Positions 1 through 64,000 of a stretch of DNA of 64,000 bases are shown piece after piece (within the stretch, counting starts at the first letter, position 1; every line of letters begins with the position of its first letter). The translations under genes were made by a program, and so were the position numbers. The stretch spans positions 124,001 to 188,000 of the IMG/VR virus record IMGVR_UViG_3300013233_000093; one strand, given 5' to 3'. Below the pieces are notes generated by a model. That model saw only the letters and a list, made by a program, of their open reading frames with translations, ran no database searches and was not told the origin of the DNA.

Positions 1-2
1 CA

Positions 3-683
3 CGCACCTCTAACTCCACTGTGACCAACATCCTTGCACAAGAACAAGCGATCATCTACGCAGCAGCCAACAGCGCTCCTGTCGGTGGATCCACCACCAT
101 CGGTGGAATGTATGTGCGTCCTACCTATTTGGTAGACAACATTGACGCTGCACTGAACGTCGTCTTCCAAAACTCCATCGCCATTGTCGAGAACTTGCGT
201 TCTGTGATGTACAATGCAATGGGCGTGATGGCTGACACCATGGCCATCAGTTCTGGTTACATCACTGCACTGGGCGAGTTCCCACAGGGCGAGCAAGAGT
301 ATGACATCATCGCCATCTGCGATCCTCGTCTGGCTCCTTTGTTCATGCGCTCCGGTGACGAACGTACTCTGGGTGCAAACAACAACTTGATCGTCGCATC
401 GCATTTGGACAAGCGCATGCGCGGTAAAGTATTGTTTTCATTCTCACGTCGTAAACGTGCAGGCGATTCCCAGATTGATCCATTGAGCTGGGGTGCTCGT
501 TACGTTAAGCCACCTATCGTGCATACCGCGAAAGGCATTGTGCGTAACGATGCGATCTTAGATGAGATCCATGTATTGCCACAAGAGCATCACATCAACG
601 TGTTGCCTATCCTGGGACGTATCAACGTCACCAACTTAGAGACTGTGTACAAACACATCTCTAAAACTACTGCACCTGCTTAA
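3..683 (+). CDS. Major capsid protein, C-terminal part (phiKZ gp120-like); 5' end outside the window
   Basis: Frame is open to the window edge; C-terminus HHINVLPILGRINVTNL and RSGDERTLG resemble phiKZ-like MCPs; lies upstream of the nvRNAP/portal block; strong terminator follows. Confidence 0.75.
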   Translation, partial: RTSNSTVTNILAQEQAIIYAAANSAPVGGSTTIGGMYVRPTYLVDNIDAALNVVFQNSIAIVENLRSVMYNAMGVMADTMAISSGYITALGEFPQGEQEYDIIAICDPRLAPLFMRSGDERTLGANNNLIVASHLDKRMRGKVLFSFSRRKRAGDSQIDPLSWGARYVKPPIVHTAKGIVRNDAILDEIHVLPQEHHINVLPILGRINVTNLETVYKHISKTTAPA

Positions 684-698
684 GGTATATTAGTGACT

Positions 699-751
699 TA
701 CACCCACAGGCTTTACGGCCTGTGGGTGTATGCCGTCTTTTCTTTTCTTTT
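699..751 (+). terminator. Hairpin + TATGCCGT + U-tract
   Basis: tacacccacaggc-tttacg-gcctgtgggtgta, TATGCCGT at 729-736, T-rich 738-751. Confidence 0.85.
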
Positions 752-761
752 CCCTGTGTTG

Positions 762-840
762 ACCGTTTATTCAAAACTATATCACTATTATGATAGATAA
801 CGTGTTGTTGTCTTTACTTTAACCAAAGAGAAATAGAATT
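762..840 (+). promoter_or_regulatory. Early promoter cassette copy 1 (promoter + 5' hairpin + RBS)
   Basis: TATTCAAAACTATATCACTATTATGA at 768-793, then agataac-gtgtt-gttgtct hairpin and aaccaaagagaaatagaa leader; core resembles the phiKZ early motif TATATTAC. Confidence 0.85.
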
Positions 841-1413
841 ATGAGTAATTCCACCCAGTCACCTTCCGTCGGTAACCACGTAACCGATATTAAGACAATT
901 AAGATTCGACTGTCCAACGAGGGCGTGATCGAAAACACATGGTCAGATGTGATGAACCGCAAGGTAAGTCTGCCCGAGCCGTCTGATGCACGCCCGTTCT
1001 TAGGAGATAAGCGGGTGTTCGCCCCGCCCGTGTCGTATAGCGACGAACACCGCGTTACATCACAAGCCATCGCCATCATCGATGACTCGGATCAACTGTC
1101 CACAATTTCCAGCGACCCGGTGCATAATAGTGGGACTTTGATCTACGCGCTAGTTCCGTGGTGGATGGCAGGTCATCGGATCACAGACGACCAAGGTCTT
1201 GTCACCTATACAGCAGCAGACGTAATCAATACACTCACCCTACCACGCCTTGGGGAAATTGTAAAACGTTTTGGCGTGGATGTAATTGTAGTCGGGAAGT
1301 ATACATTCCTAACGCAGTCGGACTACGTTCACGACGGCAGTACGATTTGTCGCACAATCGGTGAAGACGGTAACCCTCATGGCGTGTTCTACGTGGCAAC
1401 GCGCGACCTTTAA
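841..1413 (+). CDS. Hypothetical early protein
   Basis: 190-aa ORF bracketed by its own promoter cassette and terminator. Confidence 0.8.
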   Translation: MSNSTQSPSVGNHVTDIKTIKIRLSNEGVIENTWSDVMNRKVSLPEPSDARPFLGDKRVFAPPVSYSDEHRVTSQAIAIIDDSDQLSTISSDPVHNSGTLIYALVPWWMAGHRITDDQGLVTYTAADVINTLTLPRLGEIVKRFGVDVIVVGKYTFLTQSDYVHDGSTICRTIGEDGNPHGVFYVATRDL

Positions 1414-1435
1414 TTAGAAGAGGCGTTTAATTAAC

Positions 1436-1483
1436 AGCCATCTCCCTCTAGAGGGAGATGGCTTACCATGTCTTTTTTATTTT
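1436..1483 (+). terminator. Hairpin terminator
   Basis: agccatctccctc-ta-gagggagatggct followed by catgtc and a T-tract. Confidence 0.8.
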
Positions 1484-1516
1484 CACCGTTTATTCAAAAC
1501 TATATCACTATTATGA
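1484..1516 (+). promoter_or_regulatory. Early promoter copy 2
   Basis: caccgtt + TATTCAAAACTATATCACTATTATGA (1491-1516), upstream of the operon containing the nvRNAP subunit. Confidence 0.85.
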
Positions 1517-1542
1517 ATGATTAATCAATTGGGATTCTTTTA

Positions 1543-3003
1543 ATGATAAACAGAACTGCGAAATACACCTATGGTGAGATGGACGGTACTGACTATAAGA
1601 GAGAGTTGAGAAACACCACAGACCATGCACTGCGCGTTGTAGATGCAAGTGGGCGTACTCAGATACTATCTCCTATAGCCAGGACTCAGTTCGGTAAAAG
1701 TGACGGTTACTTTACCGTGAAGGAAAAACTGTTAGGCAGGGATGCCGGTTCTTATTTAGACATCCCTAAGTTAGACCCGCCTACTGGCGCGGAAACGTGG
1801 ATTGAGATCAAAACGGCGGTGGACGCCTGTACGGTCCTGCAGTCCACTAATGGCATGTATATCGAAGAAGTGGGTTTACATGTATCCACGGTAGACAGTC
1901 GTTCTAGAACCACACATCCGCGCTTTAGTGCGAATCCGTTTAAACAACTAAAGGACAAGCGCGGTGCAGGACTCTCGTTAGAGCTGCTGGATCCGAACTG
2001 TCAGTACGCCACCTACTACGCTAATGTGGGCGGTGTGGTATTTACAGTGATTCCACAGCGTTCACCGGTACCTTCTGAAGATTGCTTACGGCTTACGCGA
2101 TGGGACGGGCGCTCAGGCGACGCAGTCACCACCAAGACAGACGTCATGAAGGCGTTAACCGGTGAGGGCGAGCATGGGATACGGTTATACCAAACCAGTA
2201 TAGACGCCAAGGCGGATGTTAGAAATCCATTGGTCACGGGCAAGGTAAGCGAGTTAGAAACATCCATTGCTAAATCTCGCACCGATAACGAGAAGTTACG
2301 AGAGCTTATTGCTAAGAACAAAGCCAATGCAGAACAGCTTCGCGTAGAAGCAGCCGAGCGAATGGTGAAGTACGAGCAACGCGCTGGACGAGAAAAGGCA
2401 GAAGCGATCGCGGCACGTGAAACAGAGGCACGTAAACACGAAGCACTGATTGCCACAATGCAACACAAGGCATCGTTAGCCGAGTCACGCAGTGTGGAGG
2501 CGGCACGTGTGGCGTCAGAACGCGCTAAGCAGGACGAGGTCAAACGAGTCGAAGCCGTAGCTGCATTAGCAGAGGCGAAACGTGTGGCGGCCGACAAGGC
2601 CAGGCAGGATGAAGTAAAGAGAGCCGAAGCCGTAGCTGCGTTAGCAGAAGCCAAGGCAGAACATCAACGTCGCCATGAGGCGGCCATCAAGAAAGCAGAG
2701 GTGGATTATGAAGCACGATTGGCAAGAGTGACCGCTGAACAAAAACGTGAGGCGAAAGAGGCGCGTGAGAAGTTCGAGAAAGAGCGTGCAGAGATAATTG
2801 CAGCGGAAGTTGCAGAGCAGGTAAACGCAGTAAAAGACAGAGCCCGACGTGAGTTGGAAGCAGAACGCGCGAAACGCCATCGCGCCGAAGAGACCCTTAA
2901 AACCACAGCCCACGCGGTCAAGAAAGAACAGTGGGCCGTGGTTAAGGTTGCCTTAGGCGTGGTAGCAGCAGCATTCGCACTATGGAAAACGTTTGCCACG
3001 TAA
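1543..3003 (+). CDS. Coiled-coil protein with C-terminal hydrophobic anchor
   Basis: 486 aa; long A/E/K/R-rich coiled coil with a duplicated QDEVKRxEAVAALAEAK; hydrophobic C-terminus; lies between MCP and nvRNAP genes. Confidence 0.8.
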   Translation: MINRTAKYTYGEMDGTDYKRELRNTTDHALRVVDASGRTQILSPIARTQFGKSDGYFTVKEKLLGRDAGSYLDIPKLDPPTGAETWIEIKTAVDACTVLQSTNGMYIEEVGLHVSTVDSRSRTTHPRFSANPFKQLKDKRGAGLSLELLDPNCQYATYYANVGGVVFTVIPQRSPVPSEDCLRLTRWDGRSGDAVTTKTDVMKALTGEGEHGIRLYQTSIDAKADVRNPLVTGKVSELETSIAKSRTDNEKLRELIAKNKANAEQLRVEAAERMVKYEQRAGREKAEAIAARETEARKHEALIATMQHKASLAESRSVEAARVASERAKQDEVKRVEAVAALAEAKRVAADKARQDEVKRAEAVAALAEAKAEHQRRHEAAIKKAEVDYEARLARVTAEQKREAKEAREKFEKERAEIIAAEVAEQVNAVKDRARRELEAERAKRHRAEETLKTTAHAVKKEQWAVVKVALGVVAAAFALWKTFAT

Positions 3004-3063
3004 ATTATCATGCACGTTAGTATTCATTAGATCATACTAAGCATCGTAATAGGGAGCGTTTAT

Positions 3064-4647
3064 ATGTTACAATCCGGTTTTATGCAGAGATTAAGGGCAA
3101 CCAAGCCTGTGCTAAATCCTCGTTTATGCGAGGGGTTGGCGCATCATCAATCTCAGACTTATGAGGGGTACATCGACGCCGTGATGAGGGCGGCATCGTC
3201 AGCATGGCCTGAGGCCATAAAGTACATCGGTGCGCGTCGTGCCACCCCTTTGGAGCAACTAGCGGAAGCTTGCCGGGTAAAACGTAGAAAGCGTAACTTT
3301 GAAGTCGCACGCAGCGACTTGTATTTAATGGTGTACGAGTTGGAGTTACATGGTGAGAAACTGAAGCCTCGATTTATGCTGTTGCCCTACATTCGACGTG
3401 GGTCACTTATGCGCATTCGGGCAGCGACGTATCAGATATCACCAGTGGCAGCAGATAACATTCTAACCGTTGGGTTGGATAAGATCTACATGCCAGTAAC
3501 ACGCTCCAAGTTATACTTCCATAAAGTACACGTGCGGTTCAAGGCCAACGGCAAGTTGGTCTCGATGGATACAGTGCATTCGCTTGTCTACAATGTAGAC
3601 AAAAACACACGAAATACGAAGAGACATTCGTTATTAGTGCATTACATTCTTTGCAAAGCAGGCTTAATTGGAGGCCTGAAACGATACTTAGGTATTGATG
3701 TGGTTGTTGGCCACGCAGAGATAAATGAAACAACCTACCCAACAGACAAATGGGTGATATGTGAATCAACAGGCATTGCCCCTAAAGGCATGCGAGATTA
3801 CTATCCTTCAACCCTACGGATTGCTCTGCGTAAAGAAGACGCTACTACGACGAAGCTGAGTATCATCGGCGGGATCTTTTACATAGCGGATCACGAGCCA
3901 GCATTGGTTCTTGCAGAGGAATCTGAGAACATCGCCATGTGGCGAAGGTTGTTGCCACGCTTCATTATGAAGACAGTGGACTCAGAGAAGAAAGCAGCCG
4001 AAAAGATGGAACAGCATTTTGAATCGCTGAACCACTATATGGATGAGCTAGTAAAACAAAGACTTCAACGAGAGGGCATCGCGTGTGATGACATCTATGA
4101 CGTTTTTGCTGATATGTTAACCACTTTCGAAGCTCGGACCTCTTTCGCCTCACCGGCCAATTTGGGAGATAAGCATCTAGAGACCACACGGTTCGTTTTA
4201 TACGACCTGGTAGCTACGATCTTTCAAACAACATTTGCACTCGCTAAGCTCTCTGGGGAGAGGCTTAACAAAAAGAAGGTGGAACAAACACTTGATGGCA
4301 AGTTTCGGTCAGATGCGATCGAACGGCTTTACAAAGCTCATGGGGAAGTCGAGTCAGTAAGTACTCCGACAGACCTCATGGTAACTTCTACAACACGCAA
4401 CCTGGTGCTCCAACACCGGACAACAACTCGCAGCGGCAGCAAGAACGCCGAGATGAGTGATCGTGCGTATGCGTTGCATGCGTCACAAGGACCCGTATGT
4501 GGCTTTGGTCAAATTACCAAATCACAGCCATCTGGCAGGGGATCGATTAACCATTTCTTACCTCTAAGTGAACGTGACGAAGTTGTAATCTTACCCGAGT
4601 TTACAAAAGAGTTAGAAGATCTTGAGAAAAGCATTGGAGTGGAATAA
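3064..4647 (+). CDS. Non-virion RNA polymerase beta subunit, N-terminal part (phiKZ gp123-like)
   Basis: 527 aa; RSDLYL, LLPY..RG, and C-terminal H.SQ...KSQPSGRGSIN motifs; position downstream of MCP. Confidence 0.75.
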   Translation: MLQSGFMQRLRATKPVLNPRLCEGLAHHQSQTYEGYIDAVMRAASSAWPEAIKYIGARRATPLEQLAEACRVKRRKRNFEVARSDLYLMVYELELHGEKLKPRFMLLPYIRRGSLMRIRAATYQISPVAADNILTVGLDKIYMPVTRSKLYFHKVHVRFKANGKLVSMDTVHSLVYNVDKNTRNTKRHSLLVHYILCKAGLIGGLKRYLGIDVVVGHAEINETTYPTDKWVICESTGIAPKGMRDYYPSTLRIALRKEDATTTKLSIIGGIFYIADHEPALVLAEESENIAMWRRLLPRFIMKTVDSEKKAAEKMEQHFESLNHYMDELVKQRLQREGIACDDIYDVFADMLTTFEARTSFASPANLGDKHLETTRFVLYDLVATIFQTTFALAKLSGERLNKKKVEQTLDGKFRSDAIERLYKAHGEVESVSTPTDLMVTSTTRNLVLQHRTTTRSGSKNAEMSDRAYALHASQGPVCGFGQITKSQPSGRGSINHFLPLSERDEVVILPEFTKELEDLEKSIGVE

Positions 4648-5132
4648 TGCAGGAACCTAGTTTTGCATGGGTTTTGCGCAGCGCCTTTAACGGCGTGCCC
4701 ATGGCAGAGATCCCTGATGAGGATAAGGTCTTTGTTCGCGCGTTCAGACTGGCCATTGTAATGATCGCAGGTCATTGTACCATTAGTATGGACTTGACAA
4801 AAGACGACCTAGCCGTCTTACTGGTTCAGTTTGAAGAAGAAGAATGGAAGGGATACTTATCTAAGAATCTTTTCCAAATACTGTACGTACGAATCCAACA
4901 TCACGTAGAAGTGGTGAAGGGCGGACTTACCGATGACATCTTGTCATACCTTGCGTACAGCAGCCTCGTTGCCACTTTGTGGAGGGGGAGAATACAATAC
5001 CCCTTAGATTCCATAAGGGCCGTAGGTAAAGCACACCTGGGATTTGCAAATGACGCATCTCAGGAACTGAAGAAAAAGAGGAAGTATGATGTATCCACAA
5101 ATACAGGGCTATCAAGGCCCGTTCCCGGCTGA
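4647..5132 (+). CDS. Hypothetical protein
   Basis: 161 aa; TAATG coupling to the upstream gene; GGAG RBS. Confidence 0.65.
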   Translation: MQEPSFAWVLRSAFNGVPMAEIPDEDKVFVRAFRLAIVMIAGHCTISMDLTKDDLAVLLVQFEEEEWKGYLSKNLFQILYVRIQHHVEVVKGGLTDDILSYLAYSSLVATLWRGRIQYPLDSIRAVGKAHLGFANDASQELKKKRKYDVSTNTGLSRPVPG

Positions 5133-6549
5133 TGTGAACTACCAGGCGCCGTATTACCTGGACCCGAACAATGCGATCATTGACGCGGCGCAGTTGGCAG
5201 CAACATTGGTTCAACCGCAGCAAGTACAGCAACCCATGTACCCGCAGCAGCAATTGCAACAAACTCAGCAAGTACAGCAACCCATGTACCCGCAGCAGCA
5301 ATTGCAACAAACTCAGCAAGTACAGCAACCCATGTACCAGCAACCACAGCAGCAGATGCAGCAACCGCAACAGCCGCTTAATGCTAACGGGATGTGGCAG
5401 GGCAATGCGGCTATGCCCAATACACACGTGAACCACGAGGTACCGTCAGACGAGTTTCTGGACGACGTGGTTCTGGATTATGCACCGGTTCATGCACCTG
5501 TGCAGCAACCGCCAATGCAACAGGTATTAGAACCCCAGCAACAAGCCCCGCTATCTGAATATCCAATCAATGCGAAGGTATCTGGCTGCCAGTTAGCACA
5601 CGACGCAACTATCTCAACTGTAGTTGCAAAAACCGACTCTATGGGTAATGTTACTCACTACTACGAAGGTGATACAAAAATGCAAGAAAGTTCACACATC
5701 GAAGCTGAAGGTTACGTCATCGAACCCAGCTTCACCCCTGTACAAGATGTAGTTGATTCCAGCGGCAAAGAAAGCGTGGATATCGCACAGCCGTTACACG
5801 TGGAGAAAAAGCTGGTCATCGGTTGCGAGACGCACGTGGCAGGCGGGTTGATTCTAGGTTCACATGCACGCAATGCCAATCATCGCACTTGTGCAGCGTT
5901 GGTATCTATTACATCTCCAGTAATGGCGCTAGACGAGGAGCTAACCAAGCTAATGCTCACAGTGCCCAACGACGCCAAAGAAGGCGCCTTGTGGTTTAAT
6001 ACTCTACAGGGCGTTGGGTTTGAAGAGGGCAGTCGTGGCGCTAAGCTGCTCCGGTATGTGGACACGTTGCTGCTAGCAGAAGCCAACGACATCATTGGCG
6101 TTAACGTCGGACTTGACGTACACTCTGACGATACATACGCGTCCGACGCTGTCGATCTTCGGGAATGCGCTGAGTCTGCTGGTATGGGTGCGATGTACAC
6201 TGCCGGGATTTCCGACGTGTTCAAATACAAGCTGAATGCCGTTATGGATTCATTGCTTGATAACGATAAGAGGACATACTTGCAGCTGCACGAAAGCGCA
6301 CTGATGTGCTTTGTTGACACAAACGAGTTGGACGGGGATGTTCAGCCGGGTTACTTAGCACACGACCTGTTCCCTGAAGTACGCGCTGCTTGCTGTCATG
6401 CAGCCGATGCATTGCGTTCCCTGGACGTGCCACGTTCCTGGTTCTATGTAACCAATGGCGATGGCGTGGTGTTAAAGATCCGCAGAGATCAAACCATGTC
6501 AGAGCAAGTGGCCATGTACAAGATTGTGCGTGTCTACAGTAACAAGTAA
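5086..6549 (+). CDS. Hypothetical protein with Gln/Pro-rich N-terminal region
   Basis: 487 aa; GAGGA RBS; Q-rich tandem repeats; terminator follows. Confidence 0.8.
   Translation: MMYPQIQGYQGPFPADVNYQAPYYLDPNNAIIDAAQLAATLVQPQQVQQPMYPQQQLQQTQQVQQPMYPQQQLQQTQQVQQPMYQQPQQQMQQPQQPLNANGMWQGNAAMPNTHVNHEVPSDEFLDDVVLDYAPVHAPVQQPPMQQVLEPQQQAPLSEYPINAKVSGCQLAHDATISTVVAKTDSMGNVTHYYEGDTKMQESSHIEAEGYVIEPSFTPVQDVVDSSGKESVDIAQPLHVEKKLVIGCETHVAGGLILGSHARNANHRTCAALVSITSPVMALDEELTKLMLTVPNDAKEGALWFNTLQGVGFEEGSRGAKLLRYVDTLLLAEANDIIGVNVGLDVHSDDTYASDAVDLRECAESAGMGAMYTAGISDVFKYKLNAVMDSLLDNDKRTYLQLHESALMCFVDTNELDGDVQPGYLAHDLFPEVRAACCHAADALRSLDVPRSWFYVTNGDGVVLKIRRDQTMSEQVAMYKIVRVYSNK
5218..5338 (+). repeat. 48-nt coding tandem repeat (2.5 copies; QQVQQPMYPQQQLQQT)
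   Basis: cagcaagtacagcaacccatgtacccgcagcagcaattgcaacaaact at 5218 and 5266, partial copy at 5314. Confidence 0.95.
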
Positions 6550-6558
6550 CTCTTATTA

Positions 6559-6620
6559 ACAGCATAGTACCCAACCACGCCATTACGGCGTGGTTGGTCT
6601 ATGTCCCTTTTTTTTATTTT
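6559..6620. terminator. Bidirectional terminator between convergent genes
   Basis: ccaaccacgcc-attac-ggcgtggttgg; followed by TATGTCCC+T on + and TATGCTGT on -. Confidence 0.85.
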
Positions 6621-7150
6621 CCCAACCTGCCGAGGGACAATTGTAAGTCATTTAGTAAGTACGTCATACTTACACTATCGGGGAAGACCGTCTGCAAAAA
6701 CACTCCTCCTCCGATTAACACCACCACTAATATAGACAGTGTTATTTTAAACAACGATTTTGTACCGTTCGACTTACACCCGCCAAGATCACTGTAGTTA
6801 TTATCATTGATCGCACCGAAGGTAATCGGTAGATCGCTGACGTCATCTCTGGGGCGATACTGCACGCTACTGGCGCGTTTACGCATACGACGCTTATACA
6901 TTCTCTCTGATAACTCATACAGCCCCGTTATCACAGTCACCATGATGGTCACGGATAGCAAGATAATGGATAAGATATCAGAAGCAGAAGCACCGAACAC
7001 ATGTAACTTTCCTGCAATGGTTGAGAATATCTCATGGTTTTCAGCTAGGCTTTGTAATGCCATAGCCAATGATTGATCTGGGGCAGGTGAAGTCTGCGTA
7101 AGGGACGCCGCAGCAACCGCTCCACCTGTACCCGTAACTGGCACGCTCAT
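6614..7150 (-). CDS. Membrane protein (2 TM segments)
   Basis: Hydrophobic stretches ILSIILLSVTIMVTVITGLY and ITLSILVVVLIGGGVFL; directly downstream of ruvC. Confidence 0.7.
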   Translation of the reverse strand: MSVPVTGTGGAVAAASLTQTSPAPDQSLAMALQSLAENHEIFSTIAGKLHVFGASASDILSIILLSVTIMVTVITGLYELSERMYKRRMRKRASSVQYRPRDDVSDLPITFGAINDNNYSDLGGCKSNGTKSLFKITLSILVVVLIGGGVFLQTVFPDSVSMTYLLNDLQLSLGRLGK

Positions 7151-7160
7151 AGTACGCCAC

Positions 7161-7733
7161 TCACCGGTTAGATTTATAGACCTCCTTCACTCCCCATAGA
7201 CCTACCGATATAGCATCAATGGAATGTTCATCCAATTCAGCTACGTTAGACGGTAACGTCCAGTCCACACCACTCATAACGGCCGAACGCATAGTCTCTT
7301 TTTGACTACCCTTCCCCGCAATACCCATCATCGCCTTCGGCTTTATAGGCGGAACTTGAATCAGTGGTATCCTCGGATCCCAGTCGTTAACCACACCAGT
7401 GAATATAATCATCAATTCACTAAGCGCCTTAAACGGCACAGGCATGCGTTTAAGGAATGGTGCTTCTGCTACAACAACAGTAGGCTGCCATTCCTCTAAC
7501 ATCGTACGCAATACCTTCCCGTACTCCACAACCACACTTGACCTCTCTCCACACATCTCCGCTTTCCAGGATAATTCACGCAACAAATCAGAGCGTTTAT
7601 AGGTCTTGGCAAACGGGACATTGGTTAGGCCACTGTCCACGCCATAATCAACAATCGCTAAGCCGGTACATGTAGTCCCCGGATCGAGTGATAATATCCT
7701 GGCCCTTTCTTCATAAGGGATATAGCTGTACAT
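7161..7733 (-). CDS. ruvC: RuvC-like Holliday junction resolvase
   Basis: ILSLDPGTTCTG, VVAEAPF and DEHSIDAISVG acidic catalytic motifs. Confidence 0.9.
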   Translation of the reverse strand: MYSYIPYEERARILSLDPGTTCTGLAIVDYGVDSGLTNVPFAKTYKRSDLLRELSWKAEMCGERSSVVVEYGKVLRTMLEEWQPTVVVAEAPFLKRMPVPFKALSELMIIFTGVVNDWDPRIPLIQVPPIKPKAMMGIAGKGSQKETMRSAVMSGVDWTLPSNVAELDEHSIDAISVGLWGVKEVYKSNR

Positions 7734-7760
7734 GTGTTTCTCCTTGAGTATCAGTCCTCT

Positions 7761-8597
7761 TTATGGGTTATAAAAGACCTCAGTACCCATTGAATACTGA
7801 ATGTCGAAGCCGTCAAGTGACAACGGCAGTGTTGTATTAGAAGGAATAAACACAGACACCTGTGCACCAATGGCCTCGTCGTAAGTCACGTTTACATTAC
7901 CGGCAGTACTGGTCACAGGTAAGATGTAAGACGTCACCACAGCGATTTCAGAGATAGAAGCGTATCGTGTATCTCCAAATAAGATGGTGGCCGAGTTAAT
8001 AAGCTCCTGTACCGTCGCAGCGTCCACAGGGATCGATGTAACGGTCTTTACGGAGATACTGGTACCTGTAGTAGCTGTGGCCACATCGTTCGCTAGGATC
8101 ACAGGAACGGGGTCTAATTGGGCAGGCGTGGGAACGTACTCCACGCTGGACACAATGTTATCCACAATCGTATTTACTTCAATCACCGTGTCTGTTTGAT
8201 CCGTGGCAGCGATCCGCTTTAAATAGTACGCGAAGTAATCCACGCCTGACACAGAGATCAGTTTACGTAATCCGTATTGAGTGCGCTGCACTGCAGTGAG
8301 ATCCGCATCGATAGGTCGTACGATAAAGGGCATGGCGTCGAACATATCCGCGTCAGTGGGTTTATGGTCAGCCACATCCACTACAAACAGGTTATTGCTG
8401 TCCAAGCTTCCACGATGAGCCCCGCGACCCACCATGATGTAACTCTCTGTGGGATACGAGCCTTGTGGCAATGGCTCGTCGGGATGAACGTCGTAGTGCT
8501 CGTTCAGAGTAGAGTAAACCATTGGCGCCCAAACGCCGCCTTTGTCACGTACTTGCTCTAAGTACGATCCGTATATTGTCTTAACTGGTTGAAACAT
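7761..8597 (-). CDS. Virion structural protein (phiKZ-like core gene)
   Basis: 278 aa; TLNE, GRGAH, H.PTDA, PF..R...DL...R..Y.LR, YYLKRI motifs; next to the portal block. Confidence 0.7.
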   Translation of the reverse strand: MFQPVKTIYGSYLEQVRDKGGVWAPMVYSTLNEHYDVHPDEPLPQGSYPTESYIMVGRGAHRGSLDSNNLFVVDVADHKPTDADMFDAMPFIVRPIDADLTAVQRTQYGLRKLISVSGVDYFAYYLKRIAATDQTDTVIEVNTIVDNIVSSVEYVPTPAQLDPVPVILANDVATATTGTSISVKTVTSIPVDAATVQELINSATILFGDTRYASISEIAVVTSYILPVTSTAGNVNVTYDEAIGAQVSVFIPSNTTLPLSLDGFDIQYSMGTEVFYNP

Positions 8598-8606
8598 GTG
8601 AATCCT

Positions 8607-10691
8607 TTATAATGTAGTCACGGTTGATTCGCCTGGTATGCGACTTCCCATGGAAACGTGAAAGCTCAATTTCGACTTAAGCATAGATGTGGTCAAACCA
8701 CGATTGACGTGCGCCAGCGTTACGGTTCGGTTAATACGCACTGTATCCGCTACGCATTTTGGTACAAGAGCCGGTGTGTTTTTCAAAGGTGTGCAAGTCC
8801 CAAGACCCGTTGTGCCCGTGCGTATGTGATAGTTATCCGAATGGTGCAGCTGCACACCGTTAGGCGATTTATCCGCATACCCACTGGGCATCACCGCCCT
8901 GCGGTTAGCTGACTTTATATAGTTAACACCGTAACTCGTCAGTTCCTGCACTACGTTAACCAACGCACTTGATTTCGCACTCATGCCCACAGATTGGGAA
9001 TCTATGCCCACAACATTATCGAGTATGTTTTTAAATAACGTAGTATATTCATCGGTTGTTAAGTTACTAGGCAGCTTGCGACTGTACGCCCATTCGTCCC
9101 ATGTAACAACACCGTCCACAAAGGACACGTGCTTGCTTGGTATTAACAGTCGTACACAATTCCGTACCTGTGCCCTCCGGGACATGGACACCGCCTTAAC
9201 TTCCACGGAGTGCAGTTGGTAATAAGCTTTAACCACTGCGTCTACGTACTCAGATAGATCGGTCACACTGGTCACGTCAGGCGGTGCCGGTAATGTGGAC
9301 AACAGTGTATTGGCCACGCCCTCAGTCACCAGAGATTGTTCCATTAACGATTCTAACGCACTTACGTCCGGCACTGGGTACGCGGGCGACGAGTTAAGCA
9401 ATACGTCTGGAATTACAGCGGCTGTGTCCCCCGATTTCATGCGCAATACTGAGTAGAGTAACAACACTGCAGTATCTCGCATAGTCAGTACGATGCTTTC
9501 CCTGCCGTTAATAGGCACAGTAACCGTCTTACGATAACGTTGGTTGCCTGCCATGTCCAGCCATGTGTGCAGTTGCATGGTATCGGGTTGAGCTAGGCGC
9601 TCATCTAATGTGTACTTTTGCACCATTTCCACGAGGCCTGTTGGGACAACGTCAATGGTCGTGGCGCTGATTACCCGCTGAGCGTACCTAACGTCATCTT
9701 CCACGTCAACTCGATTGTAGATGGCGTTGTCGGCAGTCTCGTCGTACAGATGTGCAACTGACCGTCTGTTAACGGGATCGATGGATGTGGTAGGCGATGT
9801 GTAATCTGACACCACCATAGAGACGCCCGTCTTGCGGTCGTCTATAAGGTGTTCCTCTGTTTGCGTTATGCCGTAACGCATCGCAGCAATGTTATTAGGC
9901 TCGGTGATGTTTGCAAGCAGGGAAGTCATAGTAGACTCCTTACCCACGTTATGTCGTAAGTAATCTATGTTGCGGTATAAATACAACGCTTGTGCGTGAG
10001 ACAAATGCTTCTTGTATTTATCCAGACGTGCCTTAGAAGCCAGTCGTACCCATATATGAAAGTCAGATGCCTGTGGTGTCTGTGATGTACGCAGTCGTAT
10101 AGACATCACCGCAGGTACCATCTGTTGATATAAGGTACCTATACGCGCAGCCATATACAGCGGGTCTGTTACGCTGTAGGACGGGTTATGCCACCTAGAC
10201 ATCGTGGCCGCCACCCAGCCCTGCAACTCCGTTATAAGACTGCCCTCGCCCTCACCCACGTAGTTCGCGTTGTAATGCAGGATAGCATGGTCAGCAGCAG
10301 CGAACGCTTTATCGAAAGGTACCGGATTAAAGATGCTGCGAATTAGACTTGCGCTGGCGGGATTGGCCTCGAGCAGTTTAGCGTGCAACAGCCCGTTAGG
10401 ACCGTACTCGCTGGCAGTCAGTGGATGCGCCAGTAAATTATCCATCGACAGTAACACCTCTTCGCCTGTATCACTTGACGTCACGTACACAGGCGCATCT
10501 GTAAAGTGATACTCACCGCGCAAGTTGACGTAATACTTCCACTGTTCTGGGTCTTCTCCAGGCTCGTGTCCCAGCATTCTTAAATAATTATTAATAATTT
10601 CAATTGTGTGATCGGACTTAATCACAACGCTCCGCACCAAGGAGATGCATTTATTTATGTAATCTTCATATCTAGCATCCACGTTATACAT
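8607..10691 (-). CDS. Virion structural protein (phiKZ gp128-like)
   Basis: 694 aa; WKYYVNLRGEYH..D and LYLYRNIDYL..NVGK motifs; divergent from the portal gene. Confidence 0.7.
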   Translation of the reverse strand: MYNVDARYEDYINKCISLVRSVVIKSDHTIEIINNYLRMLGHEPGEDPEQWKYYVNLRGEYHFTDAPVYVTSSDTGEEVLLSMDNLLAHPLTASEYGPNGLLHAKLLEANPASASLIRSIFNPVPFDKAFAAADHAILHYNANYVGEGEGSLITELQGWVAATMSRWHNPSYSVTDPLYMAARIGTLYQQMVPAVMSIRLRTSQTPQASDFHIWVRLASKARLDKYKKHLSHAQALYLYRNIDYLRHNVGKESTMTSLLANITEPNNIAAMRYGITQTEEHLIDDRKTGVSMVVSDYTSPTTSIDPVNRRSVAHLYDETADNAIYNRVDVEDDVRYAQRVISATTIDVVPTGLVEMVQKYTLDERLAQPDTMQLHTWLDMAGNQRYRKTVTVPINGRESIVLTMRDTAVLLLYSVLRMKSGDTAAVIPDVLLNSSPAYPVPDVSALESLMEQSLVTEGVANTLLSTLPAPPDVTSVTDLSEYVDAVVKAYYQLHSVEVKAVSMSRRAQVRNCVRLLIPSKHVSFVDGVVTWDEWAYSRKLPSNLTTDEYTTLFKNILDNVVGIDSQSVGMSAKSSALVNVVQELTSYGVNYIKSANRRAVMPSGYADKSPNGVQLHHSDNYHIRTGTTGLGTCTPLKNTPALVPKCVADTVRINRTVTLAHVNRGLTTSMLKSKLSFHVSMGSRIPGESTVTTL

Positions 10692-10754
10692 GCCCCTAAA
10701 GTTTGGTTAATTACCTATTCATAGGATAGTTCCCGTATATAGAGAGTAAAAACA

Positions 10755-13169
10755 ATGGCTAAACGTAAAAAATCACCTAAGACTAAGGTGTCGAAGGCTG
10801 AGCTTAAAAACGCACTAAAGGTTTCGGCCAGCTTAATCGTCCCGCGTAAGAAAACCGCACCACGTAAAGGAAACGCAGGTGCATTGACGAGCGTCATTAC
10901 CAATGCACTGAACACCACAGGTAAGGGCGTCAGTGAGAACAAGTTAATGATGCGCTTGTTGCCAGACCTAGAGGTTGTAGCCAACATCACCGTGGGGTCT
11001 GTACTGGCGCCCAAGGATCTACTGGATCCCAGCTTACACTTCACGTTAGATATACCACCGGATAGAAAGGCACCTTCCCCAGAGGTATTGTCGTATGTAT
11101 CGAATCACTTCACAAACGAATCGGGTTACAACCTCCTGTCGAAGCTTCGTACGATCTTAAGAGACGCGTTGTTTGAGGAGGGCGCACATGCTTCCATTAT
11201 CTTGCCAGCTAAGACACTAGAAGATTTCTCTGCCATGGCCAGAGCTGAACTGGCAAAGGTACACGTAACGGAGAAGGGCGGTAAACTCGGTGCCCTGTCG
11301 TATGGCATGCAGTCACTGCAATTAGCAGCAACCTCCGCTGTAAATGAAATGATGCAGTACGGACTTGTGTCTGGAGATACAAAATACGGCTTCGATGTAT
11401 GTGACAATCCTGCAGTACTGCGAGCACCTGAAACTGTGACCAGTTCTGTAAGCGATATGTACGCCACTGCAGTAGGGACACAGTCCATCACTAAAGCAGG
11501 TGGATACACTTCAGTGACAGCGGGTAAAACTCCAGACGGCGAGCCGCTCGTGCTGCGCGTGCCTATGGACAGCATAGCGCCTGTTTACAGCAACGGCGAT
11601 ACGATTGGTTACTACCTGTTGTTAGACGATCAAGGCCGTCCTGTTTCAAAGATACAACACGGGGCAGCGGGGGAACGTGTTCAGCGCGAGTTAAATAGAA
11701 TGTCTAAGGAGAACATCCTTGGAGGCATACTGTCCGCCGTTGGCATTCGCCAGAGTACAGACACAAACAAACCCAATGCAGCCGTGATGTTAAACGAGTA
11801 TGAAAATGTACTTGACGCAGAATTGGCAGCGCAACTTAACAAGTCAGGTGTATTCGGTAAAGACGTGACGGTAAGTCATCCCACGGGTTTTGCCCGTACT
11901 ATGTTTTATCGCGCACTGCGCAGCACTAAAACGAGAATGCTATTTGTCCCGACGTCTCTGGTGGCCTACTATGCACACAGACGCAACGAGTTTGGTTTAG
12001 GCGAAAGCTTGCTGGAGTCCACCAAGGCGTACGGCGTCATGCGGGTAACATTGTTGCTTGCTCACGTCATGAGTGGCGTGAAGGCGTCCGTGGGCAGAAC
12101 CATACTTGACGTGACGTTAGACGAAGATGACAACGATCCTGAAGCTACTGTGTCGGCGTCAGTGGCCAACTATGCGTCATATCAAACAGATCTGGTGTCC
12201 TTTAACATGCAGCAGTTTGATGGCTTGGCTGCATCGCTTAACCGTGCATCATTAGATGTGAATGTAGACGGCGGAGATATCTTCCCCGGCACAAAAACCG
12301 AACTACGGGATGCATCAAGATCGCCCATTGATCCAGATACGGATACACTAGACGAGTTGAAGATGATGCAGTACATGGGCATAGGCGGCCTTTTACCCGA
12401 GTTGGTATCCAGTGTGATATCTGGAGACACCGCCACTGCAGTGACGACTCGCTCAGAACTCTTTGCAAAGACAATCATCGACATTGGCGATGGGTTTAGT
12501 GAGTACCTTACAGAGTTTGTGAGGAACTACATCAAGAACAGCGAACTGCTCACCAAAAAGATCAAAGAAGGTTTGGGTAAAGACATGGACGCAAGCGAAT
12601 GGATCGACTCGCTTAGAGTCAAGATCCCTCGACCTGACCTAGTTAAGATTAAGGCGCAGGGCGAGGCATTAAATGAGTTTAAGTCCTATGTGGAAGACGC
12701 CATCGAGGCCTTTGTCAGTGAAGACATGGTAGATTCGTTGTTCGACGGTGACGTCGACTCACGCATGATGGCCACCATACAAGAAGGCGCTAAGGGCGTG
12801 ATCATCCGTAACTGGATGGCTAAGCAAAACATGTTACCTGAAATGGTTAACGCCTTTAGTACGGACGGCGATGTGATGGGCGACGCGATCGTAGATCACA
12901 ACAACCTTCTTCTAGATGTACTCAAGCCGGTACTGCTCACCATGCTTAAGAAGGAAGTGAAACTTGCTAAGCGTATGGAGAAGGCTAAAGAAGATCCTGC
13001 TGAGGAAGAAGCAGCCGCAGAGGCGGAGGCTAATGATCCTGCCGCTGGCGGCGATGACGCTGGCGGCGAGACACCGCCCACTGACGACGCAGGCGGTGAC
13101 GCATCCGTTGAACCAGGCGCAGCCGACGACGGTGCCCCGGGCGGAGCTGATCCATTCGACATGGGGTAA
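10755..13169 (+). CDS. Portal protein (phiKZ gp129-like)
   Basis: 804 aa; LLPDLE....I.VGSVL.PKDL, GYYLLLDDQGRP, YYA...NEFG.G.SLL motifs; acidic Gly-rich tail; gene order. Confidence 0.7.
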   Translation: MAKRKKSPKTKVSKAELKNALKVSASLIVPRKKTAPRKGNAGALTSVITNALNTTGKGVSENKLMMRLLPDLEVVANITVGSVLAPKDLLDPSLHFTLDIPPDRKAPSPEVLSYVSNHFTNESGYNLLSKLRTILRDALFEEGAHASIILPAKTLEDFSAMARAELAKVHVTEKGGKLGALSYGMQSLQLAATSAVNEMMQYGLVSGDTKYGFDVCDNPAVLRAPETVTSSVSDMYATAVGTQSITKAGGYTSVTAGKTPDGEPLVLRVPMDSIAPVYSNGDTIGYYLLLDDQGRPVSKIQHGAAGERVQRELNRMSKENILGGILSAVGIRQSTDTNKPNAAVMLNEYENVLDAELAAQLNKSGVFGKDVTVSHPTGFARTMFYRALRSTKTRMLFVPTSLVAYYAHRRNEFGLGESLLESTKAYGVMRVTLLLAHVMSGVKASVGRTILDVTLDEDDNDPEATVSASVANYASYQTDLVSFNMQQFDGLAASLNRASLDVNVDGGDIFPGTKTELRDASRSPIDPDTDTLDELKMMQYMGIGGLLPELVSSVISGDTATAVTTRSELFAKTIIDIGDGFSEYLTEFVRNYIKNSELLTKKIKEGLGKDMDASEWIDSLRVKIPRPDLVKIKAQGEALNEFKSYVEDAIEAFVSEDMVDSLFDGDVDSRMMATIQEGAKGVIIRNWMAKQNMLPEMVNAFSTDGDVMGDAIVDHNNLLLDVLKPVLLTMLKKEVKLAKRMEKAKEDPAEEEAAAEAEANDPAAGGDDAGGETPPTDDAGGDASVEPGAADDGAPGGADPFDMG

Positions 13170-13175
13170 CGTAAC

Positions 13176-13706
13176 ATGACACCATTAGTAAACTTTGATA
13201 AGGTGTGTTACGTCATACCTGTAGTCGGTACTGCCACCGTGTACATAAAACACCCGGAGTGTGATGGGACGTTATCATTGCTTGTCGATGACCCGACCAT
13301 TGTAACGCCAGCTCTGTATATGGGGTTTACCGTAGACACGACACATTTGTTTGTGTTATCAGAAACCTCTGAAGGATGGACTGTGCAAGTGTATACCCAC
13401 GACACGGATGAATGGTCGTTTAAGCGTGCAGTGGCGCTGCCGACAGGCGACGCCCCTTTAGTAGAGTACCTTTATGCAATGAATCGGCTATTCGTGTGCG
13501 TTACGTACACCGATGTTATGACCGCGTACGATGTCTCTGTGGCTGGTACACAGCCAGCGACTGTGGATCGACGGGTTACTTCTGTGTGCGAATCCATTAG
13601 GTACGCCACAGATAACGAGGAGTGGCAGCGGAAAGAGATGGAGCTGCAAGCCTCCGCTAAGGAGATCCTTGTGGCGAAGTCTAAAGCGCAAGCAAAGGAG
13701 TCCTAG
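13176..13706 (+). CDS. Beta-rich hypothetical protein (partial propeller-like)
   Basis: 176 aa; repeated strands such as WTVQVYTHDTDEWSF. Confidence 0.7.
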   Translation: MTPLVNFDKVCYVIPVVGTATVYIKHPECDGTLSLLVDDPTIVTPALYMGFTVDTTHLFVLSETSEGWTVQVYTHDTDEWSFKRAVALPTGDAPLVEYLYAMNRLFVCVTYTDVMTAYDVSVAGTQPATVDRRVTSVCESIRYATDNEEWQRKEMELQASAKEILVAKSKAQAKES

Positions 13707-13730
13707 TTCAGTAATGGACAGGATATCACT

Positions 13731-14456
13731 ATGACTAAATCATACCAAACGGTCAACTCGGCATCTTGTGATAACACTATACAGGTAATGTCGGATCGTG
13801 GTGTGGATGGTGTAGTGGACGTGGTGCGGGTTGTAAAGCGCAGTGGCAAGTGTCTGGCGGAGATAGGTAAGGCTATGCCTCCTGTCACGTTAAGAGGCTT
13901 AATGGTGCCTGGTATTGAAGGGATTGTGCACACGCTGTTTGGCATGCATCAGACCCTCTCTCCTAACGGCGAGTGGTTATGTGTGTCAAGCGATGTAATG
14001 ATTGACGGGATTGATTCCGGCATGACGTTGCATATGTACACAGTAAGATCGGATGGCGTAGTCTATGTCGGAAGTTTTCAGCCATTGGCTAATGACTTTG
14101 AAGAAGTAGACGACGGCTATGTCTCTATCTGTCTTTCAGACGACGGTAATATTGTTTCGGTGAGTAATACAATAGACCACACCTATTCGGATGTGGAACT
14201 GTATTGCATTTACGAGAGGGATCGCGTTGGGACTGAATGGTCATTTGTTGAGGCTATTCCCAGCGTATCCATCACGGAAGCCGGATTAGGCTACGACGCG
14301 TACGCAGATGTAGTGTCTCGTACAGCTATAACCCGCTACACATACATTTGCGAGTTCAGCGAATGTAAGTTCTTTAAACAATGGTTACTGTACACTTGTG
14401 GTGCAGCAGCCCTTACAGTGCTCATTGTAATCCCGGTTATAATGTTCATACTCTAA
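13731..14456 (+). CDS. Partial beta-propeller protein with C-terminal TM anchor
   Basis: LSPNGEWLCVS and LSDDGNIVSVS blade motifs; C-terminal hydrophobic helix. Confidence 0.75.
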   Translation: MTKSYQTVNSASCDNTIQVMSDRGVDGVVDVVRVVKRSGKCLAEIGKAMPPVTLRGLMVPGIEGIVHTLFGMHQTLSPNGEWLCVSSDVMIDGIDSGMTLHMYTVRSDGVVYVGSFQPLANDFEEVDDGYVSICLSDDGNIVSVSNTIDHTYSDVELYCIYERDRVGTEWSFVEAIPSVSITEAGLGYDAYADVVSRTAITRYTYICEFSECKFFKQWLLYTCGAAALTVLIVIPVIMFIL

Positions 14457-14459
14457 GGC

Positions 14460-14657
14460 GTGGATATGAAGCGGAGAGATAAGGTGTTTGTTATGTTCAT
14501 TGGCGTTACATTTAGCGTCATCGTGATGCTTACTACGGTGTTGGTCAATGTTAACATACGCAATGCAGCTAATGTGGAGTTGGAACGATCCGCAGCACGC
14601 GAGGCATGTTTAAATGTCTTACGTGATGTGGGTAATACTACTGGGTCAGCGAATTGA
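14460..14657 (+). CDS. Small single-TM protein
   Basis: 65 aa; VFVMFIGVTFSVIVMLTTVLV. Confidence 0.65.
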   Translation: MDMKRRDKVFVMFIGVTFSVIVMLTTVLVNVNIRNAANVELERSAAREACLNVLRDVGNTTGSAN

Positions 14658-14678
14658 CCTGCTCTTTAGGAGCAAGAT

Positions 14679-15266
14679 ATGCACAACCATATGTCAGAAA
14701 CATCCACCAGAACCTGCGTTTACGGCGGAGACGTCAGAGCGCAATCTGATCCATCACGAGCCAGTGGCTCTGGTAAAGTGGAGATTTCGAGGCGTGGTGA
14801 TAACGGTGCGTGGAAGCCAGTAGCGGAGCTAAGGAGTAACGTCTCCAATGATGCGTTTTTCGGTACCTCCATCGGCATAACCCGAGACGGTAAATTTCTG
14901 GTTGTGGCCTCCACTGTGGTGAATCGTCACTCAGCTATGAAGGGCATAGTCAGTATTTTTGAAAACGCTAAGGCAAATGCATGGGTGCAGGTCGGCGGGA
15001 TCTCTATAGATCTCAGTCCGTATAAGCAAAGCACCACGGCATTCGATGACGCGTTGTTTCTTTCCGATGATAGAAGGCTTATCTCAATTGGAGGAGACAC
15101 GGGGGATCGTATACGCACACCTTTAATTTACGAGTACAGTTACACACAACGAAGCTGGGTACGGCGTTCAGGTGAGGCACCTGCCGAACCGTTAAGACGC
15201 AAGCTTACGTCATGGCATATTCTACTGGGGTGTGTTCTCGTTGTACCGTTGCTGTATTACGTTTAG
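14679..15266 (+). CDS. FG-GAP-like partial propeller with C-terminal TM anchor
   Basis: GSGKVEI, FFGTSIGITRDGKFLVVA, LSDDRRLISIG; C-terminal WHILLGCVLVVPLLYYV; AGGAG RBS. Confidence 0.8.
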   Translation: MHNHMSETSTRTCVYGGDVRAQSDPSRASGSGKVEISRRGDNGAWKPVAELRSNVSNDAFFGTSIGITRDGKFLVVASTVVNRHSAMKGIVSIFENAKANAWVQVGGISIDLSPYKQSTTAFDDALFLSDDRRLISIGGDTGDRIRTPLIYEYSYTQRSWVRRSGEAPAEPLRRKLTSWHILLGCVLVVPLLYYV

Positions 15267-15274
15267 GAGGTACT

Positions 15275-15808
15275 GTGTACGATTTCTATTCGCGCGTTAT
15301 TTTAGCCGCACAACGCGGCAAGCCTGATCCAAACGTCACTATAGTGTTTACCTCTGACGGGGCGCACGCTGCAATGGGGTTATATGGGTATAAAGGTGGG
15401 GAAGGGGCACTGCATTTGTTTAAGAGTGCGGACAGTGACTGGATACGGTGTTCTACGGTTACCGGCGGAGATACGTCCCTTACTTTAGCTAAACACCTAG
15501 CAATGTCTCCCAACGGCAGGTATCTGGCATGTACGTTATCGGACGTCAGTACAGGCAGTTGGCATGCGGTACGGTTGTTTCGCGTTACCCCCACGCACAA
15601 GCTCGTGTTGTGTGGCGAGACGTCGTTGACAGCAAACGATGAATGTGCGCTGTCTGTGACAGATGACGGCGAGTACGTCAACGTCTGTCATATAGGGACG
15701 TCGGAGTCGGTGTGCATGTGCACGCCACGGCAAAGTACTGGATACGGGACATTACCGTATTTGTTTGCTGGCGCGTTGGTGTCAGCAGCGGCTTTGTTGT
15801 TTATTTAA
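15275..15808 (+). CDS. FG-GAP-like partial propeller with C-terminal TM anchor
   Basis: Start moved to GTG 15275 after AGGAGG; FTSDGAHAAMG, MSPNGRYLAC, VTDDGEYV; C-terminal TM. Confidence 0.75.
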   Translation: MYDFYSRVILAAQRGKPDPNVTIVFTSDGAHAAMGLYGYKGGEGALHLFKSADSDWIRCSTVTGGDTSLTLAKHLAMSPNGRYLACTLSDVSTGSWHAVRLFRVTPTHKLVLCGETSLTANDECALSVTDDGEYVNVCHIGTSESVCMCTPRQSTGYGTLPYLFAGALVSAAALLFI

Positions 15809-15826
15809 CATGCACGGTTTACGCTT

Positions 15827-16339
15827 ATGAACAATTTAGTAGACGATAATCGGAGGATATTTAAACATTCACCGGACCGGCCTTTGTCGGTGTCGAACAA
15901 TGGGAGATACGTAATCACTTCAGATCCTTACAATCTCCGTTTCGGAAACGTGATGATCTATCGTGACGTGGACAATTCGTATGAAGTTGTGGGTGAGATT
16001 CCCAATCCCAAGTCCGTAAGTGGTGTAGGAGTGGCGTTAGCGATATCGGATAGTGGTGTGTGGGCAGTCGTGGGCGTGCAGTTAGAAGGTTGTCTTCACT
16101 GTGATAGGTACACGTATTTGAATAAGCAGTGGGTGGCGAGTACACCTATTGTGATAACAAATGCAAGTGGTTGCAGAACCACAGTACAGGTCACAGATGA
16201 CGGCGGCTTGATATGTTACTCCAGAGACCCTCTTGGGTTTCCGGCGAGTAAGCGCGTACTTACGCCGATTTTTATAGGCGGTGCAGTGACGGCGACATTG
16301 TTGTTGACCTGTTCCATCTTAGTCGGATACTTTCTTTAG
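15827..16339 (+). CDS. FG-GAP-like partial propeller with C-terminal TM anchor
   Basis: VSNNGRYVI, GVALAISDSGVWAVVG, VTDDGGLI; C-terminal TM. Confidence 0.75.
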   Translation: MNNLVDDNRRIFKHSPDRPLSVSNNGRYVITSDPYNLRFGNVMIYRDVDNSYEVVGEIPNPKSVSGVGVALAISDSGVWAVVGVQLEGCLHCDRYTYLNKQWVASTPIVITNASGCRTTVQVTDDGGLICYSRDPLGFPASKRVLTPIFIGGAVTATLLLTCSILVGYFL

Positions 16340-16354
16340 ACAGGAGTATGCATT

Positions 16355-16570
16355 ATGCAAAAACGTTCCAAGTTGGGCGTTGTACTACATAAAGCTTTTC
16401 GTGATAACTTAAAGAAATCCCTGGCAGGTGCCAGCGTAGCGGTCATCGCGTTGGCCTGGTGTTTAAACGCCGGGTACGAATGGCAGTGTGTCCGTGACCC
16501 ATCCTTTGCAGGCTGTCAGTACATTACTGTCGCGCCATTGGTGGAAGTCGACGCCATACCAAGGGGTTAA
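16355..16570 (+). CDS. Small membrane protein
   Basis: 71 aa; AGGAG RBS; central hydrophobic segment. Confidence 0.65.
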   Translation: MQKRSKLGVVLHKAFRDNLKKSLAGASVAVIALAWCLNAGYEWQCVRDPSFAGCQYITVAPLVEVDAIPRG

Positions 16571-16601
16571 ACGAAGCACACATTTTCATTGACGATGTAT
16601 T

Positions 16602-16641
16602 ATAGTAGCCGGGTAATCCGGCTACTATCCTTTTATGCCGT
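16602..16641 (+). terminator. Hairpin + TATGCCGT
   Basis: atagtagccgg-gtaat-ccggctactat, TATGCCGT at 16634-16641. Confidence 0.8.
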
Positions 16642-16681
16642 CTACTATGTTTTGTATACATCACTAACTATGGATTAAACA

Positions 16682-17569
16682 ATGAACATCAGTTGCGCAC
16701 TTAACGGCATTTTAGGCCACGTGGGAGTAGACGAGTCAGGCATGCATGCCGTGGTGTCCGTCGAGGGTAAGATAGCTACATATCGCTTAGGCGACCCCGA
16801 CACAGTAGTGGACGGAGCACAGCTCACTTGTGACGGCGAGTACTTCATCGTGGCAATTACAGCTAACGCACAAACCGACCTGTTGACCTTACGTGTCCAT
16901 AAGCAACCAGGGGCGATCGATCTTACATTACAACACCGGCAGGAAATATCGTGCGTGTCTATAGACATGCGCCAGACCAGCGGGTCAGTGGCAGTAAACA
17001 TTACGCAGCGGAACTATTTGTCCAACAGCTTTAGTAAGTCCACTTATGTTATTTACTCAGGTGATTTGATTGCGGTTACTGTGGGACTGGATTACGTATT
17101 TGATTACGATAAAAACGGTTATGTACTGGGCATGTGCGATGGTGTATTAACGCGGACACATACAGACAGTAATGGCTTCACAAACATCAACTCACTGATC
17201 CCTGACATTATTGAAGGTTACAACATAGCAGGGTTACGCATCAATGACAACGATTTGGTCAGTATTGCGCTAAGCTCACCATGTCCTGGAGGTGTTTGGC
17301 ATTCCATTCTAATCGTTAACTACGTTACAGGCGAGGTGTACGACGATTCCTACATCCCATCTGTCCATTCTGAAGACACACTGGCCATACCTGCCTCTTC
17401 GCCCAATACGTTTATCTACACAAACGACTATCACGTGAAGGAAGGCAGAATGGATACCTTTATAGGGTTGAACTCGTGGGCGTATATTAACCTGGAGAAG
17501 ATAGGCGTCATTAGGGAAAACACCGGACTGGCTGCGTTGGAAGCAAAGAAACGAGTAGTGATGCAATAA
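16682..17569 (+). CDS. Beta-rich hypothetical protein
   Basis: 295-aa ORF filling the space between a terminator and a promoter. Confidence 0.75.
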   Translation: MNISCALNGILGHVGVDESGMHAVVSVEGKIATYRLGDPDTVVDGAQLTCDGEYFIVAITANAQTDLLTLRVHKQPGAIDLTLQHRQEISCVSIDMRQTSGSVAVNITQRNYLSNSFSKSTYVIYSGDLIAVTVGLDYVFDYDKNGYVLGMCDGVLTRTHTDSNGFTNINSLIPDIIEGYNIAGLRINDNDLVSIALSSPCPGGVWHSILIVNYVTGEVYDDSYIPSVHSEDTLAIPASSPNTFIYTNDYHVKEGRMDTFIGLNSWAYINLEKIGVIRENTGLAALEAKKRVVMQ

Positions 17570-17570
17570 A

Positions 17571-17629
17571 CCTCACCGTTTATTCAAAACTATATCACTA
17601 TTATGATGGACAACGTGTTGTTGTCTTTA
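17571..17629 (+). promoter_or_regulatory. Early promoter cassette copy 3
   Basis: cctcaccgtt TATTCAAAACTATATCACTATTATGA tggacaacgtgttgttgtcttta. Confidence 0.9.
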
Positions 17630-17662
17630 CAGCCCTGGCATTTAACAAGAGTATTATAGGTT

Positions 17663-18235
17663 ATGAGCAAGCGATCCGCCCAAGTAAGGGTGCAGGATGC
17701 ATTAGCGATATTAAACCCTGGCGGGTCTTTGCATGCATCCGTATTTTCAGAAGACGGCAGTACATTCGTTACTGCTCGTAACGTTCGTGGCAATAAGAAG
17801 CGTGTTGTACGCATCTTCTACAACGAGGGCAGGGGGTTTGTAGAAGCGCCTATGTTAATGATGTCCAATACGCGTGATAAAAACGTGGTCTTGGGCGAGC
17901 GCGTTGGCGTGTCCGCTAAGGGCGATGTAATCGCGGTAGGTGGAATCTTAACAGACGGCACGGCTAAGTATCACATTTACGTATACGAGAAGCAGCTTAA
18001 GGGTCCGGAGTGGATACTTACTTCTGACGTAGAAATAGTAGGATCGTTTCGAACTCAGCTGCAACTCACGAGCATAACAGTGGCATCATCCACCAGCATT
18101 TTCGCTGATCGTAAACACACCACGGGCAATCTTGTCACGCGGTTTAACATTACCAAAGATGAAGAAGGTGTATGGGACGTAACAAGCCTAGCGCATACTT
18201 CTTTAACAACAGGAGTAAACTATGAAGCACAGTGA
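17663..18235 (+). CDS. Partial beta-propeller (FG-GAP-like) early protein
   Basis: FSEDGSTFV and LGERVGVSAKGDVIAVGG motifs. Confidence 0.75.
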   Translation: MSKRSAQVRVQDALAILNPGGSLHASVFSEDGSTFVTARNVRGNKKRVVRIFYNEGRGFVEAPMLMMSNTRDKNVVLGERVGVSAKGDVIAVGGILTDGTAKYHIYVYEKQLKGPEWILTSDVEIVGSFRTQLQLTSITVASSTSIFADRKHTTGNLVTRFNITKDEEGVWDVTSLAHTSLTTGVNYEAQ

Positions 18236-19082
18236 ATTACTTGAGTATGCACGTAAGGTATTCGACGGGGAAGTAAACGCAGGTACGAGTGAAGATTCTA
18301 ATGCCGTGTATGTAGCTGTATCTAAACGCCATCGCTTTGGTGTAAACTTCTATCTCTATCAAGACGGTGTATTTACACACGTCTGTGATTACGATAAAGG
18401 TTTTGTGGATCTTGATATCCATAACAACATCGCGTACATCGTAACGGGTACCCGGTCTACCATGGATGGCGATGGTGGCACAACAATCATTCGCTTTGAC
18501 GTGTCCACAGGTAAGGAATTAGGGACGATCGTCGCACCCCTACCCATTACACTAACTGCCATCGAAGTCTCCGGTAGCGGGCTCTATGCCTTCGTAGGCG
18601 TGGTTATGAAGGATGGTGAAACCGAAAGTCACATCTACACCTATGACATATCGGAACAAGACGGTGATTTGTCAGAACGTATCGCTGTGGTAAAGGGCAA
18701 GGTTGTAGAGATCCGGTATACGTATGGACTGCTGTTATACAGCGCAGTAGTAAACGACTCATTAGAAGTCTACGTATGTTACAACCAGCCGGACACGGCC
18801 ATGTGGGTCAATCTAAGAACACCCGCTATTCTTGGTCGCGAACATAACACCGCTAGACATCCGCTGTCTGGAGGAATGGTTATGCCACTCAAGTCAGAAG
18901 GTTACTGCGTAATCGCCACTGTAGGGGACACTGCATTAGTCTGGGTGGATCCTATCCAGGAAGCAACCAGCGTCATGATCGTTGGGCCAGGTACCGTAAC
19001 GGTACCAAACGTACTCATTGCGGGTAACCGCTTTGACGGTAAAGTCATCCTCGTAAACGGAGTACTGCATCATGACCGATAA
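18222..19082 (+). CDS. Beta-propeller-like protein
   Basis: 286 aa; AGGAG RBS; IIRFDVSTGKEL and IEVSGSGLYAFVG motifs. Confidence 0.75.
   Translation: MKHSELLEYARKVFDGEVNAGTSEDSNAVYVAVSKRHRFGVNFYLYQDGVFTHVCDYDKGFVDLDIHNNIAYIVTGTRSTMDGDGGTTIIRFDVSTGKELGTIVAPLPITLTAIEVSGSGLYAFVGVVMKDGETESHIYTYDISEQDGDLSERIAVVKGKVVEIRYTYGLLLYSAVVNDSLEVYVCYNQPDTAMWVNLRTPAILGREHNTARHPLSGGMVMPLKSEGYCVIATVGDTALVWVDPIQEATSVMIVGPGTVTVPNVLIAGNRFDGKVILVNGVLHHDR
18863..18909 (+). repeat. 47-nt segment duplicated at 19325-19371
   Basis: gctgtctggaggaatggttatgccactcaagtcagaagg(t/c)tactgcg, one mismatch between copies. Confidence 0.95.
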
Positions 19083-19449
19083 GAAAGATGAACAAGCGTT
19101 TAACCAGCCTACCGCCGACGAGCTCGCGTTATATAGTACGAGCGCGTTACTTGAACAGACACTAACATCGCGTTGTGCTGTAAAGGACGAGGACTATGTG
19201 AATAATTGGTTACGTGAAAACGATTCCGCAGCTCGTGACCATTTACAACGTACGCAGGCGTACAACCTTAATGGCATTTCAGGTAGTACCGGGCCTGGGC
19301 GCGGAATGACCCAACCAAGTATCGGCTGTCTGGAGGAATGGTTATGCCACTCAAGTCAGAAGGCTACTGCGCGGGGAATGACCCCTGGGGTCGTACAATG
19401 CGACGAGACGGCTTACGTATCGCGTTTACCGGAGGGTGATGATGACTAA
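19072..19449 (+). CDS. Hypothetical protein carrying a captured 47-nt insert
   Basis: 125 aa; GGAG RBS; overlaps both neighbours. Confidence 0.6.
   Translation: MTDKKDEQAFNQPTADELALYSTSALLEQTLTSRCAVKDEDYVNNWLRENDSAARDHLQRTQAYNLNGISGSTGPGRGMTQPSIGCLEEWLCHSSQKATARGMTPGVVQCDETAYVSRLPEGDDD
19325..19371 (+). repeat. Second copy of the 47-nt segment
   Basis: Flanked by gcgcggaatgaccc (19299-19312) and gcgcggggaatgaccc (19369-19384). Confidence 0.95.
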
Positions 19450-19735
19450 CCCACTTAAGAAGTTTTTAGATGAGCAGATACAGGGTAAACGTATGAAGTC
19501 TCTTCGTAAGGGTATTGTACACGACGCAACGAAGAAGGCGGCTGAAGACGAGATGTTACCACCAGCGGCCTTTTTGAGTTTGCACGGAGGACCATCAGAC
19601 CATCCCAATGATGTCGCGTCACAACGCAGTACTCCAAATAACCACGACACCACGCCCACCACACACGATGACAGTGATTCCTCCGACTCAGACTCGGGAG
19701 GGTGTGTTCGTGACAGCGGCGGAGGAGGGGATTAA
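19436..19735 (+). CDS. Small protein with Ser/Asp/Gly-rich tail
   Basis: GGAGG RBS; tail DSDSSDSDSGGCVRDSGGGGD. Confidence 0.65.
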   Translation: MMMTNPLKKFLDEQIQGKRMKSLRKGIVHDATKKAAEDEMLPPAAFLSLHGGPSDHPNDVASQRSTPNNHDTTPTTHDDSDSSDSDSGGCVRDSGGGGD

Positions 19736-19830
19736 AAGAACGTTGTGGCATGACCGGCTTGATTGGACATACCACAGGTACACCAAACCGGGATTATACA
19801 ATCCCGATACTAAACCGGAGGTAAATATAA

Positions 19831-20496
19831 ATGTTGAAAAGATTAAGATCCAGACTGTGGGCGATTTATCACGGTTCAGAAGAAGTACCTGAGAAGAAGT
19901 CACCTTGGGAATCGCTTGCACCTAACACCAATGTTACTGAATGGGTGTCTAACGGCGGAGACCCGCTTATACCGGGACAGGGTGTGGCTAACTTAGACCA
20001 TCGTGTTATGGTGTCAGAACAGTTTAAAGACGACGATGCGGGTAATCAGATACCAGGAGATATCGGCGTTAGCGTGTTCTTTAGAAGTAAGGCAAAGACA
20101 CCCACAACGTATAAAACGGTTCCGATGTGCATGGCGTTAAAGGACGACTCGTTGATTACGGTTTCTGAGGATCATGTCGCAACACGGTATAACTTACACT
20201 GTGGATGTGTGGAGCATCATAGACTGGGCTTTACGGGCGACGACGTTGTTCGTTACTTCTGGGTTAGCGAGTTATCCGCGGTAGTGGTGGTCGGCACAGG
20301 CGCATCCCGGACAAGGGCATACGGCATCACGATGAACGGCGTGGCCACGATCGCCATTGCAGATCATTACGGGGCGGTATCCGTACACAGTCCAGGTGAC
20401 GGCACAGTACTCGTAAAGATAGGAGACCTGTCTTATCCATTGGACGTCACAAAGTACCATACGAAGCATTACGCTAAAGGAACCGGTTACGCGTAA
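19831..20496 (+). CDS. Hypothetical protein
   Basis: 221 aa; GGAGG RBS; amphipathic N-terminus. Confidence 0.75.
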   Translation: MLKRLRSRLWAIYHGSEEVPEKKSPWESLAPNTNVTEWVSNGGDPLIPGQGVANLDHRVMVSEQFKDDDAGNQIPGDIGVSVFFRSKAKTPTTYKTVPMCMALKDDSLITVSEDHVATRYNLHCGCVEHHRLGFTGDDVVRYFWVSELSAVVVVGTGASRTRAYGITMNGVATIAIADHYGAVSVHSPGDGTVLVKIGDLSYPLDVTKYHTKHYAKGTGYA

Positions 20497-20532
20497 TTCA
20501 TGTAACAAACAACCAACCAGAAGGTATAAACC

Positions 20533-21792
20533 ATGAAGAACAAAAACACACTTACACCCATTGCCACGCATGCATACAAAGACGATTCGCTTGTAATCAG
20601 TCTTCAGTATCCAGACACAGGCATTGAGACAGTCCGTGGTACAATCGATGTACCAGCTATGCTAGAAGGTATGGAGGGCACCCCTGATATACAAGTGACC
20701 ACCCACGGCACCTTTGTGCTTTTGATCGTGGAGAACAAAGTCAAGGTATTCGACGCCATGTCCGCACAGGACGTGTTCAGTGCTGAACTGACCAAACCAG
20801 TAAGTGGATCGGTCATCATGTCCACTGCGTTGTATCTCTTGACTGAGACGGACAGTTGCAAATGGCTGATGGCAGTTGACTTAGGTACCGGCAAGTTTAA
20901 TAATTACACAGTGTCTCCTAAGGCATACGATGAGATTTTAAACAAGTGGATGAAGACCACTCCAGACGGCAAGGCACGACTGCTTTCTCGGTATCCTTCA
21001 GCACCCACTACTATGGACTACAACAGCGTACACGTACGACTACCAAATGAAACACAGGCGTCTAACTCATTTGGGGAAATCGAGATCACCCCGACTGGCT
21101 TTGAGTACAAAATGCCCAATAGCGAAGACTGGCAGGTCGTAGCGGTGGATGAGTTGTCGTATGTGGATCGCACTAAGACATGTATTTTCTACACCACTAC
21201 TGCAGGTGCTGTGTATTGCATTGATCTAGACGCGACTGAGTTGTCACGCCTTACTGACTTACAGGTCGATTTAAAGCACGGTCTTGCAGGCATTGCTTCG
21301 ACCGCAGGCAGTGACGACGTCTTAATGGTGACCAGCAGCAGCGGTCGTTATCTACGTGTCTACGCGAAGGGCGTAGTAGCGGAGGACTATCCAGTAACCT
21401 ATCCGATTGTAAATGCCGCAGTTATTAACTCGACCACAGCACTCGTTGCTTTGGACAAATCCCGCCCAGGGCAAGAGACATTGCCAAGACTATACCTTTG
21501 CGATCTCGCCACTGGCACAGTGCTTACTAAATCGTCAAGTCCTGTGCGTGTGTTAAACGAGTCTATGGATTACATTGTGAGCGCTGCTCTAGGTGGTGTG
21601 GACGGTAAGACACTGGTCGTAGTCAACACAGAAGGCGAATACATGACACTACTGGAAAAGAAAGCCGCTTCCAGCAGCGAGTATGTCGCAAAGGGCACCA
21701 CCATGCATGCATGGTACCAATGCGATTCAGAAGGCATTCCCACAGAAGATGAGTCTGGGGACACAGAGGGCGACGCAGTAAGCGTCGTATAA
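20533..21792 (+). CDS. Beta-propeller-like protein
   Basis: 419 aa; recurring LMAVDLGTGK / VYCIDLDATE / LYLCDLATGT blade motifs. Confidence 0.75.
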   Translation: MKNKNTLTPIATHAYKDDSLVISLQYPDTGIETVRGTIDVPAMLEGMEGTPDIQVTTHGTFVLLIVENKVKVFDAMSAQDVFSAELTKPVSGSVIMSTALYLLTETDSCKWLMAVDLGTGKFNNYTVSPKAYDEILNKWMKTTPDGKARLLSRYPSAPTTMDYNSVHVRLPNETQASNSFGEIEITPTGFEYKMPNSEDWQVVAVDELSYVDRTKTCIFYTTTAGAVYCIDLDATELSRLTDLQVDLKHGLAGIASTAGSDDVLMVTSSSGRYLRVYAKGVVAEDYPVTYPIVNAAVINSTTALVALDKSRPGQETLPRLYLCDLATGTVLTKSSSPVRVLNESMDYIVSAALGGVDGKTLVVVNTEGEYMTLLEKKAASSSEYVAKGTTMHAWYQCDSEGIPTEDESGDTEGDAVSVV

Positions 21793-21800
21793 CGTAAACA

Positions 21801-21832
21801 AGCACCGTCCATTATGGACGGTGCTATGCTGT
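21801..21832 (+). terminator. Hairpin + TATGCTGT, no U-tract
   Basis: agcaccgtcca-tta-tggacggtgct with TATGCTGT at 21825-21832. Confidence 0.7.
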
Positions 21833-21845
21833 AATAGGAGGAGTC

Positions 21846-22016
21846 ATGTTAAAGTATTTGGCCATACTAAAGAACGACGGGATACCGTTGTTAACGGACA
21901 TCGTGGATGAGTCAGGTTATCGCTTCTATACGAGATCGGGGTTTAGCAGGTTTTGGAGGTATGGGCTTTTAGCGTATTTGATTACCGTATTAACGGTACT
22001 CGTAATTTTGCAGTGA
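21846..22016 (+). CDS. Small protein with C-terminal TM (56 aa, not in ORF track)
   Basis: AGGAGGAG RBS; MLKYLAILKNDG...YGLLAYLITVLTVLVILQ. Confidence 0.7.
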   Translation: MLKYLAILKNDGIPLLTDIVDESGYRFYTRSGFSRFWRYGLLAYLITVLTVLVILQ

Positions 22017-22025
22017 AATAGTAAG

Positions 22026-22214
22026 GTGGGTAGTATGAAATGTGGACTAATGATTTACACGCACAGCGGACTGTGGTCTAGGCCTGTAATGCGGATGTGT
22101 AACGCGTGTAAACAGTTTAACACGTGTACGATAACAGCACTCGAAGTGCGTAACTACAGAAGGAATCGGTTACATGAAGAATCAAACAATCGCGTCTCTG
22201 GAAAACATGCTTAA
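22026..22214 (+). CDS. Possible small protein (CxxC)
   Basis: 62-aa ORF filling the gap before the ligase; AAGGT RBS. Confidence 0.35.
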   Translation: MGSMKCGLMIYTHSGLWSRPVMRMCNACKQFNTCTITALEVRNYRRNRLHEESNNRVSGKHA

Positions 22215-24153
22215 GCAGTTAACGCGCGAGTACACAGAGAACGGCAAGACAGATTTATCCGACGCGGCATTCGACGTGTTGCGTTCTAAGCTGGTGGCAT
22301 TGTACGACGGCAAGGTACCTGCTAAATCCGTGCTAAACGCAGTAGGTGCACCGCCTGCGTTGGGTGTGACTAAAACAGTCACTCGTAAGATTCCCATGGA
22401 GTCGTTAGCGAATGCGTTCTCAGACGAAGACATTCAAACGTTTTGTGATAAGGTACAGCAAGCGTACATAGAAGTACACGGCAAGAACGCTCGTCCAAAG
22501 TACCTTGTGGAGCCTAAGTGGGACGGACTGGCTTGTGAGTTAACATACGAGCCTGGGAAAGAAGTGCGTGCGTCTACACGAGGAGACGGCACGATAGGTG
22601 AGGATATCTCTATCACAGTCGGTAAAATGACTGATTCGATACCCCGTACAATCAAGTTCGATAAGACTTTGACTATTCGAGGCGAGATTGTCATGACCCG
22701 TGCTGACATGGATAAATGGAACAACGACCAGACTTGGGCGCGTAATAAACCATTGGTGTCTCCAAGGTCTGCGGCATCCGGGTCTGTCAAAAAGATGAAC
22801 GATCCGATGTCTAACGAGATAAGACCCTTGAAGTTCATGCCATACGCTTATGTTATCGATGGGTTAGTGCATACCACAGACGTATCCATCACGGATGCGT
22901 TTCCAGCCACTAAAGCACTTACTGCCTTCGGTGGCCACGAGTCCGTAGTGACTGCGTGTCTTACAACACTGTCGTACGCCGGTACTACCGACGATGTGCC
23001 CGATACTGACGGTGTAGTGATAAAGGTAAAGTGTCCTAAGGTACGAGCCTACATGGGGTCTACGTCGCATCACCCCAGATGGGCGATTGCACGTAAATGG
23101 GCACCTGCTAAATCCATTACTCCGTTATTAAGCGTTAGATGGAGCGTAGGTCAGTCTGGCGATATTACACCGGTGGCAGTCCTAGCACCTGTGCAGGTAG
23201 GTGACGTGATGGTGTCGTCCGCACAGTTGTTTAACATGGCACACATCAAGGCGCTTGACTTGATGATCGGCCAAGACGTATACATCCACAGAGCCGGAGA
23301 AGTCGTGCCTGAATTAATCGGCCCTGTCCCTGACACGATTCATAACGATTGTCGTGAGATCAAAGCTCCGATTCGCTGTCCCAGCTGTGGCAGTAAGGTG
23401 GTGGTGGAACCTAAGTCTAGCGTGGTCTCGTGTCCGTATACAGAAGGTTGTCCAGAACAGGTCATTGGTAGATTGTATCGTGCGTTCGGCAAGCATGGCT
23501 TGGATGTAAAAGGCCTCGGAGTCAAAACCTTGCAGCGCTTCTATTTAGAATGTGAGGTTATGCATCCAATAGACTTGCTGGAGTTAGATACGGATGAGTT
23601 GATAAAGGGGTTTGGATCGGCATTGGAGGCGACTAAGTACGTCACCTACTTGATCGCACATGAAGTGCCGTACAACAAGTTTATCTTCGCGTTAGCTATT
23701 CCAGGCGTGGGCAAAAGTTTGTCACTTACTTTGGCAAAACGGTTTAAGACCATCGCCGGTTTATTCACAGCCACTGTAGAAGAGTTAGCGGATCTGCCTG
23801 ACGTAAGTAAGGAATCCGCCGTGAGAATATCGGAGTTTCTACAGGACGAAGATAATTGCGTAACTGCAAATGCAATAACAGACCACGTTCGACTTTCGTA
23901 TACCACGTATCGGGATAACGCATTTTCTCATAAACGGGTGTGTGTAACAGGGTCGTTCTCAGGAGCGTCTAGATCCGAGGTGACTACTGCACTGGAAAAC
24001 TCCAACGCTAAGGTTATGTCTTCTTTAAGCAAACGTGCCGACTACCTTATCATGGGTTCGTCTGGAGTGGGCAAGAAGAAAACCAAAGCGGCTTTGGATT
24101 ATGGCATAGAACTTATCACAGAAGACGAGGTCTATAAGATTTTAGATCTTTAA
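22174..24153 (+). CDS. ligA: NAD-dependent DNA ligase
   Basis: EPKWDG (KxDG), TRGDG, RGE, DGVVIK, PRWAIARK, OB fold, CPSC..C..C zinc finger, HhH repeats, BRCT domain. Confidence 0.97.
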   Translation: MKNQTIASLENMLKQLTREYTENGKTDLSDAAFDVLRSKLVALYDGKVPAKSVLNAVGAPPALGVTKTVTRKIPMESLANAFSDEDIQTFCDKVQQAYIEVHGKNARPKYLVEPKWDGLACELTYEPGKEVRASTRGDGTIGEDISITVGKMTDSIPRTIKFDKTLTIRGEIVMTRADMDKWNNDQTWARNKPLVSPRSAASGSVKKMNDPMSNEIRPLKFMPYAYVIDGLVHTTDVSITDAFPATKALTAFGGHESVVTACLTTLSYAGTTDDVPDTDGVVIKVKCPKVRAYMGSTSHHPRWAIARKWAPAKSITPLLSVRWSVGQSGDITPVAVLAPVQVGDVMVSSAQLFNMAHIKALDLMIGQDVYIHRAGEVVPELIGPVPDTIHNDCREIKAPIRCPSCGSKVVVEPKSSVVSCPYTEGCPEQVIGRLYRAFGKHGLDVKGLGVKTLQRFYLECEVMHPIDLLELDTDELIKGFGSALEATKYVTYLIAHEVPYNKFIFALAIPGVGKSLSLTLAKRFKTIAGLFTATVEELADLPDVSKESAVRISEFLQDEDNCVTANAITDHVRLSYTTYRDNAFSHKRVCVTGSFSGASRSEVTTALENSNAKVMSSLSKRADYLIMGSSGVGKKKTKAALDYGIELITEDEVYKILDL

Positions 24154-24199
24154 CAACCCCAGGTGTCCATACGGACACCTAACACAGAGGTATTTAGAA

Positions 24200-25246
24200 A
24201 TGTTTAAATGGTTACGTAAGTTTTTCACCTTCCCAGAAGACGCAGTGAACACCTACATACCGGAGGAACGGGTGGCGTTCCGTCAATACACGTACGACCA
24301 AAGCGATAGTGCCGAGGAAAACAAATACCGATTGCCTATCGGAGGGTATTCAACACACGAAGACAGGTTTATATGCAATTTAGGCGGCACGGTCTATATA
24401 GGGGACAGGCACGAGCTCCGTAATTCGTTAAGCGTGTCAGGTGATTTAGCCAACATAGATGTGTCTAAACTAACACGGATTACAAGCAACCAAGTCCTCA
24501 TCGCACATGTACACAGTTACTCAGACTACAGCTCCGTAGTGGTGTGTAAGAACGGGGATGTATTGCATCATTCGTTTTATAGACCTACACGCGTTGGTTT
24601 TGAAGGTACAAATGACGATCGTGTAAACACCAAGGTGGGATGGGTTAAAGACGGCTTGCTTCTGGATGCAACGGCGAATGAGTTTGACACTGGAGTGTAC
24701 CTTCTTAGAGGAGGAACGCACTGGTGTGGCGTGGTGATGGTAATACCGGAGGGACACAGCGCTACACGCTTGCATGGTGCGATAACAGACCCCGACGAAA
24801 TAGCCACGGCACGAATAGAAACAAACATGCCTAGAACGTGCGAGGTCATTACCCGTAATTACCACGCATTGCTCAGTTTTAAGTCTAATGCGTGTTGTAT
24901 CGTAAAACGCACGGGCAATCGTGATAAAATGTCGTGGACGTCACACGATGTTGCTGCATTGCATAACCGTGGCGAGTTGTTGCCTGATAATTATAAAGTG
25001 TTACTGCTTGAAGAACTTCGCGCTGGGTTTAATGACATGGTTGATGCAGGTACGCGCTCTGGCAATAAGTCGGACTACGCATTCGTAATATCACCAACCA
25101 TGGACAACTGCACTATCTACGGCGTCCAACATCGCACTGAATCACATGTAAGTCATGATTCATCCCATAGTAGCGATCACGGATCGTCGCACTGTTCCCC
25201 GGACACGAGTTCAAGTTACGACGGGTCATCCGGTGGTTGCGATTAG
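24200..25246 (+). CDS. Hypothetical protein with amphipathic N-terminus and Ser/His/Asp tail
   Basis: 348 aa; starts MFKWLRKFF; ends SSSYDGSSGGCD. Confidence 0.8.
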   Translation: MFKWLRKFFTFPEDAVNTYIPEERVAFRQYTYDQSDSAEENKYRLPIGGYSTHEDRFICNLGGTVYIGDRHELRNSLSVSGDLANIDVSKLTRITSNQVLIAHVHSYSDYSSVVVCKNGDVLHHSFYRPTRVGFEGTNDDRVNTKVGWVKDGLLLDATANEFDTGVYLLRGGTHWCGVVMVIPEGHSATRLHGAITDPDEIATARIETNMPRTCEVITRNYHALLSFKSNACCIVKRTGNRDKMSWTSHDVAALHNRGELLPDNYKVLLLEELRAGFNDMVDAGTRSGNKSDYAFVISPTMDNCTIYGVQHRTESHVSHDSSHSSDHGSSHCSPDTSSSYDGSSGGCD

Positions 25247-25380
25247 CCCGCATAAAGCCTTTGTTAAACCCCCACTTCCTAAACCGGTAGTAGTTAGGAC
25301 TGTGAGGATAACAAAGGTTAGGATACAAAGAGTTTATTCACAGTACGGCGCATTACGCGCAAACAACAAGAGGATTCAAC

Positions 25381-25977
25381 ATGAGCATTAAAAGTTATAA
25401 CTTCTGGATGGGCGAGGTTTACTGTGGCGCGGTTACACACTTACGTCATTACGACGGTGACACTGCACCCGTGTACGAGCTGTTACAATACACCAACGGT
25501 GTAGTGGCTATGCCCTTTAACCCCAATAACAAGGCACGACCTAAGCAGAACGCACGGTTTAAGTTGTTTCATGACACACTTGCCAGTGCGATCACAGCAG
25601 GTGACTGGGAGGATGTCGATGAATTACACGACCAGCTGAAAAACATCGCAGCGGATAACCCCTCACACATTACCGAGTACCTCGGATACAATCCATACAT
25701 GGCACTGTTCGAGGACGACGCGGACGGTAACATGGCCTTTAACTTATGTGAGGCGGTTCGTGTCATGACGTGTCACGATTGGGGCTGTGACAAACAGAGC
25801 ATGTTAGATGAGTTACAACAGTTCATTTACACCGGTGTCTCTGATCGTGCATGGACAGATATGGTGATTGATCACATTGATGTTAATCCACCAACCGTAC
25901 ACATTGTACCGACTAATGCAATCGAGTCCATTGTGGCGGAATTGCAGAACGAAGGCTATACCGTCCAAGAGGCATAA
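25381..25977 (+). CDS. Hypothetical protein
   Basis: 198 aa; GAGGA RBS. Confidence 0.8.
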   Translation: MSIKSYNFWMGEVYCGAVTHLRHYDGDTAPVYELLQYTNGVVAMPFNPNNKARPKQNARFKLFHDTLASAITAGDWEDVDELHDQLKNIAADNPSHITEYLGYNPYMALFEDDADGNMAFNLCEAVRVMTCHDWGCDKQSMLDELQQFIYTGVSDRAWTDMVIDHIDVNPPTVHIVPTNAIESIVAELQNEGYTVQEA

Positions 25978-25984
25978 CTCAACT

Positions 25985-26015
25985 ACAGGGTGTCGTTACA
26001 CCCTGTTTTTTTTTT
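25985..26015 (+). terminator. Canonical intrinsic terminator
   Basis: acagggtgt-cgtt-acaccctgt followed by a T-run. Confidence 0.85.
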
Positions 26016-26026
26016 AAGGATTTAGA

Positions 26027-26551
26027 ATGGATAAGTTTGAAGTATCGCGTAAAAAGTTAATAGAGATAAGTAGGTTATGTGTGCGTGTGGCACCGGTACT
26101 GGTTACCGACCATGTAACGGTAGACCAACATGTGATCGCGGCCATACACAAACACACTGGCAGATACAAAACCCCTGAAGATAACGCTAAGGCGGTTACC
26201 ACGGCAGTGTTCGCGTCCGTACTTATCGCACTGGGCTCGCATAGCAAGGAAGACTCAGACGCGTTCATACAGTGTTTACAAGACGTAGGCGGACTGCATG
26301 GCATCTACCTACCAATGGATGCCCGTGACGTACAGTTACTTGGCAGCGGCAGCTGTGCCATGGCCATTCAACTGGTTACATACTTGTATTTCCAAACACA
26401 AGCACATCGAAACTTCATACTGAGTATTGTATTGAGATCGCTCTGCGCTAGATCCGCTACTCTGGGCAAGTGCACTGGAGATACGGCATTGGAATACCTA
26501 AGAAACGATAAGGCGATGTTAGATGAATATTTTCGAAAGATGGATACGTAA
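26027..26551 (+). CDS. Hypothetical helical protein
   Basis: 174 aa; AAGGA RBS. Confidence 0.75.
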   Translation: MDKFEVSRKKLIEISRLCVRVAPVLVTDHVTVDQHVIAAIHKHTGRYKTPEDNAKAVTTAVFASVLIALGSHSKEDSDAFIQCLQDVGGLHGIYLPMDARDVQLLGSGSCAMAIQLVTYLYFQTQAHRNFILSIVLRSLCARSATLGKCTGDTALEYLRNDKAMLDEYFRKMDT

Positions 26552-26681
26552 CTGGATCAATCAGCGGCCGATCACACTCCCCAGTAACAAACCTGTGGCG
26601 GAGCTATCCAGCGATGAACTCAGTCTACGGACTAAACAAAACCTTACCAGCTTAAAGAGAGAATTAGAAGATGGCAAATAG
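26523..26681 (+). CDS. Small protein (52 aa, not in ORF track)
   Basis: MNIFERWIRNWINQ...KRELEDGK fills the apparent gap and overlaps both neighbours. Confidence 0.55.
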   Translation: MNIFERWIRNWINQRPITLPSNKPVAELSSDELSLRTKQNLTSLKRELEDGK

Positions 26682-27345
26682 CACACTTACATTAACAGAA
26701 GAAACGGTAAGTATCTTCTTAGACATGTTACGCAAGCAAGAAGCAATGAACGATGATGTAATGGCAAGACGCGCTATGTCAGAAACACTTTCTACTAGGC
26801 TGGTGGTTTGGTCGGATGCCATTCTAACCGAAGCAGTGGAGTGCATGGGCTATCTTGGATGGGAGTGGTGGAAACTCACTGAGGAAAATACATACCAAGC
26901 TATGCTAGAGGCGGTGGACATTCTGCATTTTGTATTAGCGGATATGATTACATCACACGGAGTAGACAAAGCATCGGTTTATCTGTCAGCAGCATACCTG
27001 GACATGGAAGACCTCGATTGCGTGGTGATAGATCCGATGTGCGTCATTAACCAAATTGTTATAGAAGCCGTATGTGGTAATCCAGATGTTGAAATCATTG
27101 TACCTCTGATGGAACTCTTTCATTACTTTGATATGGATCTACAGGATGTCCATAGATGGTACGTGGCTAAACATACGCTGAACAACTTTAGACAAGCTAC
27201 TGGTTACAGTAAGGGCGCGTATACGAAGATTTGGAATGGTGTGGAAGACAACGTGTATCTCGCACGGTACATGACTGAGAACGATACAAGTCCTTTGGAC
27301 ACGGCAAAACTTACCGAATGGCTTTCCTTTAACTACCCAGGGTAG
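26671..27345 (+). CDS. dut: Dimeric (all-alpha) dUTPase
   Basis: E..E...GWEWWK, LEAVDILHF and K.TLNNFRQ..GY..G.Y.K.W.G.EDN motifs of the dUTPase_2 family. Confidence 0.9.
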   Translation: MANSTLTLTEETVSIFLDMLRKQEAMNDDVMARRAMSETLSTRLVVWSDAILTEAVECMGYLGWEWWKLTEENTYQAMLEAVDILHFVLADMITSHGVDKASVYLSAAYLDMEDLDCVVIDPMCVINQIVIEAVCGNPDVEIIVPLMELFHYFDMDLQDVHRWYVAKHTLNNFRQATGYSKGAYTKIWNGVEDNVYLARYMTENDTSPLDTAKLTEWLSFNYPG

Positions 27346-27354
27346 ACTACGATT

Positions 27355-27972
27355 ATGTTTAAGAAATTGATGGACAAGTACAACCTAAAACAACGCTTGC
27401 CGTTTTTCAGTGTGTATGTAAATAAGCAATATGGCAATAGCTACATTAGTAACGATGTACTATTCCAACGGCCAGGGCTGCCGCAGCAGCTAATAGATAA
27501 GACGACGTTAGATGAAGCGAGTGAATCGTTACCGCTGTACTATCATCCGGTGATCTGCTTTAAGTATACGGGGCACAAGAACGCAGTGTTTGCAGAACTT
27601 GTAATCCGTGCTAAATCTTTAACGTTACTTGCAAAAACCGTCTGCGTTACACAAGGTGTGCCGAACAAACCTGTGGTAGACGGGCACACGTCCGTCTTAT
27701 ATCAAACGCCCATTCAGGACTTTCACAAGTTATACAAAGTGGACACGGATATTAACGCGTACGTCATTGAGCTAGTCGACGGCACAGGGTACTGCATAAC
27801 GTTCGAACGGGACGGTCAATGCTTGGAGCTTGTTTTAGAACGAGACGATGATTACAAGGCGTATATCCCTGGGGCTGAATTGCTGTTCACCAATATACTA
27901 GGCGACGCCGTTGCGGTGTCCATTTCCAATACACAAGTCATGGTTGCAGACGCAGCACTGTCACACTGGTAG
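27355..27972 (+). CDS. Hypothetical protein
   Basis: 205-aa ORF within the operon. Confidence 0.75.
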   Translation: MFKKLMDKYNLKQRLPFFSVYVNKQYGNSYISNDVLFQRPGLPQQLIDKTTLDEASESLPLYYHPVICFKYTGHKNAVFAELVIRAKSLTLLAKTVCVTQGVPNKPVVDGHTSVLYQTPIQDFHKLYKVDTDINAYVIELVDGTGYCITFERDGQCLELVLERDDDYKAYIPGAELLFTNILGDAVAVSISNTQVMVADAALSHW

Positions 27973-28153
27973 TAATCAAGAGGATAACAAGGTGGATGTT
28001 AAACAGTTAACAGACATCCAAGAAGGCGGGTGGTCAAATATAGAAGATGTTGACCTGGACTTACACGCGGTGTGCGCCACAGCCGAAATCAAATGACCAT
28101 TATCAAGCAATAGCTAACCCACCCTGCATTAACCGCACTAAGGAACCCGTAAA

Positions 28154-28540
28154 ATGAAGGTTAAGGACTTAAGGAAGCTCTTATATGAACTAGCGGAGAT
28201 CTATCGATGTTCTCCGGTGGGATTACCTAACTTCGGAGGTAATGGGATTTTTGGATACCCGACTGGAAGTGCACTTCCATATAACAGCCGTGGCAGGGCA
28301 CTCTATAGCAACCACACATATGCAGACACACCAAGTAACGATAATGAGGTGTACATACGGGCTAGGTGTGGATCATTACCAATGCCAGTTAGCTTACTTT
28401 TTTTAGCAGACCAGTTATTTTATAACGAAGACGAGGCACGAGTCATGGTCCACAATTCTCAAACTGGCACTTTATCGAGAGTGACGGGCGCACGTTGGAA
28501 TAAGCAGTATAACTGTATCGAGTTAATAACTAGGAGATAA
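28154..28540 (+). CDS. Hypothetical protein
   Basis: 128 aa; AAGGA RBS; MKVKDL start. Confidence 0.75.
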   Translation: MKVKDLRKLLYELAEIYRCSPVGLPNFGGNGIFGYPTGSALPYNSRGRALYSNHTYADTPSNDNEVYIRARCGSLPMPVSLLFLADQLFYNEDEARVMVHNSQTGTLSRVTGARWNKQYNCIELITRR

Positions 28541-28542
28541 AA

Positions 28543-29352
28543 ATGAAGACTAATGAAATACACGGTTACGAAGTTGGCACTGGTAGCGCGCACGTATACA
28601 CTTCGCATGAAGTTGCTCTTTCAGATATGGCACAGGCACTCGTTAACGCACACGCAACGTCGTGTGCCGGGGGCAATGTCACGGTAAGTATCGACGCTGT
28701 ATTGGTTAACGCAGACACAGTCGCTGCCCGTTTATCTGAAAACGTAAAACATTGTGGGAACTACGTGCACATGGCACAATGTTACCGTAATCGCATTGAG
28801 TCCGTGTTAAGAGTAATGCACCGTGTGTATCCGGAGTTCGACGAATCGTATTTGATGGTCGATGGCGGTGACTACGTTACTGTCAAGTATGACGGCGAGG
28901 AATCGCCAATTGACAGTCTTCCCGCGGGCGTGTTAGCAATACTAAACATAGTGACTGAAATTATAGAAAGCATGCCACTCACTGGTTATGCGTATAAATC
29001 TGAAGAAGAGTCGGTCACGGTATGCATCTACCGTCTCGGATCAGGACTTCTGTCAAAAGACCAGCCCTTGATTGTACGAAAGTTAGCACAGGCGTTTCCA
29101 AATACAGATTTTTACATTACGACCGATTCCGTATTGATTATCTCTAGGTTAATCACCGGCGAGCTTAAGGTGGTAAGGAAAACACCTCGTGGATTGGAAT
29201 ACGAAGAGGTCGAATCTCCGTATGCGATGAGTACCGGTGACCTAATAAAGGCCGCATTTGGCGTGGATATGAATCAGGTCAAGGTTAAGAATGCTTCTGC
29301 CGCTGGACAGCTAGCTGCAAAGAAAGCATTGCTTAGGCTTATAGAAAGATAA
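28543..29352 (+). CDS. Degenerate ABC/AAA_21-type ATPase (PtuA-like) with catalytic motifs lost
   Basis: DSLPAG (signature), VCIYRLGSGLLSKDQ (Walker B/D-loop position), FPNTDFYITTDSVLII (H-loop), SPYAMSTGDLIKAAFGVD; no Walker A. Confidence 0.7.
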   Translation: MKTNEIHGYEVGTGSAHVYTSHEVALSDMAQALVNAHATSCAGGNVTVSIDAVLVNADTVAARLSENVKHCGNYVHMAQCYRNRIESVLRVMHRVYPEFDESYLMVDGGDYVTVKYDGEESPIDSLPAGVLAILNIVTEIIESMPLTGYAYKSEEESVTVCIYRLGSGLLSKDQPLIVRKLAQAFPNTDFYITTDSVLIISRLITGELKVVRKTPRGLEYEEVESPYAMSTGDLIKAAFGVDMNQVKVKNASAAGQLAAKKALLRLIER

Positions 29353-29353
29353 A

Positions 29354-29416
29354 CCTCACCGTTTATTCAAAACTATATCACTTAAGGGATAGATAACGTG
29401 TTGTTGTCTTTAGACT
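29354..29416 (+). promoter_or_regulatory. Early promoter cassette copy 4
   Basis: cctcaccgtt TATTCAAAACTATATCAC ttaaggg atagataacgtgttgttgtcttta. Confidence 0.85.
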
Positions 29417-29433
29417 AGAAGAGAGAATGTGAT

Positions 29434-29910
29434 ATGATAACCATTGATGTGGATATCGATTTTGGATATATGCCAGTTGGTATATTTCGAAGCGACGGTG
29501 TCTGTAGTGCACAGGAGTTTTCAGAAGACTTGCTTGTGCCTGCGCTGAAAACGGGAGACGTGGTGACGGTAGTCTTTGATGGGTTCGTCGTGACTCCGTC
29601 AGCTGCCTGGTTACGCGCGGTGTTCGAGGGACTTGTCACAGTGCACGGGTTCTGTAAAGAGGACTTATTGAAAACCCTGTACGTGACCTCCACCTTTAAG
29701 TCTATTGCCTCGCTGTCTTACGCGTACATGGAACTTGCAGGCGTGGACATGGGCGATATGTACACCGGCCAATACCTCATGGCGAATAAGATATCCCTGG
29801 ACAACTGGCATGACAGAAAGCCCGTAGACGAAGAATACAGCAAAACAAGTTTTATCCAACGCTTGCGCATTCGTGTACGTAACTACCTAAGAAGGATGTA
29901 TATATGTTAG
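29434..29910 (+). CDS. STAS-like domain protein (DUF4325-like)
   Basis: DG..SAQEF.EDLLVPAL...DVVTVVFDG...SAAWL..VF.GLV..HGF..EDL matches the recalled DUF4325 pattern. Confidence 0.75.
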   Translation: MITIDVDIDFGYMPVGIFRSDGVCSAQEFSEDLLVPALKTGDVVTVVFDGFVVTPSAAWLRAVFEGLVTVHGFCKEDLLKTLYVTSTFKSIASLSYAYMELAGVDMGDMYTGQYLMANKISLDNWHDRKPVDEEYSKTSFIQRLRIRVRNYLRRMYIC

Positions 29911-30458
29911 ATCGATTGAAAGCCCTGGACTCACGCCAACGGTTTATAGCGCTTGTCACAGCAGGCGTTCTGTTGCTTGGCTGGTTTATATACGCAGGTT
30001 TTGATACCCGCGCATACCGTGTGGCAAACTGCACTACCAGGTCAACGTCATACTTAGTGGCGCATTATTCTGAACCTAAGGTCGAAGTAGGGGTTGATGC
30101 TGACGGCACGCCTTACGCGAATTATTACGACGACACATGGAGTGAACGCGTTTCTATGACGTCTAAGGCATCTCGTCGTAACGACGAGGGCGTGGTGCAT
30201 ACTGGAGGGTTTATAATGACACACGGTTATCCTGTGGCTAAGCGTCCTGAACTCTACGATGACTTTGTACGTGGACGATGGTTTGTGCGGATCACAGAAA
30301 GAAGAACCAGAGATTTGACCGTGGGTTTGATCTCGGGCGACGACAAGATGGATGTGGGCAACGACATAGAAGACTATGGTCGTTGTATGGCTAAACGAGG
30401 CGGCTTAATAAACCTCAAAACGTGGTGGGGATTGGCCTCCGACGTAAAGTTTAACTAA
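29904..30458 (+). CDS. Membrane-anchored protein
   Basis: N-terminal TM FIALVTAGVLLLGWFIYAGF. Confidence 0.8.
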   Translation: MLDRLKALDSRQRFIALVTAGVLLLGWFIYAGFDTRAYRVANCTTRSTSYLVAHYSEPKVEVGVDADGTPYANYYDDTWSERVSMTSKASRRNDEGVVHTGGFIMTHGYPVAKRPELYDDFVRGRWFVRITERRTRDLTVGLISGDDKMDVGNDIEDYGRCMAKRGGLINLKTWWGLASDVKFN

Positions 30459-30471
30459 CAGGAACAATACG

Positions 30472-30921
30472 ATGAACGTAAGAAATGTGAAAGACATGAA
30501 GTTAACGCGCATTAGCGATAATGCATTCGACCCTAGCAAGTTTCAGCCTGTTTCAATGGTGGATTTGCACAAGCCCGTGAACGGTCTCTGGCTGTCACCT
30601 ACAGACAGTGATTATGGATGGGCGGACTGGTGTAAGCGCGAAGACTATTACACGGGAGATCGTGTAGAGGAGTTTTTGTACACAGGTAAAACCGCAGTCA
30701 TTGACTGTGACGACGATTACGAGTCATTTGCCTGGCGGTACCCGAGAAACGACGGGAGCTCTTACATTGATTATGTCTCTATGTCCGAGCACTTCGATGC
30801 AGTGCATTTGACCAGCAACGGTCTTAAGGAAATGCGTTGGGAGAACTCAGACATTTATCTTTGGGATTGCGAAACCGTGTTGATTTTCAATATCTCTACG
30901 ATTACGTTAAACGCCAAGTAA
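30472..30921 (+). CDS. Phage protein, possible ADP-ribosyltransferase-like fold
   Basis: KP..GLWLS, W.DWC, FDAVHLT and WDCET.LIFN motifs; the fold assignment is tentative. Confidence 0.4.
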   Translation: MNVRNVKDMKLTRISDNAFDPSKFQPVSMVDLHKPVNGLWLSPTDSDYGWADWCKREDYYTGDRVEEFLYTGKTAVIDCDDDYESFAWRYPRNDGSSYIDYVSMSEHFDAVHLTSNGLKEMRWENSDIYLWDCETVLIFNISTITLNAK

Positions 30922-30931
30922 CGTAAATCGT

Positions 30932-30971
30932 AAAATAGGCTACTGTTTATACAGCAGCTTATTTTTTTTTT
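30932..30971 (+). terminator. Canonical intrinsic terminator
   Basis: aataggctactgt-ttat-acagcagcttatt followed by a T-run. Confidence 0.75.
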
Positions 30972-31050
30972 AACCACGCAGTAACCTATGGACGCCGCGG
31001 GTGAAATCGTATGTATCCATAGCACATCAAACAACTTAGAGGGTTCTAAG

Positions 31051-32064
31051 ATGACAAATGACAAAAAGCTTTTGGTTTTAATCGGGAGATTTCAACCAAC
31101 CACCAACGCACACGTGGAGCTTATCAAGCAATCCATTAAGCCGGGTGAAGATCTGTTAATCGTGATAGGCAGTGCATACGCACCACGCACGGTGAAAAAT
31201 CCGTTCACGGCTCAAGAACGTGCGGGCATGCTGGAACACGCATTACGGGCAGCAGGGATCGGATGTGGTATTCACATAGCGTACGTTCGGGATCAACGGT
31301 ATAGTCCCGCGCAGTGGATATCCGACGTACAGGTAAAGATCAGTATGTACCCGACCTCTGTAGATAACGTGACCTTGCTAGGACATCATAAGGACTCGTC
31401 GTCTCAATATCTTGACGATTTTCCAGATTATGGATATCGGGAAGGTACAAAGTTTGGCGACAACCTTAGCGCCACGACCATTCGAGATGGGTATTTCGAG
31501 TACGGCCTGGTGTTTGACGATGTACCGCTTAACGTGAAGGTGTTCATGCGTGACTTTAAAAGGACGCCTGAATACGACGCTCTTCGAACAGCGTGGACGG
31601 ACAACAAACTTTACCAAGCGTCATGGTCACGTAGCCCATACCCGCCCACGTTCATTACAGGCGATGCAGTGGTGATACAATCCAGTCACGTATTGCTTGT
31701 TAAACGCCGTGATAATCCAGGCAAGGGCTTGTTAGCATTACCTGGAGGATTCTTAGATCCTATTGAAACAGTAGAGGACTGTATACTACGAGAACTTAAG
31801 GAAGAGACTCGTATTAACTTGCCGGTGAGATTACTGCGTGACAAGCTAAAGCACATCCGTGTGTTTGATGCACCCGATCGATCGCTTCGCGGTCGTACGG
31901 TAACACACGCAGGATTATTTCTTCTGCAAGGTAAAGAGATGCCAAAGGTCAAAGGATCTGACGACGCTGAAGTCGCATCATGGGTACCACTGGCGTCATT
32001 GGACCCGGGTGTGATGTACGAAGACCATTACGACATTATCAAGGCCTTAACGGGTAACTTGTAA
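31051..32064 (+). CDS. nadM: Bifunctional NMN adenylyltransferase / Nudix ADP-ribose pyrophosphatase (NadM-Nudix, NatV-like)
   Basis: GRFQPTTNAH, NPFTAQER, SATTIR; Nudix box GGFLDPIETVEDCILRELKEET; start set at the ATG after GAGG. Confidence 0.95.
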   Translation: MTNDKKLLVLIGRFQPTTNAHVELIKQSIKPGEDLLIVIGSAYAPRTVKNPFTAQERAGMLEHALRAAGIGCGIHIAYVRDQRYSPAQWISDVQVKISMYPTSVDNVTLLGHHKDSSSQYLDDFPDYGYREGTKFGDNLSATTIRDGYFEYGLVFDDVPLNVKVFMRDFKRTPEYDALRTAWTDNKLYQASWSRSPYPPTFITGDAVVIQSSHVLLVKRRDNPGKGLLALPGGFLDPIETVEDCILRELKEETRINLPVRLLRDKLKHIRVFDAPDRSLRGRTVTHAGLFLLQGKEMPKVKGSDDAEVASWVPLASLDPGVMYEDHYDIIKALTGNL

Positions 32065-32095
32065 GTCGTTCATTAACTTAATAGAGGGTTCTATT

Positions 32096-33532
32096 ATGAG
32101 AGATATATACGCACGTAACATGAGTGTTAACACCGATTCATACAAGGTCACCATGCCACCGCAGTACCCACCAGGTACTACTAACATTTGGGACTACATT
32201 GAATCTCGAGGCGGTCTGTACGATGCCACTTTGTTTTGCGGTATCCAGGCGTACCTCAAAGAGTATCTATCCATTCCCGTGACTAAGGAAATGGTGGATT
32301 TCTCCGAGGTCTTTTGGAAGGCACATGGTGTGCGCTATGATCGTGCCCAGTGGGATTACGTTGTAGAAAACCATGATGGCTTACTGCCTCTGGAGATCAG
32401 AGCGCTTCCAGAAGGCACCGTCTTGAAAACCCGTAACATTCTTGTCAGTGTGGTAAACACAGATGAGAAATGTAAATGGGCTACTACGTGGATCGAGAAG
32501 TCTTTACTGCGTGCTGTATGGTACGCGACATCTGTCGCTACTGTGTCGTACAACATCAAGAAAGACATCGCGCGGTTCTTACGTGACACCTCAGATGCAG
32601 GCATGATGGATCTGCGTTACATGTTACATGACTTTGGTGGACGGGGCGTAAGCTCCTTTGAATCCGCCGGTCTTGGCAGCATGGCGCATGGCTTATGTTT
32701 CGGTGGTACAGATACCCCTGAAGGCATCTTGGCTTCTATGGAGTATTATAACTCCGATGTAGCCAGTCACTCTTTATGGGGGGCTATGGAGCACAGTACG
32801 GTTACGTCTTGGGGCCGCGAAAACGAACGCCTGTCGTATGCAAACATGATCGATGAGTTTGCCGTCCCTAACGGTAAGTTTGCGATGCTGATCGATTCGT
32901 ACGATGTGTTCCACGCTGCACGGGTGATTATCGGTGAAGAGCTTCGCCAAAAGATCATCGACTGCGGCGCGCAGGTGATACTACGTCCTGACTCGGGAGA
33001 TCCTGTAACAGTGATGTTAGAGCTTCTGGAGATCCTGGGTGAGAAGTTTGGATACGACGTCAACAGTAAGGGGTATAAGATGCTCCGTACGGTGAGTTTG
33101 ATCCAAGGCGATGGCGTTTGTCACGATACCATCCTTAAGATGCTACAGGCCATTAAGGACGCTGGATGGGCTACGCTTAATGTAAGTTACGGCATGGGCG
33201 GTGCGCTACTGCAGATTCCAGATCGTGACATGCAGAAGTTTGCCATGAAGTGCAGCGCCATTAAAGTAAACGGTGAGTGGCGTACCGTGTATAAAGATCC
33301 TATCACAGATAAGGGCAAGCGTTCTAAAGCAGGACGTCTCGATCTTGTCAAGGGATGGGATGATACTGCGCGTGACAACTACTTTACCGATGTCATCGGC
33401 GATGAACCGCGCCCCAATAGTCTTTTGCGGACTGTCTGGCGTAACGGCAAGTTGCTGGTGGATGACGATTATAAGATGCTTCGTGATCGCGCCGGGTGGA
33501 ACGACTCCATAGAAGACTTTATAACTCGTTAG
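32096..33532 (+). CDS. nadV: Nicotinamide phosphoribosyltransferase
   Basis: TDSYK, HDFG.RG, MEHSTVTSWG, DSYD, LRPDSGDP, IQGDG, GMGGALLQ, KDPITD.GK.SK.G. Confidence 0.96.
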   Translation: MRDIYARNMSVNTDSYKVTMPPQYPPGTTNIWDYIESRGGLYDATLFCGIQAYLKEYLSIPVTKEMVDFSEVFWKAHGVRYDRAQWDYVVENHDGLLPLEIRALPEGTVLKTRNILVSVVNTDEKCKWATTWIEKSLLRAVWYATSVATVSYNIKKDIARFLRDTSDAGMMDLRYMLHDFGGRGVSSFESAGLGSMAHGLCFGGTDTPEGILASMEYYNSDVASHSLWGAMEHSTVTSWGRENERLSYANMIDEFAVPNGKFAMLIDSYDVFHAARVIIGEELRQKIIDCGAQVILRPDSGDPVTVMLELLEILGEKFGYDVNSKGYKMLRTVSLIQGDGVCHDTILKMLQAIKDAGWATLNVSYGMGGALLQIPDRDMQKFAMKCSAIKVNGEWRTVYKDPITDKGKRSKAGRLDLVKGWDDTARDNYFTDVIGDEPRPNSLLRTVWRNGKLLVDDDYKMLRDRAGWNDSIEDFITR

Positions 33533-33543
33533 ACAATAAGACA

Positions 33544-33579
33544 CGAAGCTGGGATTTCCAGCTTCGGTCTTTTATTTTT
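33544..33579 (+). terminator. Canonical intrinsic terminator
   Basis: cgaagctgg-gattt-ccagcttcg followed by T-rich sequence. Confidence 0.85.
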
Positions 33580-33594
33580 GCTGTGTTGACTAAA

Positions 33595-33643
33595 TATTTA
33601 AAACTATATCACTATTATGATAGATAACGTGTTGTTGTCTTTA
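33595..33643 (+). promoter_or_regulatory. Early promoter cassette copy 5
   Basis: TATTTAAAACTATATCACTATTATGA tagataacgtgttgttgtcttta. Confidence 0.9.
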
Positions 33644-33694
33644 GACTAAGGATACGTCCCGGGCATTTAACTAGCCCATAACAGGAGCAATAGA

Positions 33695-34045
33695 ATGAGT
33701 GATTTATACGATGTAAATGGTAAAGAAGCAGCGGAGTCTATCTATACCAGATTGACTTGGTTAAGTCATGAATGGGATCAATACGCACCCGATCTTGCAA
33801 GTGCATTTGGTATAAGCCGCTCTGAAATTATTACATGTCCCTCTATAACGGAATGTGATGATTTATCAGAAACTGACCTGGTCTACACTGATAACGTATC
33901 GTCCGCCTTGAAAGCATACAAACACGGCGCTGGTATAGTTTTGATAAATCGATACAGGCCGTATGGTGGCATAGCTAAGATAACCGTGGAAACAATCCAT
34001 GGTAGTTGTGTATACATGAGCTTAGATCAATATCCAGACGCTTAA
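33695..34045 (+). CDS. Hypothetical early protein
   Basis: 116 aa; AGGAG RBS. Confidence 0.75.
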   Translation: MSDLYDVNGKEAAESIYTRLTWLSHEWDQYAPDLASAFGISRSEIITCPSITECDDLSETDLVYTDNVSSALKAYKHGAGIVLINRYRPYGGIAKITVETIHGSCVYMSLDQYPDA

Positions 34046-34060
34046 CAGAGGTTTATTAGT

Positions 34061-34459
34061 ATGTTTAAGAAAGATTTAGATCGGTTACTAGCGGCACCTA
34101 CACTGCGCAAACTTGCGTTGTTCATTTCGGAACAGGCGTCATCTGAAGAGACACTGATTTCGTTCCTGGCGTATAACGACAACGGAGTGCCGATGGCGAA
34201 ACGTTATGGACTTCCGGAAATGCCCTTTGAAGCAGGCATCGCAATATCCACCACGGTAACGCATAAATTGGTAGATGATGTGAAACGTACAGCAGTGCAC
34301 GTACACCTTACCACCGCTGACGAGGATGTGTTTACAATCCAGTTGACGTACAAGCGGGATAAGACGTTTATCGAACCACAAGTCTGGCGCACTGGCGAAC
34401 ATTTAAACATTCCATTTATGGATAAAGATATTCTAAACCAAACAGGAGCAATTGCATGA
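34061..34459 (+). CDS. Hypothetical protein
   Basis: 132 aa; GAGG RBS; ATGA-coupled to the HTH gene. Confidence 0.75.
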   Translation: MFKKDLDRLLAAPTLRKLALFISEQASSEETLISFLAYNDNGVPMAKRYGLPEMPFEAGIAISTTVTHKLVDDVKRTAVHVHLTTADEDVFTIQLTYKRDKTFIEPQVWRTGEHLNIPFMDKDILNQTGAIA

Positions 34460-34824
34460 GTAAATTTGTTACCGAGTTGATGCAAGACTTTGCATCTAAA
34501 GAATATAGCGAGGGCTACACACAAGAGTATCTGACATCCAGGCTGGGTGCACAGATCTCCGTGGTGCGTAAAGATCGGGGCATGGGTCTGGATGAACTTG
34601 CTAACCTTGCAGAGGTAACGTTAGAGGTACTATCCGACATCGAGTCTGGCAATATGTCTCACGCCACACCAGCTATTCTATTGCGGATCGCAAGCGAGTT
34701 AGACGTGTGCTTTGACTTCCGCTTAACGAGTTACAGGTCTGTGGCTGAGGACATCGATGCGTTGTCAGAGGACGCATTGCACGTGCCCAGTCGTATGGAT
34801 GATGTGGCTAACGATAATGATTGA
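34456..34824 (+). CDS. XRE-family HTH protein (antitoxin/repressor-like)
   Basis: LGAQISVVRKDRGMGLDELANLAEVTLEVLSDIESG...LLRIASELDV. Confidence 0.85.
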   Translation: MSKFVTELMQDFASKEYSEGYTQEYLTSRLGAQISVVRKDRGMGLDELANLAEVTLEVLSDIESGNMSHATPAILLRIASELDVCFDFRLTSYRSVAEDIDALSEDALHVPSRMDDVANDND

Positions 34825-34911
34825 CTGGCTACCATCGGCTAAAACGGTTACAACTTCCTCAGAAGGAGTATAGATTAATGCACACGTCAACAGAGACCAT
34901 TTAACACACAC

Positions 34912-34956
34912 CTACCCACTGGCATTGCCAGTGGGTAGTATGCAGGTTTTATTTTT
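34912..34956 (+). terminator. Hairpin + TATGCAGG + T-tract
   Basis: ctacccactggc-att-gccagtgggtag. Confidence 0.8.
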
Positions 34957-35001
34957 ACCATCGCCACTGTACTATGAACCTATTATAGAAGGATTAATAA
35001 A

Positions 35002-35934
35002 ATGTCAGATTTAACCACAGCAATACAAGTTAAGCATGAACGACACTACGGCAATTACCCATTCAAGGCACGGGGATTTATTGTTAAGTTCGAAAATGAC
35101 TGCATCGTAGTATCAACAGATGACAGTTATGCGGATGATCCTAAAATAGAGGTATGGGGCGTATCAAGCCTTTGCGAAGACAGCACATTAATCAGGGTCA
35201 ATGTCTGTAACCCCGACGGCAGAAATTCGTTCACTAGCGAGTGGGTTATGCCAAACAGCCTTTATCCAGAGGGGTTTCGTAACCCTAACGATCTTTGGGC
35301 AGATGATGCGAATTACTGGGAAGTGCATTACCAGGCAGGCCACCAATTAGCCGTCGGGATTGAGTTTCAAGATAACGTTAAGCTTATTGATGCTACAAAC
35401 ACTAACCCGCTCTACAAGTTATTGACTTGCATTGCTAACGGTGATTTTAGCATAGCACCTTTAGACGAGGATGTCGCTACACATGCAAGGCTATTAGCCA
35501 CGTATCACGCATTATCTGATAAAACACGGTCTATGGTTAAAGAAGAGTTAGTTACGCTGGGTATACCTTGCATGGCGGCGCTAGATGAGTTTGACATCCA
35601 CGCTCTTTCTACCTACGACGATCATTACGAAGCCATACGTAAAGTAGTATCGAAGGGCAAGCAAGATGGCGTCCTTCTATCTGATAACGATTCGACGAAG
35701 GTGAAAATGCAAACGTTTCGTTATATGACGGAAGGACTTGCGCTTATCGCCCTATACCCTTCCGTAAGCAATGATTTATACAAACTGTTGCGTACTCATA
35801 ACAAAACACGTCTATGTGATTTGTCAGAAGCCCGCACCGAGTACGTTTTACAGGAAGCGATGGCGTTATGCAACTGGCTTATGAAATACAATCCACTAAT
35901 CCAACAAGTATCAGGAGATGCTAATAATGTTTAA
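35002..35934 (+). CDS. Hypothetical protein
   Basis: 310 aa; AAGGA RBS. Confidence 0.8.
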   Translation: MSDLTTAIQVKHERHYGNYPFKARGFIVKFENDCIVVSTDDSYADDPKIEVWGVSSLCEDSTLIRVNVCNPDGRNSFTSEWVMPNSLYPEGFRNPNDLWADDANYWEVHYQAGHQLAVGIEFQDNVKLIDATNTNPLYKLLTCIANGDFSIAPLDEDVATHARLLATYHALSDKTRSMVKEELVTLGIPCMAALDEFDIHALSTYDDHYEAIRKVVSKGKQDGVLLSDNDSTKVKMQTFRYMTEGLALIALYPSVSNDLYKLLRTHNKTRLCDLSEARTEYVLQEAMALCNWLMKYNPLIQQVSGDANNV

Positions 35935-35986
35935 CTTATTTGACATGCCTTAATGCACCACTGGGCCGTCGTCAGTGATCGTCGGT

Positions 35987-36028
35987 TATTCAAAACTATA
36001 TCACTATTATGATAACGATCGTGTTATC
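35987..36028 (+). promoter_or_regulatory. Early promoter cassette copy 6
   Basis: TATTCAAAACTATATCACTATTATGA; hairpin gataac-gatcgt-gttatc. Confidence 0.9.
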
Positions 36029-36059
36029 TAACCTTTAAACAACCAAAGAGATTCGAACT

Positions 36060-36716
36060 ATGAGTACCGATTTAAACGCGTTTGTTGTTATGCATGATAC
36101 GATTGACCGTCTCGTAAAGTTCGGTCTGGAAGGCCGTGATGGCACCATCAAACGGATGGTGGAACGCAACGAAGACTTTTGGCGCTATGCACTTGTTGAG
36201 GAATGTGCGGAGGTGTTGAACGAACTGGGATACAAGCCTTGGAAGTCCGCCGACGTTATCAAGGCCATGCTGGAGCTGGGTGACGTGTGGTACTACGTCG
36301 TAGTAGGCTTTGGCAGGGATAGTCGTGACGACAAAATGCCTGGGGAGTTGACTGAGCTTATGCTTGGAGACGTACGTCCACGTGAAAAGACATTGCCGGA
36401 TGCAGCCGTAGAGCTTATTTCGTACGCGGCGCGAAAGAAGTTACCGGAAGTGGTAACGCAAATGCGTTGCATGGTGAAGATGATGGGGTATTCCACGAAC
36501 GAGTTCTTTAAGATGCAGATGTGGAAATCTGCGTTGGTAGAGCGTCGTTACGCGTACACCGACACTCACGCCGCTAAACAGGTAACTTATCGTGGCAACG
36601 AGATGACGGATGACGCGGCACTTGCCAGTTGGCTTGGAGAGGGCACCTGGCGTGAGTCAGATGCAGAGATGGACAAGACTGAAATGCGCGACTTTCTCAT
36701 GAGTATCATGAGCTAG
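36060..36716 (+). CDS. Divergent dimeric dUTPase / all-alpha NTP pyrophosphatase homologue
   Basis: EECAEV..LGYKPWK and MLELGDVWYY; C-terminal dUTPase motifs are eroded. Confidence 0.75.
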   Translation: MSTDLNAFVVMHDTIDRLVKFGLEGRDGTIKRMVERNEDFWRYALVEECAEVLNELGYKPWKSADVIKAMLELGDVWYYVVVGFGRDSRDDKMPGELTELMLGDVRPREKTLPDAAVELISYAARKKLPEVVTQMRCMVKMMGYSTNEFFKMQMWKSALVERRYAYTDTHAAKQVTYRGNEMTDDAALASWLGEGTWRESDAEMDKTEMRDFLMSIMS

Positions 36717-36790
36717 TCGTAAAATTACATCAACGCACAGACACTCCGTTTGTGCGTTTACATTAGAACCACCCATAGAAGGATAGAAAT

Positions 36791-37600
36791 ATGTACATTC
36801 AAACCATGTTTACAGAGTACAAGATCACCAAGAAATTCGCTGCGGAAGCTGCTGCCATTATTGGCCGTGACCCAGTGTGGTTATTAAACGTGCTGAAGCG
36901 CAAAACCGACCTGCCAAAGAACGTGCTGACAACCACGATTGACGAGCTAGGCACTATCGCGGGACTGGGCAATTTTTCACGGGCATTTATCACCAATGAA
37001 CAGGCGGCGACCGCAACGCATCAGTTGCTGGCATGGCTACGCTTTAACGGCATTTCTATCACCCAGCTGTCAGTTGCATTGGAGTGCTCGCGAAACGCGC
37101 TTTATAAGGCTTTTCAAGACTCCAAGTTATCTGTGTCAATGCTCGGTAAGCTAGAGGAGTTTCTGACAAACATCCCCAAGTTACAATGCAGTACACAGGG
37201 GTTTCGTTTGTTACGTTCGATGAAAAACACCACGCCGCAAGGACGTGCACACACCTCTGCATCAAGGCGGTTAAACCGCACAACCTTGTCGGATTACTTC
37301 GACGATGTAATTCCATGGTGTGAGGTCCGGCATGCCGCAGGCAAGGCAGATACATCCATGCACCAGTATCGCAGCGGTGCCGTAGCGCTGGTAGGCAAGT
37401 CCGCCGCAAGGGCACGTGCAATGGTGGAACAGTTAAACCCCGATTGCCTAGAAGAGTTTGACCGACTGCTTGTAATCCGCGATCGTGGTCATACATCGAG
37501 ACGCGTATCAGAAATGTCTGTATTAACCCGGGAGCTCTCCACGTTAGACGACGAGGAATTTGAGCGCGTGTTAGCCAAGTGTCTTGCGTCTTTTAGCTAG
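36791..37600 (+). CDS. Multi-HTH DNA-binding-like protein
   Basis: WLRFNGISITQLSVALECSRNALYK plus further degenerate HTH units. Confidence 0.7.
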   Translation: MYIQTMFTEYKITKKFAAEAAAIIGRDPVWLLNVLKRKTDLPKNVLTTTIDELGTIAGLGNFSRAFITNEQAATATHQLLAWLRFNGISITQLSVALECSRNALYKAFQDSKLSVSMLGKLEEFLTNIPKLQCSTQGFRLLRSMKNTTPQGRAHTSASRRLNRTTLSDYFDDVIPWCEVRHAAGKADTSMHQYRSGAVALVGKSAARARAMVEQLNPDCLEEFDRLLVIRDRGHTSRRVSEMSVLTRELSTLDDEEFERVLAKCLASFS

Positions 37601-37658
37601 GCCATAACTTACAGCGACGGTTCATGTGAACCGTCGTAATTACCAAAGGATCGTTTTT

Positions 37659-38441
37659 ATGTATTTACAACTGAAGTACGTTACACAGACACTGCCTGAT
37701 TATAAGGCCATTGCACGCACCACGGGTCGTGATGCATTTTGGTGCAAGGGGGTTATGAATGGCCTCTCCATACCAGTGGGTATCGCCAGAGAGTTCGTAC
37801 GTGAGCTGGCTACCTGTGATCCGATATACAAGAAAGCATATCTCTCTATAGGAGAGCGTATGACGTTAGGCGAGGAAGTCCGTGCCTGGATGAAAGCCTA
37901 TGGAGTCACACGCAAGGAGTTTGGTCGTCTGTGTGGGCATAGCGGTCCATGGGTGGGTAAGGTACTCATGGGTGAGTACATCGACCCTCTGGCATCACAG
38001 GCGGCAGTAAGGCTTATCAACAAACTTAACCCACAGAACAAGTCTTTAATGCAAAGACTTATCTCCGCTTCTAGCAAGAAGCGGAGCAACAAACATATGT
38101 ATCCCTTCCGGGACAGCTGGTGTTTGTTTATTGAGAAAGTTATGCATGAGGAGGGTTTGTCGTGCGCTGATGTAGAACGTATCTGTGATAAAGCTACGGG
38201 TTGGCTGCATCCCCGATTGTCTGGGAGAGAAGTGGGGTCTGCTATCATGATGCGTGATTTAGAAGACATTATTCCAGAACGTCACATGCGTCCATACCGG
38301 ACACATTGCGTTAATCGACTCAAGCGGTTCTCACCGGAACGACTTGAGACATGGAGCGAAAGCTCGTCCTTATTATTCAATCTGGATGATGATAAAATGA
38401 AAGACGTATTGAAACAACTGCGATTTGACTTAAGGAGTTAA
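37659..38441 (+). CDS. Multi-HTH (XRE-like) protein, likely paralogue of the upstream gene
   Basis: Start set at the ATG after AAGGA; WMKAYGVTRKEFGRLCGHSGPWVGKV and MHEEGLSCADVERICDKATGWL. Confidence 0.7.
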   Translation: MYLQLKYVTQTLPDYKAIARTTGRDAFWCKGVMNGLSIPVGIAREFVRELATCDPIYKKAYLSIGERMTLGEEVRAWMKAYGVTRKEFGRLCGHSGPWVGKVLMGEYIDPLASQAAVRLINKLNPQNKSLMQRLISASSKKRSNKHMYPFRDSWCLFIEKVMHEEGLSCADVERICDKATGWLHPRLSGREVGSAIMMRDLEDIIPERHMRPYRTHCVNRLKRFSPERLETWSESSSLLFNLDDDKMKDVLKQLRFDLRS

Positions 38442-38445
38442 AAAC

Positions 38446-38715
38446 ATGCGACCAGAAACAACTTTCGGAATCAACCTCCGAGCTTGGAGAAAGAAACACG
38501 GCATTACCCCACGTACAGTGGCGTTTAAAACCGACATCAGTCTAGGGCATTACCGTCACATTGAGCAATCAAAACGACGCTTTAGTGAAGACTGGGCTAA
38601 CGCGTTAATGGTATACATGACGGGCGTCGATGCGTCAGTGAGCACCAAGTACTTCGGTGGCACCCTAGAAGGGGCTGTAACGTACGAACGCACTGCACGA
38701 GGAGGAAACCCATGA
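38446..38715 (+). CDS. XRE-family HTH protein
   Basis: FGINLRAWRKKHGIT...ISLGHYRHIEQSKRR. Confidence 0.85.
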   Translation: MRPETTFGINLRAWRKKHGITPRTVAFKTDISLGHYRHIEQSKRRFSEDWANALMVYMTGVDASVSTKYFGGTLEGAVTYERTARGGNP

Positions 38716-39188
38716 AGTCATTTAGCAATCAGCTCCGTGGCCTCTTTGGCGGGAACACAGAGACACGCGACGAGTTAGACGATCTCATTGATCTGCTGGA
38801 ACCGTTGAACGTGTTGCCGGGCGATGTCACCGACCTGCATTTAATGCAGCCGATGGTGCAGCAGATTGTCCGCGATCGAATCCGTCCCATTTCCATGGCG
38901 CGCTGTGATAGTTCAGAGGTGTGTAATATCACCGCTGGCGTCATGCATGTGGTGGACAACCATCGTAATAAACAAGACATGGCTGTGTCTACTGTAGAGA
39001 TGATACTGGGCATGACCATCTCCATGCAAGAGGATTTAATCGCCTCTTTCTTAGAGCGGTCAAATCCTCGCATTCACACATATGTACGTGCCACTGCGTA
39101 CGACGCGAAGCATTTAGTCAACGTGCCATTACACGCGCTGACCGAAGATAACAACTACGTGAAAGAGTTCATCTCTAATCGCAGTTAA
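38712..39188 (+). CDS. Hypothetical protein
   Basis: 158 aa; GAGGAGG RBS; ATGA overlap. Confidence 0.8.
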   Translation: MKSFSNQLRGLFGGNTETRDELDDLIDLLEPLNVLPGDVTDLHLMQPMVQQIVRDRIRPISMARCDSSEVCNITAGVMHVVDNHRNKQDMAVSTVEMILGMTISMQEDLIASFLERSNPRIHTYVRATAYDAKHLVNVPLHALTEDNNYVKEFISNRS

Positions 39189-39198
39189 CCACTAACTA

Positions 39199-39246
39199 CA
39201 CCATGCCTAATTTAGGCATGGTGCTCTATACCACTTTTTATTTTTA
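39199..39246 (+). terminator. Hairpin terminator
   Basis: caccatgcctaa-t-ttaggcatggtg followed by T-rich sequence. Confidence 0.75.
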
Positions 39247-39259
39247 TAGGATTTTTAGC

Positions 39260-39913
39260 ATGTGGAACAATCTTAAATACCACCTTGGGTTTGCGAGCGA
39301 GGCTTATCTCAGGGATAGACTATCTGCGATACACGCCGAAGTTAAGGAATACTACGACCCTGTGGACGCGTTAGAATACATCTATCCGTATATGAAGAAG
39401 GGCCGTACCACGGTATCTGATGTCAAGGCAGTCGAAGAACGGCAGTGTATATGGAAGCTCAAAGTCTCAGTTATAATGGAGATTGTAGCAGACGTCGCGT
39501 GCATGCGTCATGAGTGGCGCGATACGCTAAACACTGCGTTACAGGAAGAACACCTCTTTGTAGCGGATAAGTTATACGACCATGACCGTGCGTTTATATT
39601 GTCAGACCTACATATACTGGAGGAAATCAAGTCGGTTGTAAAACACGTACGGCTTTTAGAACACAACTCGCCCAAAGCCTTCACGCCATCGCCGACCAAA
39701 AAGACGGCGTCTAAAAAGAATAACGCGGAACTACGTGGGTTTATTGCAGGGACGCTAACGGATAGGCAGCTTAATATGCCATGCCTCGCTTCCGGTGCGA
39801 TAAAAAACCTTGCGGGGTTGTTACACCATGAGACGGAGTTTAACAATGCCTGTAACTCATTAAAGCATTACAACGAAGTTTACATCGAGGCGAAGGTGTA
39901 TTTCATGCGATGA
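39260..39913 (+). CDS. Hypothetical helical protein
   Basis: Start set at ATG 39260 (AGGA RBS, downstream of the terminator). Confidence 0.75.
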   Translation: MWNNLKYHLGFASEAYLRDRLSAIHAEVKEYYDPVDALEYIYPYMKKGRTTVSDVKAVEERQCIWKLKVSVIMEIVADVACMRHEWRDTLNTALQEEHLFVADKLYDHDRAFILSDLHILEEIKSVVKHVRLLEHNSPKAFTPSPTKKTASKKNNAELRGFIAGTLTDRQLNMPCLASGAIKNLAGLLHHETEFNNACNSLKHYNEVYIEAKVYFMR

Positions 39914-39942
39914 GGCTGTACTCAGTTTCTGTGTTTACCAAA

Positions 39943-40015
39943 TATTCAAAACTATATCACTATTATGATGGACAACGTGTTGTTGTCTTTACTTTAACCA
40001 AAGAGAAATAGAACT
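39943..40015 (+). promoter_or_regulatory. Early promoter cassette copy 7
   Basis: Nearly identical to 768-840 from promoter through hairpin and RBS to the ATG. Confidence 0.9.
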
Positions 40016-40663
40016 ATGAACATCGCACAAATCGACAGCAGCGCAGAGCATCCACATCACAGCATTCCGGTGCTAACAACACTGCACTACGTGCTGTCTA
40101 AAATGAAAGACGGTGAAACAATGACCGCTAAGAAGCTGCATTTAGTAACCGGTATTACAGTTACTGGATGGGGTGCGCTAGCGAATGATGTAGAAAAGGT
40201 GACACAGGAAGAGATCTACAATGTGGCACGTAATTGGCGGCAAGCAACCGACCTGGATGCGGGACGGTGCGTTACAGCAGTGCCCGTAGGTCAGAACCAG
40301 TTATACCTGCAGGTGGATACAAAATCCACCAGCGGCGGGAGCGTCGTGCACTTCGGCCACGAAAGCTGTGATGACATGGGCGAGTTCCTTGGCATCATGA
40401 CAAACGAGGACGTGTTAGTGGTAATGTATGAAAACGGCATTACAGTACTACGTATGTTGCAAGGCGGGTTCCGTAAAGTTTGCGCCGCTATCTCTAAAGA
40501 CACTCACCGTATGGAGATGCTCTATAACATGATCGTCACCGACGGCGGCGTTGTGATTTACTATTACGCTTCTGGTGAGCGTATGTTGATACTTATCCCA
40601 AATGAGGATATTGCCGCCACGGGCGTCGTGCACGAGATGCCCGACACTGCCGTGATGCATTAA
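40016..40663 (+). CDS. Hypothetical early protein
   Basis: 215 aa between a promoter cassette and a terminator. Confidence 0.8.
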   Translation: MNIAQIDSSAEHPHHSIPVLTTLHYVLSKMKDGETMTAKKLHLVTGITVTGWGALANDVEKVTQEEIYNVARNWRQATDLDAGRCVTAVPVGQNQLYLQVDTKSTSGGSVVHFGHESCDDMGEFLGIMTNEDVLVVMYENGITVLRMLQGGFRKVCAAISKDTHRMEMLYNMIVTDGGVVIYYYASGERMLILIPNEDIAATGVVHEMPDTAVMH

Positions 40664-40672
40664 CAGTTGAAC

Positions 40673-40710
40673 AGGGAGTCCTCGATGGAGGACGCCTTTT
40701 TCTTTTTTAT
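40673..40710 (+). terminator. Canonical intrinsic terminator
   Basis: gtcctc-gatg-gaggac followed by T-rich sequence. Confidence 0.7.
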
Positions 40711-40755
40711 TATATCGAACAGTATTACTTGACTATAACTACGAGAGCTTATAAC

Positions 40756-41280
40756 ATGCAAAACGAAAAACAGATCCGTGCTACGTTACGCGGTATTATC
40801 AGAGACCACTTAAAATCCGTAAAGCATCTTAAGTGTGACCCCATGTACTTTACATCAGATATACTGATCTCAAAACTTGGACTGGATCTACTGGTCAATG
40901 GCCGCAGTCACGATCTGCAAATGAAGATGAACGCATTGGACACTAAGTCGTTGCAGTCACTGGCGACGCAGTTACATTGGTGTGTTACTAATTACAACAT
41001 GAAGCTTAAACTCATTGCCATTACGAGATCCATGGTAATGTGCAGCACTAAGTTTAGTAGCGATGCTGTCATCGACTTTGATGCGGAACGACAAGCGTTG
41101 TATTTAAACGCTACGGGCGTATTGTTAAAGATGCCGTTATTGTTACTGCGCACCGACTTCCACGTAGCAAAACGTTGTATCTCCGGCGCATGTCACCAAA
41201 TCATCTTTGGTAAAGAGTTTACACCGTGCACAGAGGAAGACTTCAACACGCCGTGGGCACGTGAGTGGAGTGTCCAATGA
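40756..41280 (+). CDS. Hypothetical protein
   Basis: Start set at ATG 40756. Confidence 0.7.
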   Translation: MQNEKQIRATLRGIIRDHLKSVKHLKCDPMYFTSDILISKLGLDLLVNGRSHDLQMKMNALDTKSLQSLATQLHWCVTNYNMKLKLIAITRSMVMCSTKFSSDAVIDFDAERQALYLNATGVLLKMPLLLLRTDFHVAKRCISGACHQIIFGKEFTPCTEEDFNTPWAREWSVQ

Positions 41281-41399
41281 ACCTTCGAACGCTGTTGTTA
41301 CTGACGTGTCTTGGCACTGCGTGGCTGTACGGATCCAATCACAACTGGTTTACTGACGGTGAGATTAAGCCCATGAGTTCGTTGTTCTACGGAGAATAG
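41277..41399 (+). CDS. Small secreted/membrane peptide (40 aa, not in ORF track)
   Basis: ATGA overlap and GGAG RBS; MNLRTLLLLTCLGTAWLYG. Confidence 0.55.
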   Translation: MNLRTLLLLTCLGTAWLYGSNHNWFTDGEIKPMSSLFYGE

Positions 41400-41401
41400 C
41401 C

Positions 41402-41818
41402 ATGCACAGCAAAGACGGGGTAGAAATGGCCATTAACGTTATAATGAGAATAATGTTAGTTGGTGTTGGATGGGTTATTCACGCAGCACACATGTCGGAC
41501 GCACAAGCGCTGACGTTCACTGTTTGCGCGGTGTTGGTTACGTCCATGCCGGACATACTCGCATACACATTTACCGTGATGCCCGAACTGCGTAAGCGCA
41601 GGCGCAGTGAGCGGTTGAAGGGGATGTTCACTATGGCCACGTTGATGCACAACGCAGGTAAGCGCAGTAAGTGCCTCGGCTATCAGTTTGCAAAAGACGC
41701 GGGGTTTCAAAGACCCTCGTTCACACACAGTTTTAGAGATTTTGACGACGATGAACTGAAAGAACAGCACGCGCTTCTTAAAGACGTCGTTAACAAATTG
41801 GGGATTACGGTAAAATGA
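41402..41818 (+). CDS. Membrane protein (2 TM)
   Basis: Two N-terminal hydrophobic helices; GGAG RBS. Confidence 0.75.
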   Translation: MHSKDGVEMAINVIMRIMLVGVGWVIHAAHMSDAQALTFTVCAVLVTSMPDILAYTFTVMPELRKRRRSERLKGMFTMATLMHNAGKRSKCLGYQFAKDAGFQRPSFTHSFRDFDDDELKEQHALLKDVVNKLGITVK

Positions 41819-42003
41819 ACGACTATATTAACAACGAGTTTGCTAATGCTACTTCGTGGACTAAGCTAAAACTATTATACAAACTTATCAGTACAATGCC
41901 TGCGTTAAAGTGGACGCTGGTGGTTTTTGTGGTACCCAGTCTGCTGGGCACCATCATGGGCGTTGCAGGGTTAATCGGCGTCATAGGGAGTATACTACCA
42001 TGA
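41815..42003 (+). CDS. Small membrane protein
   Basis: ATGA overlaps at both ends; hydrophobic C-terminal half. Confidence 0.7.
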   Translation: MNDYINNEFANATSWTKLKLLYKLISTMPALKWTLVVFVVPSLLGTIMGVAGLIGVIGSILP

Positions 42004-42281
42004 TCGACTTTATATTAGCGGCGGTAATTGGAGCGGCCACCGTGTATGCATGTCCCATAATGCTTCACGTCAGCATGGTGCCCGTCGTGATATACCGTAC
42101 ATTGAGATTGTTAGTAACACCATTATCAGTGGCCTTTGTGGCCTTTGTCGCATTTAGTAATTACCAAGGACTATACAAGATGACAAGATACGAAACCAGC
42201 GTCTTAGCCATAGCGACGATCGCGTTCGCTGTAATCAACATTGTTATTTGGCTTGTTGTAAAATCCAAGAAGGATGAGTAA
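42000..42281 (+). CDS. Small 3-TM membrane protein
   Basis: Start set at ATG 42000 (ATGA overlap, GGAG RBS). Confidence 0.7.
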   Translation: MIDFILAAVIGAATVYACPIMLHVSMVPVVIYRTLRLLVTPLSVAFVAFVAFSNYQGLYKMTRYETSVLAIATIAFAVINIVIWLVVKSKKDE

Positions 42282-42283
42282 CT

Positions 42284-42916
42284 ATGTTTATCGTAGTAGA
42301 AGGATCTGACGGCTCCGGTAAATCCACCGTATGCCAATACATTGTGAAGTACCTTACCGCGAATAAGATACCTTGCATATCGGTATCCGACTTAGACGGT
42401 AATCGATACGGTGCTATGTTTAGAGATATGCTGGAAAATCCGAGGGTACCGCCACCCTCGCTGATTACCAAGACATTGTTGTTACTAACGTCCCGCTCTG
42501 AAAACGTTAATAACACTATCTTACCCGCGTTAGACGACGGCAAGGTCGTTGTATCAGATCGTTATATAGACAGCACTGTTGTGTATCAAGGAGCAGAAGG
42601 GCTGGATGTGGGCACCTTACGCACACTAAACTCGTTTGCAACCGATAACCTGGTGCCGGATTTGACCATCCTATTACAAGTGGAACCTGATATAGCCAAG
42701 GCTAGAATACTATCGAGCGGGGCACCCGATGAGATGGAAGCCAGTATGATGAGTCGGATATCTGAACTCAACGATCGGTATGTTAACGAGATACGACACA
42801 CTACGGTATTGATTGACGCTAATCAACCCGTGACACAGGTGCTGGAAACGATACGGGAAGTGTTGGTGTCTGCGCTAGCTGACCATGTACTGGGCGACGT
42901 GATGGATTCGCAATAA
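42284..42916 (+). CDS. tmk: Thymidylate kinase
   Basis: FIVVEGSDGSGKST P-loop, SDRYIDSTVVYQG, PDLTILL. Confidence 0.95.
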   Translation: MFIVVEGSDGSGKSTVCQYIVKYLTANKIPCISVSDLDGNRYGAMFRDMLENPRVPPPSLITKTLLLLTSRSENVNNTILPALDDGKVVVSDRYIDSTVVYQGAEGLDVGTLRTLNSFATDNLVPDLTILLQVEPDIAKARILSSGAPDEMEASMMSRISELNDRYVNEIRHTTVLIDANQPVTQVLETIREVLVSALADHVLGDVMDSQ

Positions 42917-42918
42917 CT

Positions 42919-42955
42919 ATAATGACTGCTGCTTGTGTGGCGGTCATTATGCTGT
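42919..42955 (+). terminator. Hairpin + TATGCTGT, no U-tract
   Basis: ataatgactgctgc-ttgt-gtggcggtcattat with TATGCTGT at 42948-42955. Confidence 0.7.
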
Positions 42956-42965
42956 TCTCCAGATT

Positions 42966-43008
42966 TATTCAAAACTATATCACTATTATGATACTTAGGT
43001 AATGTATT
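42966..43008 (+). promoter_or_regulatory. Early promoter copy 8
   Basis: TATTCAAAACTATATCACTATTATGA tacttaggtaat. Confidence 0.9.
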
Positions 43009-43009
43009 G

Positions 43010-43117
43010 ATGGTGTATTTAGTTGTAACGGCGTTTGTGTTGTGGGTACTTGCACTCGCAGTAGGCGTGGTATTCGAGGCGTTTATGTGGGCGTACGATA
43101 AGTTAACAAATCGTTAA
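43010..43117 (+). CDS. Small TM peptide (35 aa, not in ORF track)
   Basis: MVYLVVTAFVLWVLALAVGVVFEAFMWAYDKLTNR; first ORF after the promoter. Confidence 0.55.
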   Translation: MVYLVVTAFVLWVLALAVGVVFEAFMWAYDKLTNR

Positions 43118-43167
43118 CGTGTAATCAACCAGCGACAATCATGTCGCTAAACAGAAGGTATGAAAAA

Positions 43168-43263
43168 ATGAACGAAGTGGTTTTTGGCGTGGTAATAATT
43201 GTGATGGCTTTGTCCATCATATCACTGGCCGGTATTGCTTATAAGGCGAGTGATGATGTTTAA
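43168..43263 (+). CDS. Small TM peptide (31 aa, not in ORF track)
   Basis: MNEVVFGVVIIVMALSIISLAGIAYKASDDV; GAAGG RBS. Confidence 0.55.
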   Translation: MNEVVFGVVIIVMALSIISLAGIAYKASDDV

Positions 43264-43924
43264 TCCAAGATGTGAGTTTGGGCGGGCGTGCGCCACAGTA
43301 GTGCTGGAAGAAGGTATTTCCTTCATCGTGTTAACGGCCAAGCTTGAGATGGCCAACGATGTACGTTATACGTACGGGGGCAATCACACACAGTTGCCCA
43401 CCAACATGGCGGGTAGGATCATTAGATCTGATTTGTCAGACCGCAGTAAGCGCGTCCTGTATCTGGCATACATGTTAGAATGTCCAGCACCCATCCTTCA
43501 TCTAGCAGGGCTGTCTGTGGAAGGCAGGAGACGTTTGGCTTCTGTGTATGCACCGGTGTCCTACACGCACCGTGTACCGTCCGCACGGAAATTGATTGCT
43601 GGTAGAAACATAAGTCTGCCTAGCAAGGCGCCGTTTAACACATTCCACAATGCCATTACCGAGCACCGTGTTAAAATGGGCGTGACCGTCACCCATTTAG
43701 CGGAACGCGTTGGCTATAGTCGTCGTCACTTTGATAAGCTGATGCATTTATCCCACGGCTTTAAACTCGATATCTGCAGTGTGCTTGCCGATCTCATGCA
43801 TCTTGACGTAGATCAAGATCATGATCTGGTGCACTGTTACTTCGAGTCTACTGATGTGCCGGTGGTTACGTTGCCGGTGTTCGAAGAAGTGGTGGACCTA
43901 TTACTAGAGGAGCATGCTAAATGA
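43253..43924 (+). CDS. Tandem XRE-HTH protein
   Basis: HRVKMGVTVTHLAERVGYSRRHF; paralogue of the next gene (LYLAYMLECPAPILHLAGL). Confidence 0.75.
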   Translation: MMFNPRCEFGRACATVVLEEGISFIVLTAKLEMANDVRYTYGGNHTQLPTNMAGRIIRSDLSDRSKRVLYLAYMLECPAPILHLAGLSVEGRRRLASVYAPVSYTHRVPSARKLIAGRNISLPSKAPFNTFHNAITEHRVKMGVTVTHLAERVGYSRRHFDKLMHLSHGFKLDICSVLADLMHLDVDQDHDLVHCYFESTDVPVVTLPVFEEVVDLLLEEHAK

Positions 43925-44487
43925 ACGTCAATTATGTAATGTCATTGTTCATATCGGACATCATAAAGCCGTGTGCGGGTAAAGCTGTTTTACGCTGTGA
44001 CGAGGTAGACAAGCCCAGTACCGTGCGCATGTACGAGGCTTACCTTTTGCAGTGCAAAAGTCCAATGATTGACATTGGTCATTTGAACAGCGAGCAGAAG
44101 AAGTTACTTGCGGACGTATACAGTTCATGTAACATGCATCATGCGCTTGGTAAATACCCCTTGGCATTAGGGGACACGCATTATGCGAGATCAAAAACAC
44201 CGTTTGGTGAGATGGTCAATCGTATCCGCATTAGCAATAACGTGGATATACATGAGTTTGTAAAGGGACTTAGCATCAGTCGGTCTCACTTCCGCGGGGT
44301 TTGTCAAGGCACATACACACCTCGCGTCGATTATGCCACGCGCATTGCCACCATGATGCGCCTGGGTGATGACGAGTACAAGGCCCTAGTGCGGACGTAT
44401 TTTGATTCATACGATCGATTAGCAGTACGCCCTAACACTGGCTTTGCTGCTTACGCCGCCGAGTTGATCGTGAACGCATACGACTAA
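43921..44487 (+). CDS. XRE-HTH protein, paralogue of the upstream gene
   Basis: TPFGEMVNRIRISNNVDIHEFVKGLSISRSHF; MYEAYLLQCKSPMIDIGHL. Confidence 0.75.
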   Translation: MNVNYVMSLFISDIIKPCAGKAVLRCDEVDKPSTVRMYEAYLLQCKSPMIDIGHLNSEQKKLLADVYSSCNMHHALGKYPLALGDTHYARSKTPFGEMVNRIRISNNVDIHEFVKGLSISRSHFRGVCQGTYTPRVDYATRIATMMRLGDDEYKALVRTYFDSYDRLAVRPNTGFAAYAAELIVNAYD

Positions 44488-44493
44488 CCACTT

Positions 44494-44550
44494 ACAGCAT
44501 ATACTGCATGGCTATGTGCCATGCAGTATATGTATCTTTTTTTATTTTTT
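44494..44550. terminator. Bidirectional terminator
   Basis: catatactgcatggc-tatgt-gccatgcagtatatg; T-tract on +, TATGCTGT on -. Confidence 0.85.
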
Positions 44551-44787
44551 ATTGTAAAGCCATTTATACAACACCGCTTTGAAGTCACTGTCTAATAGTA
44601 ACGAATCGTGATGCTTGCCCTTTAATGGCGCAGACAGTCCGTTATAATCAAGACCGCGCAGCCATCGTTCTCGTATCGTAGCTATGCTCAACACGCCATA
44701 CGATTCCAGGTGTATCTGGTTAGGCGTGGTGTATTTACCATCATTGTCTTTTATCTTGCTGTGTATGCTAAACGAAGTGCGTCTCAT
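44542..44787 (-). CDS. Small protein, possible DNA-binding module
   Basis: 81 aa; AGGA RBS; SIATIRERWLRG..L.AP resembles DNA-binding tails of HNH endonucleases. Confidence 0.5.
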   Translation of the reverse strand: MRRTSFSIHSKIKDNDGKYTTPNQIHLESYGVLSIATIRERWLRGLDYNGLSAPLKGKHHDSLLLDSDFKAVLYKWLYNKK

Positions 44788-44830
44788 AATAAGTCCTATT
44801 GTAAGTCACACAATAACATTCTCAATGATT

Positions 44831-44870
44831 AATCAAGACTATATTACTACTATGATAACACTTTTGTTAT
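44831..44870 (+). promoter_or_regulatory. Early promoter variant
   Basis: aatcaagacTATATTACtactatga followed by hairpin ataaca-cttt-tgttat. Confidence 0.75.
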
Positions 44871-44896
44871 TGTTACGGATAAAGGTTTGAAGTAAT

Positions 44897-45322
44897 ATGC
44901 TGAACTCAGACGACATTACCGCCTTGATGTTAGAGGTCATTACACATCTTGGTATTCGCCAGGATGAATTGTGGGTTGGTGCGGGGAGCGCCATGTGTCT
45001 AGCAGACTCAAGTCTGCGAAAGGAAACTGCAGACGTGGACACGGGTTGTTTGCCTGAACTGTACGATCGTATCGCCAAGTCTTCCCTGGTGACCGATAGT
45101 CACATTGACAAGCGGTATAGCGAGTATCCCATCGTAACGTTACTGGATTACGTCGACGTGCATCGCGAGGAAGAAAAGCCTGACGACTTGGTATCTACTG
45201 GGAGCGTTACATACGCTTCTATGGAAAGCGTGCTGGAGTTTAAACGCGGGTTAAACCGTTCAAAAGACCAGCGCGACATTCGCGCGTTGGAAGTCTACAT
45301 TGCATTGAAAGGAAGGATTTAA
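44897..45322 (+). CDS. Minimal nucleotidyltransferase (pol-beta superfamily)
   Basis: VGAGSAM...LR.ETADVD and C-terminal LEFK...NRSKDQRDI. Confidence 0.75.
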   Translation: MLNSDDITALMLEVITHLGIRQDELWVGAGSAMCLADSSLRKETADVDTGCLPELYDRIAKSSLVTDSHIDKRYSEYPIVTLLDYVDVHREEEKPDDLVSTGSVTYASMESVLEFKRGLNRSKDQRDIRALEVYIALKGRI

Positions 45323-45411
45323 AGGACCGGCGCCGATTAATCCTTAGTATCGCGGCGATATTATACAGTGATGCAACCGTATCACTGTAACAACCAAAGA
45401 GAGTAACTATT

Positions 45412-46410
45412 ATGAACATCAGTATGATGGACAACGTGTTGGCACTTAAGATGTTTGATGAATGTGAGTTCATCGTGCATCTGGAATCCGATGAGGATAA
45501 CAATCCCACAAGCATTGGCTTTAGCTACTACGGGGAAAACATTTTAATCAATGCGTATAAGAAACAGTTGAACATGACGGAGTCGTGTATCGAATGGCGG
45601 TATGACAGCAAGTACGACTTTGAATCGGTGACACGCACCACCAAAGGATTATTCGATCTAATCCACATCACCAAGGAAGCACACGCTTTATTTTTGAAGC
45701 TTGTGTCTCAACAGCTTGTGGTATTACGTACCATTACACCCTTGCTGAAGAACGTCACTAGCCTGGTAAAGAATAATGTCGGGAGCGGTGACAATAAGGT
45801 CGGTGATGTACTGGCGCTAGCCGCGCTCATTGCTTTGGAGGCCTCTGAAGAAGATCTGTTAGCAATCGATCACAACCCGTCCACTGTAAAGGATACAGTG
45901 ACCATGGGACGGGTTATCACCGCATCAGGTAATAACCGCGATATGCTGACTCGCTGTGTGGGCAAGCCGTGGTTGTTTGACACTACCACGTTTGATGCCG
46001 CATGCATGACAACCACGCACACGGACAGAGGCATCGCAGTGTCTCTGATCGAAAGCAGTCCTGGTGAGATGTCTGCACACATTCTTTCGTACGACAAGAT
46101 TGACGACAGCGTTATCTTGACGCGAGAGTTTGAGTCGGCACTGTTGAAGGCGGGTGGTGTGGACACACGTCTCACTGCGGTATCTGTGTTAATCTACGCC
46201 ATGTCAAAAGTGGGCATGGATACTGTAACATACGAGATGTATGTAGACGAAGTAAATCGAATGGTGTCGATTGCAGCGTGTACAGAAGACTTCATTCCTC
46301 TGTACGACGACATCGAATCGCTGGAAGGCATTAACAAGGAGTCGTTCCGGTTAAACCACGAGCTGTATCCCTTGGCACTACACGATGTTAAGATGGCGGT
46401 ATTGGGTTAA
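45412..46410 (+). CDS. Hypothetical protein
   Basis: 332 aa; leader aaccaaagaga shared with the promoter cassettes. Confidence 0.8.
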   Translation: MNISMMDNVLALKMFDECEFIVHLESDEDNNPTSIGFSYYGENILINAYKKQLNMTESCIEWRYDSKYDFESVTRTTKGLFDLIHITKEAHALFLKLVSQQLVVLRTITPLLKNVTSLVKNNVGSGDNKVGDVLALAALIALEASEEDLLAIDHNPSTVKDTVTMGRVITASGNNRDMLTRCVGKPWLFDTTTFDAACMTTTHTDRGIAVSLIESSPGEMSAHILSYDKIDDSVILTREFESALLKAGGVDTRLTAVSVLIYAMSKVGMDTVTYEMYVDEVNRMVSIAACTEDFIPLYDDIESLEGINKESFRLNHELYPLALHDVKMAVLG

Positions 46411-46445
46411 ACTTGTTTTACCAACAAACATAAGAGGTAACATTT

Positions 46446-47132
46446 GTGAAGAAGACAAAGCTCGCGCTAGAGTCATGGCATCCCACCGCTATGCGTCGTC
46501 GGTCGGTCGTAGCGAACGTAGGGGAGGGCTATCCTGTCCCAGGCATACTGGGTGTGCTAGGCCTGTACATCCAATCGTTTTGTGATGCGCAGGGTGTTTC
46601 CATTCGATCGTTCACCACACGGGTGGGCATCGCGCCGCCAAGGATGTGTAAGATCTTGGAAGGCAAAGTGGTGGTAAGCCGTACACACTTGGGACTTATC
46701 CATGACTACATGCGATCCAGGGCAGGGGATGACTTTGACCAGCGTGACTGGAGAAAGATGGTCGCGGTGATAACGGGCAAGGAGGAACATCCGGTAGGCA
46801 AGTTGGTACGCAGTCTATTAGCGCCCACCGAGGCCGACATGCGGAAGCTCGCGAGCTATATGATGATTACCACAGGTTATCTGCATCGCATATGCGCTGG
46901 ATCAGAGGCGTTGAATTACAGCAACTCGGTGAAGATCCGTCGCTATGCGAAATCGATAGGTGTGGATAGCGCAGAGTTAACAGAGGTGTTGCAGGTTAAC
47001 ACCTCTCAGTTATCAGCCAGCTCCATGGAAGACCGGTTTAAAGCCCTGTCTTCTGATCAACAAGCCACGATCGTTAAGATCATGGCTTGTATGGAGGTGG
47101 ATAACGATGCCCCAGTACACAAACGTACGTAA
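46446..47132 (+). CDS. Tandem XRE-HTH protein
   Basis: QGVSIRSFTTRVGIAPPRMCKILEGK and MRKLASYMMITTGYLHRICAG. Confidence 0.7.
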   Translation: MKKTKLALESWHPTAMRRRSVVANVGEGYPVPGILGVLGLYIQSFCDAQGVSIRSFTTRVGIAPPRMCKILEGKVVVSRTHLGLIHDYMRSRAGDDFDQRDWRKMVAVITGKEEHPVGKLVRSLLAPTEADMRKLASYMMITTGYLHRICAGSEALNYSNSVKIRRYAKSIGVDSAELTEVLQVNTSQLSASSMEDRFKALSSDQQATIVKIMACMEVDNDAPVHKRT

Positions 47133-47385
47133 GCCGTTTAGGGACTTCGCTATTGACAACTGCAGCATCATCATCATCGTCGACGGTGTACGGTGTAACA
47201 TCGGATACCAGGAGATGACAATGACCACGTTAAACGCCAACGTGACTCATGCGTACAAGGTAACTGATGGATATGTGGACATATGCTTGTTTACGCTTAC
47301 ACACCGTACGAGGATTGTATCACAGCGTAATGCAGATCGGTATTACGTAACCCACTCACTCATTTCGGAACAGGAAAGATCCTAA
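47107..47385 (+). CDS. Hypothetical protein
   Basis: 92 aa; GGAGG RBS. Confidence 0.65.
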   Translation: MPQYTNVRKPFRDFAIDNCSIIIIVDGVRCNIGYQEMTMTTLNANVTHAYKVTDGYVDICLFTLTHRTRIVSQRNADRYYVTHSLISEQERS

Positions 47386-48176
47386 TGAATACAAAAGGTT
47401 TTATCACTTGCAATGCCCACTCCATGTGGTCTGAAAACGACATACGCGGTGCCTTAGAGCCGTATCTAAATGTGGCAGTAACGCATACGAATGCTCTGCG
47501 GTCTACCGTCATGCTGTGTGTGTTTCGCACAGACGGCACTATCCTAGCACGACAGTCGTTGAGTACCGGCACTGTATCCTACACACCAGAGTCAAAAATC
47601 TGGTCTAAGTACATGCTGGACACGTCTACCGACGTAATGGCAGTGACCAGTTCTGTACGGAGTCTACGTGCGTTACTGAAACCGGTTAGTCCTGATGGGT
47701 TAAACAGCTTGGCGTTTTTAAAGATCAGTACCTTTCGCATGAGGGGCAGTGTATCTGAACGTGCGTTAAGTCAGTTGCAATCCATCGTCATTAATGGTGA
47801 TGGTGATGGTGGCAATCCGGATTGCGGTAAGTTGACGACGGACGTGGATAGCAGTGGCGCCATGACTGTTACGTCAAGTTCTGCTCAAGCTGGGTTTGAA
47901 ACGCCCGGGCGTACGCGAAAGGGAGAATACATAATCGTCTCTTCGTCGGACAGTCACGTCATCACCGCTTCTAACATTGTCAATGCTAAGCACAAGTGTA
48001 GCTTACACATGACAGTCGTGTCAAACGGCAAATGTCCTACCGGTACGTGGACGTATGGCATTGGTACGTACCGAGCTGATTTATCAACTCCGTGCGGATT
48101 TGATGAGATAGTCTCTCAAGTAACTCCGATAGCAGGACAGCTCTCTAATTGGGCAGATCGCTATCTAGGAAAATAA
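47385..48176 (+). CDS. Hypothetical protein, probable paralogue of 51633-52442
   Basis: SENDIRGALEPYL vs SEGDVSVALSPSL; CGKLTTDVDSSGAMTV vs CMPKLGTQSTQAGTMQV. Confidence 0.7.
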   Translation: MNTKGFITCNAHSMWSENDIRGALEPYLNVAVTHTNALRSTVMLCVFRTDGTILARQSLSTGTVSYTPESKIWSKYMLDTSTDVMAVTSSVRSLRALLKPVSPDGLNSLAFLKISTFRMRGSVSERALSQLQSIVINGDGDGGNPDCGKLTTDVDSSGAMTVTSSSAQAGFETPGRTRKGEYIIVSSSDSHVITASNIVNAKHKCSLHMTVVSNGKCPTGTWTYGIGTYRADLSTPCGFDEIVSQVTPIAGQLSNWADRYLGK

Positions 48177-48177
48177 T

Positions 48178-48208
48178 AACCCTTCAACCCTTCAACCCTT
48201 CAACCTTC
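48178..48208 (+). repeat. 8-nt tandem repeat (aacccttc) x3 plus a partial copy
   Basis: Read directly from the sequence. Confidence 0.9.
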
Positions 48209-48223
48209 TCTAGGAGAGAAACA

Positions 48224-48370
48224 ATGTTTAACTGTTTAACTGAGTATCGCGTAGCGTCATCCCGTATTGCATTGGGCTTCTTTGTATTTGGCGTGGCAAG
48301 CGTCGTGTATAAATACCGTTATCCCGTGGCAATCATTGCGGCATACGCCGCGTTATACCAGTTGGTTTAA
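48224..48370 (+). CDS. Small membrane protein (48 aa)
   Basis: AGGAG RBS; two short hydrophobic segments; hairpin at 48382-48406 follows. Confidence 0.6.
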   Translation: MFNCLTEYRVASSRIALGFFVFGVASVVYKYRYPVAIIAAYAALYQLV

Positions 48371-48426
48371 CAACCCCTTTAGCAGTCGGCGTTTTACGCC
48401 GACTGCCTTTATACAGGATTATCAAA

Positions 48427-48609
48427 ATGAGATTACACATATTGCTGCTTATCGCGCTGGCAGTCGCCACGGGCATTTGGATAAACGCGCTTTTGGCCAG
48501 TCACAGCGTATCCATAAGCGGGTACCAAGATCCACACAAAGACTTCAAGCCGGGTCTATGTCAGGCATGTCACCCACTGCCACCACGGTACCCTGGACGC
48601 GTAACATGA
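48427..48609 (+). CDS. Exported mini-protein with a c-type haem motif (magnetochrome-like PH-x7-CxxCH)
   Basis: AGGA RBS; N-terminal signal/TM; ISGYQD-PH-KDFKPGL-CQACH-PL; stop overlaps the next start (ATGA). Confidence 0.7.
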   Translation: MRLHILLLIALAVATGIWINALLASHSVSISGYQDPHKDFKPGLCQACHPLPPRYPGRVT

Positions 48610-49085
48610 TTATGACACCGGATGCACACAGTGTACGAGAATCACACGGAGCTGATGTAATAGCAATCATTGGAATGGCGGGGTTTGTGGTGTTCGACAT
48701 CACATGGATACAGTCGCATCTAACCGCTATGATGGTGCCCGTGGTTGTGCTCGCGTCGCTGATCGCAGCGGCATTGATTAACAAAGCTTCCTCTCATATA
48801 CTTATGGATGGGTTAATCCGTGGCAATGAGCAAAGAGCTTACTGGGCAGTAGCACGATCTGTGTCACACGATCACGGACTGCTTGCCACCTTATACGCCG
48901 CAGTGGGTTTGGTCGTGGGCTGTAACATTTACTTCTACTCCATAGACGCGACGTTTATGTCTGACGTGTTTATAGGGACGTGTGTGTATGCGAGTATCAT
49001 GCACGGCAGGTACGCAGCTGTGCGATCGGTACAGCCTTACTTTATCGTTAGCACGGAACAGGAGCAGTCATGCGATACACTATGA
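48606..49085 (+). CDS. 4-TM membrane protein
   Basis: Start set at ATG 48606 (ATGA coupling); four hydrophobic helices. Confidence 0.75.
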   Translation: MIMTPDAHSVRESHGADVIAIIGMAGFVVFDITWIQSHLTAMMVPVVVLASLIAAALINKASSHILMDGLIRGNEQRAYWAVARSVSHDHGLLATLYAAVGLVVGCNIYFYSIDATFMSDVFIGTCVYASIMHGRYAAVRSVQPYFIVSTEQEQSCDTL

Positions 49086-49510
49086 AGCGGCAAGATTTGG
49101 AGTATGCTAAAAAGGACGTGGTGATGGCAGGTGTATACAACGCATCCGGCATTACGGCATTTACCCTGGTGGACATATTGATGCACGCGGGCGGGTATAC
49201 GTACCACTTGATGGCGATCGCGGCATTGGTGATACTTACCATGGTTATCGTAGATTATTATGCCAGTCAGTTACATGACCTTGTGTCTGTCGACGATATC
49301 GCCACCTTCGATACCGACATCCTTGTGCATTACGTTAAGTTTGTCATTTATGCGTGCACTGCTATAAGCGGTTTCTGCTTCTTATGGCTTACGTTACAAC
49401 CAAACCATTTTGCGCCGCCGCTGGTGGCGATCGTTTACTTTACACACATGCGTCTATTCTGGATGGTGTGGTTTGTAAAAATAAAAAAGGAGTCTTCTGA
49501 TGAATCTTAA
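49070..49510 (+). CDS. 4-TM membrane protein
   Basis: Four hydrophobic helices; several His residues. Confidence 0.8.
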   Translation: MRYTMKRQDLEYAKKDVVMAGVYNASGITAFTLVDILMHAGGYTYHLMAIAALVILTMVIVDYYASQLHDLVSVDDIATFDTDILVHYVKFVIYACTAISGFCFLWLTLQPNHFAPPLVAIVYFTHMRLFWMVWFVKIKKESSDES

Positions 49511-49534
49511 AGAGCTTAAAGAGGATTGTGCACT

Positions 49535-49954
49535 ATGTACACCGACGAAAGCTTAGAAGATAGGGCTGCGTTTCTACACAACTTTACACAGGCGTATGTA
49601 ATGGGAATGGCTATTTATACGACATTTTATTACATCATATCAGGATCTGCAATGGCATTGCTCCCGCTTGCTTGCTTAACTGCACCAAGCTTTGTCGTAA
49701 TATGGTGGAAGGCGGAGGTGCGGCGACAGCCGCTTATTACGGATGGGTATAAAAAACGTGTGAGTATTGCAAGAAGTATATTCGACATTAGCTTACATTG
49801 CGTGTTAGCGTACTACGCGATCGCAGCGGTGCGTGCAGGATTTACGCCAGAGTCGTTTACGCACGTGGTTATAATGGCGTTAACTTACACTGTGGCTGCA
49901 GGGGCGTCTGAGATATCGCTGCCGGGCGACGACTTGACGTCTACGCCGAAATAA
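49535..49954 (+). CDS. 4-TM membrane protein
   Basis: Start set at ATG 49535 (GAGGA RBS). Confidence 0.75.
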   Translation: MYTDESLEDRAAFLHNFTQAYVMGMAIYTTFYYIISGSAMALLPLACLTAPSFVVIWWKAEVRRQPLITDGYKKRVSIARSIFDISLHCVLAYYAIAAVRAGFTPESFTHVVIMALTYTVAAGASEISLPGDDLTSTPK

Positions 49955-50013
49955 AGGTTTGCGGTAACTAAGCAAGTAATGTCACATGCTTATCATTAAT
50001 GAGGAATGGTGTT

Positions 50014-50439
50014 ATGAGTAAAACAGATCCATTACGAGGCTATACCGGACTTGGGTTTCAGGACGTTATTTGGTTCGCGTATACCGTGTACACGGTAAAT
50101 ACAATGACGACTGATATACCCATAATAATGTCGTGGGCGTTTGCCACTGCATTAACTGGATGGGTTTTTGGCTTGCACTACAGCACAGCTGCATACACGA
50201 GTCGGATTAACCTTCACGCCGCGCGTCAGGCAACGGATAGGAATATGGCGATGACTGTAAAGGCGTGCGTCATAACACACGCCATATTTTTACTGTCTGC
50301 ATTGGCGACCTCCGTACTCGTTATCGGATACGCAGACGACATTAACAAAATGCATATCGGTTACCTAATCGTATCAGGTATTTACATGCTACTTAACGCA
50401 CTCTTTGCCGTGCTAATCATGGGGGACGTTAAGCGATGA
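50014..50439 (+). CDS. 4-TM membrane protein
   Basis: Start set at ATG 50014 (GAGGA RBS). Confidence 0.75.
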   Translation: MSKTDPLRGYTGLGFQDVIWFAYTVYTVNTMTTDIPIIMSWAFATALTGWVFGLHYSTAAYTSRINLHAARQATDRNMAMTVKACVITHAIFLLSALATSVLVIGYADDINKMHIGYLIVSGIYMLLNALFAVLIMGDVKR

Positions 50440-50867
50440 ATAAACCATTTGCGGTGATTGCCAAGTTCGTGTTTATTTGGATGATCTTGACGTGGTTTAC
50501 CCATGAGACTGTCGTGCCCATAGTAAAGGCGGGTTTAGAAGTGAGTGGGGATCAGCTGCTCGTGTTTGGATTTATGTTAGTCTACATGACCATAGCGTAT
50601 ATTCTAACACACCGCTGCAGCACACTCGTCTATTTAATGGAAGACCGTCCGTGTGTTGATGTACGTAAATCCTTGATTAGAACTATGTCAGTGGATGTGA
50701 TTGTACAAGTGTTGTTTATAGTAACTGCGTGGTACCTGCTTCCGTCTACACCTGTAGAAGTATTGTTACTTACTTGTGGTCTACTTATCGTGTACGTATC
50801 AGTGCTTTACATTAACATACGCCGCATGGACAAAGCTAGGGTGTCGTTGCAAGGAGACGTCAAATAA
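50436..50867 (+). CDS. 4-TM membrane protein
   Basis: ATGA overlap; four hydrophobic helices. Confidence 0.8.
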   Translation: MNKPFAVIAKFVFIWMILTWFTHETVVPIVKAGLEVSGDQLLVFGFMLVYMTIAYILTHRCSTLVYLMEDRPCVDVRKSLIRTMSVDVIVQVLFIVTAWYLLPSTPVEVLLLTCGLLIVYVSVLYINIRRMDKARVSLQGDVK

Positions 50868-50868
50868 A

Positions 50869-51345
50869 ATGGATACACCAGGTATGGTGGTGATAGAATG
50901 TGAGTCAGTGGTGCTGGATGCTATGACAGGACTGTCATTTGGCATAATGTGCATGGCAATGGCTAACTACCTATTCGTGGGTAGCTGGCACCTGACGTTC
51001 CTTTTAGTAGTCGGGGTACTGATAAGTAATTACCGGCTACGTGGCGTCTTATCTCGATACCGTTGTTTGTTACAGCAAGATTATACATCAAGCATGGACT
51101 ACATGACAAGCAACGTTGTGTCATCCACCTCTTCAATTGCACTGCTGTTCATACTGTTTAGCGTGGCCACTGCGTACACAGCAGTGCATACAGTCATGTG
51201 GCCTGCGTTACTCATTACTTATATAGTGACTGCATTACTATACTGGAAGGTCAACAACGCACTGAGTTATTACACACTCTCGGTGAATCACCACAGATCC
51301 CAGTTTATACGTAATACAGTCACGGGTAGGTACGAACGTGTGTAA
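50869..51345 (+). CDS. 4-TM membrane protein
   Basis: Start set at ATG 50869 (AAGGAG RBS). Confidence 0.75.
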   Translation: MDTPGMVVIECESVVLDAMTGLSFGIMCMAMANYLFVGSWHLTFLLVVGVLISNYRLRGVLSRYRCLLQQDYTSSMDYMTSNVVSSTSSIALLFILFSVATAYTAVHTVMWPALLITYIVTALLYWKVNNALSYYTLSVNHHRSQFIRNTVTGRYERV

Positions 51346-51369
51346 TTTGCGTTCGTCTGTATGATAACG

Positions 51370-51406
51370 CTATATTACCTTAGTGAGGCATGCGACCTTG
51401 CATGTT
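51370..51406 (+). promoter_or_regulatory. Early promoter variant
   Basis: cTATATTACcttagtga followed by hairpin gcatgc-gacctt-gcatgt. Confidence 0.6.
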
Positions 51407-51447
51407 GTAACCATAGGTGCCATAACCTACAAAGATAGGTATGGTAA

Positions 51448-51630
51448 GTGAAGAGTATGAAATTAGATGTAGAGTCTCTACTGATCGCCGTTGTGGCGGT
51501 CGTTGTTCTTGTCGGGTGTTTTGCACCTGACGCTTCCACAGGTCGTACTTATAAAGAGTACGGCCCTTCTGAAACAGAAGCGGCGCAGTTGCGTCGCGAT
51601 TATGGGCCTGCGAGGCCCAAAGGATATTAA
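51448..51630 (+). CDS. Small putative lipoprotein
   Basis: Hydrophobic stretch ending in the lipobox LVGC. Confidence 0.65.
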   Translation: MKSMKLDVESLLIAVVAVVVLVGCFAPDASTGRTYKEYGPSETEAAQLRRDYGPARPKGY

Positions 51631-51632
51631 AA

Positions 51633-52442
51633 ATGTTTGTTGCCCGTAACTACAACGCCAAGGCTAGCATTAGCCTTGGCGTATTAACCAGTGAGGGGGA
51701 TGTGTCTGTTGCACTGTCCCCCTCACTGAGAGGAGTGGAACACGGCTACGCAGTGATCGCCACTCTGCGGGGAGGTGCCATGAAAGCACTAGCCCCAGCT
51801 GGCCGTGTGCTGGAAGCCTGCACAGGTTTCCAGGTATTTACCAGAGATGGTAAATACCTTGTTCTAGGCACTGCTGTCGGTGACGACAGTGCTTATATCC
51901 GTCTCTTCAACCGCTATGGTAAAAACATAGCGGCCGTGTTCGAGGCGGGAGACGTAGATTCTTTTACGTTCTCCTCCTCATTTCTGGAGTCCATTATTAA
52001 TGGACTCTTGGTGGCCTCTGGGAATTTTCCCAGAGAGTCACAGTGGGGGCGCAAGTCCTTCTCTTCCAAGACCAGCGATGGCTTGGATCCATGCATGCCC
52101 AAACTGGGCACCCAGAGCACCCAGGCGGGTACAATGCAGGTAAACGGTGATATGAAGAATATCACCATCGACATCACCACCCGTGAGGGGAAAGTGATGG
52201 CGTTGAAAGCGCTTAAGAAGCACACCCGCACCGCCTACAGTGTGTCCGACGATCTGTCCATGGTAGTATGTGCACAGCAAAACGCTGCGGGAGATCATTT
52301 CCGCAGTAAACTGTCAGTCTACACCTTCGGTGATGGAGAGTATCTCCACACCGCTACGGTGTGGCTGCCCGTCGATCACGACGGGGTTATGGGTCACACA
52401 GAAATGTGTGACCGGGTCGGCCACATGTTAAGAGGAGGCTAA
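51633..52442 (+). CDS. Hypothetical protein, probable paralogue of 47385-48176
   Basis: Shared motifs with 47385; FTRDGKYLVLG blade-like motif. Confidence 0.7.
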   Translation: MFVARNYNAKASISLGVLTSEGDVSVALSPSLRGVEHGYAVIATLRGGAMKALAPAGRVLEACTGFQVFTRDGKYLVLGTAVGDDSAYIRLFNRYGKNIAAVFEAGDVDSFTFSSSFLESIINGLLVASGNFPRESQWGRKSFSSKTSDGLDPCMPKLGTQSTQAGTMQVNGDMKNITIDITTREGKVMALKALKKHTRTAYSVSDDLSMVVCAQQNAAGDHFRSKLSVYTFGDGEYLHTATVWLPVDHDGVMGHTEMCDRVGHMLRGG

Positions 52443-52460
52443 ATATTGATGTTGGTTAGA

Positions 52461-52513
52461 TAGGTTGACGTTACATACGTCAACCTAGCCTATGTCTTTA
52501 TTTTTTATTTTTT
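52461..52513 (+). terminator. Hairpin + TATGTC + T-tract
   Basis: taggttgacgt-tacat-acgtcaaccta. Confidence 0.8.
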
Positions 52514-53596
52514 ATGAGTACATACTTACAAGGCATCATAGACGGGGAACCTGCGAAGTTCTTTACGTCTGCATCTAAAAACGGTGACTGTGTTGTAACC
52601 TACGATAACACAAGTGTCGGCGTATTGCACACTAAGTGCATCGTAAATTCCAGTTGGACTGCGTTACCTGATGTCACTGTCCCGACCGTTACGGGTGATA
52701 AGTTCAGTGGGCTGTTTGCAATAAGCGGAGACGGGCAGCGACTATTCACTGCGGGATACGCCGCGACAGGCACTGTAAACATTTACGTGCGTCAGAGAAT
52801 CACGGCAGGTTGGGCATCTCCAATAAGCGTAATAACCACGGTTACTGCGTATGATTTACACACACAGCTTATTGTTTCTTATGACGGATCGTTAGTCGTT
52901 ATCAACAGCATAGACAATCTGACAAAGGCGTCTGAGTTCTATCTGTTTAAAGCCACTACGGCATGGCCTGCGATACCACACGTTATCACAGCAGATAGGA
53001 TAAGTTGTAGTAACGATGGCACCCGTGTCGTCTGTGGCACTGCATGCGGGTTAACTGCTCGAGGTAAGGCAGACTTGCTTTACTACGATAATGGAACATG
53101 GCTTCCTCCTGTAAGTCTCGATGCCAAGCTCACTGGGCGATCGTCCACGCGGGACGGTTTAGTGACGATATCAGGGGACGGACTCACTGTGGTGTGCGCT
53201 GCGCTGTTAAACCCACCCAGGGGATCCACAGTAGGGACTTATTCACTTGTGCGATATCAACTGGCTGAAATCGGGAACGTCGCTTACGCGGGCGTTATAG
53301 GCGCCAGAACGGGATGCGGTATACAAGAGCTACCAGCAATCATCCAGAACATTGTGATCTGCACTCGCGGGGAGAACGTCCTTGTGTATGGAGTAGATGC
53401 TGCAGGCGGGATGGTCTCTGATCTGTACACGATGAAAGACGCGTTATGGCGGGTGATAAAAGCACCTGCTACCGTGGAACTTATTACCCTGCAATCTGTA
53501 TCTGCACCCAGAGCTTACGTATGCAATAACGCCGATGCGTACATGATTACCTATGCCACACCGAATGGTGTAGAACGATCCAGTATACTAAAGTGA
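52514..53596 (+). CDS. Beta-propeller protein (divergent FG-GAP-like)
   Basis: ISGDGQRLF, VSYDGSLVV, CSNDGTRVV, ISGDGLTVV blades. Confidence 0.8.
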   Translation: MSTYLQGIIDGEPAKFFTSASKNGDCVVTYDNTSVGVLHTKCIVNSSWTALPDVTVPTVTGDKFSGLFAISGDGQRLFTAGYAATGTVNIYVRQRITAGWASPISVITTVTAYDLHTQLIVSYDGSLVVINSIDNLTKASEFYLFKATTAWPAIPHVITADRISCSNDGTRVVCGTACGLTARGKADLLYYDNGTWLPPVSLDAKLTGRSSTRDGLVTISGDGLTVVCAALLNPPRGSTVGTYSLVRYQLAEIGNVAYAGVIGARTGCGIQELPAIIQNIVICTRGENVLVYGVDAAGGMVSDLYTMKDALWRVIKAPATVELITLQSVSAPRAYVCNNADAYMITYATPNGVERSSILK

Positions 53597-53607
53597 GGTA
53601 AATAAGA

Positions 53608-54759
53608 ATGAGTATCTTTTATAAGCACCAAGTGTTTGAAGGTAATGCTGAAGTACAGGACATGGCCGTCTCCACCGACGGCACAATGTTGGTGATTGGT
53701 CGACCTGACCTGTCCAGTGTATCCATTTATGAGAAACTGGCTACTGTACCGACCTTTGATGTCCCTGTATCATTAGACATGCCTGAAAGAAGAAACTTCG
53801 GCTATGCAGTGGCGCTATCAGGTGATCTTAATACCATTGCAGTGGGTTACTCAGAAATAGCCGTAGAGGACACCTACATGGCTCCTGAGTTCACCCACGT
53901 GGTTATGTTTATCCGCAATGATCTCGGCAACTGGATTGAAGACGGTGAGGTATCGGTAGGCTTAAACGGAGTAACTCCCGATACGATACGACTGTCGTTC
54001 GACGGACTTACGTTAACCGTGGGCGGCAGTGACCTTGTGTATACACTTATAAAGGATCCCGTGAACGGCGATGTGTTGGATACGGAAGATCTTCCGCTTA
54101 CCGCTCAGTTGTTTGAGCGATCGTTGGCTGATCCTTGGCATGCCGTAAAGGCGGTGCGGGCAGGCAACATAGACGGGCTACAGCAAGCGTTTGGCGGGAA
54201 TGCGTGGACAGTGAATAACGTCGCTGGTGCAGTGGATGAGATGATGGTCTCTACTGAATGGCGTCATGGACCTGTGGCAGGCTGTCGTATGTACAGAGTA
54301 ACGAAGAAAGCCGGTATTTGGACCGCGCCGGTTTTGGATGTATCCGCTATGGGCAGCGACATTGTTATGTCAGACGACATGACTGTAATGATCGTGTCTG
54401 TCACGTCTAACGTGCCACAGGCCGGTTTGTTTCATATGTACGCACGCACTCCAGGCGGTGCGTGGAGTGTGCCTACCGTGATCCTAAAGCCTCCTCTGGC
54501 AGATGACCTGTTGTTTGCCCTTAACCTAGGAATGAGTTCTGATGGATTATGGCAGTCCGCTACAGCAAGGCATTACGATGCGCCATCAGGTAACGTATAC
54601 GTATATAAAGCAGGTGTGTATAACGGACGCATTGTAACCGGAGATGTCACGCGGACTTCGTTTGGTAAAATTACCAGATTGCCCTCATTACCACAGCCCG
54701 TAGTCTACGTGTCGGACGGTTCTAATGTAAACCAGTATACTACTGTATTACCATTATAA
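53608..54759 (+). CDS. Beta-propeller protein (FG-GAP-like)
   Basis: VSTDGTMLVIG, FGYAVALSGDLNTIAVG, LSFDGLTLTVG, MSSDGLW. Confidence 0.8.
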   Translation: MSIFYKHQVFEGNAEVQDMAVSTDGTMLVIGRPDLSSVSIYEKLATVPTFDVPVSLDMPERRNFGYAVALSGDLNTIAVGYSEIAVEDTYMAPEFTHVVMFIRNDLGNWIEDGEVSVGLNGVTPDTIRLSFDGLTLTVGGSDLVYTLIKDPVNGDVLDTEDLPLTAQLFERSLADPWHAVKAVRAGNIDGLQQAFGGNAWTVNNVAGAVDEMMVSTEWRHGPVAGCRMYRVTKKAGIWTAPVLDVSAMGSDIVMSDDMTVMIVSVTSNVPQAGLFHMYARTPGGAWSVPTVILKPPLADDLLFALNLGMSSDGLWQSATARHYDAPSGNVYVYKAGVYNGRIVTGDVTRTSFGKITRLPSLPQPVVYVSDGSNVNQYTTVLPL

Positions 54760-54780
54760 CAATATAAAATCGGAGAGAAG

Positions 54781-55896
54781 ATGACTTACGCAGACAACGT
54801 CCGCAAATGCATAGACATGGACATGAGCGCAGACGGACGCAGTTGCGTTACGCTGGACAGAGTGATGGATAATAAAGACGCCATCGGTACCCTACATCAC
54901 CACACTTTGTTGGGCGGTGAATGGCACAACACCCGTACCTTTCAAATACCCACGTTGTTCAAGACATCTGTGTCGTATGAAACGGTACAGGCCGTGTGTA
55001 TATCAGGAGACGGTAACGTAATGGCTGTGACGACCAATTTCAGTTATCGTGTATACGTCAAATCCTTATACGACGGCAACATTTGGATGCCTGTTATAAC
55101 GCACTCTTATCGATACGATAAGATCGCCACGACACGAGGCGCCAGACCTACGCTAAGTTATACGGGCAACAAGCTTATGCTTTCCCCGATAGGACATACT
55201 CCTAAACGATGTAGGTTAAAACTGGTATACCTCACGGCTAAGTTTGATTACAACCAAGTAGGTAAGTATAATGACTTATCCATAAACCCCACGTTTTACT
55301 GGGATGTAACTAACGTGGCCGTGAGTGAGATAAGTACGAGTTACATCGTCGGGATTATCACAGAAGCCACTGTACGTCAGGCGCGACATAAGGGCAATGG
55401 CGTGTTGCGTGTAGAGGACATCACAGGTCACCTGCAGAAAAAGATCCGTGATGTACGTCTGTACGGACTGTATGTGGAACCACGCAACATTTGCCATCAT
55501 CAAGATGAACGTGAAATGGCGTACATCAATGGCTTAGAAGGTGCGTTACACGTACTGCCATATGACACACAGAAGCAAGTCATCGTGACAGACATGCCGG
55601 ACAATACTGTCGCCACAGGCACGGTGTCTTCCAGCTTAGACGGTGATATCATCGCAGTGAGTGTGTGCAGATCCGGTACATACGGTTTACTCATATTTAA
55701 ACGACGCGGTAGGGTATACGATGTGGCAAGGTTTGTGGATACCAATTCCAACGACGCCATTAACCCGATCGCTGTCTATAAGGTAAGTCCTTGTGGTAAT
55801 CACTTGGACTACAGCGTCCCCACTAAAATAGACCCTGCTACAGGGGAACGTGGGGACTGGACACGCTTACAACTTAACATTGTTGAAAAGGATTAA
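54781..55896 (+). CDS. Beta-propeller protein (divergent)
   Basis: MSADGRSCV, ISGDGNVMAV, LSYTGNKL, SLDGDIIAV, VSPCGNHL. Confidence 0.8.
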   Translation: MTYADNVRKCIDMDMSADGRSCVTLDRVMDNKDAIGTLHHHTLLGGEWHNTRTFQIPTLFKTSVSYETVQAVCISGDGNVMAVTTNFSYRVYVKSLYDGNIWMPVITHSYRYDKIATTRGARPTLSYTGNKLMLSPIGHTPKRCRLKLVYLTAKFDYNQVGKYNDLSINPTFYWDVTNVAVSEISTSYIVGIITEATVRQARHKGNGVLRVEDITGHLQKKIRDVRLYGLYVEPRNICHHQDEREMAYINGLEGALHVLPYDTQKQVIVTDMPDNTVATGTVSSSLDGDIIAVSVCRSGTYGLLIFKRRGRVYDVARFVDTNSNDAINPIAVYKVSPCGNHLDYSVPTKIDPATGERGDWTRLQLNIVEKD

Positions 55897-55898
55897 AC

Positions 55899-56891
55899 AT
55901 GCATACAGAATCAATTCGCATTACCGAGTTAGCTGAGTTCGCAAGTGATACGTTCAGCAGTAATGCAATGGATTTATCCAGTGACGGTAAAACCGTGGTG
56001 ACGATTACACCCGACCAGAAACACGCGGTTGTATTGGTTGTGATGAATAAGCACAGGCGTAAATGGTCTAAGGTCGCAGAAGTGACACTGCACGGATGTA
56101 ACTATGACGATGCCAGTGTAAGCATCAGTCCGGATGGATTGCGTGTTGCGGTGGGTCTACCTGGAGATGACGTTGTGTATGTCTATCGCTTATACGTGCA
56201 CGGCGTGAAACCACTTACATGCATATGTCGTCTACATCGTCCGAACTCCATGATCGTACACGGATTTGGTTGCGTCGTAGCCATTCGATTGGTTAACGAA
56301 AAGTATCGTTTGTTTACGACTGCGTACTGCATGCAAATGCATGCGTATGAATTCGATGATAAAGATGCCGCTAAGTGCGTTCGTACTGGGACGCTGCAAG
56401 CACCTATGACACCTAACGCGTACTACGACATCTTTGCCAATCATGACGGGTCACGTGTCACAGTTATAACAGGATCTACTGCTACCGTGATGACCGGCGA
56501 ATTGATGACATTGGAGATGATTGCGTTACCATCGACTGTGGATCGTGCGTGTGCAGCAGACAGTGACGTGGCCGTGGTCTCTTCTGGAGATAACCTGTAT
56601 CATACACGCTATAATGCAGAGAGCAAGGAGGCCAAGGAGGTGCTAGACGATCCACTGGCCATCAGTGTGGATGTGTCTGCCAACTACGATGGCACGGTCT
56701 TAATAAACGCCATGCGCAGTAAGATGGTGGTGTACGATTATAAAGCCGATCTCGTCACCCATGTGGGGTTGTTACGCCCAGATGTGAACGGGATGACGGG
56801 TAGATGTACTATGGCAGGTGCATCACGTGCATGTGCTGGCATGCATCAGTTACGTGCTGGCGGAAGTGTGTTATCAATAGCGGAATGGTGA
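55899..56891 (+). CDS. Beta-propeller protein (divergent)
   Basis: LSSDGKTVV, ISPDGLRVAVG, ANHDGSRV, ANYDGTVL. Confidence 0.8.
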   Translation: MHTESIRITELAEFASDTFSSNAMDLSSDGKTVVTITPDQKHAVVLVVMNKHRRKWSKVAEVTLHGCNYDDASVSISPDGLRVAVGLPGDDVVYVYRLYVHGVKPLTCICRLHRPNSMIVHGFGCVVAIRLVNEKYRLFTTAYCMQMHAYEFDDKDAAKCVRTGTLQAPMTPNAYYDIFANHDGSRVTVITGSTATVMTGELMTLEMIALPSTVDRACAADSDVAVVSSGDNLYHTRYNAESKEAKEVLDDPLAISVDVSANYDGTVLINAMRSKMVVYDYKADLVTHVGLLRPDVNGMTGRCTMAGASRACAGMHQLRAGGSVLSIAEW

Positions 56892-56892
56892 T

Positions 56893-57810
56893 ATGGATTC
56901 TCAAGTAAGACGCAAGTCCCTTGCTGTGGTGGCGATGAACAAAAAGTTATCGTCTAACATCATCGAGTGCTCCCCCGTAGAACAGATCCGTCTTATGGAC
57001 GGTGAGTTAGACGTGGGCACGGAAGATGTGGTCAGCAGTGGGATCGACCGGGATAACAATGTATACACTGCCAGTATAAAGATGGGTGTGACTGTGGAGG
57101 CGGAATGGTGGCCTGAGACCAACCGTCCCACACCGCCTGACGTCCGCCGTGGAGAGACTGTATGGCTATGGCATACCGGAGACAGTAATAAGTTTTACTG
57201 GGAGTCTACGGGAGCCTATGACGACCTCAGACGTCTAGAGACCATCGTCTTTCGCTTATCTGGATTACCCGATAACGCAGATGAGAAGTTAGATGCCAGT
57301 AATACGTACTGGATAGAATGGTCTACTCATAAGAAGATGGTGACGTTACATACTTCTATGCGTAACGGTGAGAAGGCAGGTTACACATTACAACTTAACA
57401 CGGGTGATGGTCAGGCTACGCTGGAGGATAATGAAGGTAATATAGTTCAGTTGGATACAGCAGCCACACACATCTGGGCGCGTAACATAAAAGACAGCAT
57501 CTTTGAGTTACTTAAAGGTGATATACGCGCGTCCGTCCCAGGCGGGTCGGAGATCTTTATGAAGGACGGAGACATCCTTACTCATAACGGCCATGGCGTA
57601 GAGTTTAACATGGTAGGTGGAAACACAATCCACAAGATGCCAGGTAACTACATCATAAACGCGACGAACATGATCGTGAATGCAAAGACCATGCACAACA
57701 AACCTGTAATTGGCGGAAAGGCCACTTACGGTAAGATCAGTGTAGGAAGCATCTCTGGTGGTAAGGGGTCATTTGGCCTGTTGCTTGCTGGTAAGTTTAA
57801 CTATCCATAG
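56893..57810 (+). CDS. Baseplate central spike-like protein (OB fold + beta-helix)
   Basis: AEW...NR.TPPDVRRGE.V.L....D..KFYW and RRLET motifs of phiKZ-like spikes; repetitive beta C-terminus. Confidence 0.7.
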   Translation: MDSQVRRKSLAVVAMNKKLSSNIIECSPVEQIRLMDGELDVGTEDVVSSGIDRDNNVYTASIKMGVTVEAEWWPETNRPTPPDVRRGETVWLWHTGDSNKFYWESTGAYDDLRRLETIVFRLSGLPDNADEKLDASNTYWIEWSTHKKMVTLHTSMRNGEKAGYTLQLNTGDGQATLEDNEGNIVQLDTAATHIWARNIKDSIFELLKGDIRASVPGGSEIFMKDGDILTHNGHGVEFNMVGGNTIHKMPGNYIINATNMIVNAKTMHNKPVIGGKATYGKISVGSISGGKGSFGLLLAGKFNYP

Positions 57811-57854
57811 ACGGCATACACAGTACCGCATTGCGGTACTGTGTCTTATGCCGT
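57811..57854. terminator. Bidirectional hairpin with TATGCCGT on both strands
   Basis: acggcata / acacagtaccgca-t-tgcggtactgtgt / tatgccgt between convergent genes; no U-tract. Confidence 0.8.
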
Positions 57855-57862
57855 GTATTGTA

Positions 57863-58399
57863 CTACTGTGATATATGCGCCATCAGTTCTTCCAGCTCTT
57901 CCGGATGGTGTATGTTAAACACCGGGATCTTAGCATGATTGGCGACTCGCATCTCTAAGAAGGTGATTGTAGGACTGTACGCGACCACGAATTCAGAACG
58001 TGACTGTGCGCCTACTAACTCTTCATCTCCTAATACAGATAACGTTTTAGCTACTGACTTAAGACGATCTTCTTTAGACCCCCGTAGCAGATTACTGTCA
58101 AGCTTGTTGCTGTCCAAGTGTCGGACTACTTGATGTTCTTCTGTTGTGGTGGGCACCCAGCAATGTGCATTGTGTTGATTCTTGATTCGAGGCGCTGTCT
58201 TAGAATAACTCCATATCTCGTGACTGCCGTTGGCCATTAATGCGCCGTTGACAAACTCCTCTGCGACGCCTTCTGTGCCGTTATGTCTAAGAGTGTAACC
58301 CATCTTAGCCAACCGACTTGAAATGCCGTGTATGGCCTCTGTGATGTGCTTAGGGGCAGACGTCGCGCATCCTGCACCTGTATAGAATTTTTCACTCAT
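57863..58399 (-). CDS. SLOG/DprA-like protein with degenerate motifs
   Basis: FYTGAG...P, RLAKMGYTLR.NG..G..EEF..GA, A....IPVFN. Confidence 0.7.
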   Translation of the reverse strand: MSEKFYTGAGCATSAPKHITEAIHGISSRLAKMGYTLRHNGTEGVAEEFVNGALMANGSHEIWSYSKTAPRIKNQHNAHCWVPTTTEEHQVVRHLDSNKLDSNLLRGSKEDRLKSVAKTLSVLGDEELVGAQSRSEFVVAYSPTITFLEMRVANHAKIPVFNIHHPEELEELMAHISQ

Positions 58400-58468
58400 T
58401 TACTGCGTGCTCCATATGTGGATTTATTAGACATACGATACTTAACTGTGTTCGCTACTATCTACTAT

Positions 58469-58508
58469 CTATATTACTTTAGTGATACTTAGGTAATAAT
58501 ACTTAGGT
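58469..58508 (+). promoter_or_regulatory. Early promoter variant
   Basis: cTATATTACtttagtga tacttaggtaat (same leader start as copy 8). Confidence 0.7.
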
Positions 58509-58558
58509 GCACTGTTATAACTAATAGATCTCTTACTAGAGATCAAAGGATAAAGATT

Positions 58559-59428
58559 ATGTTTAAAATGATTAAAAGGTTGTTTGCCTGGATTAAGAAA
58601 CTTCCAGTAATTGTACAAATTATGGTATTGGTTGTAGCCCTGCCCCTGGCTGCCGCGGCAGCTGTGGCATATGCAGTAACAATTGCAATGGTTTTAGTTT
58701 GGACATGCACGGTTACACTCGCACAATTGTGTGCGAGTGTAACTGCCAAGGGACACCTCTACAGAGTAACCACACCAGACGGCATGGTCGGGTACATCGG
58801 AGGTACCGTCCACAGTATGGTGCAGGCGCCGATGAAGTATATCCGCGCCGTCCGCGCAACTGGTAATTTGCTGGTGGAATACCGGGGATGTTGGGTTAAG
58901 GAAAACGCTGTCGAAATTGCGGGGCTTAAGCAGAAGTTCTCTCCGGAGATTCCGGTCGAGCATTTGGTTGAAATGGAGGTAGAGAATGCTATTGCCCCTT
59001 TAACCCAGCTCCTGTTTGGCGGGTTGTTGACAATGGAGCGTACCCTTGAACGACATGCTGATAGCAAGTCGGCTGAGGTAGAGGACTTGCCTTCTATGGC
59101 CATGCACTTGGATAGCATCCAGTGCCTAACGCCGCTGTACGCGGCGCGTACAGCGGCCATCGGCGCGTTTGCGAGCACAGCGGCGTTTGTAAAGACGGCG
59201 TATGCCATTACGTACAAGGGCACAACGCCATTAGGCACCCATCTTTGTATGGGTGAGTCGTACGGCCTTAACAGCCGCAGCGCCATTCAGGCGCTGCGGC
59301 TGATGGACGAGCTGGATGCCGGCCGTCCAGCCACTTTGATGGTCGGCGTGCTCCACCTGTACGCAGGAGGCCCATTCGCCTGCCTTGAGGTCTTAAAAGA
59401 CAGAGGCTGCAAAATCGAACGCATGTAA
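58559..59428 (+). CDS. TraB/GumN (Tiki-like) family membrane protein
   Basis: N-terminal TM; LYRV...YIGGTVH; C-terminal MVGVLHL......L..LKDRG.KIER. Confidence 0.75.
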   Translation: MFKMIKRLFAWIKKLPVIVQIMVLVVALPLAAAAAVAYAVTIAMVLVWTCTVTLAQLCASVTAKGHLYRVTTPDGMVGYIGGTVHSMVQAPMKYIRAVRATGNLLVEYRGCWVKENAVEIAGLKQKFSPEIPVEHLVEMEVENAIAPLTQLLFGGLLTMERTLERHADSKSAEVEDLPSMAMHLDSIQCLTPLYAARTAAIGAFASTAAFVKTAYAITYKGTTPLGTHLCMGESYGLNSRSAIQALRLMDELDAGRPATLMVGVLHLYAGGPFACLEVLKDRGCKIERM

Positions 59429-59438
59429 GTGCGTTCGT

Positions 59439-59479
59439 AGATCTCCTCCGTTTAGGCGGGGGAGATCTTTTTTTTTTTT
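59439..59479 (+). terminator. Canonical intrinsic terminator
   Basis: agatctcctccg...cgggggagatct followed by a long T-run. Confidence 0.85.
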
Positions 59480-59485
59480 GCGTTT

Positions 59486-59526
59486 ACAGCATAGACTCCT
59501 ATACACAAGCGATCGCTTGTGTATAG
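59486..59526 (-). terminator. Hairpin + TATGCTGT (minus strand)
   Basis: ctatacacaagc-gatc-gcttgtgtatag; TATGCTGT on - (acagcata at 59486-59493). Confidence 0.75.
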
Positions 59527-59543
59527 ATGACGTATACTTATAT

Positions 59544-60806
59544 TTACAAGACTCCGCAATCCACAGGTCCGACGTATATCGTGTCGGGGTATACCGGTGG
59601 TGCACGGTTTGGATCTATTGGCAAACAGTTTACAATGTCGCTGTCTACGAATGGGAATCCGCCGATAACGCTGCTGCTGTCTGTAACGTCTCCGCTATCT
59701 GTGCTGTCGCCTGAGCTATCGTCGGTGCTGTCGGTGGTGTCTACCACCACAGAGTCATCACTGATAACGCTGCTGCTGTCACTCTCGGTAGCTGTGTCTG
59801 CGACGACCGTGTCGTCCACACCGGCCTCTACCAGGATGTCGTCTCCAGATACAACCTCGGCAGTACCGCTAGTTGTGTCTGTGGAGGTGCTGTCCGTAGA
59901 AGTACTGTCTGTGCTATCTGTACTGTCACTTGACGTACTATCGGTACTATCCGTAGTGTCAGTAGTGGTGTTATCTGTAACCGTTTCCACCGTGTTATCG
60001 GACGTCTCTACTGTGTCAGTGGTCACTGTAGAAGAACCGTCTGCCTCCACCACCGTGGTTACGGTCTCTGTGGTATACACAGTAGTGACTGGATGATTTG
60101 CCAAATGCGCTGCCAGTGATTCTTCAGCAGCGATCACCCTAGCAGTAAGCTTAACGTTCTCTTCCACACATGCATGGATGGCAGAAAACATCTGACTCAT
60201 GTCTTCCCGCAACCGTCCCATAATTTTTATGGTTCTGCTGTCCTGCTCTTTAAGGGCAAGTCCAGCTAGATTTAACGGGCGTGACTCCACAAGCGATTGC
60301 TGCAGTCCCAACACACTGTCCCGTAACGGATTAAGGTGCGTGATTTGCGATAGTGGATGCGTGTGATCCTCTGGTGTAAACCCGCCGGGTATCTCAGTTA
60401 GATTGTTAAACGAGACGGACGTGGTTTTAACCGCATCGATCGTGGCACGCAGATCCATGATCAGTTGGTTACTGCGACCTTCCACACCACCGACTGCCTG
60501 ATAGGTTAACAGTACTTTACTGTATACTCCGGGGTTTGTGATGTGGATTGCCGTGGCGGTTTCTATGCCAGTGGCCAAGGTGATGTCTGCATCTATGCTG
60601 TAAAAGTCATAGTCCGTACCAAGTAACAGAGGGACGCTAACGCCTTCTGCTCGCAGTATCAACCCTGGCGTGTACATGAGACCGTGGTTGGCCACGATAA
60701 TGTACGCCGTAGTGGCAGATACCTCATGTAACTCATCTACGATGTAGTTGGAGGGGTTAGCCGCCGTACCATCGTATCTGTATTTTAAGGCGTTTACGAC
60801 AGACAT
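59544..60806 (-). CDS. Virion/tail structural protein with Thr/Asp/Ser-rich tail
   Basis: Y.YDGT..NPSN.I.DE.H, YQAVGG and P..HTH motifs of phiKZ-like tail proteins; low-complexity C-terminus. Confidence 0.7.
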   Translation of the reverse strand: MSVVNALKYRYDGTAANPSNYIVDELHEVSATTAYIIVANHGLMYTPGLILRAEGVSVPLLLGTDYDFYSIDADITLATGIETATAIHITNPGVYSKVLLTYQAVGGVEGRSNQLIMDLRATIDAVKTTSVSFNNLTEIPGGFTPEDHTHPLSQITHLNPLRDSVLGLQQSLVESRPLNLAGLALKEQDSRTIKIMGRLREDMSQMFSAIHACVEENVKLTARVIAAEESLAAHLANHPVTTVYTTETVTTVVEADGSSTVTTDTVETSDNTVETVTDNTTTDTTDSTDSTSSDSTDSTDSTSTDSTSTDTTSGTAEVVSGDDILVEAGVDDTVVADTATESDSSSVISDDSVVVDTTDSTDDSSGDSTDSGDVTDSSSVIGGFPFVDSDIVNCLPIDPNRAPPVYPDTIYVGPVDCGVL

Positions 60807-60821
60807 TGTATCGTGCCCTCA

Positions 60822-61199
60822 TTAAATAATATCGTCAAAGAAATGCGTACGTATGTACCCGTATACCCTCGTGCCTAATTGCATGGCGGATGCTCTACGA
60901 GGCTTCACCTCGCAAGCAGCCAGTGCCATTTTAAAGTGTTCGTTAGCCACTGTCCAACCGTGCCCGTTTACCAATAGCCAGTCGTGAACTACTGCAGCAA
61001 GAAAGTACTTATCTACAGGAGGGTAAAGTCCCCACAGCCATCTTGGCACTGAAGCGCCGTCCGTCACAAACCCTGCTTCTATATCGTAACCCAAGATCGT
61101 AATCTTATCGCGCAGTCGATAGCGCACCGTCGGGTTATCCACAGAAGGGAGTAAGATGTCGACAGCGACGCATTTGATGTCTTTAAGCGTGGATTGCAT
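60822..61199 (-). CDS. DUF1353 family protein
   Basis: GFVTDGASVPR.LW..PP...Y..AAVVHDWL. Confidence 0.9.
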   Translation of the reverse strand: MQSTLKDIKCVAVDILLPSVDNPTVRYRLRDKITILGYDIEAGFVTDGASVPRWLWGLYPPVDKYFLAAVVHDWLLVNGHGWTVANEHFKMALAACEVKPRRASAMQLGTRVYGYIRTHFFDDII

Positions 61200-61385
61200 T
61201 ACCTACTCCTTTTTAAAACCGCCGAGCACTCTTATAAAAGAACCCGGTAAATAAATTAGCCATCCGTGGTATACTCACGCTAACATGAGCTCCCTTTCCC
61301 TCTAAACGCGATGTGACCGTGCGGCTAGGCACAGCCCCTACACCATGCCTTTGCCGCAGCAAGCGGATGGCATCGCGTTCCTCCT
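61200..61385 (-). other. Highly structured intergenic element with an 11-codon mini-ORF
   Basis: Several complementary pairs (aacgcgatg/catcgcgtt, gccatccg/cggatggc, tggtgta/tatacca and local hairpins); AGGAGG + ATG 61373..61338. Confidence 0.5.
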
Positions 61386-63119
61386 TTAACCCAGCACGTG
61401 TACTAAGCCGGTGTTCAAACCAGCCGCGTCGTTCCCTGTGCTACCGGCCAACCCACGAATGCCAGACAAGTCAACAGACACGTCGTGTCCGAAACTGTCC
61501 CCGCTCAGTGAACTGGCTGATACGATAGACGCAGTGTTGCCCCAGACAGAAGCTGTATTTAGATACACTAAAACCATGCCTGTTTCAACGGCTGCGTTAT
61601 CTTGAAACGGAGCGCCAACAAGTAACGTCAAACCGTCACCTGATAGTGCCACCGAGGTCCCAAAGTTTGCACCCAGCTCAACGGTGGGCGCTTCTATCTT
61701 TGTAACTGCAGTCCATACGGACGTTGTGTTACTGTAAATGTACACACCACCGGCACCGGCCAGTGTAGCGTCATCTGCATTAGCGCCAATGGCACACGTA
61801 AGCCCGTCGTTTGAGATGGACACCGCAAAGCCAAAGTGATCGTTAGCGGTTACGCTTAGATCTGTCAATTCAGACGTAAGGCTCCATGCACCAGCAGCCA
61901 GTGTGTATACTTCCGCTTTACCTGCACCTACTCCTGCAGTAGAGTCATAGGGAGACCCCACTACCAGATTGTTGGCGAGGCCGTCGACGTCGACTGCGTG
62001 ACCAAAGTACCCGTCAGCGATAGCCACTGGCGGTGCAATACCTGCGGTCTGTGTCCACACACCTAAGGCGTCTTTCGTGAACACGTACACATAGCCCGCC
62101 GTCGTGACCGGGATCACGCCCACTGTTTTAGTAGGTGATCCAATTACCACGCAGTTACCTGCGGTGTTTACACTCACACTGTAGCCGAACCATCCGATGT
62201 CTGTGTGATCCAATGGCACCAGTGATGTATCCAGTGTCCAGACACTGCCTGTGCGTTTATACACATGTACCGCACCAGCACCGACTACGTTATTGACATT
62301 ACTGTTACCATACGCACCCACGGTTAAAACATCGCCCGTTTCGTTAAGAGACACGTCACAACCAAAGTATGCGCTGGCTTGTCCAAGCGGATGCATGAGT
62401 TTTTCTTTCTCTACCCAAATACCTGCGACTTGTTCATAAAGAAACACGGCGCCTGAGTCTAGTCCGAGTGTGTCGTCCAGATACATACCTACAGCTGCGT
62501 ACACGCCGTTTCCAGAGATAGCAGTGGCATTGCCATACTGACCGCCTAAAGACGGCGTAGAGGGCACCAGCGTCCCTACAGTGCCTGTGATGTCCAACGC
62601 TTCCACGGTGAACGACGTCACAGGACCAAACTCAGAGACCACGCCGTTACTGCCTTCGTAACTTACACGAGCAAAGTATTGAGTGGTGGCGTTTAGTGTA
62701 ACGCCCAGCGCACCCAAATCCACTGTGTTACTGGTACTCACGGTTCTACCACTGTCGTACACTACGTTGGTAAATGTAACGTCTAACGCAAGCACCAGGC
62801 GATAAGCCACTTGGGTGTCTGAGTTATAGTTTACATCCACGCCCGTAAAGGAAGACAGTGTGATGATTGGAGAGGGCACTACGTTTAACGCACCGTTAAC
62901 TGGCACCGTTACCTTGGGAGGCGCCACGCCTGTTAAGATAGACGAGGTAATCGCCTGACCACCGGGTGTACTGCCGTCGTGAATGTGAATCACGGGCGCC
63001 GCTGTATCGGTATAATCAATCACCATTTCATTTAGAGGACCTGTGTAGGCGCCGTTAGCGCCTGCCGTAAACGTGCGTTTCCACAGCCACGGCTCGGTCA
63101 TTTGTTTTTCGCCAGCCAT
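61386..63119 (-). CDS. Tail adhesin: Mtd_N-like domain + FN3-like domain + FG-GAP propeller
   Basis: YTG...E..ID.....IHIHDGSTPGG N-terminus; repeated FG.SV.LS.DG..L.VGA...GAVYVY blades. Confidence 0.85.
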   Translation of the reverse strand: MAGEKQMTEPWLWKRTFTAGANGAYTGPLNEMVIDYTDTAAPVIHIHDGSTPGGQAITSSILTGVAPPKVTVPVNGALNVVPSPIITLSSFTGVDVNYNSDTQVAYRLVLALDVTFTNVVYDSGRTVSTSNTVDLGALGVTLNATTQYFARVSYEGSNGVVSEFGPVTSFTVEALDITGTVGTLVPSTPSLGGQYGNATAISGNGVYAAVGMYLDDTLGLDSGAVFLYEQVAGIWVEKEKLMHPLGQASAYFGCDVSLNETGDVLTVGAYGNSNVNNVVGAGAVHVYKRTGSVWTLDTSLVPLDHTDIGWFGYSVSVNTAGNCVVIGSPTKTVGVIPVTTAGYVYVFTKDALGVWTQTAGIAPPVAIADGYFGHAVDVDGLANNLVVGSPYDSTAGVGAGKAEVYTLAAGAWSLTSELTDLSVTANDHFGFAVSISNDGLTCAIGANADDATLAGAGGVYIYSNTTSVWTAVTKIEAPTVELGANFGTSVALSGDGLTLLVGAPFQDNAAVETGMVLVYLNTASVWGNTASIVSASSLSGDSFGHDVSVDLSGIRGLAGSTGNDAAGLNTGLVHVLG

Positions 63120-63128
63120 TAACCTCTC

Positions 63129-64000
63129 CTAAGCGTATGTGTATACCGCACCGGCTTCGTTACCGTTAGTGCCTTCACCGAAAGCACCCACTGCACCGAC
63201 AGAACCGTCTGCTGATAATGATGTTGAAATACCCACGTAATCGTAGGACGTTGCGTTACTTGCGGAAACAGAGGTGCCAGCTTGCACCCACGTGCCTGTG
63301 GCTTTAGAGAAAATACTAAAGTCACCTGCGTACACGTTAGCCCCATACGCACCTGCAATGATTAACAGCCCGTCACCTGAGATGGCAACCGAACGACCAA
63401 ACGCATCGCTTGCAGATAACCCGGAAGGCACCAGTCGTGTACCACTGTCCCATGCACCGTTAACGGTATCGTAAGTGAATACGTATATCGCGCCTGCAGA
63501 AGTCGCAGTGGCATCTTCACCGTACGCACCGATTACAACAGTATTACCGTCAGTAGACGAATCCACCGAGTAACCAAAGTATCCGTAAAGCTCGGGAGTG
63601 GGTGGGTAGAGTACATCGTCTTCGTTATAACCACCACCGCCATCGGGTGAGAATACGAACACGGCACCTGCGTCGGTTTGACCTGCATCGTCGGACAAAT
63701 AAGCGCCCACGAACAAGCGTGACGCATCCCCCGCCATAGACACAGACGTCCCAAAGCGATCGCCGGTAGTGGTGTTATTAGCCAACACTTCGTTTTCTTT
63801 GCCGTCTGTAAAATCGCGGTTATCGGGATCCCACGTATAAACAGCACCGCTGGAGTTACCATTAGCTGGATTAAGGTCGGAACCTGCTGCTAACCATAAA
63901 CCGTCATCAGAGATGGATACTGAAATGCCTAACTGGTCATCTTGATTACCCGTAGCCAGCATTTTTACATCTTCACTCCAGTTGTTCCCGCCGCCGCCGT
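63129..64000 (-). CDS. FG-GAP repeat propeller protein (5' end outside the window)
   Basis: FGTSVSMAGD, FGYSVDSSTDG, FGRSVAISGDG repeats; frame is open to the window edge. Confidence 0.9.
   Translation of the reverse strand, partial: GGGGNNWSEDVKMLATGNQDDQLGISVSISDDGLWLAAGSDLNPANGNSSGAVYTWDPDNRDFTDGKENEVLANNTTTGDRFGTSVSMAGDASRLFVGAYLSDDAGQTDAGAVFVFSPDGGGGYNEDDVLYPPTPELYGYFGYSVDSSTDGNTVVIGAYGEDATATSAGAIYVFTYDTVNGAWDSGTRLVPSGLSASDAFGRSVAISGDGLLIIAGAYGANVYAGDFSIFSKATGTWVQAGTSVSASNATSYDYVGISTSLSADGSVGAVGAFGEGTNGNEAGAVYTYA

What the first reader, a model, noticed from the sequence alone, without database searches (positions are those of the whole stretch)
699..59526. A second terminator class: hairpin followed by TATGCYGT instead of a U-tract
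Seen: nine exact TATGC(C/T)GT motifs at or within a few nt of the 3' base of a gene-end hairpin, always in the sense of the gene that ends there. They are at 729, 16634, 21825, 42948 and 57847 on +, and 6559, 44494, 57811 and 59486 on -. Near variants occur at 1467, 6600, 34939, 44529 and 52491. Several have no U-tract, and the convergent site at 57811 has the motif on both strands. Pure U-tract terminators lacking the motif (30932, 40673, 59439) end units that start at early promoters. At 59439-59526 the two classes sit back to back. Inference: a sequence-specific termination or processing signal for the non-virion RNAP, whose phiKZ late promoter consensus is also TATG.
Basis: partly seen in the sequence, partly recalled or inferred. 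Interest (0 to 1): 0.68.

Follow-up and report, generated by a model that had tools for sequence, protein, structure and literature searches.

The report
Jumbo-phage terminators with a TATGCYGT box
The hairpin-plus-TATGCYGT sites are real and far from chance, but they are this uncultivated phiKZ-like phage's version of a terminator motif already mapped in phiKZ and 201phi2-1; new here are its conservation across the whole phage family and its split from U-tract terminators.

Summary
Observation confirmed. All nine exact TATGCYGT sites directly follow a strong gene-end hairpin. The other five exact matches in the window lie inside genes and equal the chance level. In the whole 222,906-bp genome, 22 of 36 exact matches sit at a hairpin 3' end (p about 1e-44), and TATG is the commonest 4-mer after gene-end hairpins.

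The window belongs to a distant phiKZ-like (Chimalliviridae) phage, and window 3064-4647 is the ortholog of phiKZ gp123. The box matches the published phiKZ terminator motif (stem-loop plus YTTATKYYGT; Putzeys 2024) and 201phi2-1 "motif A". I found it in ten further relatives (GC 38-58%), after the major capsid gene in 11 of 12 phages, with unrelated stems.

Eight published 201phi2-1 RNA 3' ends all fall inside the box, after the Y of TATGCY and before GT. So it marks ends, not starts. U-tract terminators follow early promoters and occur only on the + strand, which carries all 28 early promoters (21/62 versus 0/20).

Not shown: that the box is specific to the non-virion polymerase. The same box terminates in uninfected host cells. 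No RNA data exist for this phage. Verdict: new member of a known kind, moderate interest.

The parts
699..736 (+). Terminator after the major capsid gene (ORF end 683): hairpin 699-730, box 729-736, then a T-rich run and an early promoter
   Evidence: the orthologous capsid-gene terminator carries the box in 11 of 12 phages
16602..16641 (+). Hairpin 16602-16628 plus box 16634-16641
21801..21832 (+). Hairpin 21801-21825 plus box 21825-21832, after gene 20533-21792; a ribosome-binding site and ATG follow 13 nt later
42918..42955 (+). Hairpin plus box 42948-42955 after gene 42284-42916; an early promoter follows at 42976
57811..57854 (.). Bidirectional terminator between convergent genes 56893-57810 (+) and 57863-58399 (-): one hairpin 57818-57844, box on + at 57847-57854 and on - at 57811-57818
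6559..6620 (.). Bidirectional terminator at the convergent junction 6549/6614: hairpin 6571-6597, exact box on - (6559-6566), TATGTCCC plus T-run on + (6600-6620). It is orthologous to the phiKZ gp125/gp126 junction, which has the same layout
44494..44555 (.). Bidirectional terminator: hairpin 44498-44532, exact box on - (44494-44501), TATG plus T-run on +
59486..59526 (-). Hairpin 59499-59526 plus box 59486-59493, ending the virion-protein gene 59544-60806 (-)
59439..59480 (+). Canonical U-tract terminator (hairpin plus 11 T) ending the unit that starts at the early-type promoter at 58470
30932..30975 (+). U-tract terminator without box; first hairpin after the early promoter at 29374
40674..40715 (+). 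U-tract terminator without box; first hairpin after the early promoter at 39953
34912..34960 (+). Mixed type: hairpin, TATGCAGG, then a T-run
52461..52510 (+). Mixed type: hairpin, TATGTCTT, then a T-run
1436..1485 (+). Hairpin plus CCATGTCT plus T-run (not TATG); effectively a U-tract terminator after the early unit that starts at 778
3064..4647 (+). Gene for the ortholog of phiKZ gp123, the beta-like non-virion polymerase subunit whose pocket binds TATG in phiKZ
   Evidence: (synteny)

Best explanation
These are the phage's own version of the phiKZ-type transcription terminator. A stable RNA hairpin is followed, 0-5 nt later, by the word (T)TATGCYGT instead of a run of U.

By analogy with mapped ends in 201phi2-1, the transcript ends at the Y of TATGCY, 6-9 nt after the stem, and GT lies just beyond the RNA end. 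The proposed steps are inferred. The A/U-rich start of the box gives the weak hybrid next to the hairpin. The C-Y/G step stops the polymerase at the right distance, because pyrimidine at the RNA end with G as next base is the consensus pause signature of multisubunit polymerases. The hairpin then releases the RNA.

This type ends mainly non-early units, presumably transcribed by the non-virion polymerase, including both sides of convergent gene pairs. Classical U-tract terminators end the short units that start at early (virion-polymerase) promoters.
For: Shown here:
- Box-hairpin association.
- Logo of 42 sites: TATG, then C/T, C/T, G, T, then T-rich.
- Enrichment at convergent junctions: 24 of 37.
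- Same box after hairpins in four uncultivated relatives (44-49% gp123 identity) and in phiKZ, Burkholderia FLC9, Xanthomonas Xoo-sp14, Klebsiella Eowyn, Ralstonia RSF1 and an Erwinia phage, GC 38-58%.
- Box after the capsid gene in 11 of 12 phages, with unrelated stems.
- Eight published 201phi2-1 3' ends fall at one fixed position in the box.
- One phiKZ small RNA ends 7 nt after the stem.
- U-tract terminators: 14 of 28 first hairpins after early promoters against 7 of 57 others (p = 0.0003); 21 of 62 on the + strand against 0 of 20 on the - strand, with all 28 early promoters on +.

Literature:
- phiKZ terminator motif at mapped 3' ends (PMC10914365).
- 201phi2-1 motif A (PMC11512511).
- Pause consensus G-10 Y-1 G+1 (PMC6062546).
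Against:
- The end position is carried over from a relative with about 30% protein identity.
- ONT-cappable-seq resolves ends only to 1-2 nt and cannot tell termination from processing.
- The spacing between stem and box varies, from overlap with the stem to 5 nt.
- About a third of gene-end hairpins have neither a box nor a T-run.
- 7 of 28 first hairpins after early promoters have TATG without a T-run, so the class split is statistical, not absolute.
- Gene calls behind the context classes are my own crude ORF calls.
Confidence: 0.8

Rival explanations
1. The box is a dedicated stop word read by the non-virion polymerase itself. The pocket of the gp123-like beta subunit, which binds TATG in the non-template strand at late promoters, catches the same word during elongation, stalls the enzyme next to the hairpin and so causes release. 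The virion polymerase lacks this response and needs U-tracts.
For: - TATG is the phiKZ late-promoter word with G as the start.
- The pocket lies in a core subunit, not a detachable factor.
- The window encodes the gp123 ortholog. Pocket residues F151, K158, H185, N186, H331, S334, Y406 and Q466 are kept or conservatively replaced.
- The box is conserved across GC 38-58%, including non-U positions.
- The class and strand split from U-tract terminators fits.
Against: - The mapped 201phi2-1 ends lie 2 nt beyond the G, whereas the promoter pocket holds TATG at -3 to +1.
- The same terminators work strongly in uninfected host cells.
- Early promoters here also carry TATG at the likely start, so TATG may not separate the two polymerases.
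- Relatives have TAT(T)nGCC variants in which TATG is broken but GCC(G)T is kept.
- Pocket residues N398, Y399 and S402 are not conserved.
Confidence: 0.25
2. Stop-restart element: the hairpin ends the upstream transcript, and the TATG directly after it is a late promoter start word that launches the next one.
For: - TATG with G as +1 defines phiKZ late promoters.
- A phiKZ small RNA starts within 1 nt of such a G.
- A TATG sits 22-35 nt before the gp119-like gene in this phage and four relatives.
- At some tandem sites the box lies 21-35 nt before a start codon with a ribosome-binding site, e.g. window 21825.
Against: - TATG is most frequent at convergent junctions, where no gene follows (24 of 37 against 17 of 43 tandem).
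- The extension CYGT is absent from the gp119-type promoters.
- All eight mapped 201phi2-1 sites are 3' ends.
- Exact boxes without a hairpin show no link to gene starts.
- This could still hold for a minority of tandem sites, as a second use of the same word.
Confidence: 0.15
3. RNA-level signal: longer primary transcripts are cut at TATGCY/GT, or the hairpin plus box is bound by a phage protein for 3'-end protection or export from the phage nucleus. The ends would then arise by processing, not termination.
For: - Sequence-specific conservation goes beyond what a weak hybrid needs.
- ONT-cappable-seq cannot tell processing from termination.
- These phages must export mRNA from a protein shell (general knowledge, not tested here).
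Against: - GT lies beyond the mapped RNA end, so a protein binding the mature RNA could not read it.
- The ends sit at the classical 7-9 nt distance from the stem.
- The elements reduce downstream expression in uninfected cells without phage proteins.
Confidence: 0.1
4. Ordinary intrinsic terminators whose tails merely look alike by chance or by composition.
For: ARNold classed most phiKZ motif sites as intrinsic terminators. Host polymerase stops at the 201phi2-1 sites.
Against: - The exact 8-mer follows 18 of 82 hairpins against 0.1 expected.
- The tail has only 3 U in 8, and the tool's U-tract scan misses these sites.
- The A, G, C and G positions are kept in phages from 38 to 58% GC.
Confidence: 0.03

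Closest known systems
phiKZ conserved terminator motif (Putzeys et al. 2024, PMC10914365): GC-rich stem-loop followed by YTTATKYYGT, found at 61 ONT-cappable-seq 3' ends
   Same: Hairpin followed by the same word: TATGCYGT fits TATKYYGT at every position. Same places, including the capsid gene end and the gp125/gp126-type convergent junction. Same phage family and gene order.
   Different: Here the stems are not the CCYCCCC/GGGRRGG type. That stem occurs in this genome only with U-tracts (window 59439; genome 98788 and 121819). The leading T is weaker, positions 5-6 are C-rich rather than T/C, and the tail is clearly not U-rich.
201phi2-1 terminator motif A (PMC11512511)
   Same: Same box. The eight 3' ends named in the paper map to TATGC[Y] before GT.
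   Different: Those elements were tested only with host polymerase in a reporter. No temporal class split was reported.
Canonical intrinsic (Rho-independent) terminator
   Same: Stable GC-rich hairpin. In the relatives, the RNA end lies 7-9 nt after the stem.
   Different: No U-tract: 3 U in 8 and conserved A, G, C, G. True U-tract terminators coexist in the same genome and are used differently.
phiKZ late promoter start word TATG, bound by the gp123 beta-lobe pocket (PMC4666361, PMC12809450)
   Same: The same four letters. The gp123 ortholog is encoded in the window and most pocket residues are kept.
   Different: The promoter word needs no hairpin and has no CYGT extension. The sites here mark ends and are commonest where no gene follows.
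Consensus elemental pause G-10 Y-1 G+1 of multisubunit RNA polymerases (PMC6062546)
   Same: With the end at Y, the next base is G, and a G of the stem lies near -10.
   Different: The pause consensus has TG at -3/-2, whereas the box has GC there. Pausing at these sites has not been measured.

Membership tests
phiKZ-type terminator (stem-loop plus YTTATKYYGT) | Stable stem-loop directly upstream of the word | tested here: met
   All nine window sites have hairpins of -15 to -25 kcal/mol
phiKZ-type terminator (stem-loop plus YTTATKYYGT) | 3' flank matching TTATKYYGT | tested here: met
   Logo of 42 sites: TATG, C/T, C/T, G, T; the T before TATG is only a preference
phiKZ-type terminator (stem-loop plus YTTATKYYGT) | Coincides with mapped RNA 3' ends | not testable with these tools
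The feature is met in 201phi2-1 (8 of 8) and in one phiKZ RNA
phiKZ-type terminator (stem-loop plus YTTATKYYGT) | Lies after gene ends, often bidirectional between convergent genes | tested here: met
phiKZ-type terminator (stem-loop plus YTTATKYYGT) | Host genome is a phiKZ-like phage with split multisubunit polymerases | tested here: met
   gp123 ortholog and DnaB/gp119/capsid/gp122/gp123 gene order
Canonical intrinsic terminator | U-tract (at least 5 U in 8) right after the stem | tested here: not met
   The box has 3 U in 8, and the tool scan misses the box sites
phiKZ late promoter | TATG followed by a gene in the same direction | tested here: not met
   Four of the nine window sites and 24 genome-wide face the 3' end of a convergent gene. 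It is met at some tandem sites
phiKZ late promoter | RNA 5' end at the G | not testable with these tools
   No RNA data for this phage
Consensus pause element G-10 Y-1 G+1 | Pyrimidine at the RNA 3' end and G as next base | tested here: inconclusive
   True for 7 of 8 mapped 201phi2-1 ends. For this phage it follows only by analogy

The most novel reading that the evidence does not exclude
In nucleus-forming jumbo phages one short word does double duty. TATG held in the beta-lobe pocket of the gp123-like core subunit sets the start at late promoters. The same word, placed after a hairpin and extended to TATGCY/GT, is a polymerase-specific stop signal. The phage would then run two separate termination codes: U-tracts for the injected virion polymerase, and the box for the non-virion polymerase.
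Probability: 0.2. Interest if true: 0.75.

Novelty: new member of a known kind. Interest (0 to 1): 0.45.

Why it matters
How the split, sigma-less polymerases of phiKZ-like phages stop transcribing has not been studied; I found no paper on it.

This genome shows the published phiKZ terminator word in a GC-richer setting, where it can no longer pass for a poor U-tract. The comparison shows it is kept across the family while the stems change freely. Two further points make a polymerase-specific termination code testable with existing enzymes: the ends fall before a conserved GT, and U-tract terminators are confined to early units.

In practice, the box plus hairpin is a good marker for annotating transcription units in uncultivated Chimalliviridae genomes, where standard terminator finders miss it.

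Tried and rejected
- Close relatives: megablast against the phage collection found nothing. The search for related loci with the single gp123 protein found none in IMG/VR. The nearest proteins share only 44-49% identity, so no nucleotide alignment of orthologous terminators and no formal covariation count was possible. I compared syntenic positions instead.
- Supplementary tables with all phiKZ and 201phi2-1 end coordinates are not held. Ceyssens 2014 is not held. I used only the coordinates printed in the main texts.
- Whole-genome count against the reversed word (36 against 39) shows no overall excess. The signal lies in where the matches sit, not in how many there are.
- Avoidance of the bare word inside genes: about 7 sense and 6 antisense, so no bias.
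- Rfam and tRNA scans of the window found nothing.
- Sigma-70-like promoters are below the shuffle expectation, so I did not pursue a host-polymerase reading of the early promoters.
- Vibrio phage BONAISHI shows little of the box (2 of 23 hairpins), so the motif is not universal in the family.
Full report
WHAT THE WINDOW IS
The window is bases 124,001-188,000 of a 222,906-bp virus record with terminal repeats and 47.8% GC. It has no near relative among sequenced phages. The protein from window 3064-4647 matches PHROG 2943 ("polymerase") and is about 30% identical to proteins of phiKZ-like jumbo phages, some of them annotated as a non-virion RNA polymerase beta subunit.

The gene order matches phiKZ gp118-gp128: DnaB-like helicase on the minus strand, a gp119-like gene, the major capsid gene, a gp122-like gene, this gene, then a convergent junction. 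Window 3064-4647 is therefore the ortholog of phiKZ gp123, and the ORF ending at 683 is the capsid gene. The nearest known proteins, from uncultivated contigs, share only 44-49% identity.

THE OBSERVATION
TATGCYGT occurs 14 times in the window against 5.7 expected; none of 100 shuffles reached 14. The nine listed sites each follow a hairpin of -15 to -25 kcal/mol, with the box starting between 4 nt inside the stem and 5 nt after it. Each has the sense of the gene that ends there. The other five matches lie inside genes without a hairpin, which is the chance level.

Genome-wide:
- 22 of 36 exact matches lie at the 3' end of one of 124 strong, mostly intergenic hairpins, a zone covering 0.36% of positions (p about 7e-45).
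- TATG is the commonest 4-mer at the 3' end of the 82 hairpins that follow a gene end: 36 against 4 expected.
- The exact 8-mer follows 18 of these 82 hairpins against 0.1 expected.
- The logo of 42 TATG-anchored sites reads TATG, C (28) or T (11), C (21) or T (13), G (26), T (31), followed by a T-rich stretch.

The variants at 6600, 34939, 44529 and 52491 are TATG boxes followed by T-runs. The one at 1467 is CCATG, not TATG. The tool's consensus terminator scan of 42000-61000 finds the two U-tract hairpins but none of the five exact-box sites there.

IT IS A KNOWN MOTIF
Putzeys et al. 2024 (PMC10914365) mapped phiKZ transcript ends by ONT-cappable-seq. They reported that 61 terminators share a stem-loop followed by YTTATKYYGT. 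The 201phi2-1 study (PMC11512511) found a motif A that "strongly resembles" it. TATGCYGT fits TATKYYGT at every position.

I checked this on sequence. In 50 kb of phiKZ, 17 of 40 strong hairpins are followed by TATG, mostly as TTATG-Y-Y-GT. These include the capsid gene terminator and the gp125/gp126 convergent junction. That junction has the same layout as window 6559-6620: a box on the minus strand, and TATGTC plus a T-run on the plus strand.

IT IS FAMILY-WIDE
The four uncultivated relatives carry the box at syntenic places, with completely different stems. Regions of 41 kb around the gp123 ortholog gave these counts of strong hairpins followed by TATG:
- Burkholderia phage FLC9: 12 of 53
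- Xanthomonas phage Xoo-sp14: 12 of 69
- Klebsiella phage Eowyn: 14 of 36
- Ralstonia phage RSF1: 8 of 63
- an Erwinia phage: 3 of 26
- Vibrio phage BONAISHI: only 2 of 23

Control words GTAT and CATA scored 0-2 in FLC9, Xoo-sp14, Eowyn and the Erwinia phage. GTAT matched TATG in RSF1 (8) and exceeded it in BONAISHI (3), so the hairpin-wide count is not an enrichment in those two. The consensus in the GC-rich phages is TATGCCGT. After the capsid gene, 11 of 12 phages have a hairpin followed by the box, and no two stems are alike. A short word kept at one place while proteins have drifted to 25-30% identity and GC ranges from 38 to 58% is under selection for its own sequence. I found no paper describing this wider conservation. 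Subscription journals are not covered.

ENDS, NOT STARTS
The 201phi2-1 paper prints eight 3'-end coordinates. Placed on the GenBank record, all eight lie on the plus strand, 8-9 nt after a GC-rich stem. Seven fall at the sixth letter of the box (TATGC[Y], then GT) and one at the fifth. One of the eight is the capsid gene terminator.

A phiKZ small RNA whose boundaries are given in the text starts 1 nt from the G of a TATG. It ends 7 nt after a stem, inside TTATATT.

In this genome, gene-end hairpins at convergent junctions, where nothing lies downstream to be transcribed, carry TATG more often (24 of 37) than tandem ones (17 of 43; p = 0.03). Both strands often carry it, as at 57811/57847.

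TWO CLASSES
The genome has a very well conserved promoter, ending in AAAACTATATCACTATTATGAT, in 23 copies, plus a TATATTAC variant in 5 copies. All are on the plus strand, and ten of them lie in the window. By its AT-rich form and copy number I take it for the early, virion-polymerase promoter; this is an inference.
- The first strong hairpin after such a promoter has a T-run in 14 of 28 cases, against 7 of 57 for all other gene-end hairpins (p = 0.0003).
- TATG without a T-run shows the opposite pattern: 7 of 28 against 31 of 57 (p = 0.01).
- Independently, T-run terminators make up 21 of 62 gene-end hairpins on the plus strand and 0 of 20 on the minus strand, where 15 of 20 are TATG-type (p = 0.002).

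This part of the finding is supported. As far as I could find, it has not been reported for phiKZ or 201phi2-1.

MECHANISM
Shown: the box sits where a U-tract would sit. In relatives the RNA ends after the Y, and the conserved GT lies beyond the RNA end.

Inferred: the A/U-rich first half gives a weak hybrid next to the hairpin. The Y/G step is a pause point, since pyrimidine at -1 and G at +1 are the consensus pause signature (PMC6062546). A G of the stem lies near -10 in the mapped examples. Because GT is not in the mature RNA, reading at the level of the transcribing complex is more likely than binding of the finished RNA.

[quoted passage not shown] In the window's ortholog, F151, K158, H185, N186, H331, S334, Y406 and Q466 are kept or conservatively replaced, whereas N398, Y399 and S402 are not.

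Several points count against the idea:
- The mapped ends lie 2 nt past the G, not at it.
- The eight 201phi2-1 terminators work well in uninfected host cells.
- The early promoters also carry TATG at the likely start.
- Relatives have variants in which extra T's split TAT from GCC.

I rate this reading at about one in four to one in five.

A stop-restart use, with the same TATG serving as a late start, may apply at a few tandem sites such as 21825, where a ribosome-binding site and ATG follow within 21 nt. It cannot explain the convergent sites.

LIMITS
There are no RNA data for this phage. Gene calls are my own longest-ORF calls, and a few small genes are on the wrong strand. Hairpin thresholds are arbitrary. 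The end position is borrowed from a distant relative, measured by a method with 1-2 nt resolution.

VERDICT
It belongs to a kind already described in phiKZ and 201phi2-1. New here are three things: the family-wide conservation of the exact word in GC-rich genomes, the fixed end position before GT, and the division of labour with U-tract terminators.

Noticed in passing
window 778, 1501, 17591, 29374, 33605, 35997, 39953, 42976 (plus variants at 44840 and 58470); 28 in the genome, all on the + strand: A highly conserved promoter-like block of about 45 nt, with core AAAACTATATCACTATTATGAT. It is often preceded by CTGTGTTGAC and followed by a conserved leader that can form a small hairpin (GGACAACGTGTTGTTGTC or ATAACGATCGTGTTATC). 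I take it for the early (virion polymerase) promoter. The leader hairpin is unexplained.
   Followed up: partly
genome 98455-98810 and 121452-121840 (just upstream of the window); window 58470-59480: Units starting at the TATATTAC-type promoter variant with an identical leader of about 35 nt. They are roughly 310-970 nt long. The two 310-340-nt units upstream of the window end in a double hairpin whose second stem is the phiKZ-like CCTCCCC/GGGGAGG type followed by a U-tract. The 970-nt window unit ends in a single stem of that type (59439-59468) followed by a U-tract. The short units seem to encode proteins of about 80 aa. In this phage the phiKZ-type stem goes with U-tracts, not with the box.
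   Followed up: partly
genome 66868, 68567, 91441 (+) and 201004 (-); outside the window: Four copies of one element: the same 11-bp stem (loop TTAA in three copies, GTAA in one), then TATGTCGTATATTAC, a ribosome-binding site and the start of paralogous genes (proteins beginning MDS.. or MDV..). A gene family seems to have been duplicated together with its terminator-promoter region. phiKZ has TTATGTCGTAT after several hairpins too.
   Followed up: no
genome 83449 (-) and 93053 (-); outside the window: Exact boxes on the antisense side of hairpins inside long + strand gene blocks, with a looser TATG on the sense side. They may be stops for antisense transcription.
   Followed up: no
window 42000-61000: Sigma-70-like promoter matches are fewer than in shuffles (20 against 30.7 +/- 6.0). 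This fits a phage that does not rely on host polymerase.
   Followed up: no
window 22174-24153 and 32096-33532: An NAD-dependent DNA ligase and a nicotinamide phosphoribosyltransferase are encoded in the window (PHROG matches at about 1e-130). They point to a phage-borne NAD supply and use module.
   Followed up: no
L010 567-598, 1222-1253, 3834-3865 (uncultivated relative): Three near-identical hairpins followed by TTTTGCCGT, a hybrid in which a short T-run replaces TATG but GCCGT is kept. This suggests that the GCYGT half of the box has its own role.
   Followed up: partly

What the first reader, a model, noticed from the sequence alone, without database searches (positions are those of the whole stretch)
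762..43008. Portable early-promoter cassette repeated eight times
Seen: TATT(C/T)AAAACTATATCAC(TATTATGA) at 768, 1491, 17581, 29364, 33595, 35987, 39943 and 42966, with TATATTAC variants at 44840, 51371 and 58470. Identity extends well beyond a promoter: 768-840 and 39943-40015, 39 kb apart, differ at only three positions through the hairpin, RBS and up to the ATG, in front of unrelated genes. Known: the phiKZ early promoter core is TATATTAC, and T4-like PeSL elements are promoter-stem-loop units that shuffle early genes by recombination. Inference: a recombinogenic expression cassette that captures and rearranges accessory genes. One cassette unit (841-1413) sits inside the core capsid-RNAP block.
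Basis: partly seen in the sequence, partly recalled or inferred. Interest (0 to 1): 0.65.

Follow-up and report, generated by a model that had tools for sequence, protein, structure and literature searches.

The report
Jumbo-phage early promoter cassettes with leader hairpin
The repeats are the early promoters of an uncultured phiKZ-like giant phage, each fused to a short hairpin and ribosome-binding leader; the promoters are ordinary for this family, but the units have swapped parts with each other and sit at the edges of gained or replaced genes.

Summary
The 223-kb genome holds 27 sites, all on the + strand and intergenic.

The window belongs to an uncultured phiKZ-like (Chimalliviridae) phage. 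The 27-nt box fits published early (virion-RNAP) promoter consensuses of this family, and five sites are positionally conserved in a relative whose core proteins are about 46% identical. So the promoter itself is ordinary.

Less ordinary:
- 21 of 27 boxes are followed within 0-8 nt by a stem-loop of at least six sequence types (background 6-13%). phiKZ lacks this feature; the sister phage shares it.
- Homology runs from the upstream stop codon or terminator tail to the ATG, then falls to background.
- Upstream, hairpin and post-hairpin modules occur in all combinations, which implies exchange between copies.
- Cassette-headed runs are poor in conserved genes (18/99 vs 72/142, p = 2e-7).
- ORF 841-1413, flanked by two cassettes, is missing from all four relatives, and parsimony on the tree makes it a gain.

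The T4 PeSL analogy therefore holds as a way of working, not as membership: the promoter is not sigma-70-like. No transcript data, close relatives or circle evidence could be obtained.

The parts
701..737 (+). Terminator of the major capsid gene: a GC-rich hairpin (701-728) plus the phiKZ-type tail TATGCCGTC (729-737)
   Evidence: Sequence. The same hairpin-plus-ATGCCGT tail follows the MCP gene in four relatives. It matches the published phiKZ terminator motif ending YTTATKYYGT (bioRxiv 10.1101/2023.10.13.562163).
768..840 (+). Cassette 1: 27-nt box 768-794, A'-type stem-loop 795-813, purine-rich SD leader up to the ATG at 841
   Evidence: It differs from cassette 39943-40015 at 3 of 73 positions.
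841..1413 (+). 190-aa ORFan, the payload of a cassette-bounded single-gene unit inserted in the MCP-RNAP core block
   Evidence: No Pfam or PHROG family. It finds only itself in the 5.8-billion-protein word search. There is no tblastn hit in G001, L068, L070 or L072, and no room for it in their MCP-to-next-gene spacers. It is a gain by parsimony on the RNAP tree. The same arrangement is 100% identical in a second sample.
1436..1490 (+). The unit's own terminator hairpin (1436-1463), followed by a T-rich tail and CACCGTT leading into the next box
   Evidence: The tail-plus-CACCGTT module recurs upstream of the boxes at genome 51283 and 59314 (18-20 nt tracts).
1491..1542 (+). Cassette 2: box 1491-1517, no stem-loop, unique leader. 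This is the resident promoter of the nvRNAP-subunit operon.
   Evidence: All four relatives have a CTATATTACC core at the same position, between the MCP terminator and the homolog of ORF 1543-3003.
1543..4647 (+). 486-aa gene (1543-3003, homolog of the ~330-aa gene in relatives) and RNAP beta-like subunit (3064-4647). These are conserved core-block genes driven by cassette 2.
   Evidence: blastp E 1e-34 to 1e-8 against relatives. phrog_2943 at 2e-121. tblastn hits to annotated RNAP beta subunits of phiKZ-like phages.
17581..17662 (+). Cassette 3: box 17581-17607, A-type stem-loop 17608-17626, ATG at 17663. It heads an ~11.7-kb operon that includes the NAD-dependent ligase and a dUTPase.
   Evidence: The upstream 15 nt starting at the preceding stop codon are identical to those at 29364.
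29364..29433 (+). Cassette 4: box 29364-29390 with a variant 3' end, A' stem-loop 29391-29409, ATG at 29434. It heads the operon carrying the NMNAT-Nudix and NAMPT genes.
33595..33694 (+). Cassette 5: box 33595-33621 (TATTT variant), A' stem-loop 33622-33640, ATG at 33695. It is preceded by terminator 33544-33566.
35987..36059 (+). Cassette 6: box 35987-36013, B-type stem-loop 36011-36028 (GATAAC...GTTATC), ATG at 36060
   Evidence: The same stem family follows promoter cores in the relative G001.
39943..40015 (+). Cassette 7: box 39943-39969, A-type stem-loop 39970-39988, ATG at 40016
42966..43006 (+). Cassette 8: box 42966-42992 with a partial C-type leader and no strong stem. It is followed by small membrane-peptide ORFs.
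44830..44896 (+). Variant cassette: TATATTAC core at 44840-44847, stem-loop 44854-44871, ATG at 44897. The position is conserved in the relative.
   Evidence: The downstream gene has a G001 homolog that is preceded by a CCATATTACC core plus hairpin.
51361..51447 (+). Variant cassette: TATATTAC core at 51371-51378 followed by CTTAGTGA, stem-loop 51388-51405, then a 60-aa lipoprotein-like ORF
58460..58558 (+). Variant cassette: TATATTAC core at 58470-58477 followed by TTTAGTGA, C-type stem-loop 58487-58508 plus a second hairpin, ATG at 58559
   Evidence: Its leader shares 13+27+47 nt with the cassette at genome 198919.

Best explanation
The repeats are the early promoters of an uncultured phiKZ-like (Chimalliviridae) jumbo phage, read by the RNA polymerase that is packaged in the virion. 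By analogy with phiKZ, transcription should start at the G of the terminal TATGAT, which puts the CTATAT(C/T)AC core at about -14 to -7.

Most copies are built into a stop-to-start unit of about 100 nt. The parts, in order, are:
- a terminator tail or the stop codon of the gene before;
- a short upstream module;
- the 27-nt box;
- a stem-loop lying 0-4 nt from the predicted 5' end of the RNA;
- a purine-rich ribosome-binding leader and the ATG.

The stem-loop most likely acts in the RNA as a 5'-terminal stabiliser or common regulatory handle for early messages. That role is inferred.

The box and hairpin are long and near-identical, so they also serve as patches of homology. Copies have exchanged modules, and recombination between them has bounded the gain or replacement of accessory genes. 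An example is the promoter-ORF-terminator unit at 768-1490, inside the capsid-RNAP core block. This is a passive way of working like the T4 PeSL elements, not a dedicated capture machine.

Shown: the anatomy, the strand and position bias, conservation in relatives, module mosaicism, and the indel and its polarity. Inferred: the start site, the hairpin's role, and recombination as the cause of the indels.
For: Promoter identity:
- phiKZ-type MCP and RNAP subunit genes are present.
- The box fits the TTTYAARR...TATATTAC...(A/G)TG consensuses of N1M2, OBP, 201phi2-1 and EL (PMC7058600).
- All 27 sites are on the + strand and intergenic, upstream of + strand ORFs.
- Five positions are conserved in G001, and the MCP-downstream one in all four relatives.
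- The TG at +6/+7 after the core is shared with phiKZ promoters. The literature places the motif at about -10 (PMC7598289).
- The box is not sigma-70-like.

Hairpin:
- 21 of 27 sites have a stem of at least 6 bp, against 6% at random positions and 13% in other 5' regions. At least six unrelated stem sequences occupy the same position.
- The GAYAAC stem family is shared with G001. It pairs in 100% of cells and shows a C-G / U.G / U-A series.

Exchange and mobility:
- Homology tracts run from the stop codon to the ATG and then collapse.
- Upstream, hairpin and post-hairpin modules occur in all pairwise combinations.
- Cassette-headed runs are depleted in G001 homologs: 18/99 vs 72/142, p = 2e-7.
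- First genes after cassettes are ORFans.
- Three single-gene units of 723-818 bp lie between two cassettes.
- ORF 841-1413 is absent in four relatives and is a gain by parsimony.
- The slot at genome 58496-59314 holds an unrelated gene in G001, between the same conserved neighbours.
Against:
- The nearest relatives are only 44-49% identical in a core protein, so no breakpoint can be placed at nucleotide level. Gene turnover by any other mechanism would look similar at this distance.
- Covariation in the GAYAAC stem is not significant by itself (147 of 500 shuffles reach it). Four of six pairs never vary, which would equally fit a sequence-specific site.
- Most cassettes head multi-gene operons, not single portable genes.
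- First genes after cassettes are not significantly less conserved than other genes (5/24 vs 85/217, p = 0.12).
- No RecA or Rad51-type recombinase was detected with Pfam models.
- The inserted genes have native composition.
Confidence: 0.6

Rival explanations
1. They are early promoters with a functional leader and nothing more. The long identity is kept by selection from a stringent virion RNAP and a shared 5' UTR function. Gene gain and loss in early regions happens by unrelated (illegitimate) events. Only insertions that bring or land behind a promoter survive, so promoters end up at their edges (moron-like accretion).
For: Published consensuses in this family are already 20-34 nt long and occur at about 30 sites per genome. 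The GAYAAC stem is conserved across phages whose proteins are only ~46% identical, which argues for selection rather than recent copying. Single-gene promoter-terminator units in phiKZ have been read as moron-like. No junction or circle evidence exists here.
Against: Selection on function does not explain why multi-nucleotide upstream, hairpin and post-hairpin modules are found in all combinations. It does not explain why linked neutral variants travel together: the TTTTC box variant occurs with GTTAGA and TTTTAACT at 55234 and 58496. It also does not explain why two independent single-gene units end in the same 25-nt tail-plus-CACCGTT module.
Confidence: 0.3
2. The palindromic GAYAAC...GTTRTC element after the box is a DNA operator for a phage-encoded dimeric regulator that shuts early transcription off, rather than an RNA stem-loop.
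For: The stem sequence, not just the pairing, is conserved between this phage and G001, and four of six pairs never vary. Its position just downstream of the predicted start would suit a roadblock.
Against: The spacing between the half-sites varies from 4 to 8 nt. G.U-type intermediates break DNA symmetry but keep RNA pairing. Unrelated stems (types C, D, F) occupy the same place at other cassettes.
Confidence: 0.07
3. The box is a host sigma-70-type early promoter, as in T4 and its PeSLs.
For: The box is AT-rich and contains TATTAT and TTCAAA hexamer-like strings.
Against: The consensus scan calls none of the six boxes in 28000-46000, and sigma-70-like sites are not enriched (26 found vs 32.6 expected). 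The hexamer spacing within the box is about 10 nt. The genome encodes phiKZ-type RNAPs, and the core matches the phiKZ early motif.
Confidence: 0.02

Closest known systems
Early (virion-RNAP) promoters of phiKZ-like jumbo phages (phiKZ TATATTAC; extended consensuses of 201phi2-1, OBP, N1M2, EL)
   Same: The core CTATAT(C/T)AC, the TT(C/T)AAA(A) tract just upstream and the (A/G)TG 6-7 nt downstream are shared. So are the numbers (tens of copies per genome), the single-strand orientation and the position at the head of operons of unknown-function genes and RNAP-subunit genes. Two phiKZ promoters (2665 and 4516) also share their whole leader.
   Different: The core has C instead of T at position 6 in 22 of the 27 sites. 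The box is near-invariant over 27 nt. A stem-loop follows in 21 of 27 sites, whereas 1 of 7 phiKZ promoters in the first 50 kb has one, which is background level. No transcript mapping exists for this phage.
PeSL (promoter-early stem-loop) cassettes of T4-like phages (Arbiol et al. 2010, PMC2839356; Comeau et al. 2014, PMC4122927)
   Same: [quoted passage not shown] Both are concentrated in variable regions in front of ORFans, and both include single-gene units of 0.7-0.8 kb flanked by two copies. In both, indels and replacements relative to related phages are bounded by the elements.
   Different: The promoter is for a phage multisubunit RNAP, not sigma-70. The conserved stem-loop lies downstream of the promoter in the transcript and is weak and AT-rich, not a G/C-rich terminator. 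Upstream terminators are separate and variable, and only 11 of 27 cassettes have one. The phage family is different. Mini-circles and nucleotide-level crossovers have not been shown.
Morons / autonomous promoter-gene-terminator units (Juhala et al. 2000; suggested for phiKZ single-gene transcription units in bioRxiv 10.1101/2023.10.13.562163)
   Same: The unit at window 768-1490 has its own promoter, one ORF and its own terminator. It sits between two genes that are adjacent in relatives.
   Different: Morons are not thought to depend on conserved flanking sequence. Here both ends of the unit are cassette-family modules shared with other sites.
5'-terminal stem-loops that stabilise bacterial mRNAs (e.g. 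the ompA leader; own knowledge, not tested here)
   Same: The predicted stem starts 0-4 nt from the inferred 5' end, which is the geometry known to hinder 5'-end-dependent decay.
   Different: The start site and any effect on half-life are inferred only.

Membership tests
phiKZ-type virion-RNAP early promoter | The genome encodes phiKZ-type multisubunit RNAP subunits and a phiKZ-type capsid | tested here: met
   phrog_2943 at 2e-121 and phrog_3231. tblastn hits to RNAP beta subunits of 251 phiKZ-like phages. PF25620 PhiKZ_MCP in the syntenic relatives and in this contig.
phiKZ-type virion-RNAP early promoter | A conserved AT-rich core of about 10 nt of the TATATTAC type, with family-typical flanks | tested here: met
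   CTATATCAC or CTATATTAC is present at all 27 sites. The flanks fit the consensuses in PMC7058600 Table 2. TG at +6/+7 matches phiKZ.
phiKZ-type virion-RNAP early promoter | Intergenic, co-oriented with the downstream genes, at the head of early operons | tested here: met
   27 of 27 sites are on the + strand, upstream of + strand ORFs.
phiKZ-type virion-RNAP early promoter | Promoter positions conserved in related phages | tested here: met
   Five positions are shared with G001, and the MCP-downstream one with all four relatives.
phiKZ-type virion-RNAP early promoter | Motif centred at about -10 of mapped early transcript 5' ends; host-RNAP independent | not testable with these tools
The phage is uncultured.
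T4-type PeSL | Strong sigma-70-like early promoter | tested here: not met
   No box is called as sigma-70-like, and such sites are not enriched.
T4-type PeSL | Composite promoter plus stem-loop conserved over about 100 bp from stop codon to ATG | tested here: met
   Tracts of up to 77 nt end at the ATG, and upstream tracts of 15-20 nt begin at the stop codon or terminator tail. A stem-loop is present in 21 of 27 sites.
T4-type PeSL | The stem-loop acts as terminator or attenuator of upstream transcription | tested here: inconclusive
   The conserved stem lies downstream of the box and is weak (-5 to -9 kcal/mol). One copy meets the loose terminator pattern. Separate upstream terminators occur at 11 of 27 cassettes. 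No functional test was possible.
T4-type PeSL | Enriched in variable regions in front of ORFans | tested here: met
   18/99 vs 72/142 genes are conserved in G001, odds ratio 0.22, p = 2e-7. Of 12 cassette-proximal ORFs scanned, only one has a firm family hit, a PHROG of unknown function; three others have sub-threshold hits.
T4-type PeSL | Indels or replacements between related phages bounded by the elements | tested here: met
   This is met at gene level only. ORF 841-1413 is absent in four relatives. There is an unrelated gene in the 58496-59314 slot in G001. Breakpoints cannot be resolved at 44-49% identity.
T4-type PeSL | Mini-circles formed by recombination between neighbouring elements | not testable with these tools
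   No read data were available.
Moron | An autonomous promoter-gene-terminator unit inserted between genes that are adjacent in relatives | tested here: met
   Window 768-1490 has a box, a 190-aa ORF and its own terminator, and lies between MCP and the 486-aa gene.

The most novel reading that the evidence does not exclude
The cassettes may be substrates of an efficient, possibly factor-assisted exchange system in nucleus-forming jumbo phages. In this reading, box-to-box recombination makes small circles that carry one gene and one chimeric cassette, and these re-insert at any other cassette (integron-like gene traffic driven by the phage's own early promoters). The conserved GAYAAC 5' stem-loop would be a specific handle, recognised by a phage protein, that marks early messages for stabilisation, export or timed shut-off.
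Probability: 0.1. Interest if true: 0.8.

Novelty: new variant of a known kind. Interest (0 to 1): 0.45.

Why it matters
Nucleus-forming jumbo phages keep a fixed core genome beside a large, fast-changing set of early genes that includes anti-defence functions. How that set turns over is not known. If their own early promoter-leader units act as the homology patches for gene gain, loss and replacement, as PeSLs do in T4-like phages, that would give a testable mechanism. It would also give a practical rule: landing sites are where the box is. In addition, the near-invariant 27-nt box and its leader types are ready-made parts for predicting early regulons in uncultured relatives and for engineering such phages.

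Tried and rejected
- Close relatives:
  - Megablast against cultured phages found nothing.
  - The 21-nt box had no match in IMG/VR. A degenerate 17-mer gave 59 scattered single chance hits.
  - The 20-mer in JGI metagenome contigs gave 6 unrelated AT-rich contigs.
  - A protein-pattern scan of IMG/VR found no relative of the RNAP subunit.
- Strain-level variation: L070/L071 and L072/L073 are identical. The second-sample contig L099 is identical to window 424-1617. Exact-protein look-ups of two flanking genes found only the source contig.
- Recombinase: no RecA or Rad51 Pfam match was found in the genome. UvsX is reported as a core gene of the family (PMC10299810), so this is a sensitivity limit, not evidence of absence.
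- Rfam: no family matched in the window. tRNAs: none.
- Paralogy of downstream genes as the cause of shared leaders: rejected.
- Foreign origin of inserted genes: GC and GC3 are native-like.
- Sigma-70 promoter reading: rejected.
- Formal covariation test of the GAYAAC stem: all cells pair, but the result is not significant.
- Leader mini-ORF: I considered a mini-ORF starting at the ATG inside the box. It is 4-13 codons long and differs between leader types. The ATG is replaced by GTG or GGG in some copies and would be cut by the predicted start site. I judged it unlikely and did not pursue it.
- The original phiKZ transcription paper (PMC4178840) is not held.

Full report
**1. The observation**

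The 18-mer is present at all eight stated coordinates, only on the + strand, with zero matches in 100 shuffles. The three TATATTAC variants are also where stated. The pair 768-840 and 39943-40015 differs at 795, 798 and 839 only. Identity is 15/60 just after the ATG and 21/60 before the box. The proteins behind the cassettes are not paralogs.

Anchored information content shows a near-invariant box of 27 nt, a half-conserved segment at +27 to +48, and weak signal at -8 to -1.

The window is bases 124001-188000 of a 222,906-bp IMG/VR virus record with a 239-bp terminal repeat. Genome-wide there are 21 strict and 6 looser sites, all on the + strand.

**2. What genome this is**

The window starts with the end of a phiKZ-type major capsid gene. 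It also carries a multisubunit-RNAP beta-like subunit.

No cultured phage is close: identity is at most about 32% for this subunit. The nearest metagenomic relatives are 44-49% identical. Four of them were fetched. One is a 197.5-kb IMG/VR record (G001), which I fetched whole.

On an RNAP-subunit tree this phage and G001 are sisters (99/97 support). L068, L070 and L072 lie in the neighbouring clade.

**3. The box is the family's early promoter**

Reviews state that every RNAP-encoding jumbo phage has its own conserved AT-rich motif centred near -10 of early transcription start sites (TSSs), read by the virion RNAP (PMC7598289).

Published consensuses for N1M2, OBP, 201phi2-1 and EL are 20-34 nt long and read TTTYAARR...TATATTAC...(A/G)TG (PMC7058600). 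The present box has the same layout.

In phiKZ itself, TATATTAC occurs 7 times on the + strand and never on the - strand in the first 50 kb, and TG sits at +6/+7 after the core, as it does here. That places the likely start at the G of TATGAT. This also matches the T(-3)ATG(+1) rule reported for phiKZ late promoters.

All four relatives have a terminator and then a CTATATTACC-type core between the capsid gene and the homolog of ORF 1543-3003. Four further positions are shared with G001.

The box is not sigma-70-like. No transcript data could be obtained, so the start site is inferred.

**4. The hairpin**

A stem of at least 6 bp starts within 8 nt of the box end at 21 of 27 sites. The background is 6% at random positions and 13% in the 5' regions of other + strand genes.

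The stems fall into at least six sequence types:
- A and A' (11 copies, plus a bulged variant at 59314);
- B (4 copies);
- C (3 full and 2 partial copies);
- three singletons.

So position and structure recur with unrelated sequences. The two substitutions that separate A from A' both keep pairing.

G001 carries promoter cores followed by GATAACAC-NTCC-GTGTTAT at three sites. It also has a second repeated leader family. The promoter-plus-GAYAAC-stem layout therefore predates the split of the two phages. phiKZ lacks it.

A formal pair count on the GAYAAC family shows 100% pairing and one compensatory position. It is not significant, because four of six pairs never vary.

With the inferred start site the stems begin 0-4 nt from the RNA 5' end. 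This is the geometry of 5'-terminal stabilising stem-loops (own knowledge). A DNA-operator reading is less likely because loop length varies from 4 to 8 nt and G.U intermediates occur.

**5. Evidence that copies exchange parts**

Pairwise tracts reach 77 nt (124768/163943) and end at the ATG. The 58496/118545 tract ends exactly at the ATG. Upstream tracts of 15-20 nt begin at the preceding stop codon (141581/153364) or in the terminator tail (51283/59314/125491).

Among the type-A copies, three kinds of module reassort:
- upstream modules, 8-14 nt each;
- the two-nucleotide hairpin allele;
- post-hairpin modules, at least 5 nt each.

They occur in all pairwise combinations: U1 or U2 with A or A', and A or A' with D1 or D3. 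A simple duplication tree cannot produce this. Crossovers inside the invariant box and the hairpin can.

Linked variants mark local lineages. Sites 48900, 55234 and 58496 share GTTAGA, type A and TTTTAACT, and the last two also share a TTTTC box variant.

**6. Cassettes and gene turnover**

With a crude ORF map, 90 of 263 ORFs have a G001 homolog. ORFs in cassette-headed co-directional runs are conserved in 18 of 99 cases, against 72 of 142 elsewhere (odds ratio 0.22, p = 2e-7). The first genes alone do not differ significantly (5/24 vs 85/217, p = 0.12).

Window 17581-51345 is a 34-kb array of such operons with only four G001 homologs. The order of two of them, ligase and thymidylate kinase, is inverted between the phages. 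[quoted passage not shown]

Three single-gene units lie between two cassettes: 733, 818 and 723 bp.

The 723-bp unit is window 768-1490.
- It has a box, an A' leader almost identical to the one at 39943, a 190-aa ORFan, its own terminator, and a tail-plus-CACCGTT module shared with 51283 and 59314.
- It is absent from G001, L068, L070 and L072. Parsimony on the tree makes it a gain in this lineage.
- It is present unchanged in a second sample.

At 58496-59314, G001 has an unrelated 205-aa gene between the same conserved neighbours, followed by its own core plus GAYAAC hairpin.

The locus upstream of the divergent helicase holds a promoter and different small genes in every phage compared.

**7. 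Comparison with known systems**

As a promoter, this is a new member of the phiKZ-type early class.

As a stop-to-start composite that marks variable regions and bounds indels, it works like the T4 PeSL (PMC2839356). It fails PeSL's defining sigma-70 feature, and its stem-loop has a different place and character. It is therefore an analogue in another phage family, not a member.

The single-gene unit also fits the moron definition, except that both of its ends are cassette modules. I found no paper that links PeSL-type shuffling to phiKZ-like phages. The only joint mention is a reference-list entry. Single-gene transcription units in phiKZ have been called moron-like.

**8. Limits**

- There are no transcript 5' ends, no read-level junctions and no close relatives.
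- ORF calls are crude.
- The G001 record is linear. CheckV rates it 71% complete, although its ends abut within the RNAP operon.
- No recombinase was detected by Pfam.

**9. Verdict**

The promoter reading is well supported (about 0.9). A passive PeSL-like role in module exchange and gene gain is plausible and partly supported (about 0.6 for the combined statement). An active capture mechanism is not shown.

Noticed in passing
window 29364-33595: This operon lies between two A'-type cassettes. It carries an NMNAT (cytidylyltransferase-like) plus Nudix fusion (30988-32064) and a NAMPT (32096-33532; PF04095 at 1.9e-44). Together they form an NAD+ salvage pair like the phage NAD-reconstitution anti-defence pathways (own knowledge). 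Neither gene has a homolog in the sister phage G001.
   Followed up: partly
window 729-737; L068, L069, L070, L072 after the MCP gene: The tail (T)ATGCCGT directly after the capsid-gene terminator hairpin is conserved in this phage and four relatives. It matches the published phiKZ terminator motif ending YTTATKYYGT. Genome-wide there are 17 (+) and 16 (-) such tails behind strong hairpins.
   Followed up: partly
window 841-1413: The inserted 190-aa ORFan has language-model feature look-alikes in YqgF/RuvX-like (Holliday-junction-resolvase-like) clusters (score 0.90, 170 shared features). It has no Pfam hit, and the Atlas model is poor (pLDDT 0.31). This is a weak lead only.
   Followed up: no
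window 43007-43117, 43141-43263, 51448-51630: Small hydrophobic ORFs lie directly behind cassettes: two putative single-pass membrane peptides (36 and 40 aa) and a 60-aa ORF with a lipobox-like LVGC.
   Followed up: no
upstream of many boxes, e.g. window 753-761, 33581-33589, 39929-39937, 58446-58454: A recurrent CTGTGT(T/C) element sits 9-14 nt upstream of the box in about 8 of 27 cassettes, roughly -38 from the inferred start. It may be an upstream promoter element.
   Followed up: no
L097 (phiKZ NC_004629) 2665 and 4516: Two phiKZ early promoters 1.85 kb apart share about 20 nt upstream and about 45 nt of leader down to the SD, in front of PHIKZ006 and PHIKZ010.1. Promoter-plus-leader duplication therefore also occurs in phiKZ.
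   Followed up: no
G001 (L081-L090) 36100 and 98203; 119864, 127438, 184335: The sister phage has its own repeated promoter-leader families in front of unrelated genes. One family has a GATCATAA(A/G)C...TTTATGGC stem and the other a GATAACAC...GTGTTAT stem.
   Followed up: partly
window 22174-24153 and 42284-42916 vs G001 24553-26625 and 19234-19860: The ligase and the thymidylate kinase are among the few shared genes of the variable early region, and they lie in opposite relative order in the two phages. This indicates rearrangement within the early array.
   Followed up: no
window 790-823 and equivalents: The ATG inside the box opens a short reading frame through the hairpin (about 10 codons in type A and B leaders, 4 in type C). 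It is probably incidental, because the inferred start site would cut it and the ATG is GTG or GGG in some copies.
   Followed up: no

What the first reader, a model, noticed from the sequence alone, without database searches (positions are those of the whole stretch)
792..58508. Covarying 5'-terminal hairpin downstream of most early promoters
Seen: immediately after the motif the sequence varies but pairing is kept: agataac-gtgtt-gttgtct (copies 1, 4, 5), ggacaac-gtgtt-gttgtct (copies 3, 7), gataac-gatcgt-gttatc (copy 6), ataaca-cttt-tgttat (44855), gcatgc-gacctt-gcatgt (51388) and acttagg..cttaggt (58487). Copies 2 and 8 pair only weakly. The substitutions are G-U compatible or compensatory, which points to RNA-level structure. 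Inference: a 5' stem that protects early mRNA from 5'-dependent decay, aids promoter escape by the virion RNAP, or tags mRNA for export from the early infection compartment.
Basis: partly seen in the sequence, partly recalled or inferred. Interest (0 to 1): 0.6.

Follow-up and report, generated by a model that had tools for sequence, protein, structure and literature searches.

The report
Hairpin-capped early mRNAs of a jumbo phage
An uncultivated phiKZ-like giant phage repeats one early-promoter cassette 31 times, and most of the predicted transcripts begin with a small RNA hairpin whose sequence differs between cassettes but whose pairing and position are kept, most likely a 5' cap-like stem that slows mRNA decay.

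Summary
The window is part of a 222.9-kb phiKZ-like jumbo phage genome assembled from a microbial mat. It encodes homologues of both the virion and the non-virion RNA polymerase.

The motif TATAT(C/T)AC, then 6 nt, then an invariant G, occurs in 31 cassettes, 11 of them in the window. It has the same core as the early promoters of phiKZ and 201phi2-1, where transcription starts 6 nt after the consensus. The G is therefore the predicted +1. This is inferred by homology; no RNA data exist.

In 25 of 31 cassettes a contiguous 7-10 bp stem starts at +1 to +4, against a background chance of 3-4%. Two more cassettes have interrupted stems. At least five or six unrelated stem sequences sit at the same place.

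The stems need G-U pairs that exist only on the sense strand, so selection acts on the RNA.

True covariation is thin. One pair runs U-A / U-G / C-G, four other changes are pair-preserving and none is disruptive. The main evidence is that whole helices have been replaced at a fixed position.

phiKZ, 201phi2-1, AR9 and the nearest long relative show no such enrichment.

The most likely function is protection of long early leaders from 5'-end-dependent decay. This is untested.

The parts
778..813 (+). Cassette 1. Promoter core TATATCAC at 778-785, predicted +1 G at 792. Family A2 hairpin at 795-813 (AGATAAC / GTGTT / GTTGTCT, 3 unpaired 5' nt). A 49-nt leader runs to the ATG at 841.
   Evidence: (-5.8 kcal/mol, z -2.0). 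A strong terminator hairpin with a T-run lies upstream at 700-750.
1501..1546 (+). Cassette 2. Core at 1501-1508, predicted +1 at 1515. No stable 5' hairpin. A short 28-nt leader runs to the ATG at 1543. The operon continues into the nvRNAP gp123 homologue at 3064-4647.
   Evidence: (z +1.6)
17591..17626 (+). Cassette 3. Core at 17591-17598, +1 at 17605. Family A1 hairpin at 17608-17626 (GGACAAC / GTGTT / GTTGTCT).
   Evidence: (-7.7 kcal/mol, z -1.6)
29374..29409 (+). Cassette 4. Core at 29374-29381 with a variant spacer (ttaagg), +1 at 29388. Family A2 hairpin at 29391-29409.
33605..33640 (+). Cassette 5. Core at 33605-33612, +1 at 33619. Family A2 hairpin at 33622-33640. Leader of 76 nt.
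35997..36028 (+). Cassette 6. Core at 35997-36004, +1 at 36011. Family B hairpin at 36011-36028 (GATAAC / GATCGT / GTTATC), which starts at +1.
   Evidence: (-5.2 kcal/mol, z -3.0)
39953..39988 (+). Cassette 7. Core at 39953-39960, +1 at 39967. Family A1 hairpin at 39970-39988. The rest of the leader is nearly identical to that of cassette 1, although the downstream genes are unrelated.
   Evidence: z -2.4
42976..43021 (+). Cassette 8 (family E). Core at 42976-42983, +1 at 42990. No stable hairpin. The leader is only about 20 nt, and its ACTTAGGT element serves as the Shine-Dalgarno sequence for a 35-aa hydrophobic ORF starting at 43009.
   Evidence: z +0.3
44840..44871 (+). Cassette 9. Core TATATTAC at 44840-44847, +1 at 44854. 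Family B2 hairpin at 44854-44871 (GATAACA / CTTT / TGTTATT) starts at +1. It is marginal, with a competing fold.
   Evidence: (-3.7 kcal/mol, z -1.0)
51371..51406 (+). Cassette 10. Core TATATTAC at 51371-51378, +1 at 51385. Family G1 hairpin at 51387-51406 (8 bp, three of them G-U).
   Evidence: -8.0 kcal/mol
58470..58510 (+). Cassette 11 (class II upstream half). Core TATATTAC at 58470-58477, +1 at 58484. Family C hairpin at 58484-58510: the 10-nt direct repeat TACTTAGGTA occurs twice around the loop ATAA and pairs only as sense RNA, through two G-U pairs.
   Evidence: sense -8.5 vs antisense -1.9; z -2.7
58526..58544 (+). Second hairpin of the C-type leader (AGATCTCT / tact / AGAGATC), immediately 5' of the SD AAAGGA. 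The stem is constant and the loop varies among the 7 C cassettes.

Best explanation
The repeated motif is the early promoter of a phiKZ-like (chimallivirus-type) jumbo phage, read by the injected multisubunit virion RNA polymerase. Transcription is predicted to start at the invariant G, 7 nt after TATAT(C/T)AC.

In every cassette whose leader is 42 nt or longer (27 of 31), the first 18-27 nt of the mRNA fold into a short hairpin of 7-10 bp. [quoted passage not shown] Its sequence has been replaced several times (families A, B, B2, C, D, G1 and others), but its position and pairing are kept, and the pairing uses sense-strand G-U pairs. The structure is therefore selected in the RNA.

The most likely job is the classical one of a 5'-terminal stem-loop. 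It hides the triphosphorylated 5' end from pyrophosphohydrolase (RppH-type) and from 5'-end-dependent RNase E/J attack. That would stabilise early messages with long, ribosome-free leaders during host takeover.

Shown here: the cassette, the helix enrichment, the RNA-strand specificity, and the restriction to this lineage.
Inferred: the TSS (by homology) and the function (by analogy).

My sub-confidences: vRNAP early promoter about 0.9; RNA-level selected 5'-proximal hairpin about 0.8; decay protection as the function about 0.45.
For: Promoter identity:
- TATATTAC is the over-represented forward-strand core in phiKZ (33 forward, control 10) and in 201phi2-1 (27 forward, control 0). Both have a purine 6 nt downstream.
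- The AR9 paper states that vRNAP promoters of phiKZ and phiR1-37 have a conserved TSS 6 nt downstream of the consensus, and that the AR9 consensus is followed by 6N and G+1. A review places the motif at about -10.
- In this genome G occupies that position in 31 of 31 cassettes.
- A PWM scan finds no further sites.
- All cassettes lie on the coding strand upstream of ORFs. They precede the nvRNAP gp123 homologue and a probable chimallin followed by the gp55 homologue.
- Homologues of vRNAP gp178 and gp180 are present.

Hairpin:
- 25 of 31 cassettes have a contiguous stem of 7 bp or more starting at +1 to +4. Among all 36 forward TATATYAC sites with a purine at +1 the count is 25 of 36, against a background of 0.033-0.042.
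- Dinucleotide-shuffle z-scores run from -1.6 to -4.7 for the hairpin families. Fisher combination over 9 families gives about 3e-5 (my arithmetic).

RNA level:
- The sense MFE is below the antisense MFE in every family; the background difference is -0.15 +/- 2.6.
- With symmetric scoring, at least 7 G-U pairs stand against 0-1 A-C, where the background share is 0.51.
- Family C is a DNA direct repeat.

Evolution in the A/B/B2 superfamily:
- One pair runs U-A / U-G / C-G. Four further transitions all preserve pairing, and none disrupts it. The loops meanwhile differ completely in sequence and length.
- Copy 59324 lost the A-type 3' arm and pairs in a new register from +1.

Other points:
- Loops are not conserved between families, which fits a generic structural role.
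- The downstream genes are unrelated.
- The four leaders under 40 nt are exactly the ones without a hairpin.
- The principle that 5'-terminal stem-loops stabilise mRNA, and that RppH needs at least 2-3 unpaired 5' nt, is taken from a review and the papers it cites.
Against: - There is no transcript data of any kind. Only a DNA run from a microbial mat holds the sequence, and the metatranscriptome from the same sample has next to none of it.
- The TSS is inferred from phages whose proteins are only about 25-35% identical.
- The hairpins are weak (-3.7 to -8.5 kcal/mol) and individually unremarkable against the genome background (p 0.06-0.55).
- Family A, the commonest, leaves 3 unpaired nt. According to the review read, that may still allow RppH-type enzymes to act.
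- The copies are not independent, since the cassettes are clearly duplicated or homogenised, so copy-level P values are inflated.
- Families A, B, B2 and perhaps D share ancestry, which leaves only about 4-7 independent lineages.
- phiKZ, 201phi2-1 and AR9 do without such hairpins, so the structure is not a general requirement of vRNAP transcripts.
- The host, and therefore its decay machinery, is unknown.
Confidence: 0.5

Rival explanations
1. The hairpin is a structural tag read by a phage or host protein. It would mark virion-RNAP transcripts for selective handling, such as release from the early infection compartment, preferential translation, or timed shut-off or decay of early messages.
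For: The position at the 5' end is fixed. The hairpin is restricted to one promoter class and is present on unrelated genes. The family A stem and loop are as conserved as the promoter core across 11 copies, while sequence just downstream diverges. That would fit sequence-specific recognition for this one family.
Against: Loops and stems share no sequence between families A, B, C, D and G1, so a reader would have to recognise shape alone. No candidate binding protein was identified. Four early cassettes, including the one that heads the nvRNAP-subunit operon, lack the stem. phiKZ, 201phi2-1 and AR9 have no equivalent.
Confidence: 0.15
2. The nascent hairpin acts co-transcriptionally on the virion RNAP. 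It would prevent backtracking, R-loop formation or abortive cycling just after initiation on long untranslated leaders.
For: The stem is the first RNA to emerge from the polymerase. It is found only on long leaders, where no ribosome follows closely. The strand-specific G-U pairing fits any RNA-level role.
Against: A stem spanning +4 to +22 can fold only once the polymerase is about 30 nt downstream, which is after promoter escape. Related vRNAPs work on promoters without such stems. There is no U-tract or pause-like signature.
Confidence: 0.1
3. The structure has no selected RNA function. The stems would be passengers of a promoter cassette that has been duplicated and homogenised by recombination. 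Alternatively they are DNA-level inverted or direct repeats: operators, or recombination sites like the PeSL cassettes of T4-like phages.
For: The cassettes are near-identical repeats in front of unrelated ORFs, often just after terminators. This resembles PeSLs, which mediate modular shuffling. The arms of families A and B are near-palindromes in DNA, and family C is a direct repeat. Each hairpin is energetically modest.
Against: Passengers would not explain 5-6 unrelated helices at the same place, which is significant at the family level. Nor would they explain the exclusive use of G-U rather than A-C mismatches, the sense/antisense energy asymmetry in every family, or fast-changing loops beside pair-preserving stem changes. 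An operator would need a shared half-site, and none is present.
Confidence: 0.12
4. Transcription starts somewhere other than the conserved G, for example downstream of the stem. The hairpin would then be a promoter element, as in the DNA-hairpin promoters of phage N4 virion RNAP.
For: The TSS is not measured here. N4 provides a precedent for a virion RNAP that recognises hairpins (abstracts).
Against: The core, the spacer and the G match phiKZ-type promoters whose TSS is mapped 6 nt downstream of the consensus. The polymerase homologues are multisubunit and not N4-like. The stems depend on G-U pairs, which are poor in DNA. Loop lengths of 3-7 nt and the variable stems do not fit the N4 hairpin as I recall it (5-7 bp stem, 3-nt loop; from memory, not checked against a paper here).
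Confidence: 0.05

Closest known systems
Early (virion-RNAP) promoters of phiKZ-like jumbo phages (phiKZ, 201phi2-1, phiR1-37, AR9)
   Same: The AT-rich core TATATTAC is the same (TATATCAC in 24 of the 31 copies here). So are the A/T-rich upstream flavour (attcaaa...), the 6-nt spacer and the conserved G/purine start, the forward-strand bias, the position in front of early genes, and the presence of vRNAP and nvRNAP homologues.
   Different: In this phage the conserved block runs on into the transcript, and the leaders are long (42-107 nt) and start with a hairpin. In phiKZ (2/30), 201phi2-1 (0/26) and AR9 (1/24) such stems occur at background frequency, and the leaders of 201phi2-1 are visibly short. 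None of the jumbo-phage transcriptome papers I searched for these terms reports a 5' hairpin on early transcripts.
5'-terminal stabiliser stem-loops of bacterial and phage mRNAs (ompA and papA leaders; the stem-loop at the start of T7 phi10 transcripts, the last from my own knowledge)
   Same: A short hairpin sits within 0-3 nt of the 5' end of a long leader. No particular sequence is required, and the hairpin is independent of the downstream gene. This is the architecture reported to block 5'-end-dependent decay (review and references).
   Different: Here the architecture is a genome-wide rule for one promoter class of a phage with its own polymerase. It is predicted only from sequence. Half-lives, the host and its RNases are all unknown.
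PeSL (promoter-early stem-loop) cassettes of T4-like phages
   Same: Small, repeated, conserved cassettes combine an early promoter with a stem-loop. They sit between unrelated, mostly ORFan genes, and are potential substrates for modular shuffling.
   Different: PeSL promoters are sigma70-like, and their GC-rich stem-loop is a terminator for upstream transcription. Here the promoter is of the vRNAP type, and the stem in question lies inside the transcript at +1 to +27, is AT/GU-rich and has no U-tract. Separate terminators precede some cassettes.
Hairpin promoters of coliphage N4 virion RNAP
   Same: A virion-carried polymerase whose early promoters are associated with a small hairpin.
   Different: The N4 enzyme is single-subunit and reads a DNA hairpin upstream of the start (abstracts, plus my own knowledge). 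Here the polymerase homologues are multisubunit, and the stem is downstream of the predicted start and depends on RNA-only G-U pairs.

Membership tests
phiKZ-type virion-RNAP early promoter | Over-represented, strand-biased AT-rich core (TATATTAC-like) upstream of genes | tested here: met
   In the window there are 12 CTATATYAC sites against 1.1 expected, 11 of them on the + strand. There are 31 cassettes genome-wide and no further PWM hits. The same core occurs in phiKZ (33 forward, control 10) and in 201phi2-1 (27 forward, control 0).
phiKZ-type virion-RNAP early promoter | Conserved purine start site 6 nt downstream of the consensus | tested here: inconclusive
   G occupies that position in 31 of 31 cassettes, matching the rule stated. 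The start itself could not be measured, because no RNA run holds the phage.
phiKZ-type virion-RNAP early promoter | [quoted passage not shown] | tested here: met
   BLASTP homologues of PHIKZ178 (33% identity, E 1e-111) and PHIKZ180 (E 3e-96) are present. So are homologues of PHIKZ055, 068 and 071 and of the ORFs at phiKZ 66.6-68.7 kb and 122.2-123.8 kb. The window ORF at 3064-4647 is annotated as an nvRNAP beta subunit in relatives.
phiKZ-type virion-RNAP early promoter | Transcripts appear immediately after infection, without new protein synthesis | not testable with these tools
   The phage is uncultivated and comes from a microbial-mat metagenome.
5'-terminal stabiliser stem-loop (ompA/papA type) | Stem-loop within a few unpaired nucleotides of the mRNA 5' end | tested here: inconclusive
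   There are 0-3 unpaired nt in all hairpin families, counted from the predicted +1. The +1 is inferred, not mapped.
5'-terminal stabiliser stem-loop (ompA/papA type) | Structure, not sequence, is what is kept | tested here: met
   At least 5-6 unrelated stems and loops sit at the same place. Changes within the A/B superfamily preserve pairing. The sense-strand G-U bias is at least 7 G-U against 0-1 A-C.
5'-terminal stabiliser stem-loop (ompA/papA type) | Lengthens mRNA half-life through the 5'-end-dependent pathway (RppH, RNase E/J) | not testable with these tools
   This needs half-life measurements. The host and its RNases are unknown.
PeSL cassette (T4-like phages) | Sigma70-like early promoter | tested here: not met
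   No -35/-10 pair with workable spacing can be read around the core (direct reading). The core matches vRNAP promoters instead.
PeSL cassette (T4-like phages) | The stem-loop is a GC-rich terminator for upstream transcription | tested here: not met
   The stem lies downstream of the predicted start, is AT/GU-rich and has no U-tract. Separate terminators sit upstream of some cassettes.
N4-type hairpin promoter | DNA hairpin upstream of the start, read by a single-subunit virion RNAP | tested here: not met
   The stem is downstream of the predicted +1 and depends on G-U pairs. The polymerase homologues are multisubunit.
Any curated RNA family (Rfam 15) | Match above the gathering score | tested here: not met
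   There are 0 matches in the whole window.

The most novel reading that the evidence does not exclude
The hairpin is not merely a decay shield but an identity mark of virion-RNAP transcripts in this lineage. A shape-specific 5' tag would be read by a phage factor. That factor could release or route early mRNAs from the early infection compartment, give them priority on ribosomes, or spare them from a phage-induced 5'-end-dependent clearance of host mRNA. This would be a phage equivalent of a cap-like self-mark, evolved in one branch of the nucleus-forming jumbo phages.
Probability: 0.1. Interest if true: 0.8.

Novelty: new variant of a known kind. Interest (0 to 1): 0.42.

Why it matters
Early messages of nucleus-forming jumbo phages are made by an injected polymerase in a hostile cytoplasm. 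Little is known about how these messages survive and are handled.

This genome shows a clear, lineage-specific rule: every long early leader starts with a hairpin. The model phages phiKZ, 201phi2-1 and AR9 lack that rule. If the stems stabilise mRNA, they represent a second route to the goal phiKZ reaches with its RNA-degradosome inhibitor Dip (abstract).

The set of natural stem variants is a ready-made panel for testing 5'-end protection. It includes compensated versions, G-U intermediates and a register-shifted copy. The compact cassette of promoter core plus stabilising leader could also be useful for expression from vRNAP-type promoters.

The limits are plain. There is no culture, no RNA data and no close relatives, and the underlying principle of 5' stem-loop stabilisation is old.

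Tried and rejected
- Close relatives carrying the same cassette: none found. Megablast against phages gave no match. The exact 21-mer in viral contigs gave none. The 16-mer in viral contigs gave 18 single chance hits. The 20-mer in metagenome contigs gave 6 single hits in low-GC contigs, which I judged to be chance.
- Relatives found by protein search (nvRNAP beta-N homologue, 44-49% identity). Three of 15 TATATTAC-6N-purine sites have a stem of 7 bp or more at +1 to +4: L043 8861, L044 4776 and G001 98204. Two more have stems at +5/+6. This is suggestive (about 0.02 by my arithmetic), but the sample is too small, and their records could not be searched whole.
- RNA evidence: the only holder is a DNA run from a microbial mat, and the metatranscriptome from the same sample holds next to nothing. 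Read laying was therefore not used. Contigs cannot show 5' ends.
- Formal covariation test: MAFFT cannot align the families. It anchors on GAT and gives a meaningless 5-bp consensus with 0 compensatory pairs. Its other alignment only revealed the GATA duplication that links families A and B. Any structure-guided alignment would be circular. I therefore replaced the requested covariance-model/R-scape test with a position-specific helix-enrichment test and a G-U versus A-C asymmetry test. No covariance model was built.
- Energy against the raw genomic background is not significant for single hairpins (p 0.06-0.55), so I rejected MFE alone as a statistic.
- Gene duplication as the cause of cassette conservation: the downstream proteins show no BLASTP similarity. 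The exception is some small MKL(I/V)K... genes behind C cassettes, seen by eye.
- Sigma70 reading of the TTGAC upstream of some copies: the spacing to any -10-like hexamer is wrong, and most copies lack it.
- Terminator or attenuator reading: no U-tract.
- RNase III site: the stems are too short.
- Ceyssens et al. 2014, the primary phiKZ promoter paper, is not held. The TSS rule is cited second-hand.

Full report
**What the window is.** The window is bases 124001-188000 of a single 222,906-bp virus record with direct terminal repeats and 47.8% GC. The only public run that holds it is a DNA run from a microbial mat. About 55 ORFs have BLASTP homologues in phiKZ, largely in the same order.
- Homologues of the virion RNAP subunits gp178 (33% identity, E 1e-111) and gp180 (E 3e-96) are present.
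- Homologues of the non-virion RNAP subunits gp55, gp68 and gp71 are present, together with the ORFs that correspond to gp74 and gp123. Coordinates were checked; subunit roles come.
- The window ORF at 3064-4647 is the gp123-type nvRNAP subunit and is so annotated in several phages.
- A 633-aa ORF just upstream of the gp55 homologue gives a sub-threshold chimallin hit (19.8 bits against a cut-off of 27).
- No cultured phage is closer than about 31% identity for this subunit. The closest metagenomic contigs are 44-49% identical.

This is therefore a deep, uncultivated branch of the phiKZ-like phages.

**The motif is a virion-RNAP early promoter.** CTATATYAC occurs 12 times in the window against 1.1 expected, 11 of them on the + strand. 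Genome-wide, 31 sites share an extended cassette running roughly from -22 to +3. A PWM built from them finds no others.

The core TATATTAC is also the strand-biased, over-represented early-promoter core of phiKZ (33 forward, control 10) and of 201phi2-1 (27 forward, control 0). In both, a G or A lies 6 nt downstream. The AR9 transcriptome paper states that vRNAP promoters of phiKZ and phiR1-37 have a conserved TSS 6 nt downstream of the consensus, and gives the AR9 consensus as followed by 6N and G+1. A review places the motif around -10.

In this genome the seventh base after the core is G in 31 of 31 cassettes, usually as GAT. I take that G as +1. This is an inference by homology. No RNA data exist, and the primary phiKZ paper was not available.

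**The observation.** Folding from the predicted +1 gives hairpins that begin at +1 to +4 in most cassettes.

| Family | Stem and loop | Stem starts at |
|---|---|---|
| A (11 copies) | (A/G)GA(T/C)AAC, loop GTGTT, GTTGTCT | +4 |
| B (4 copies) | GATAAC, 6-7 nt loop, GTTATC | +1 |
| B2 | GATAACA, loop CTTT, TGTTATT | +1 |
| C (7 copies) | TACTTAGGTA, loop ATAA, TACTTAGGTA | +3 |
| D | GATACACA, loop GCT, TGTGTGTC | +1 |
| G1 | 8 bp built on GCATGC / GCATGT | +3 |

Two cassettes have interrupted stems (59324 and 116286). Four have none: 38393, window 1501, window 42976 and 214130.

**Is it more than chance?** Single hairpins are not remarkable. They range from -3.7 to -8.5 kcal/mol, with shuffle z-scores of -1.0 to -3.0 in the window and p of 0.06-0.55 against random genomic windows. 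The signal is positional recurrence.
- A contiguous stem of 7 bp or more, with a 3-8 nt loop, starting in the first four nucleotides occurs in 3.3% of genomic windows and in 4.2% of windows that begin with GAT. It occurs in 25 of the 31 cassettes.
- Because the cassettes are repeats, I counted families instead. Six of 11 distinct leader types qualify, about 2.5e-6. With the harshest lumping (A, B, B2, D and the hybrid treated as one lineage) 3 of 7 qualify, about 3e-3. Both figures are my arithmetic on the frequencies.
- Fisher combination of the shuffle P values of nine families gives about 3e-5.

**RNA or DNA?** Three results point to RNA.
1. The sense strand folds better than its reverse complement in every family, for example C at -8.5 against -1.9 and D at -9.2 against -3.7. 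In random windows the difference averages -0.15 with sd 2.6.
2. When G-T and A-C are allowed equally, the stems contain at least 7 G-T and no A-C, apart from one A-C in a marginal outer extension of family C. Background stems split 51:49.
3. Family C is a 10-nt direct repeat in DNA. It is self-complementary only through two G-U pairs. For a random 10-mer the chance of this is about 0.375^5, or 0.007 (my arithmetic).

Loops share nothing between families.

**How much covariation?** Less than the title suggests. MAFFT shows that A and B are related by a GATA duplication at +1. In that superfamily one pair exists as U-A (B, B2), U-G (A2, A3) and C-G (A1), which is a full compensatory path. Four other changes are single transitions that keep pairing (A-U/G-U, G-C/G-U, G-U/A-U). 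No change breaks a pair, while the loops differ completely in sequence and length. Copy 59324 has lost the A-type 3' arm and pairs instead from +1 in a new register.

Between superfamilies the helix is simply different. A sequence-based alignment cannot capture that, and a structure-guided alignment would be circular. I therefore did not run a covariance-model test.

**Context.**
- The genes behind the cassettes are unrelated.
- Predicted leaders with a hairpin are 42-107 nt long. The four without are 20, 25, 28 and 37 nt. In family E the ACTTAGG element that forms the C stem elsewhere serves as the Shine-Dalgarno sequence.
- Several cassettes follow strong terminators.
- C-type leaders have a second constant-stem, variable-loop hairpin just before the ribosome-binding site.
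- Rfam has no match in the window.

**Comparison with other phages.** I applied the same test to promoters defined by the same rule.

| Genome | Sites with a stem of 7 bp or more at +1 to +4 | Background |
|---|---|---|
| phiKZ | 2/30 | 0.036 |
| 201phi2-1 | 0/26 | 0.033 |
| AR9 | 1/24 | 0.040 |
| G001 (197-kb relative) | 1/8 | 0.032 |

The three shorter contigs of closer relatives give 2 of 7, plus two stems at +5/+6. These include the syntenic promoter between the capsid gene and the nvRNAP operon in L043. The trait is therefore a speciality of this phage, with perhaps a weaker tendency in its clade. None of the jumbo-phage transcriptome papers I searched for these terms mentions it.

**Mechanism.** The anatomy is that of a 5'-terminal stabiliser stem-loop: a small helix with 0-3 free 5' nucleotides on long leaders, any sequence, any gene, sense RNA only. 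Such stems are reported to protect mRNAs from 5'-end-dependent decay, and RppH-type enzymes need two to three unpaired 5' nucleotides (review and references). phiKZ itself invests in blocking the degradosome with Dip (abstract), so early-mRNA stability is a plausible selective target. I give this function about 0.45.

Rivals:
- A shape-specific protein tag (0.15).
- A co-transcriptional aid to the vRNAP (0.10). Promoter escape itself is unlikely, because the stem can fold only after escape.
- A passenger of cassette duplication, or a DNA-level repeat (0.12). The G-U bias and the multiple helix replacements argue against this.
- A wrong TSS, with an N4-like promoter hairpin (0.05).

**Verdict.** The RNA-level reading is supported. 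'Covarying' is overstated. The 5'-terminal position is inferred and the function is untested. This is a new, lineage-specific variant of two known things: a phiKZ-type early promoter and a 5' stabiliser stem-loop.

Noticed in passing
window 58526-58544; also the C-type cassettes at G000 16191, 34643, 64231, 98455, 121452 and 198929: C-type leaders carry a second hairpin, AGATCTC(T) / 3-6 nt variable loop / (A)GAGATC, immediately 5' of the Shine-Dalgarno AAAGGA. The stem is constant and the loop differs in every copy. It is a possible translational control element.
   Followed up: partly
window 42990-43120: The cassette at 42976 has a leader of only about 20 nt. It runs straight into a 35-aa strongly hydrophobic ORF (MVYLVVTAFVLWVLALAV...) that starts at 43009. 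The ACTTAGGT element, which forms a stem arm in family C, acts here as the ribosome-binding site.
   Followed up: partly
all 31 cassettes (G000 coordinates): There is a perfect split by leader length. All 27 leaders of 42 nt or more have a 5' hairpin. The four leaders of 20-37 nt have none.
   Followed up: yes
G000 66901, 68599, 91474 (+) and 200996 (-), outside the window: There are four copies of another repeat: a terminator hairpin GATCAGCTCC/ttaa/GGAGCTGATC, then tcgTATATTAC, then a roughly 9-nt leader and paralogous ORFs whose DNA translates by eye to about MDS..V.ELEYAELVL. They have no 5' hairpin and score below the PWM threshold. Whether they are promoters is open.
   Followed up: no
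window 3064-4647; G000 71497-73398: The window ORF is the homologue of phiKZ gp123 (nvRNAP beta N-terminal part) and lies downstream of cassettes 1 and 2. The D-hairpin cassette at G000 71406 heads a 633-aa ORF with a sub-threshold chimallin hit (19.8 bits, cut-off 27), directly upstream of the gp55 homologue.
   Followed up: partly
window 792-801 versus 36011-36016: Families A and B differ by a GATA duplication at the transcript start (GATA-GATAAC versus GATAAC). This moves the same stem from +1 to +4/+5 and suggests slippage at the initiation region.
   Followed up: partly
window 700-750, 1440-1490, 33540-33590: Strong terminator-like hairpins followed by T-runs sit just upstream of several cassettes, for example -25 kcal/mol at 700-730. 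The units therefore read terminator, promoter, 5' hairpin, which resembles PeSL-like modular cassettes.
   Followed up: partly
window 22174-24153 and 32096-33532: An NAD-dependent DNA ligase and a nicotinamide phosphoribosyltransferase (PHROG E-values of 1e-130) are encoded in the early region. This points to phage-borne NAD salvage.
   Followed up: no
G001 (IMGVR_UViG_3300009408_000001) 193255; phiKZ 45568: The relative G001 starts one predicted early transcript with GATACTTAGG, the same first 10 nt as families C and E here, but without a second arm. In phiKZ the early promoter in front of the chimallin gene PHIKZ054 is one of the few with a structured 5' end (-8.8 kcal/mol).
   Followed up: no
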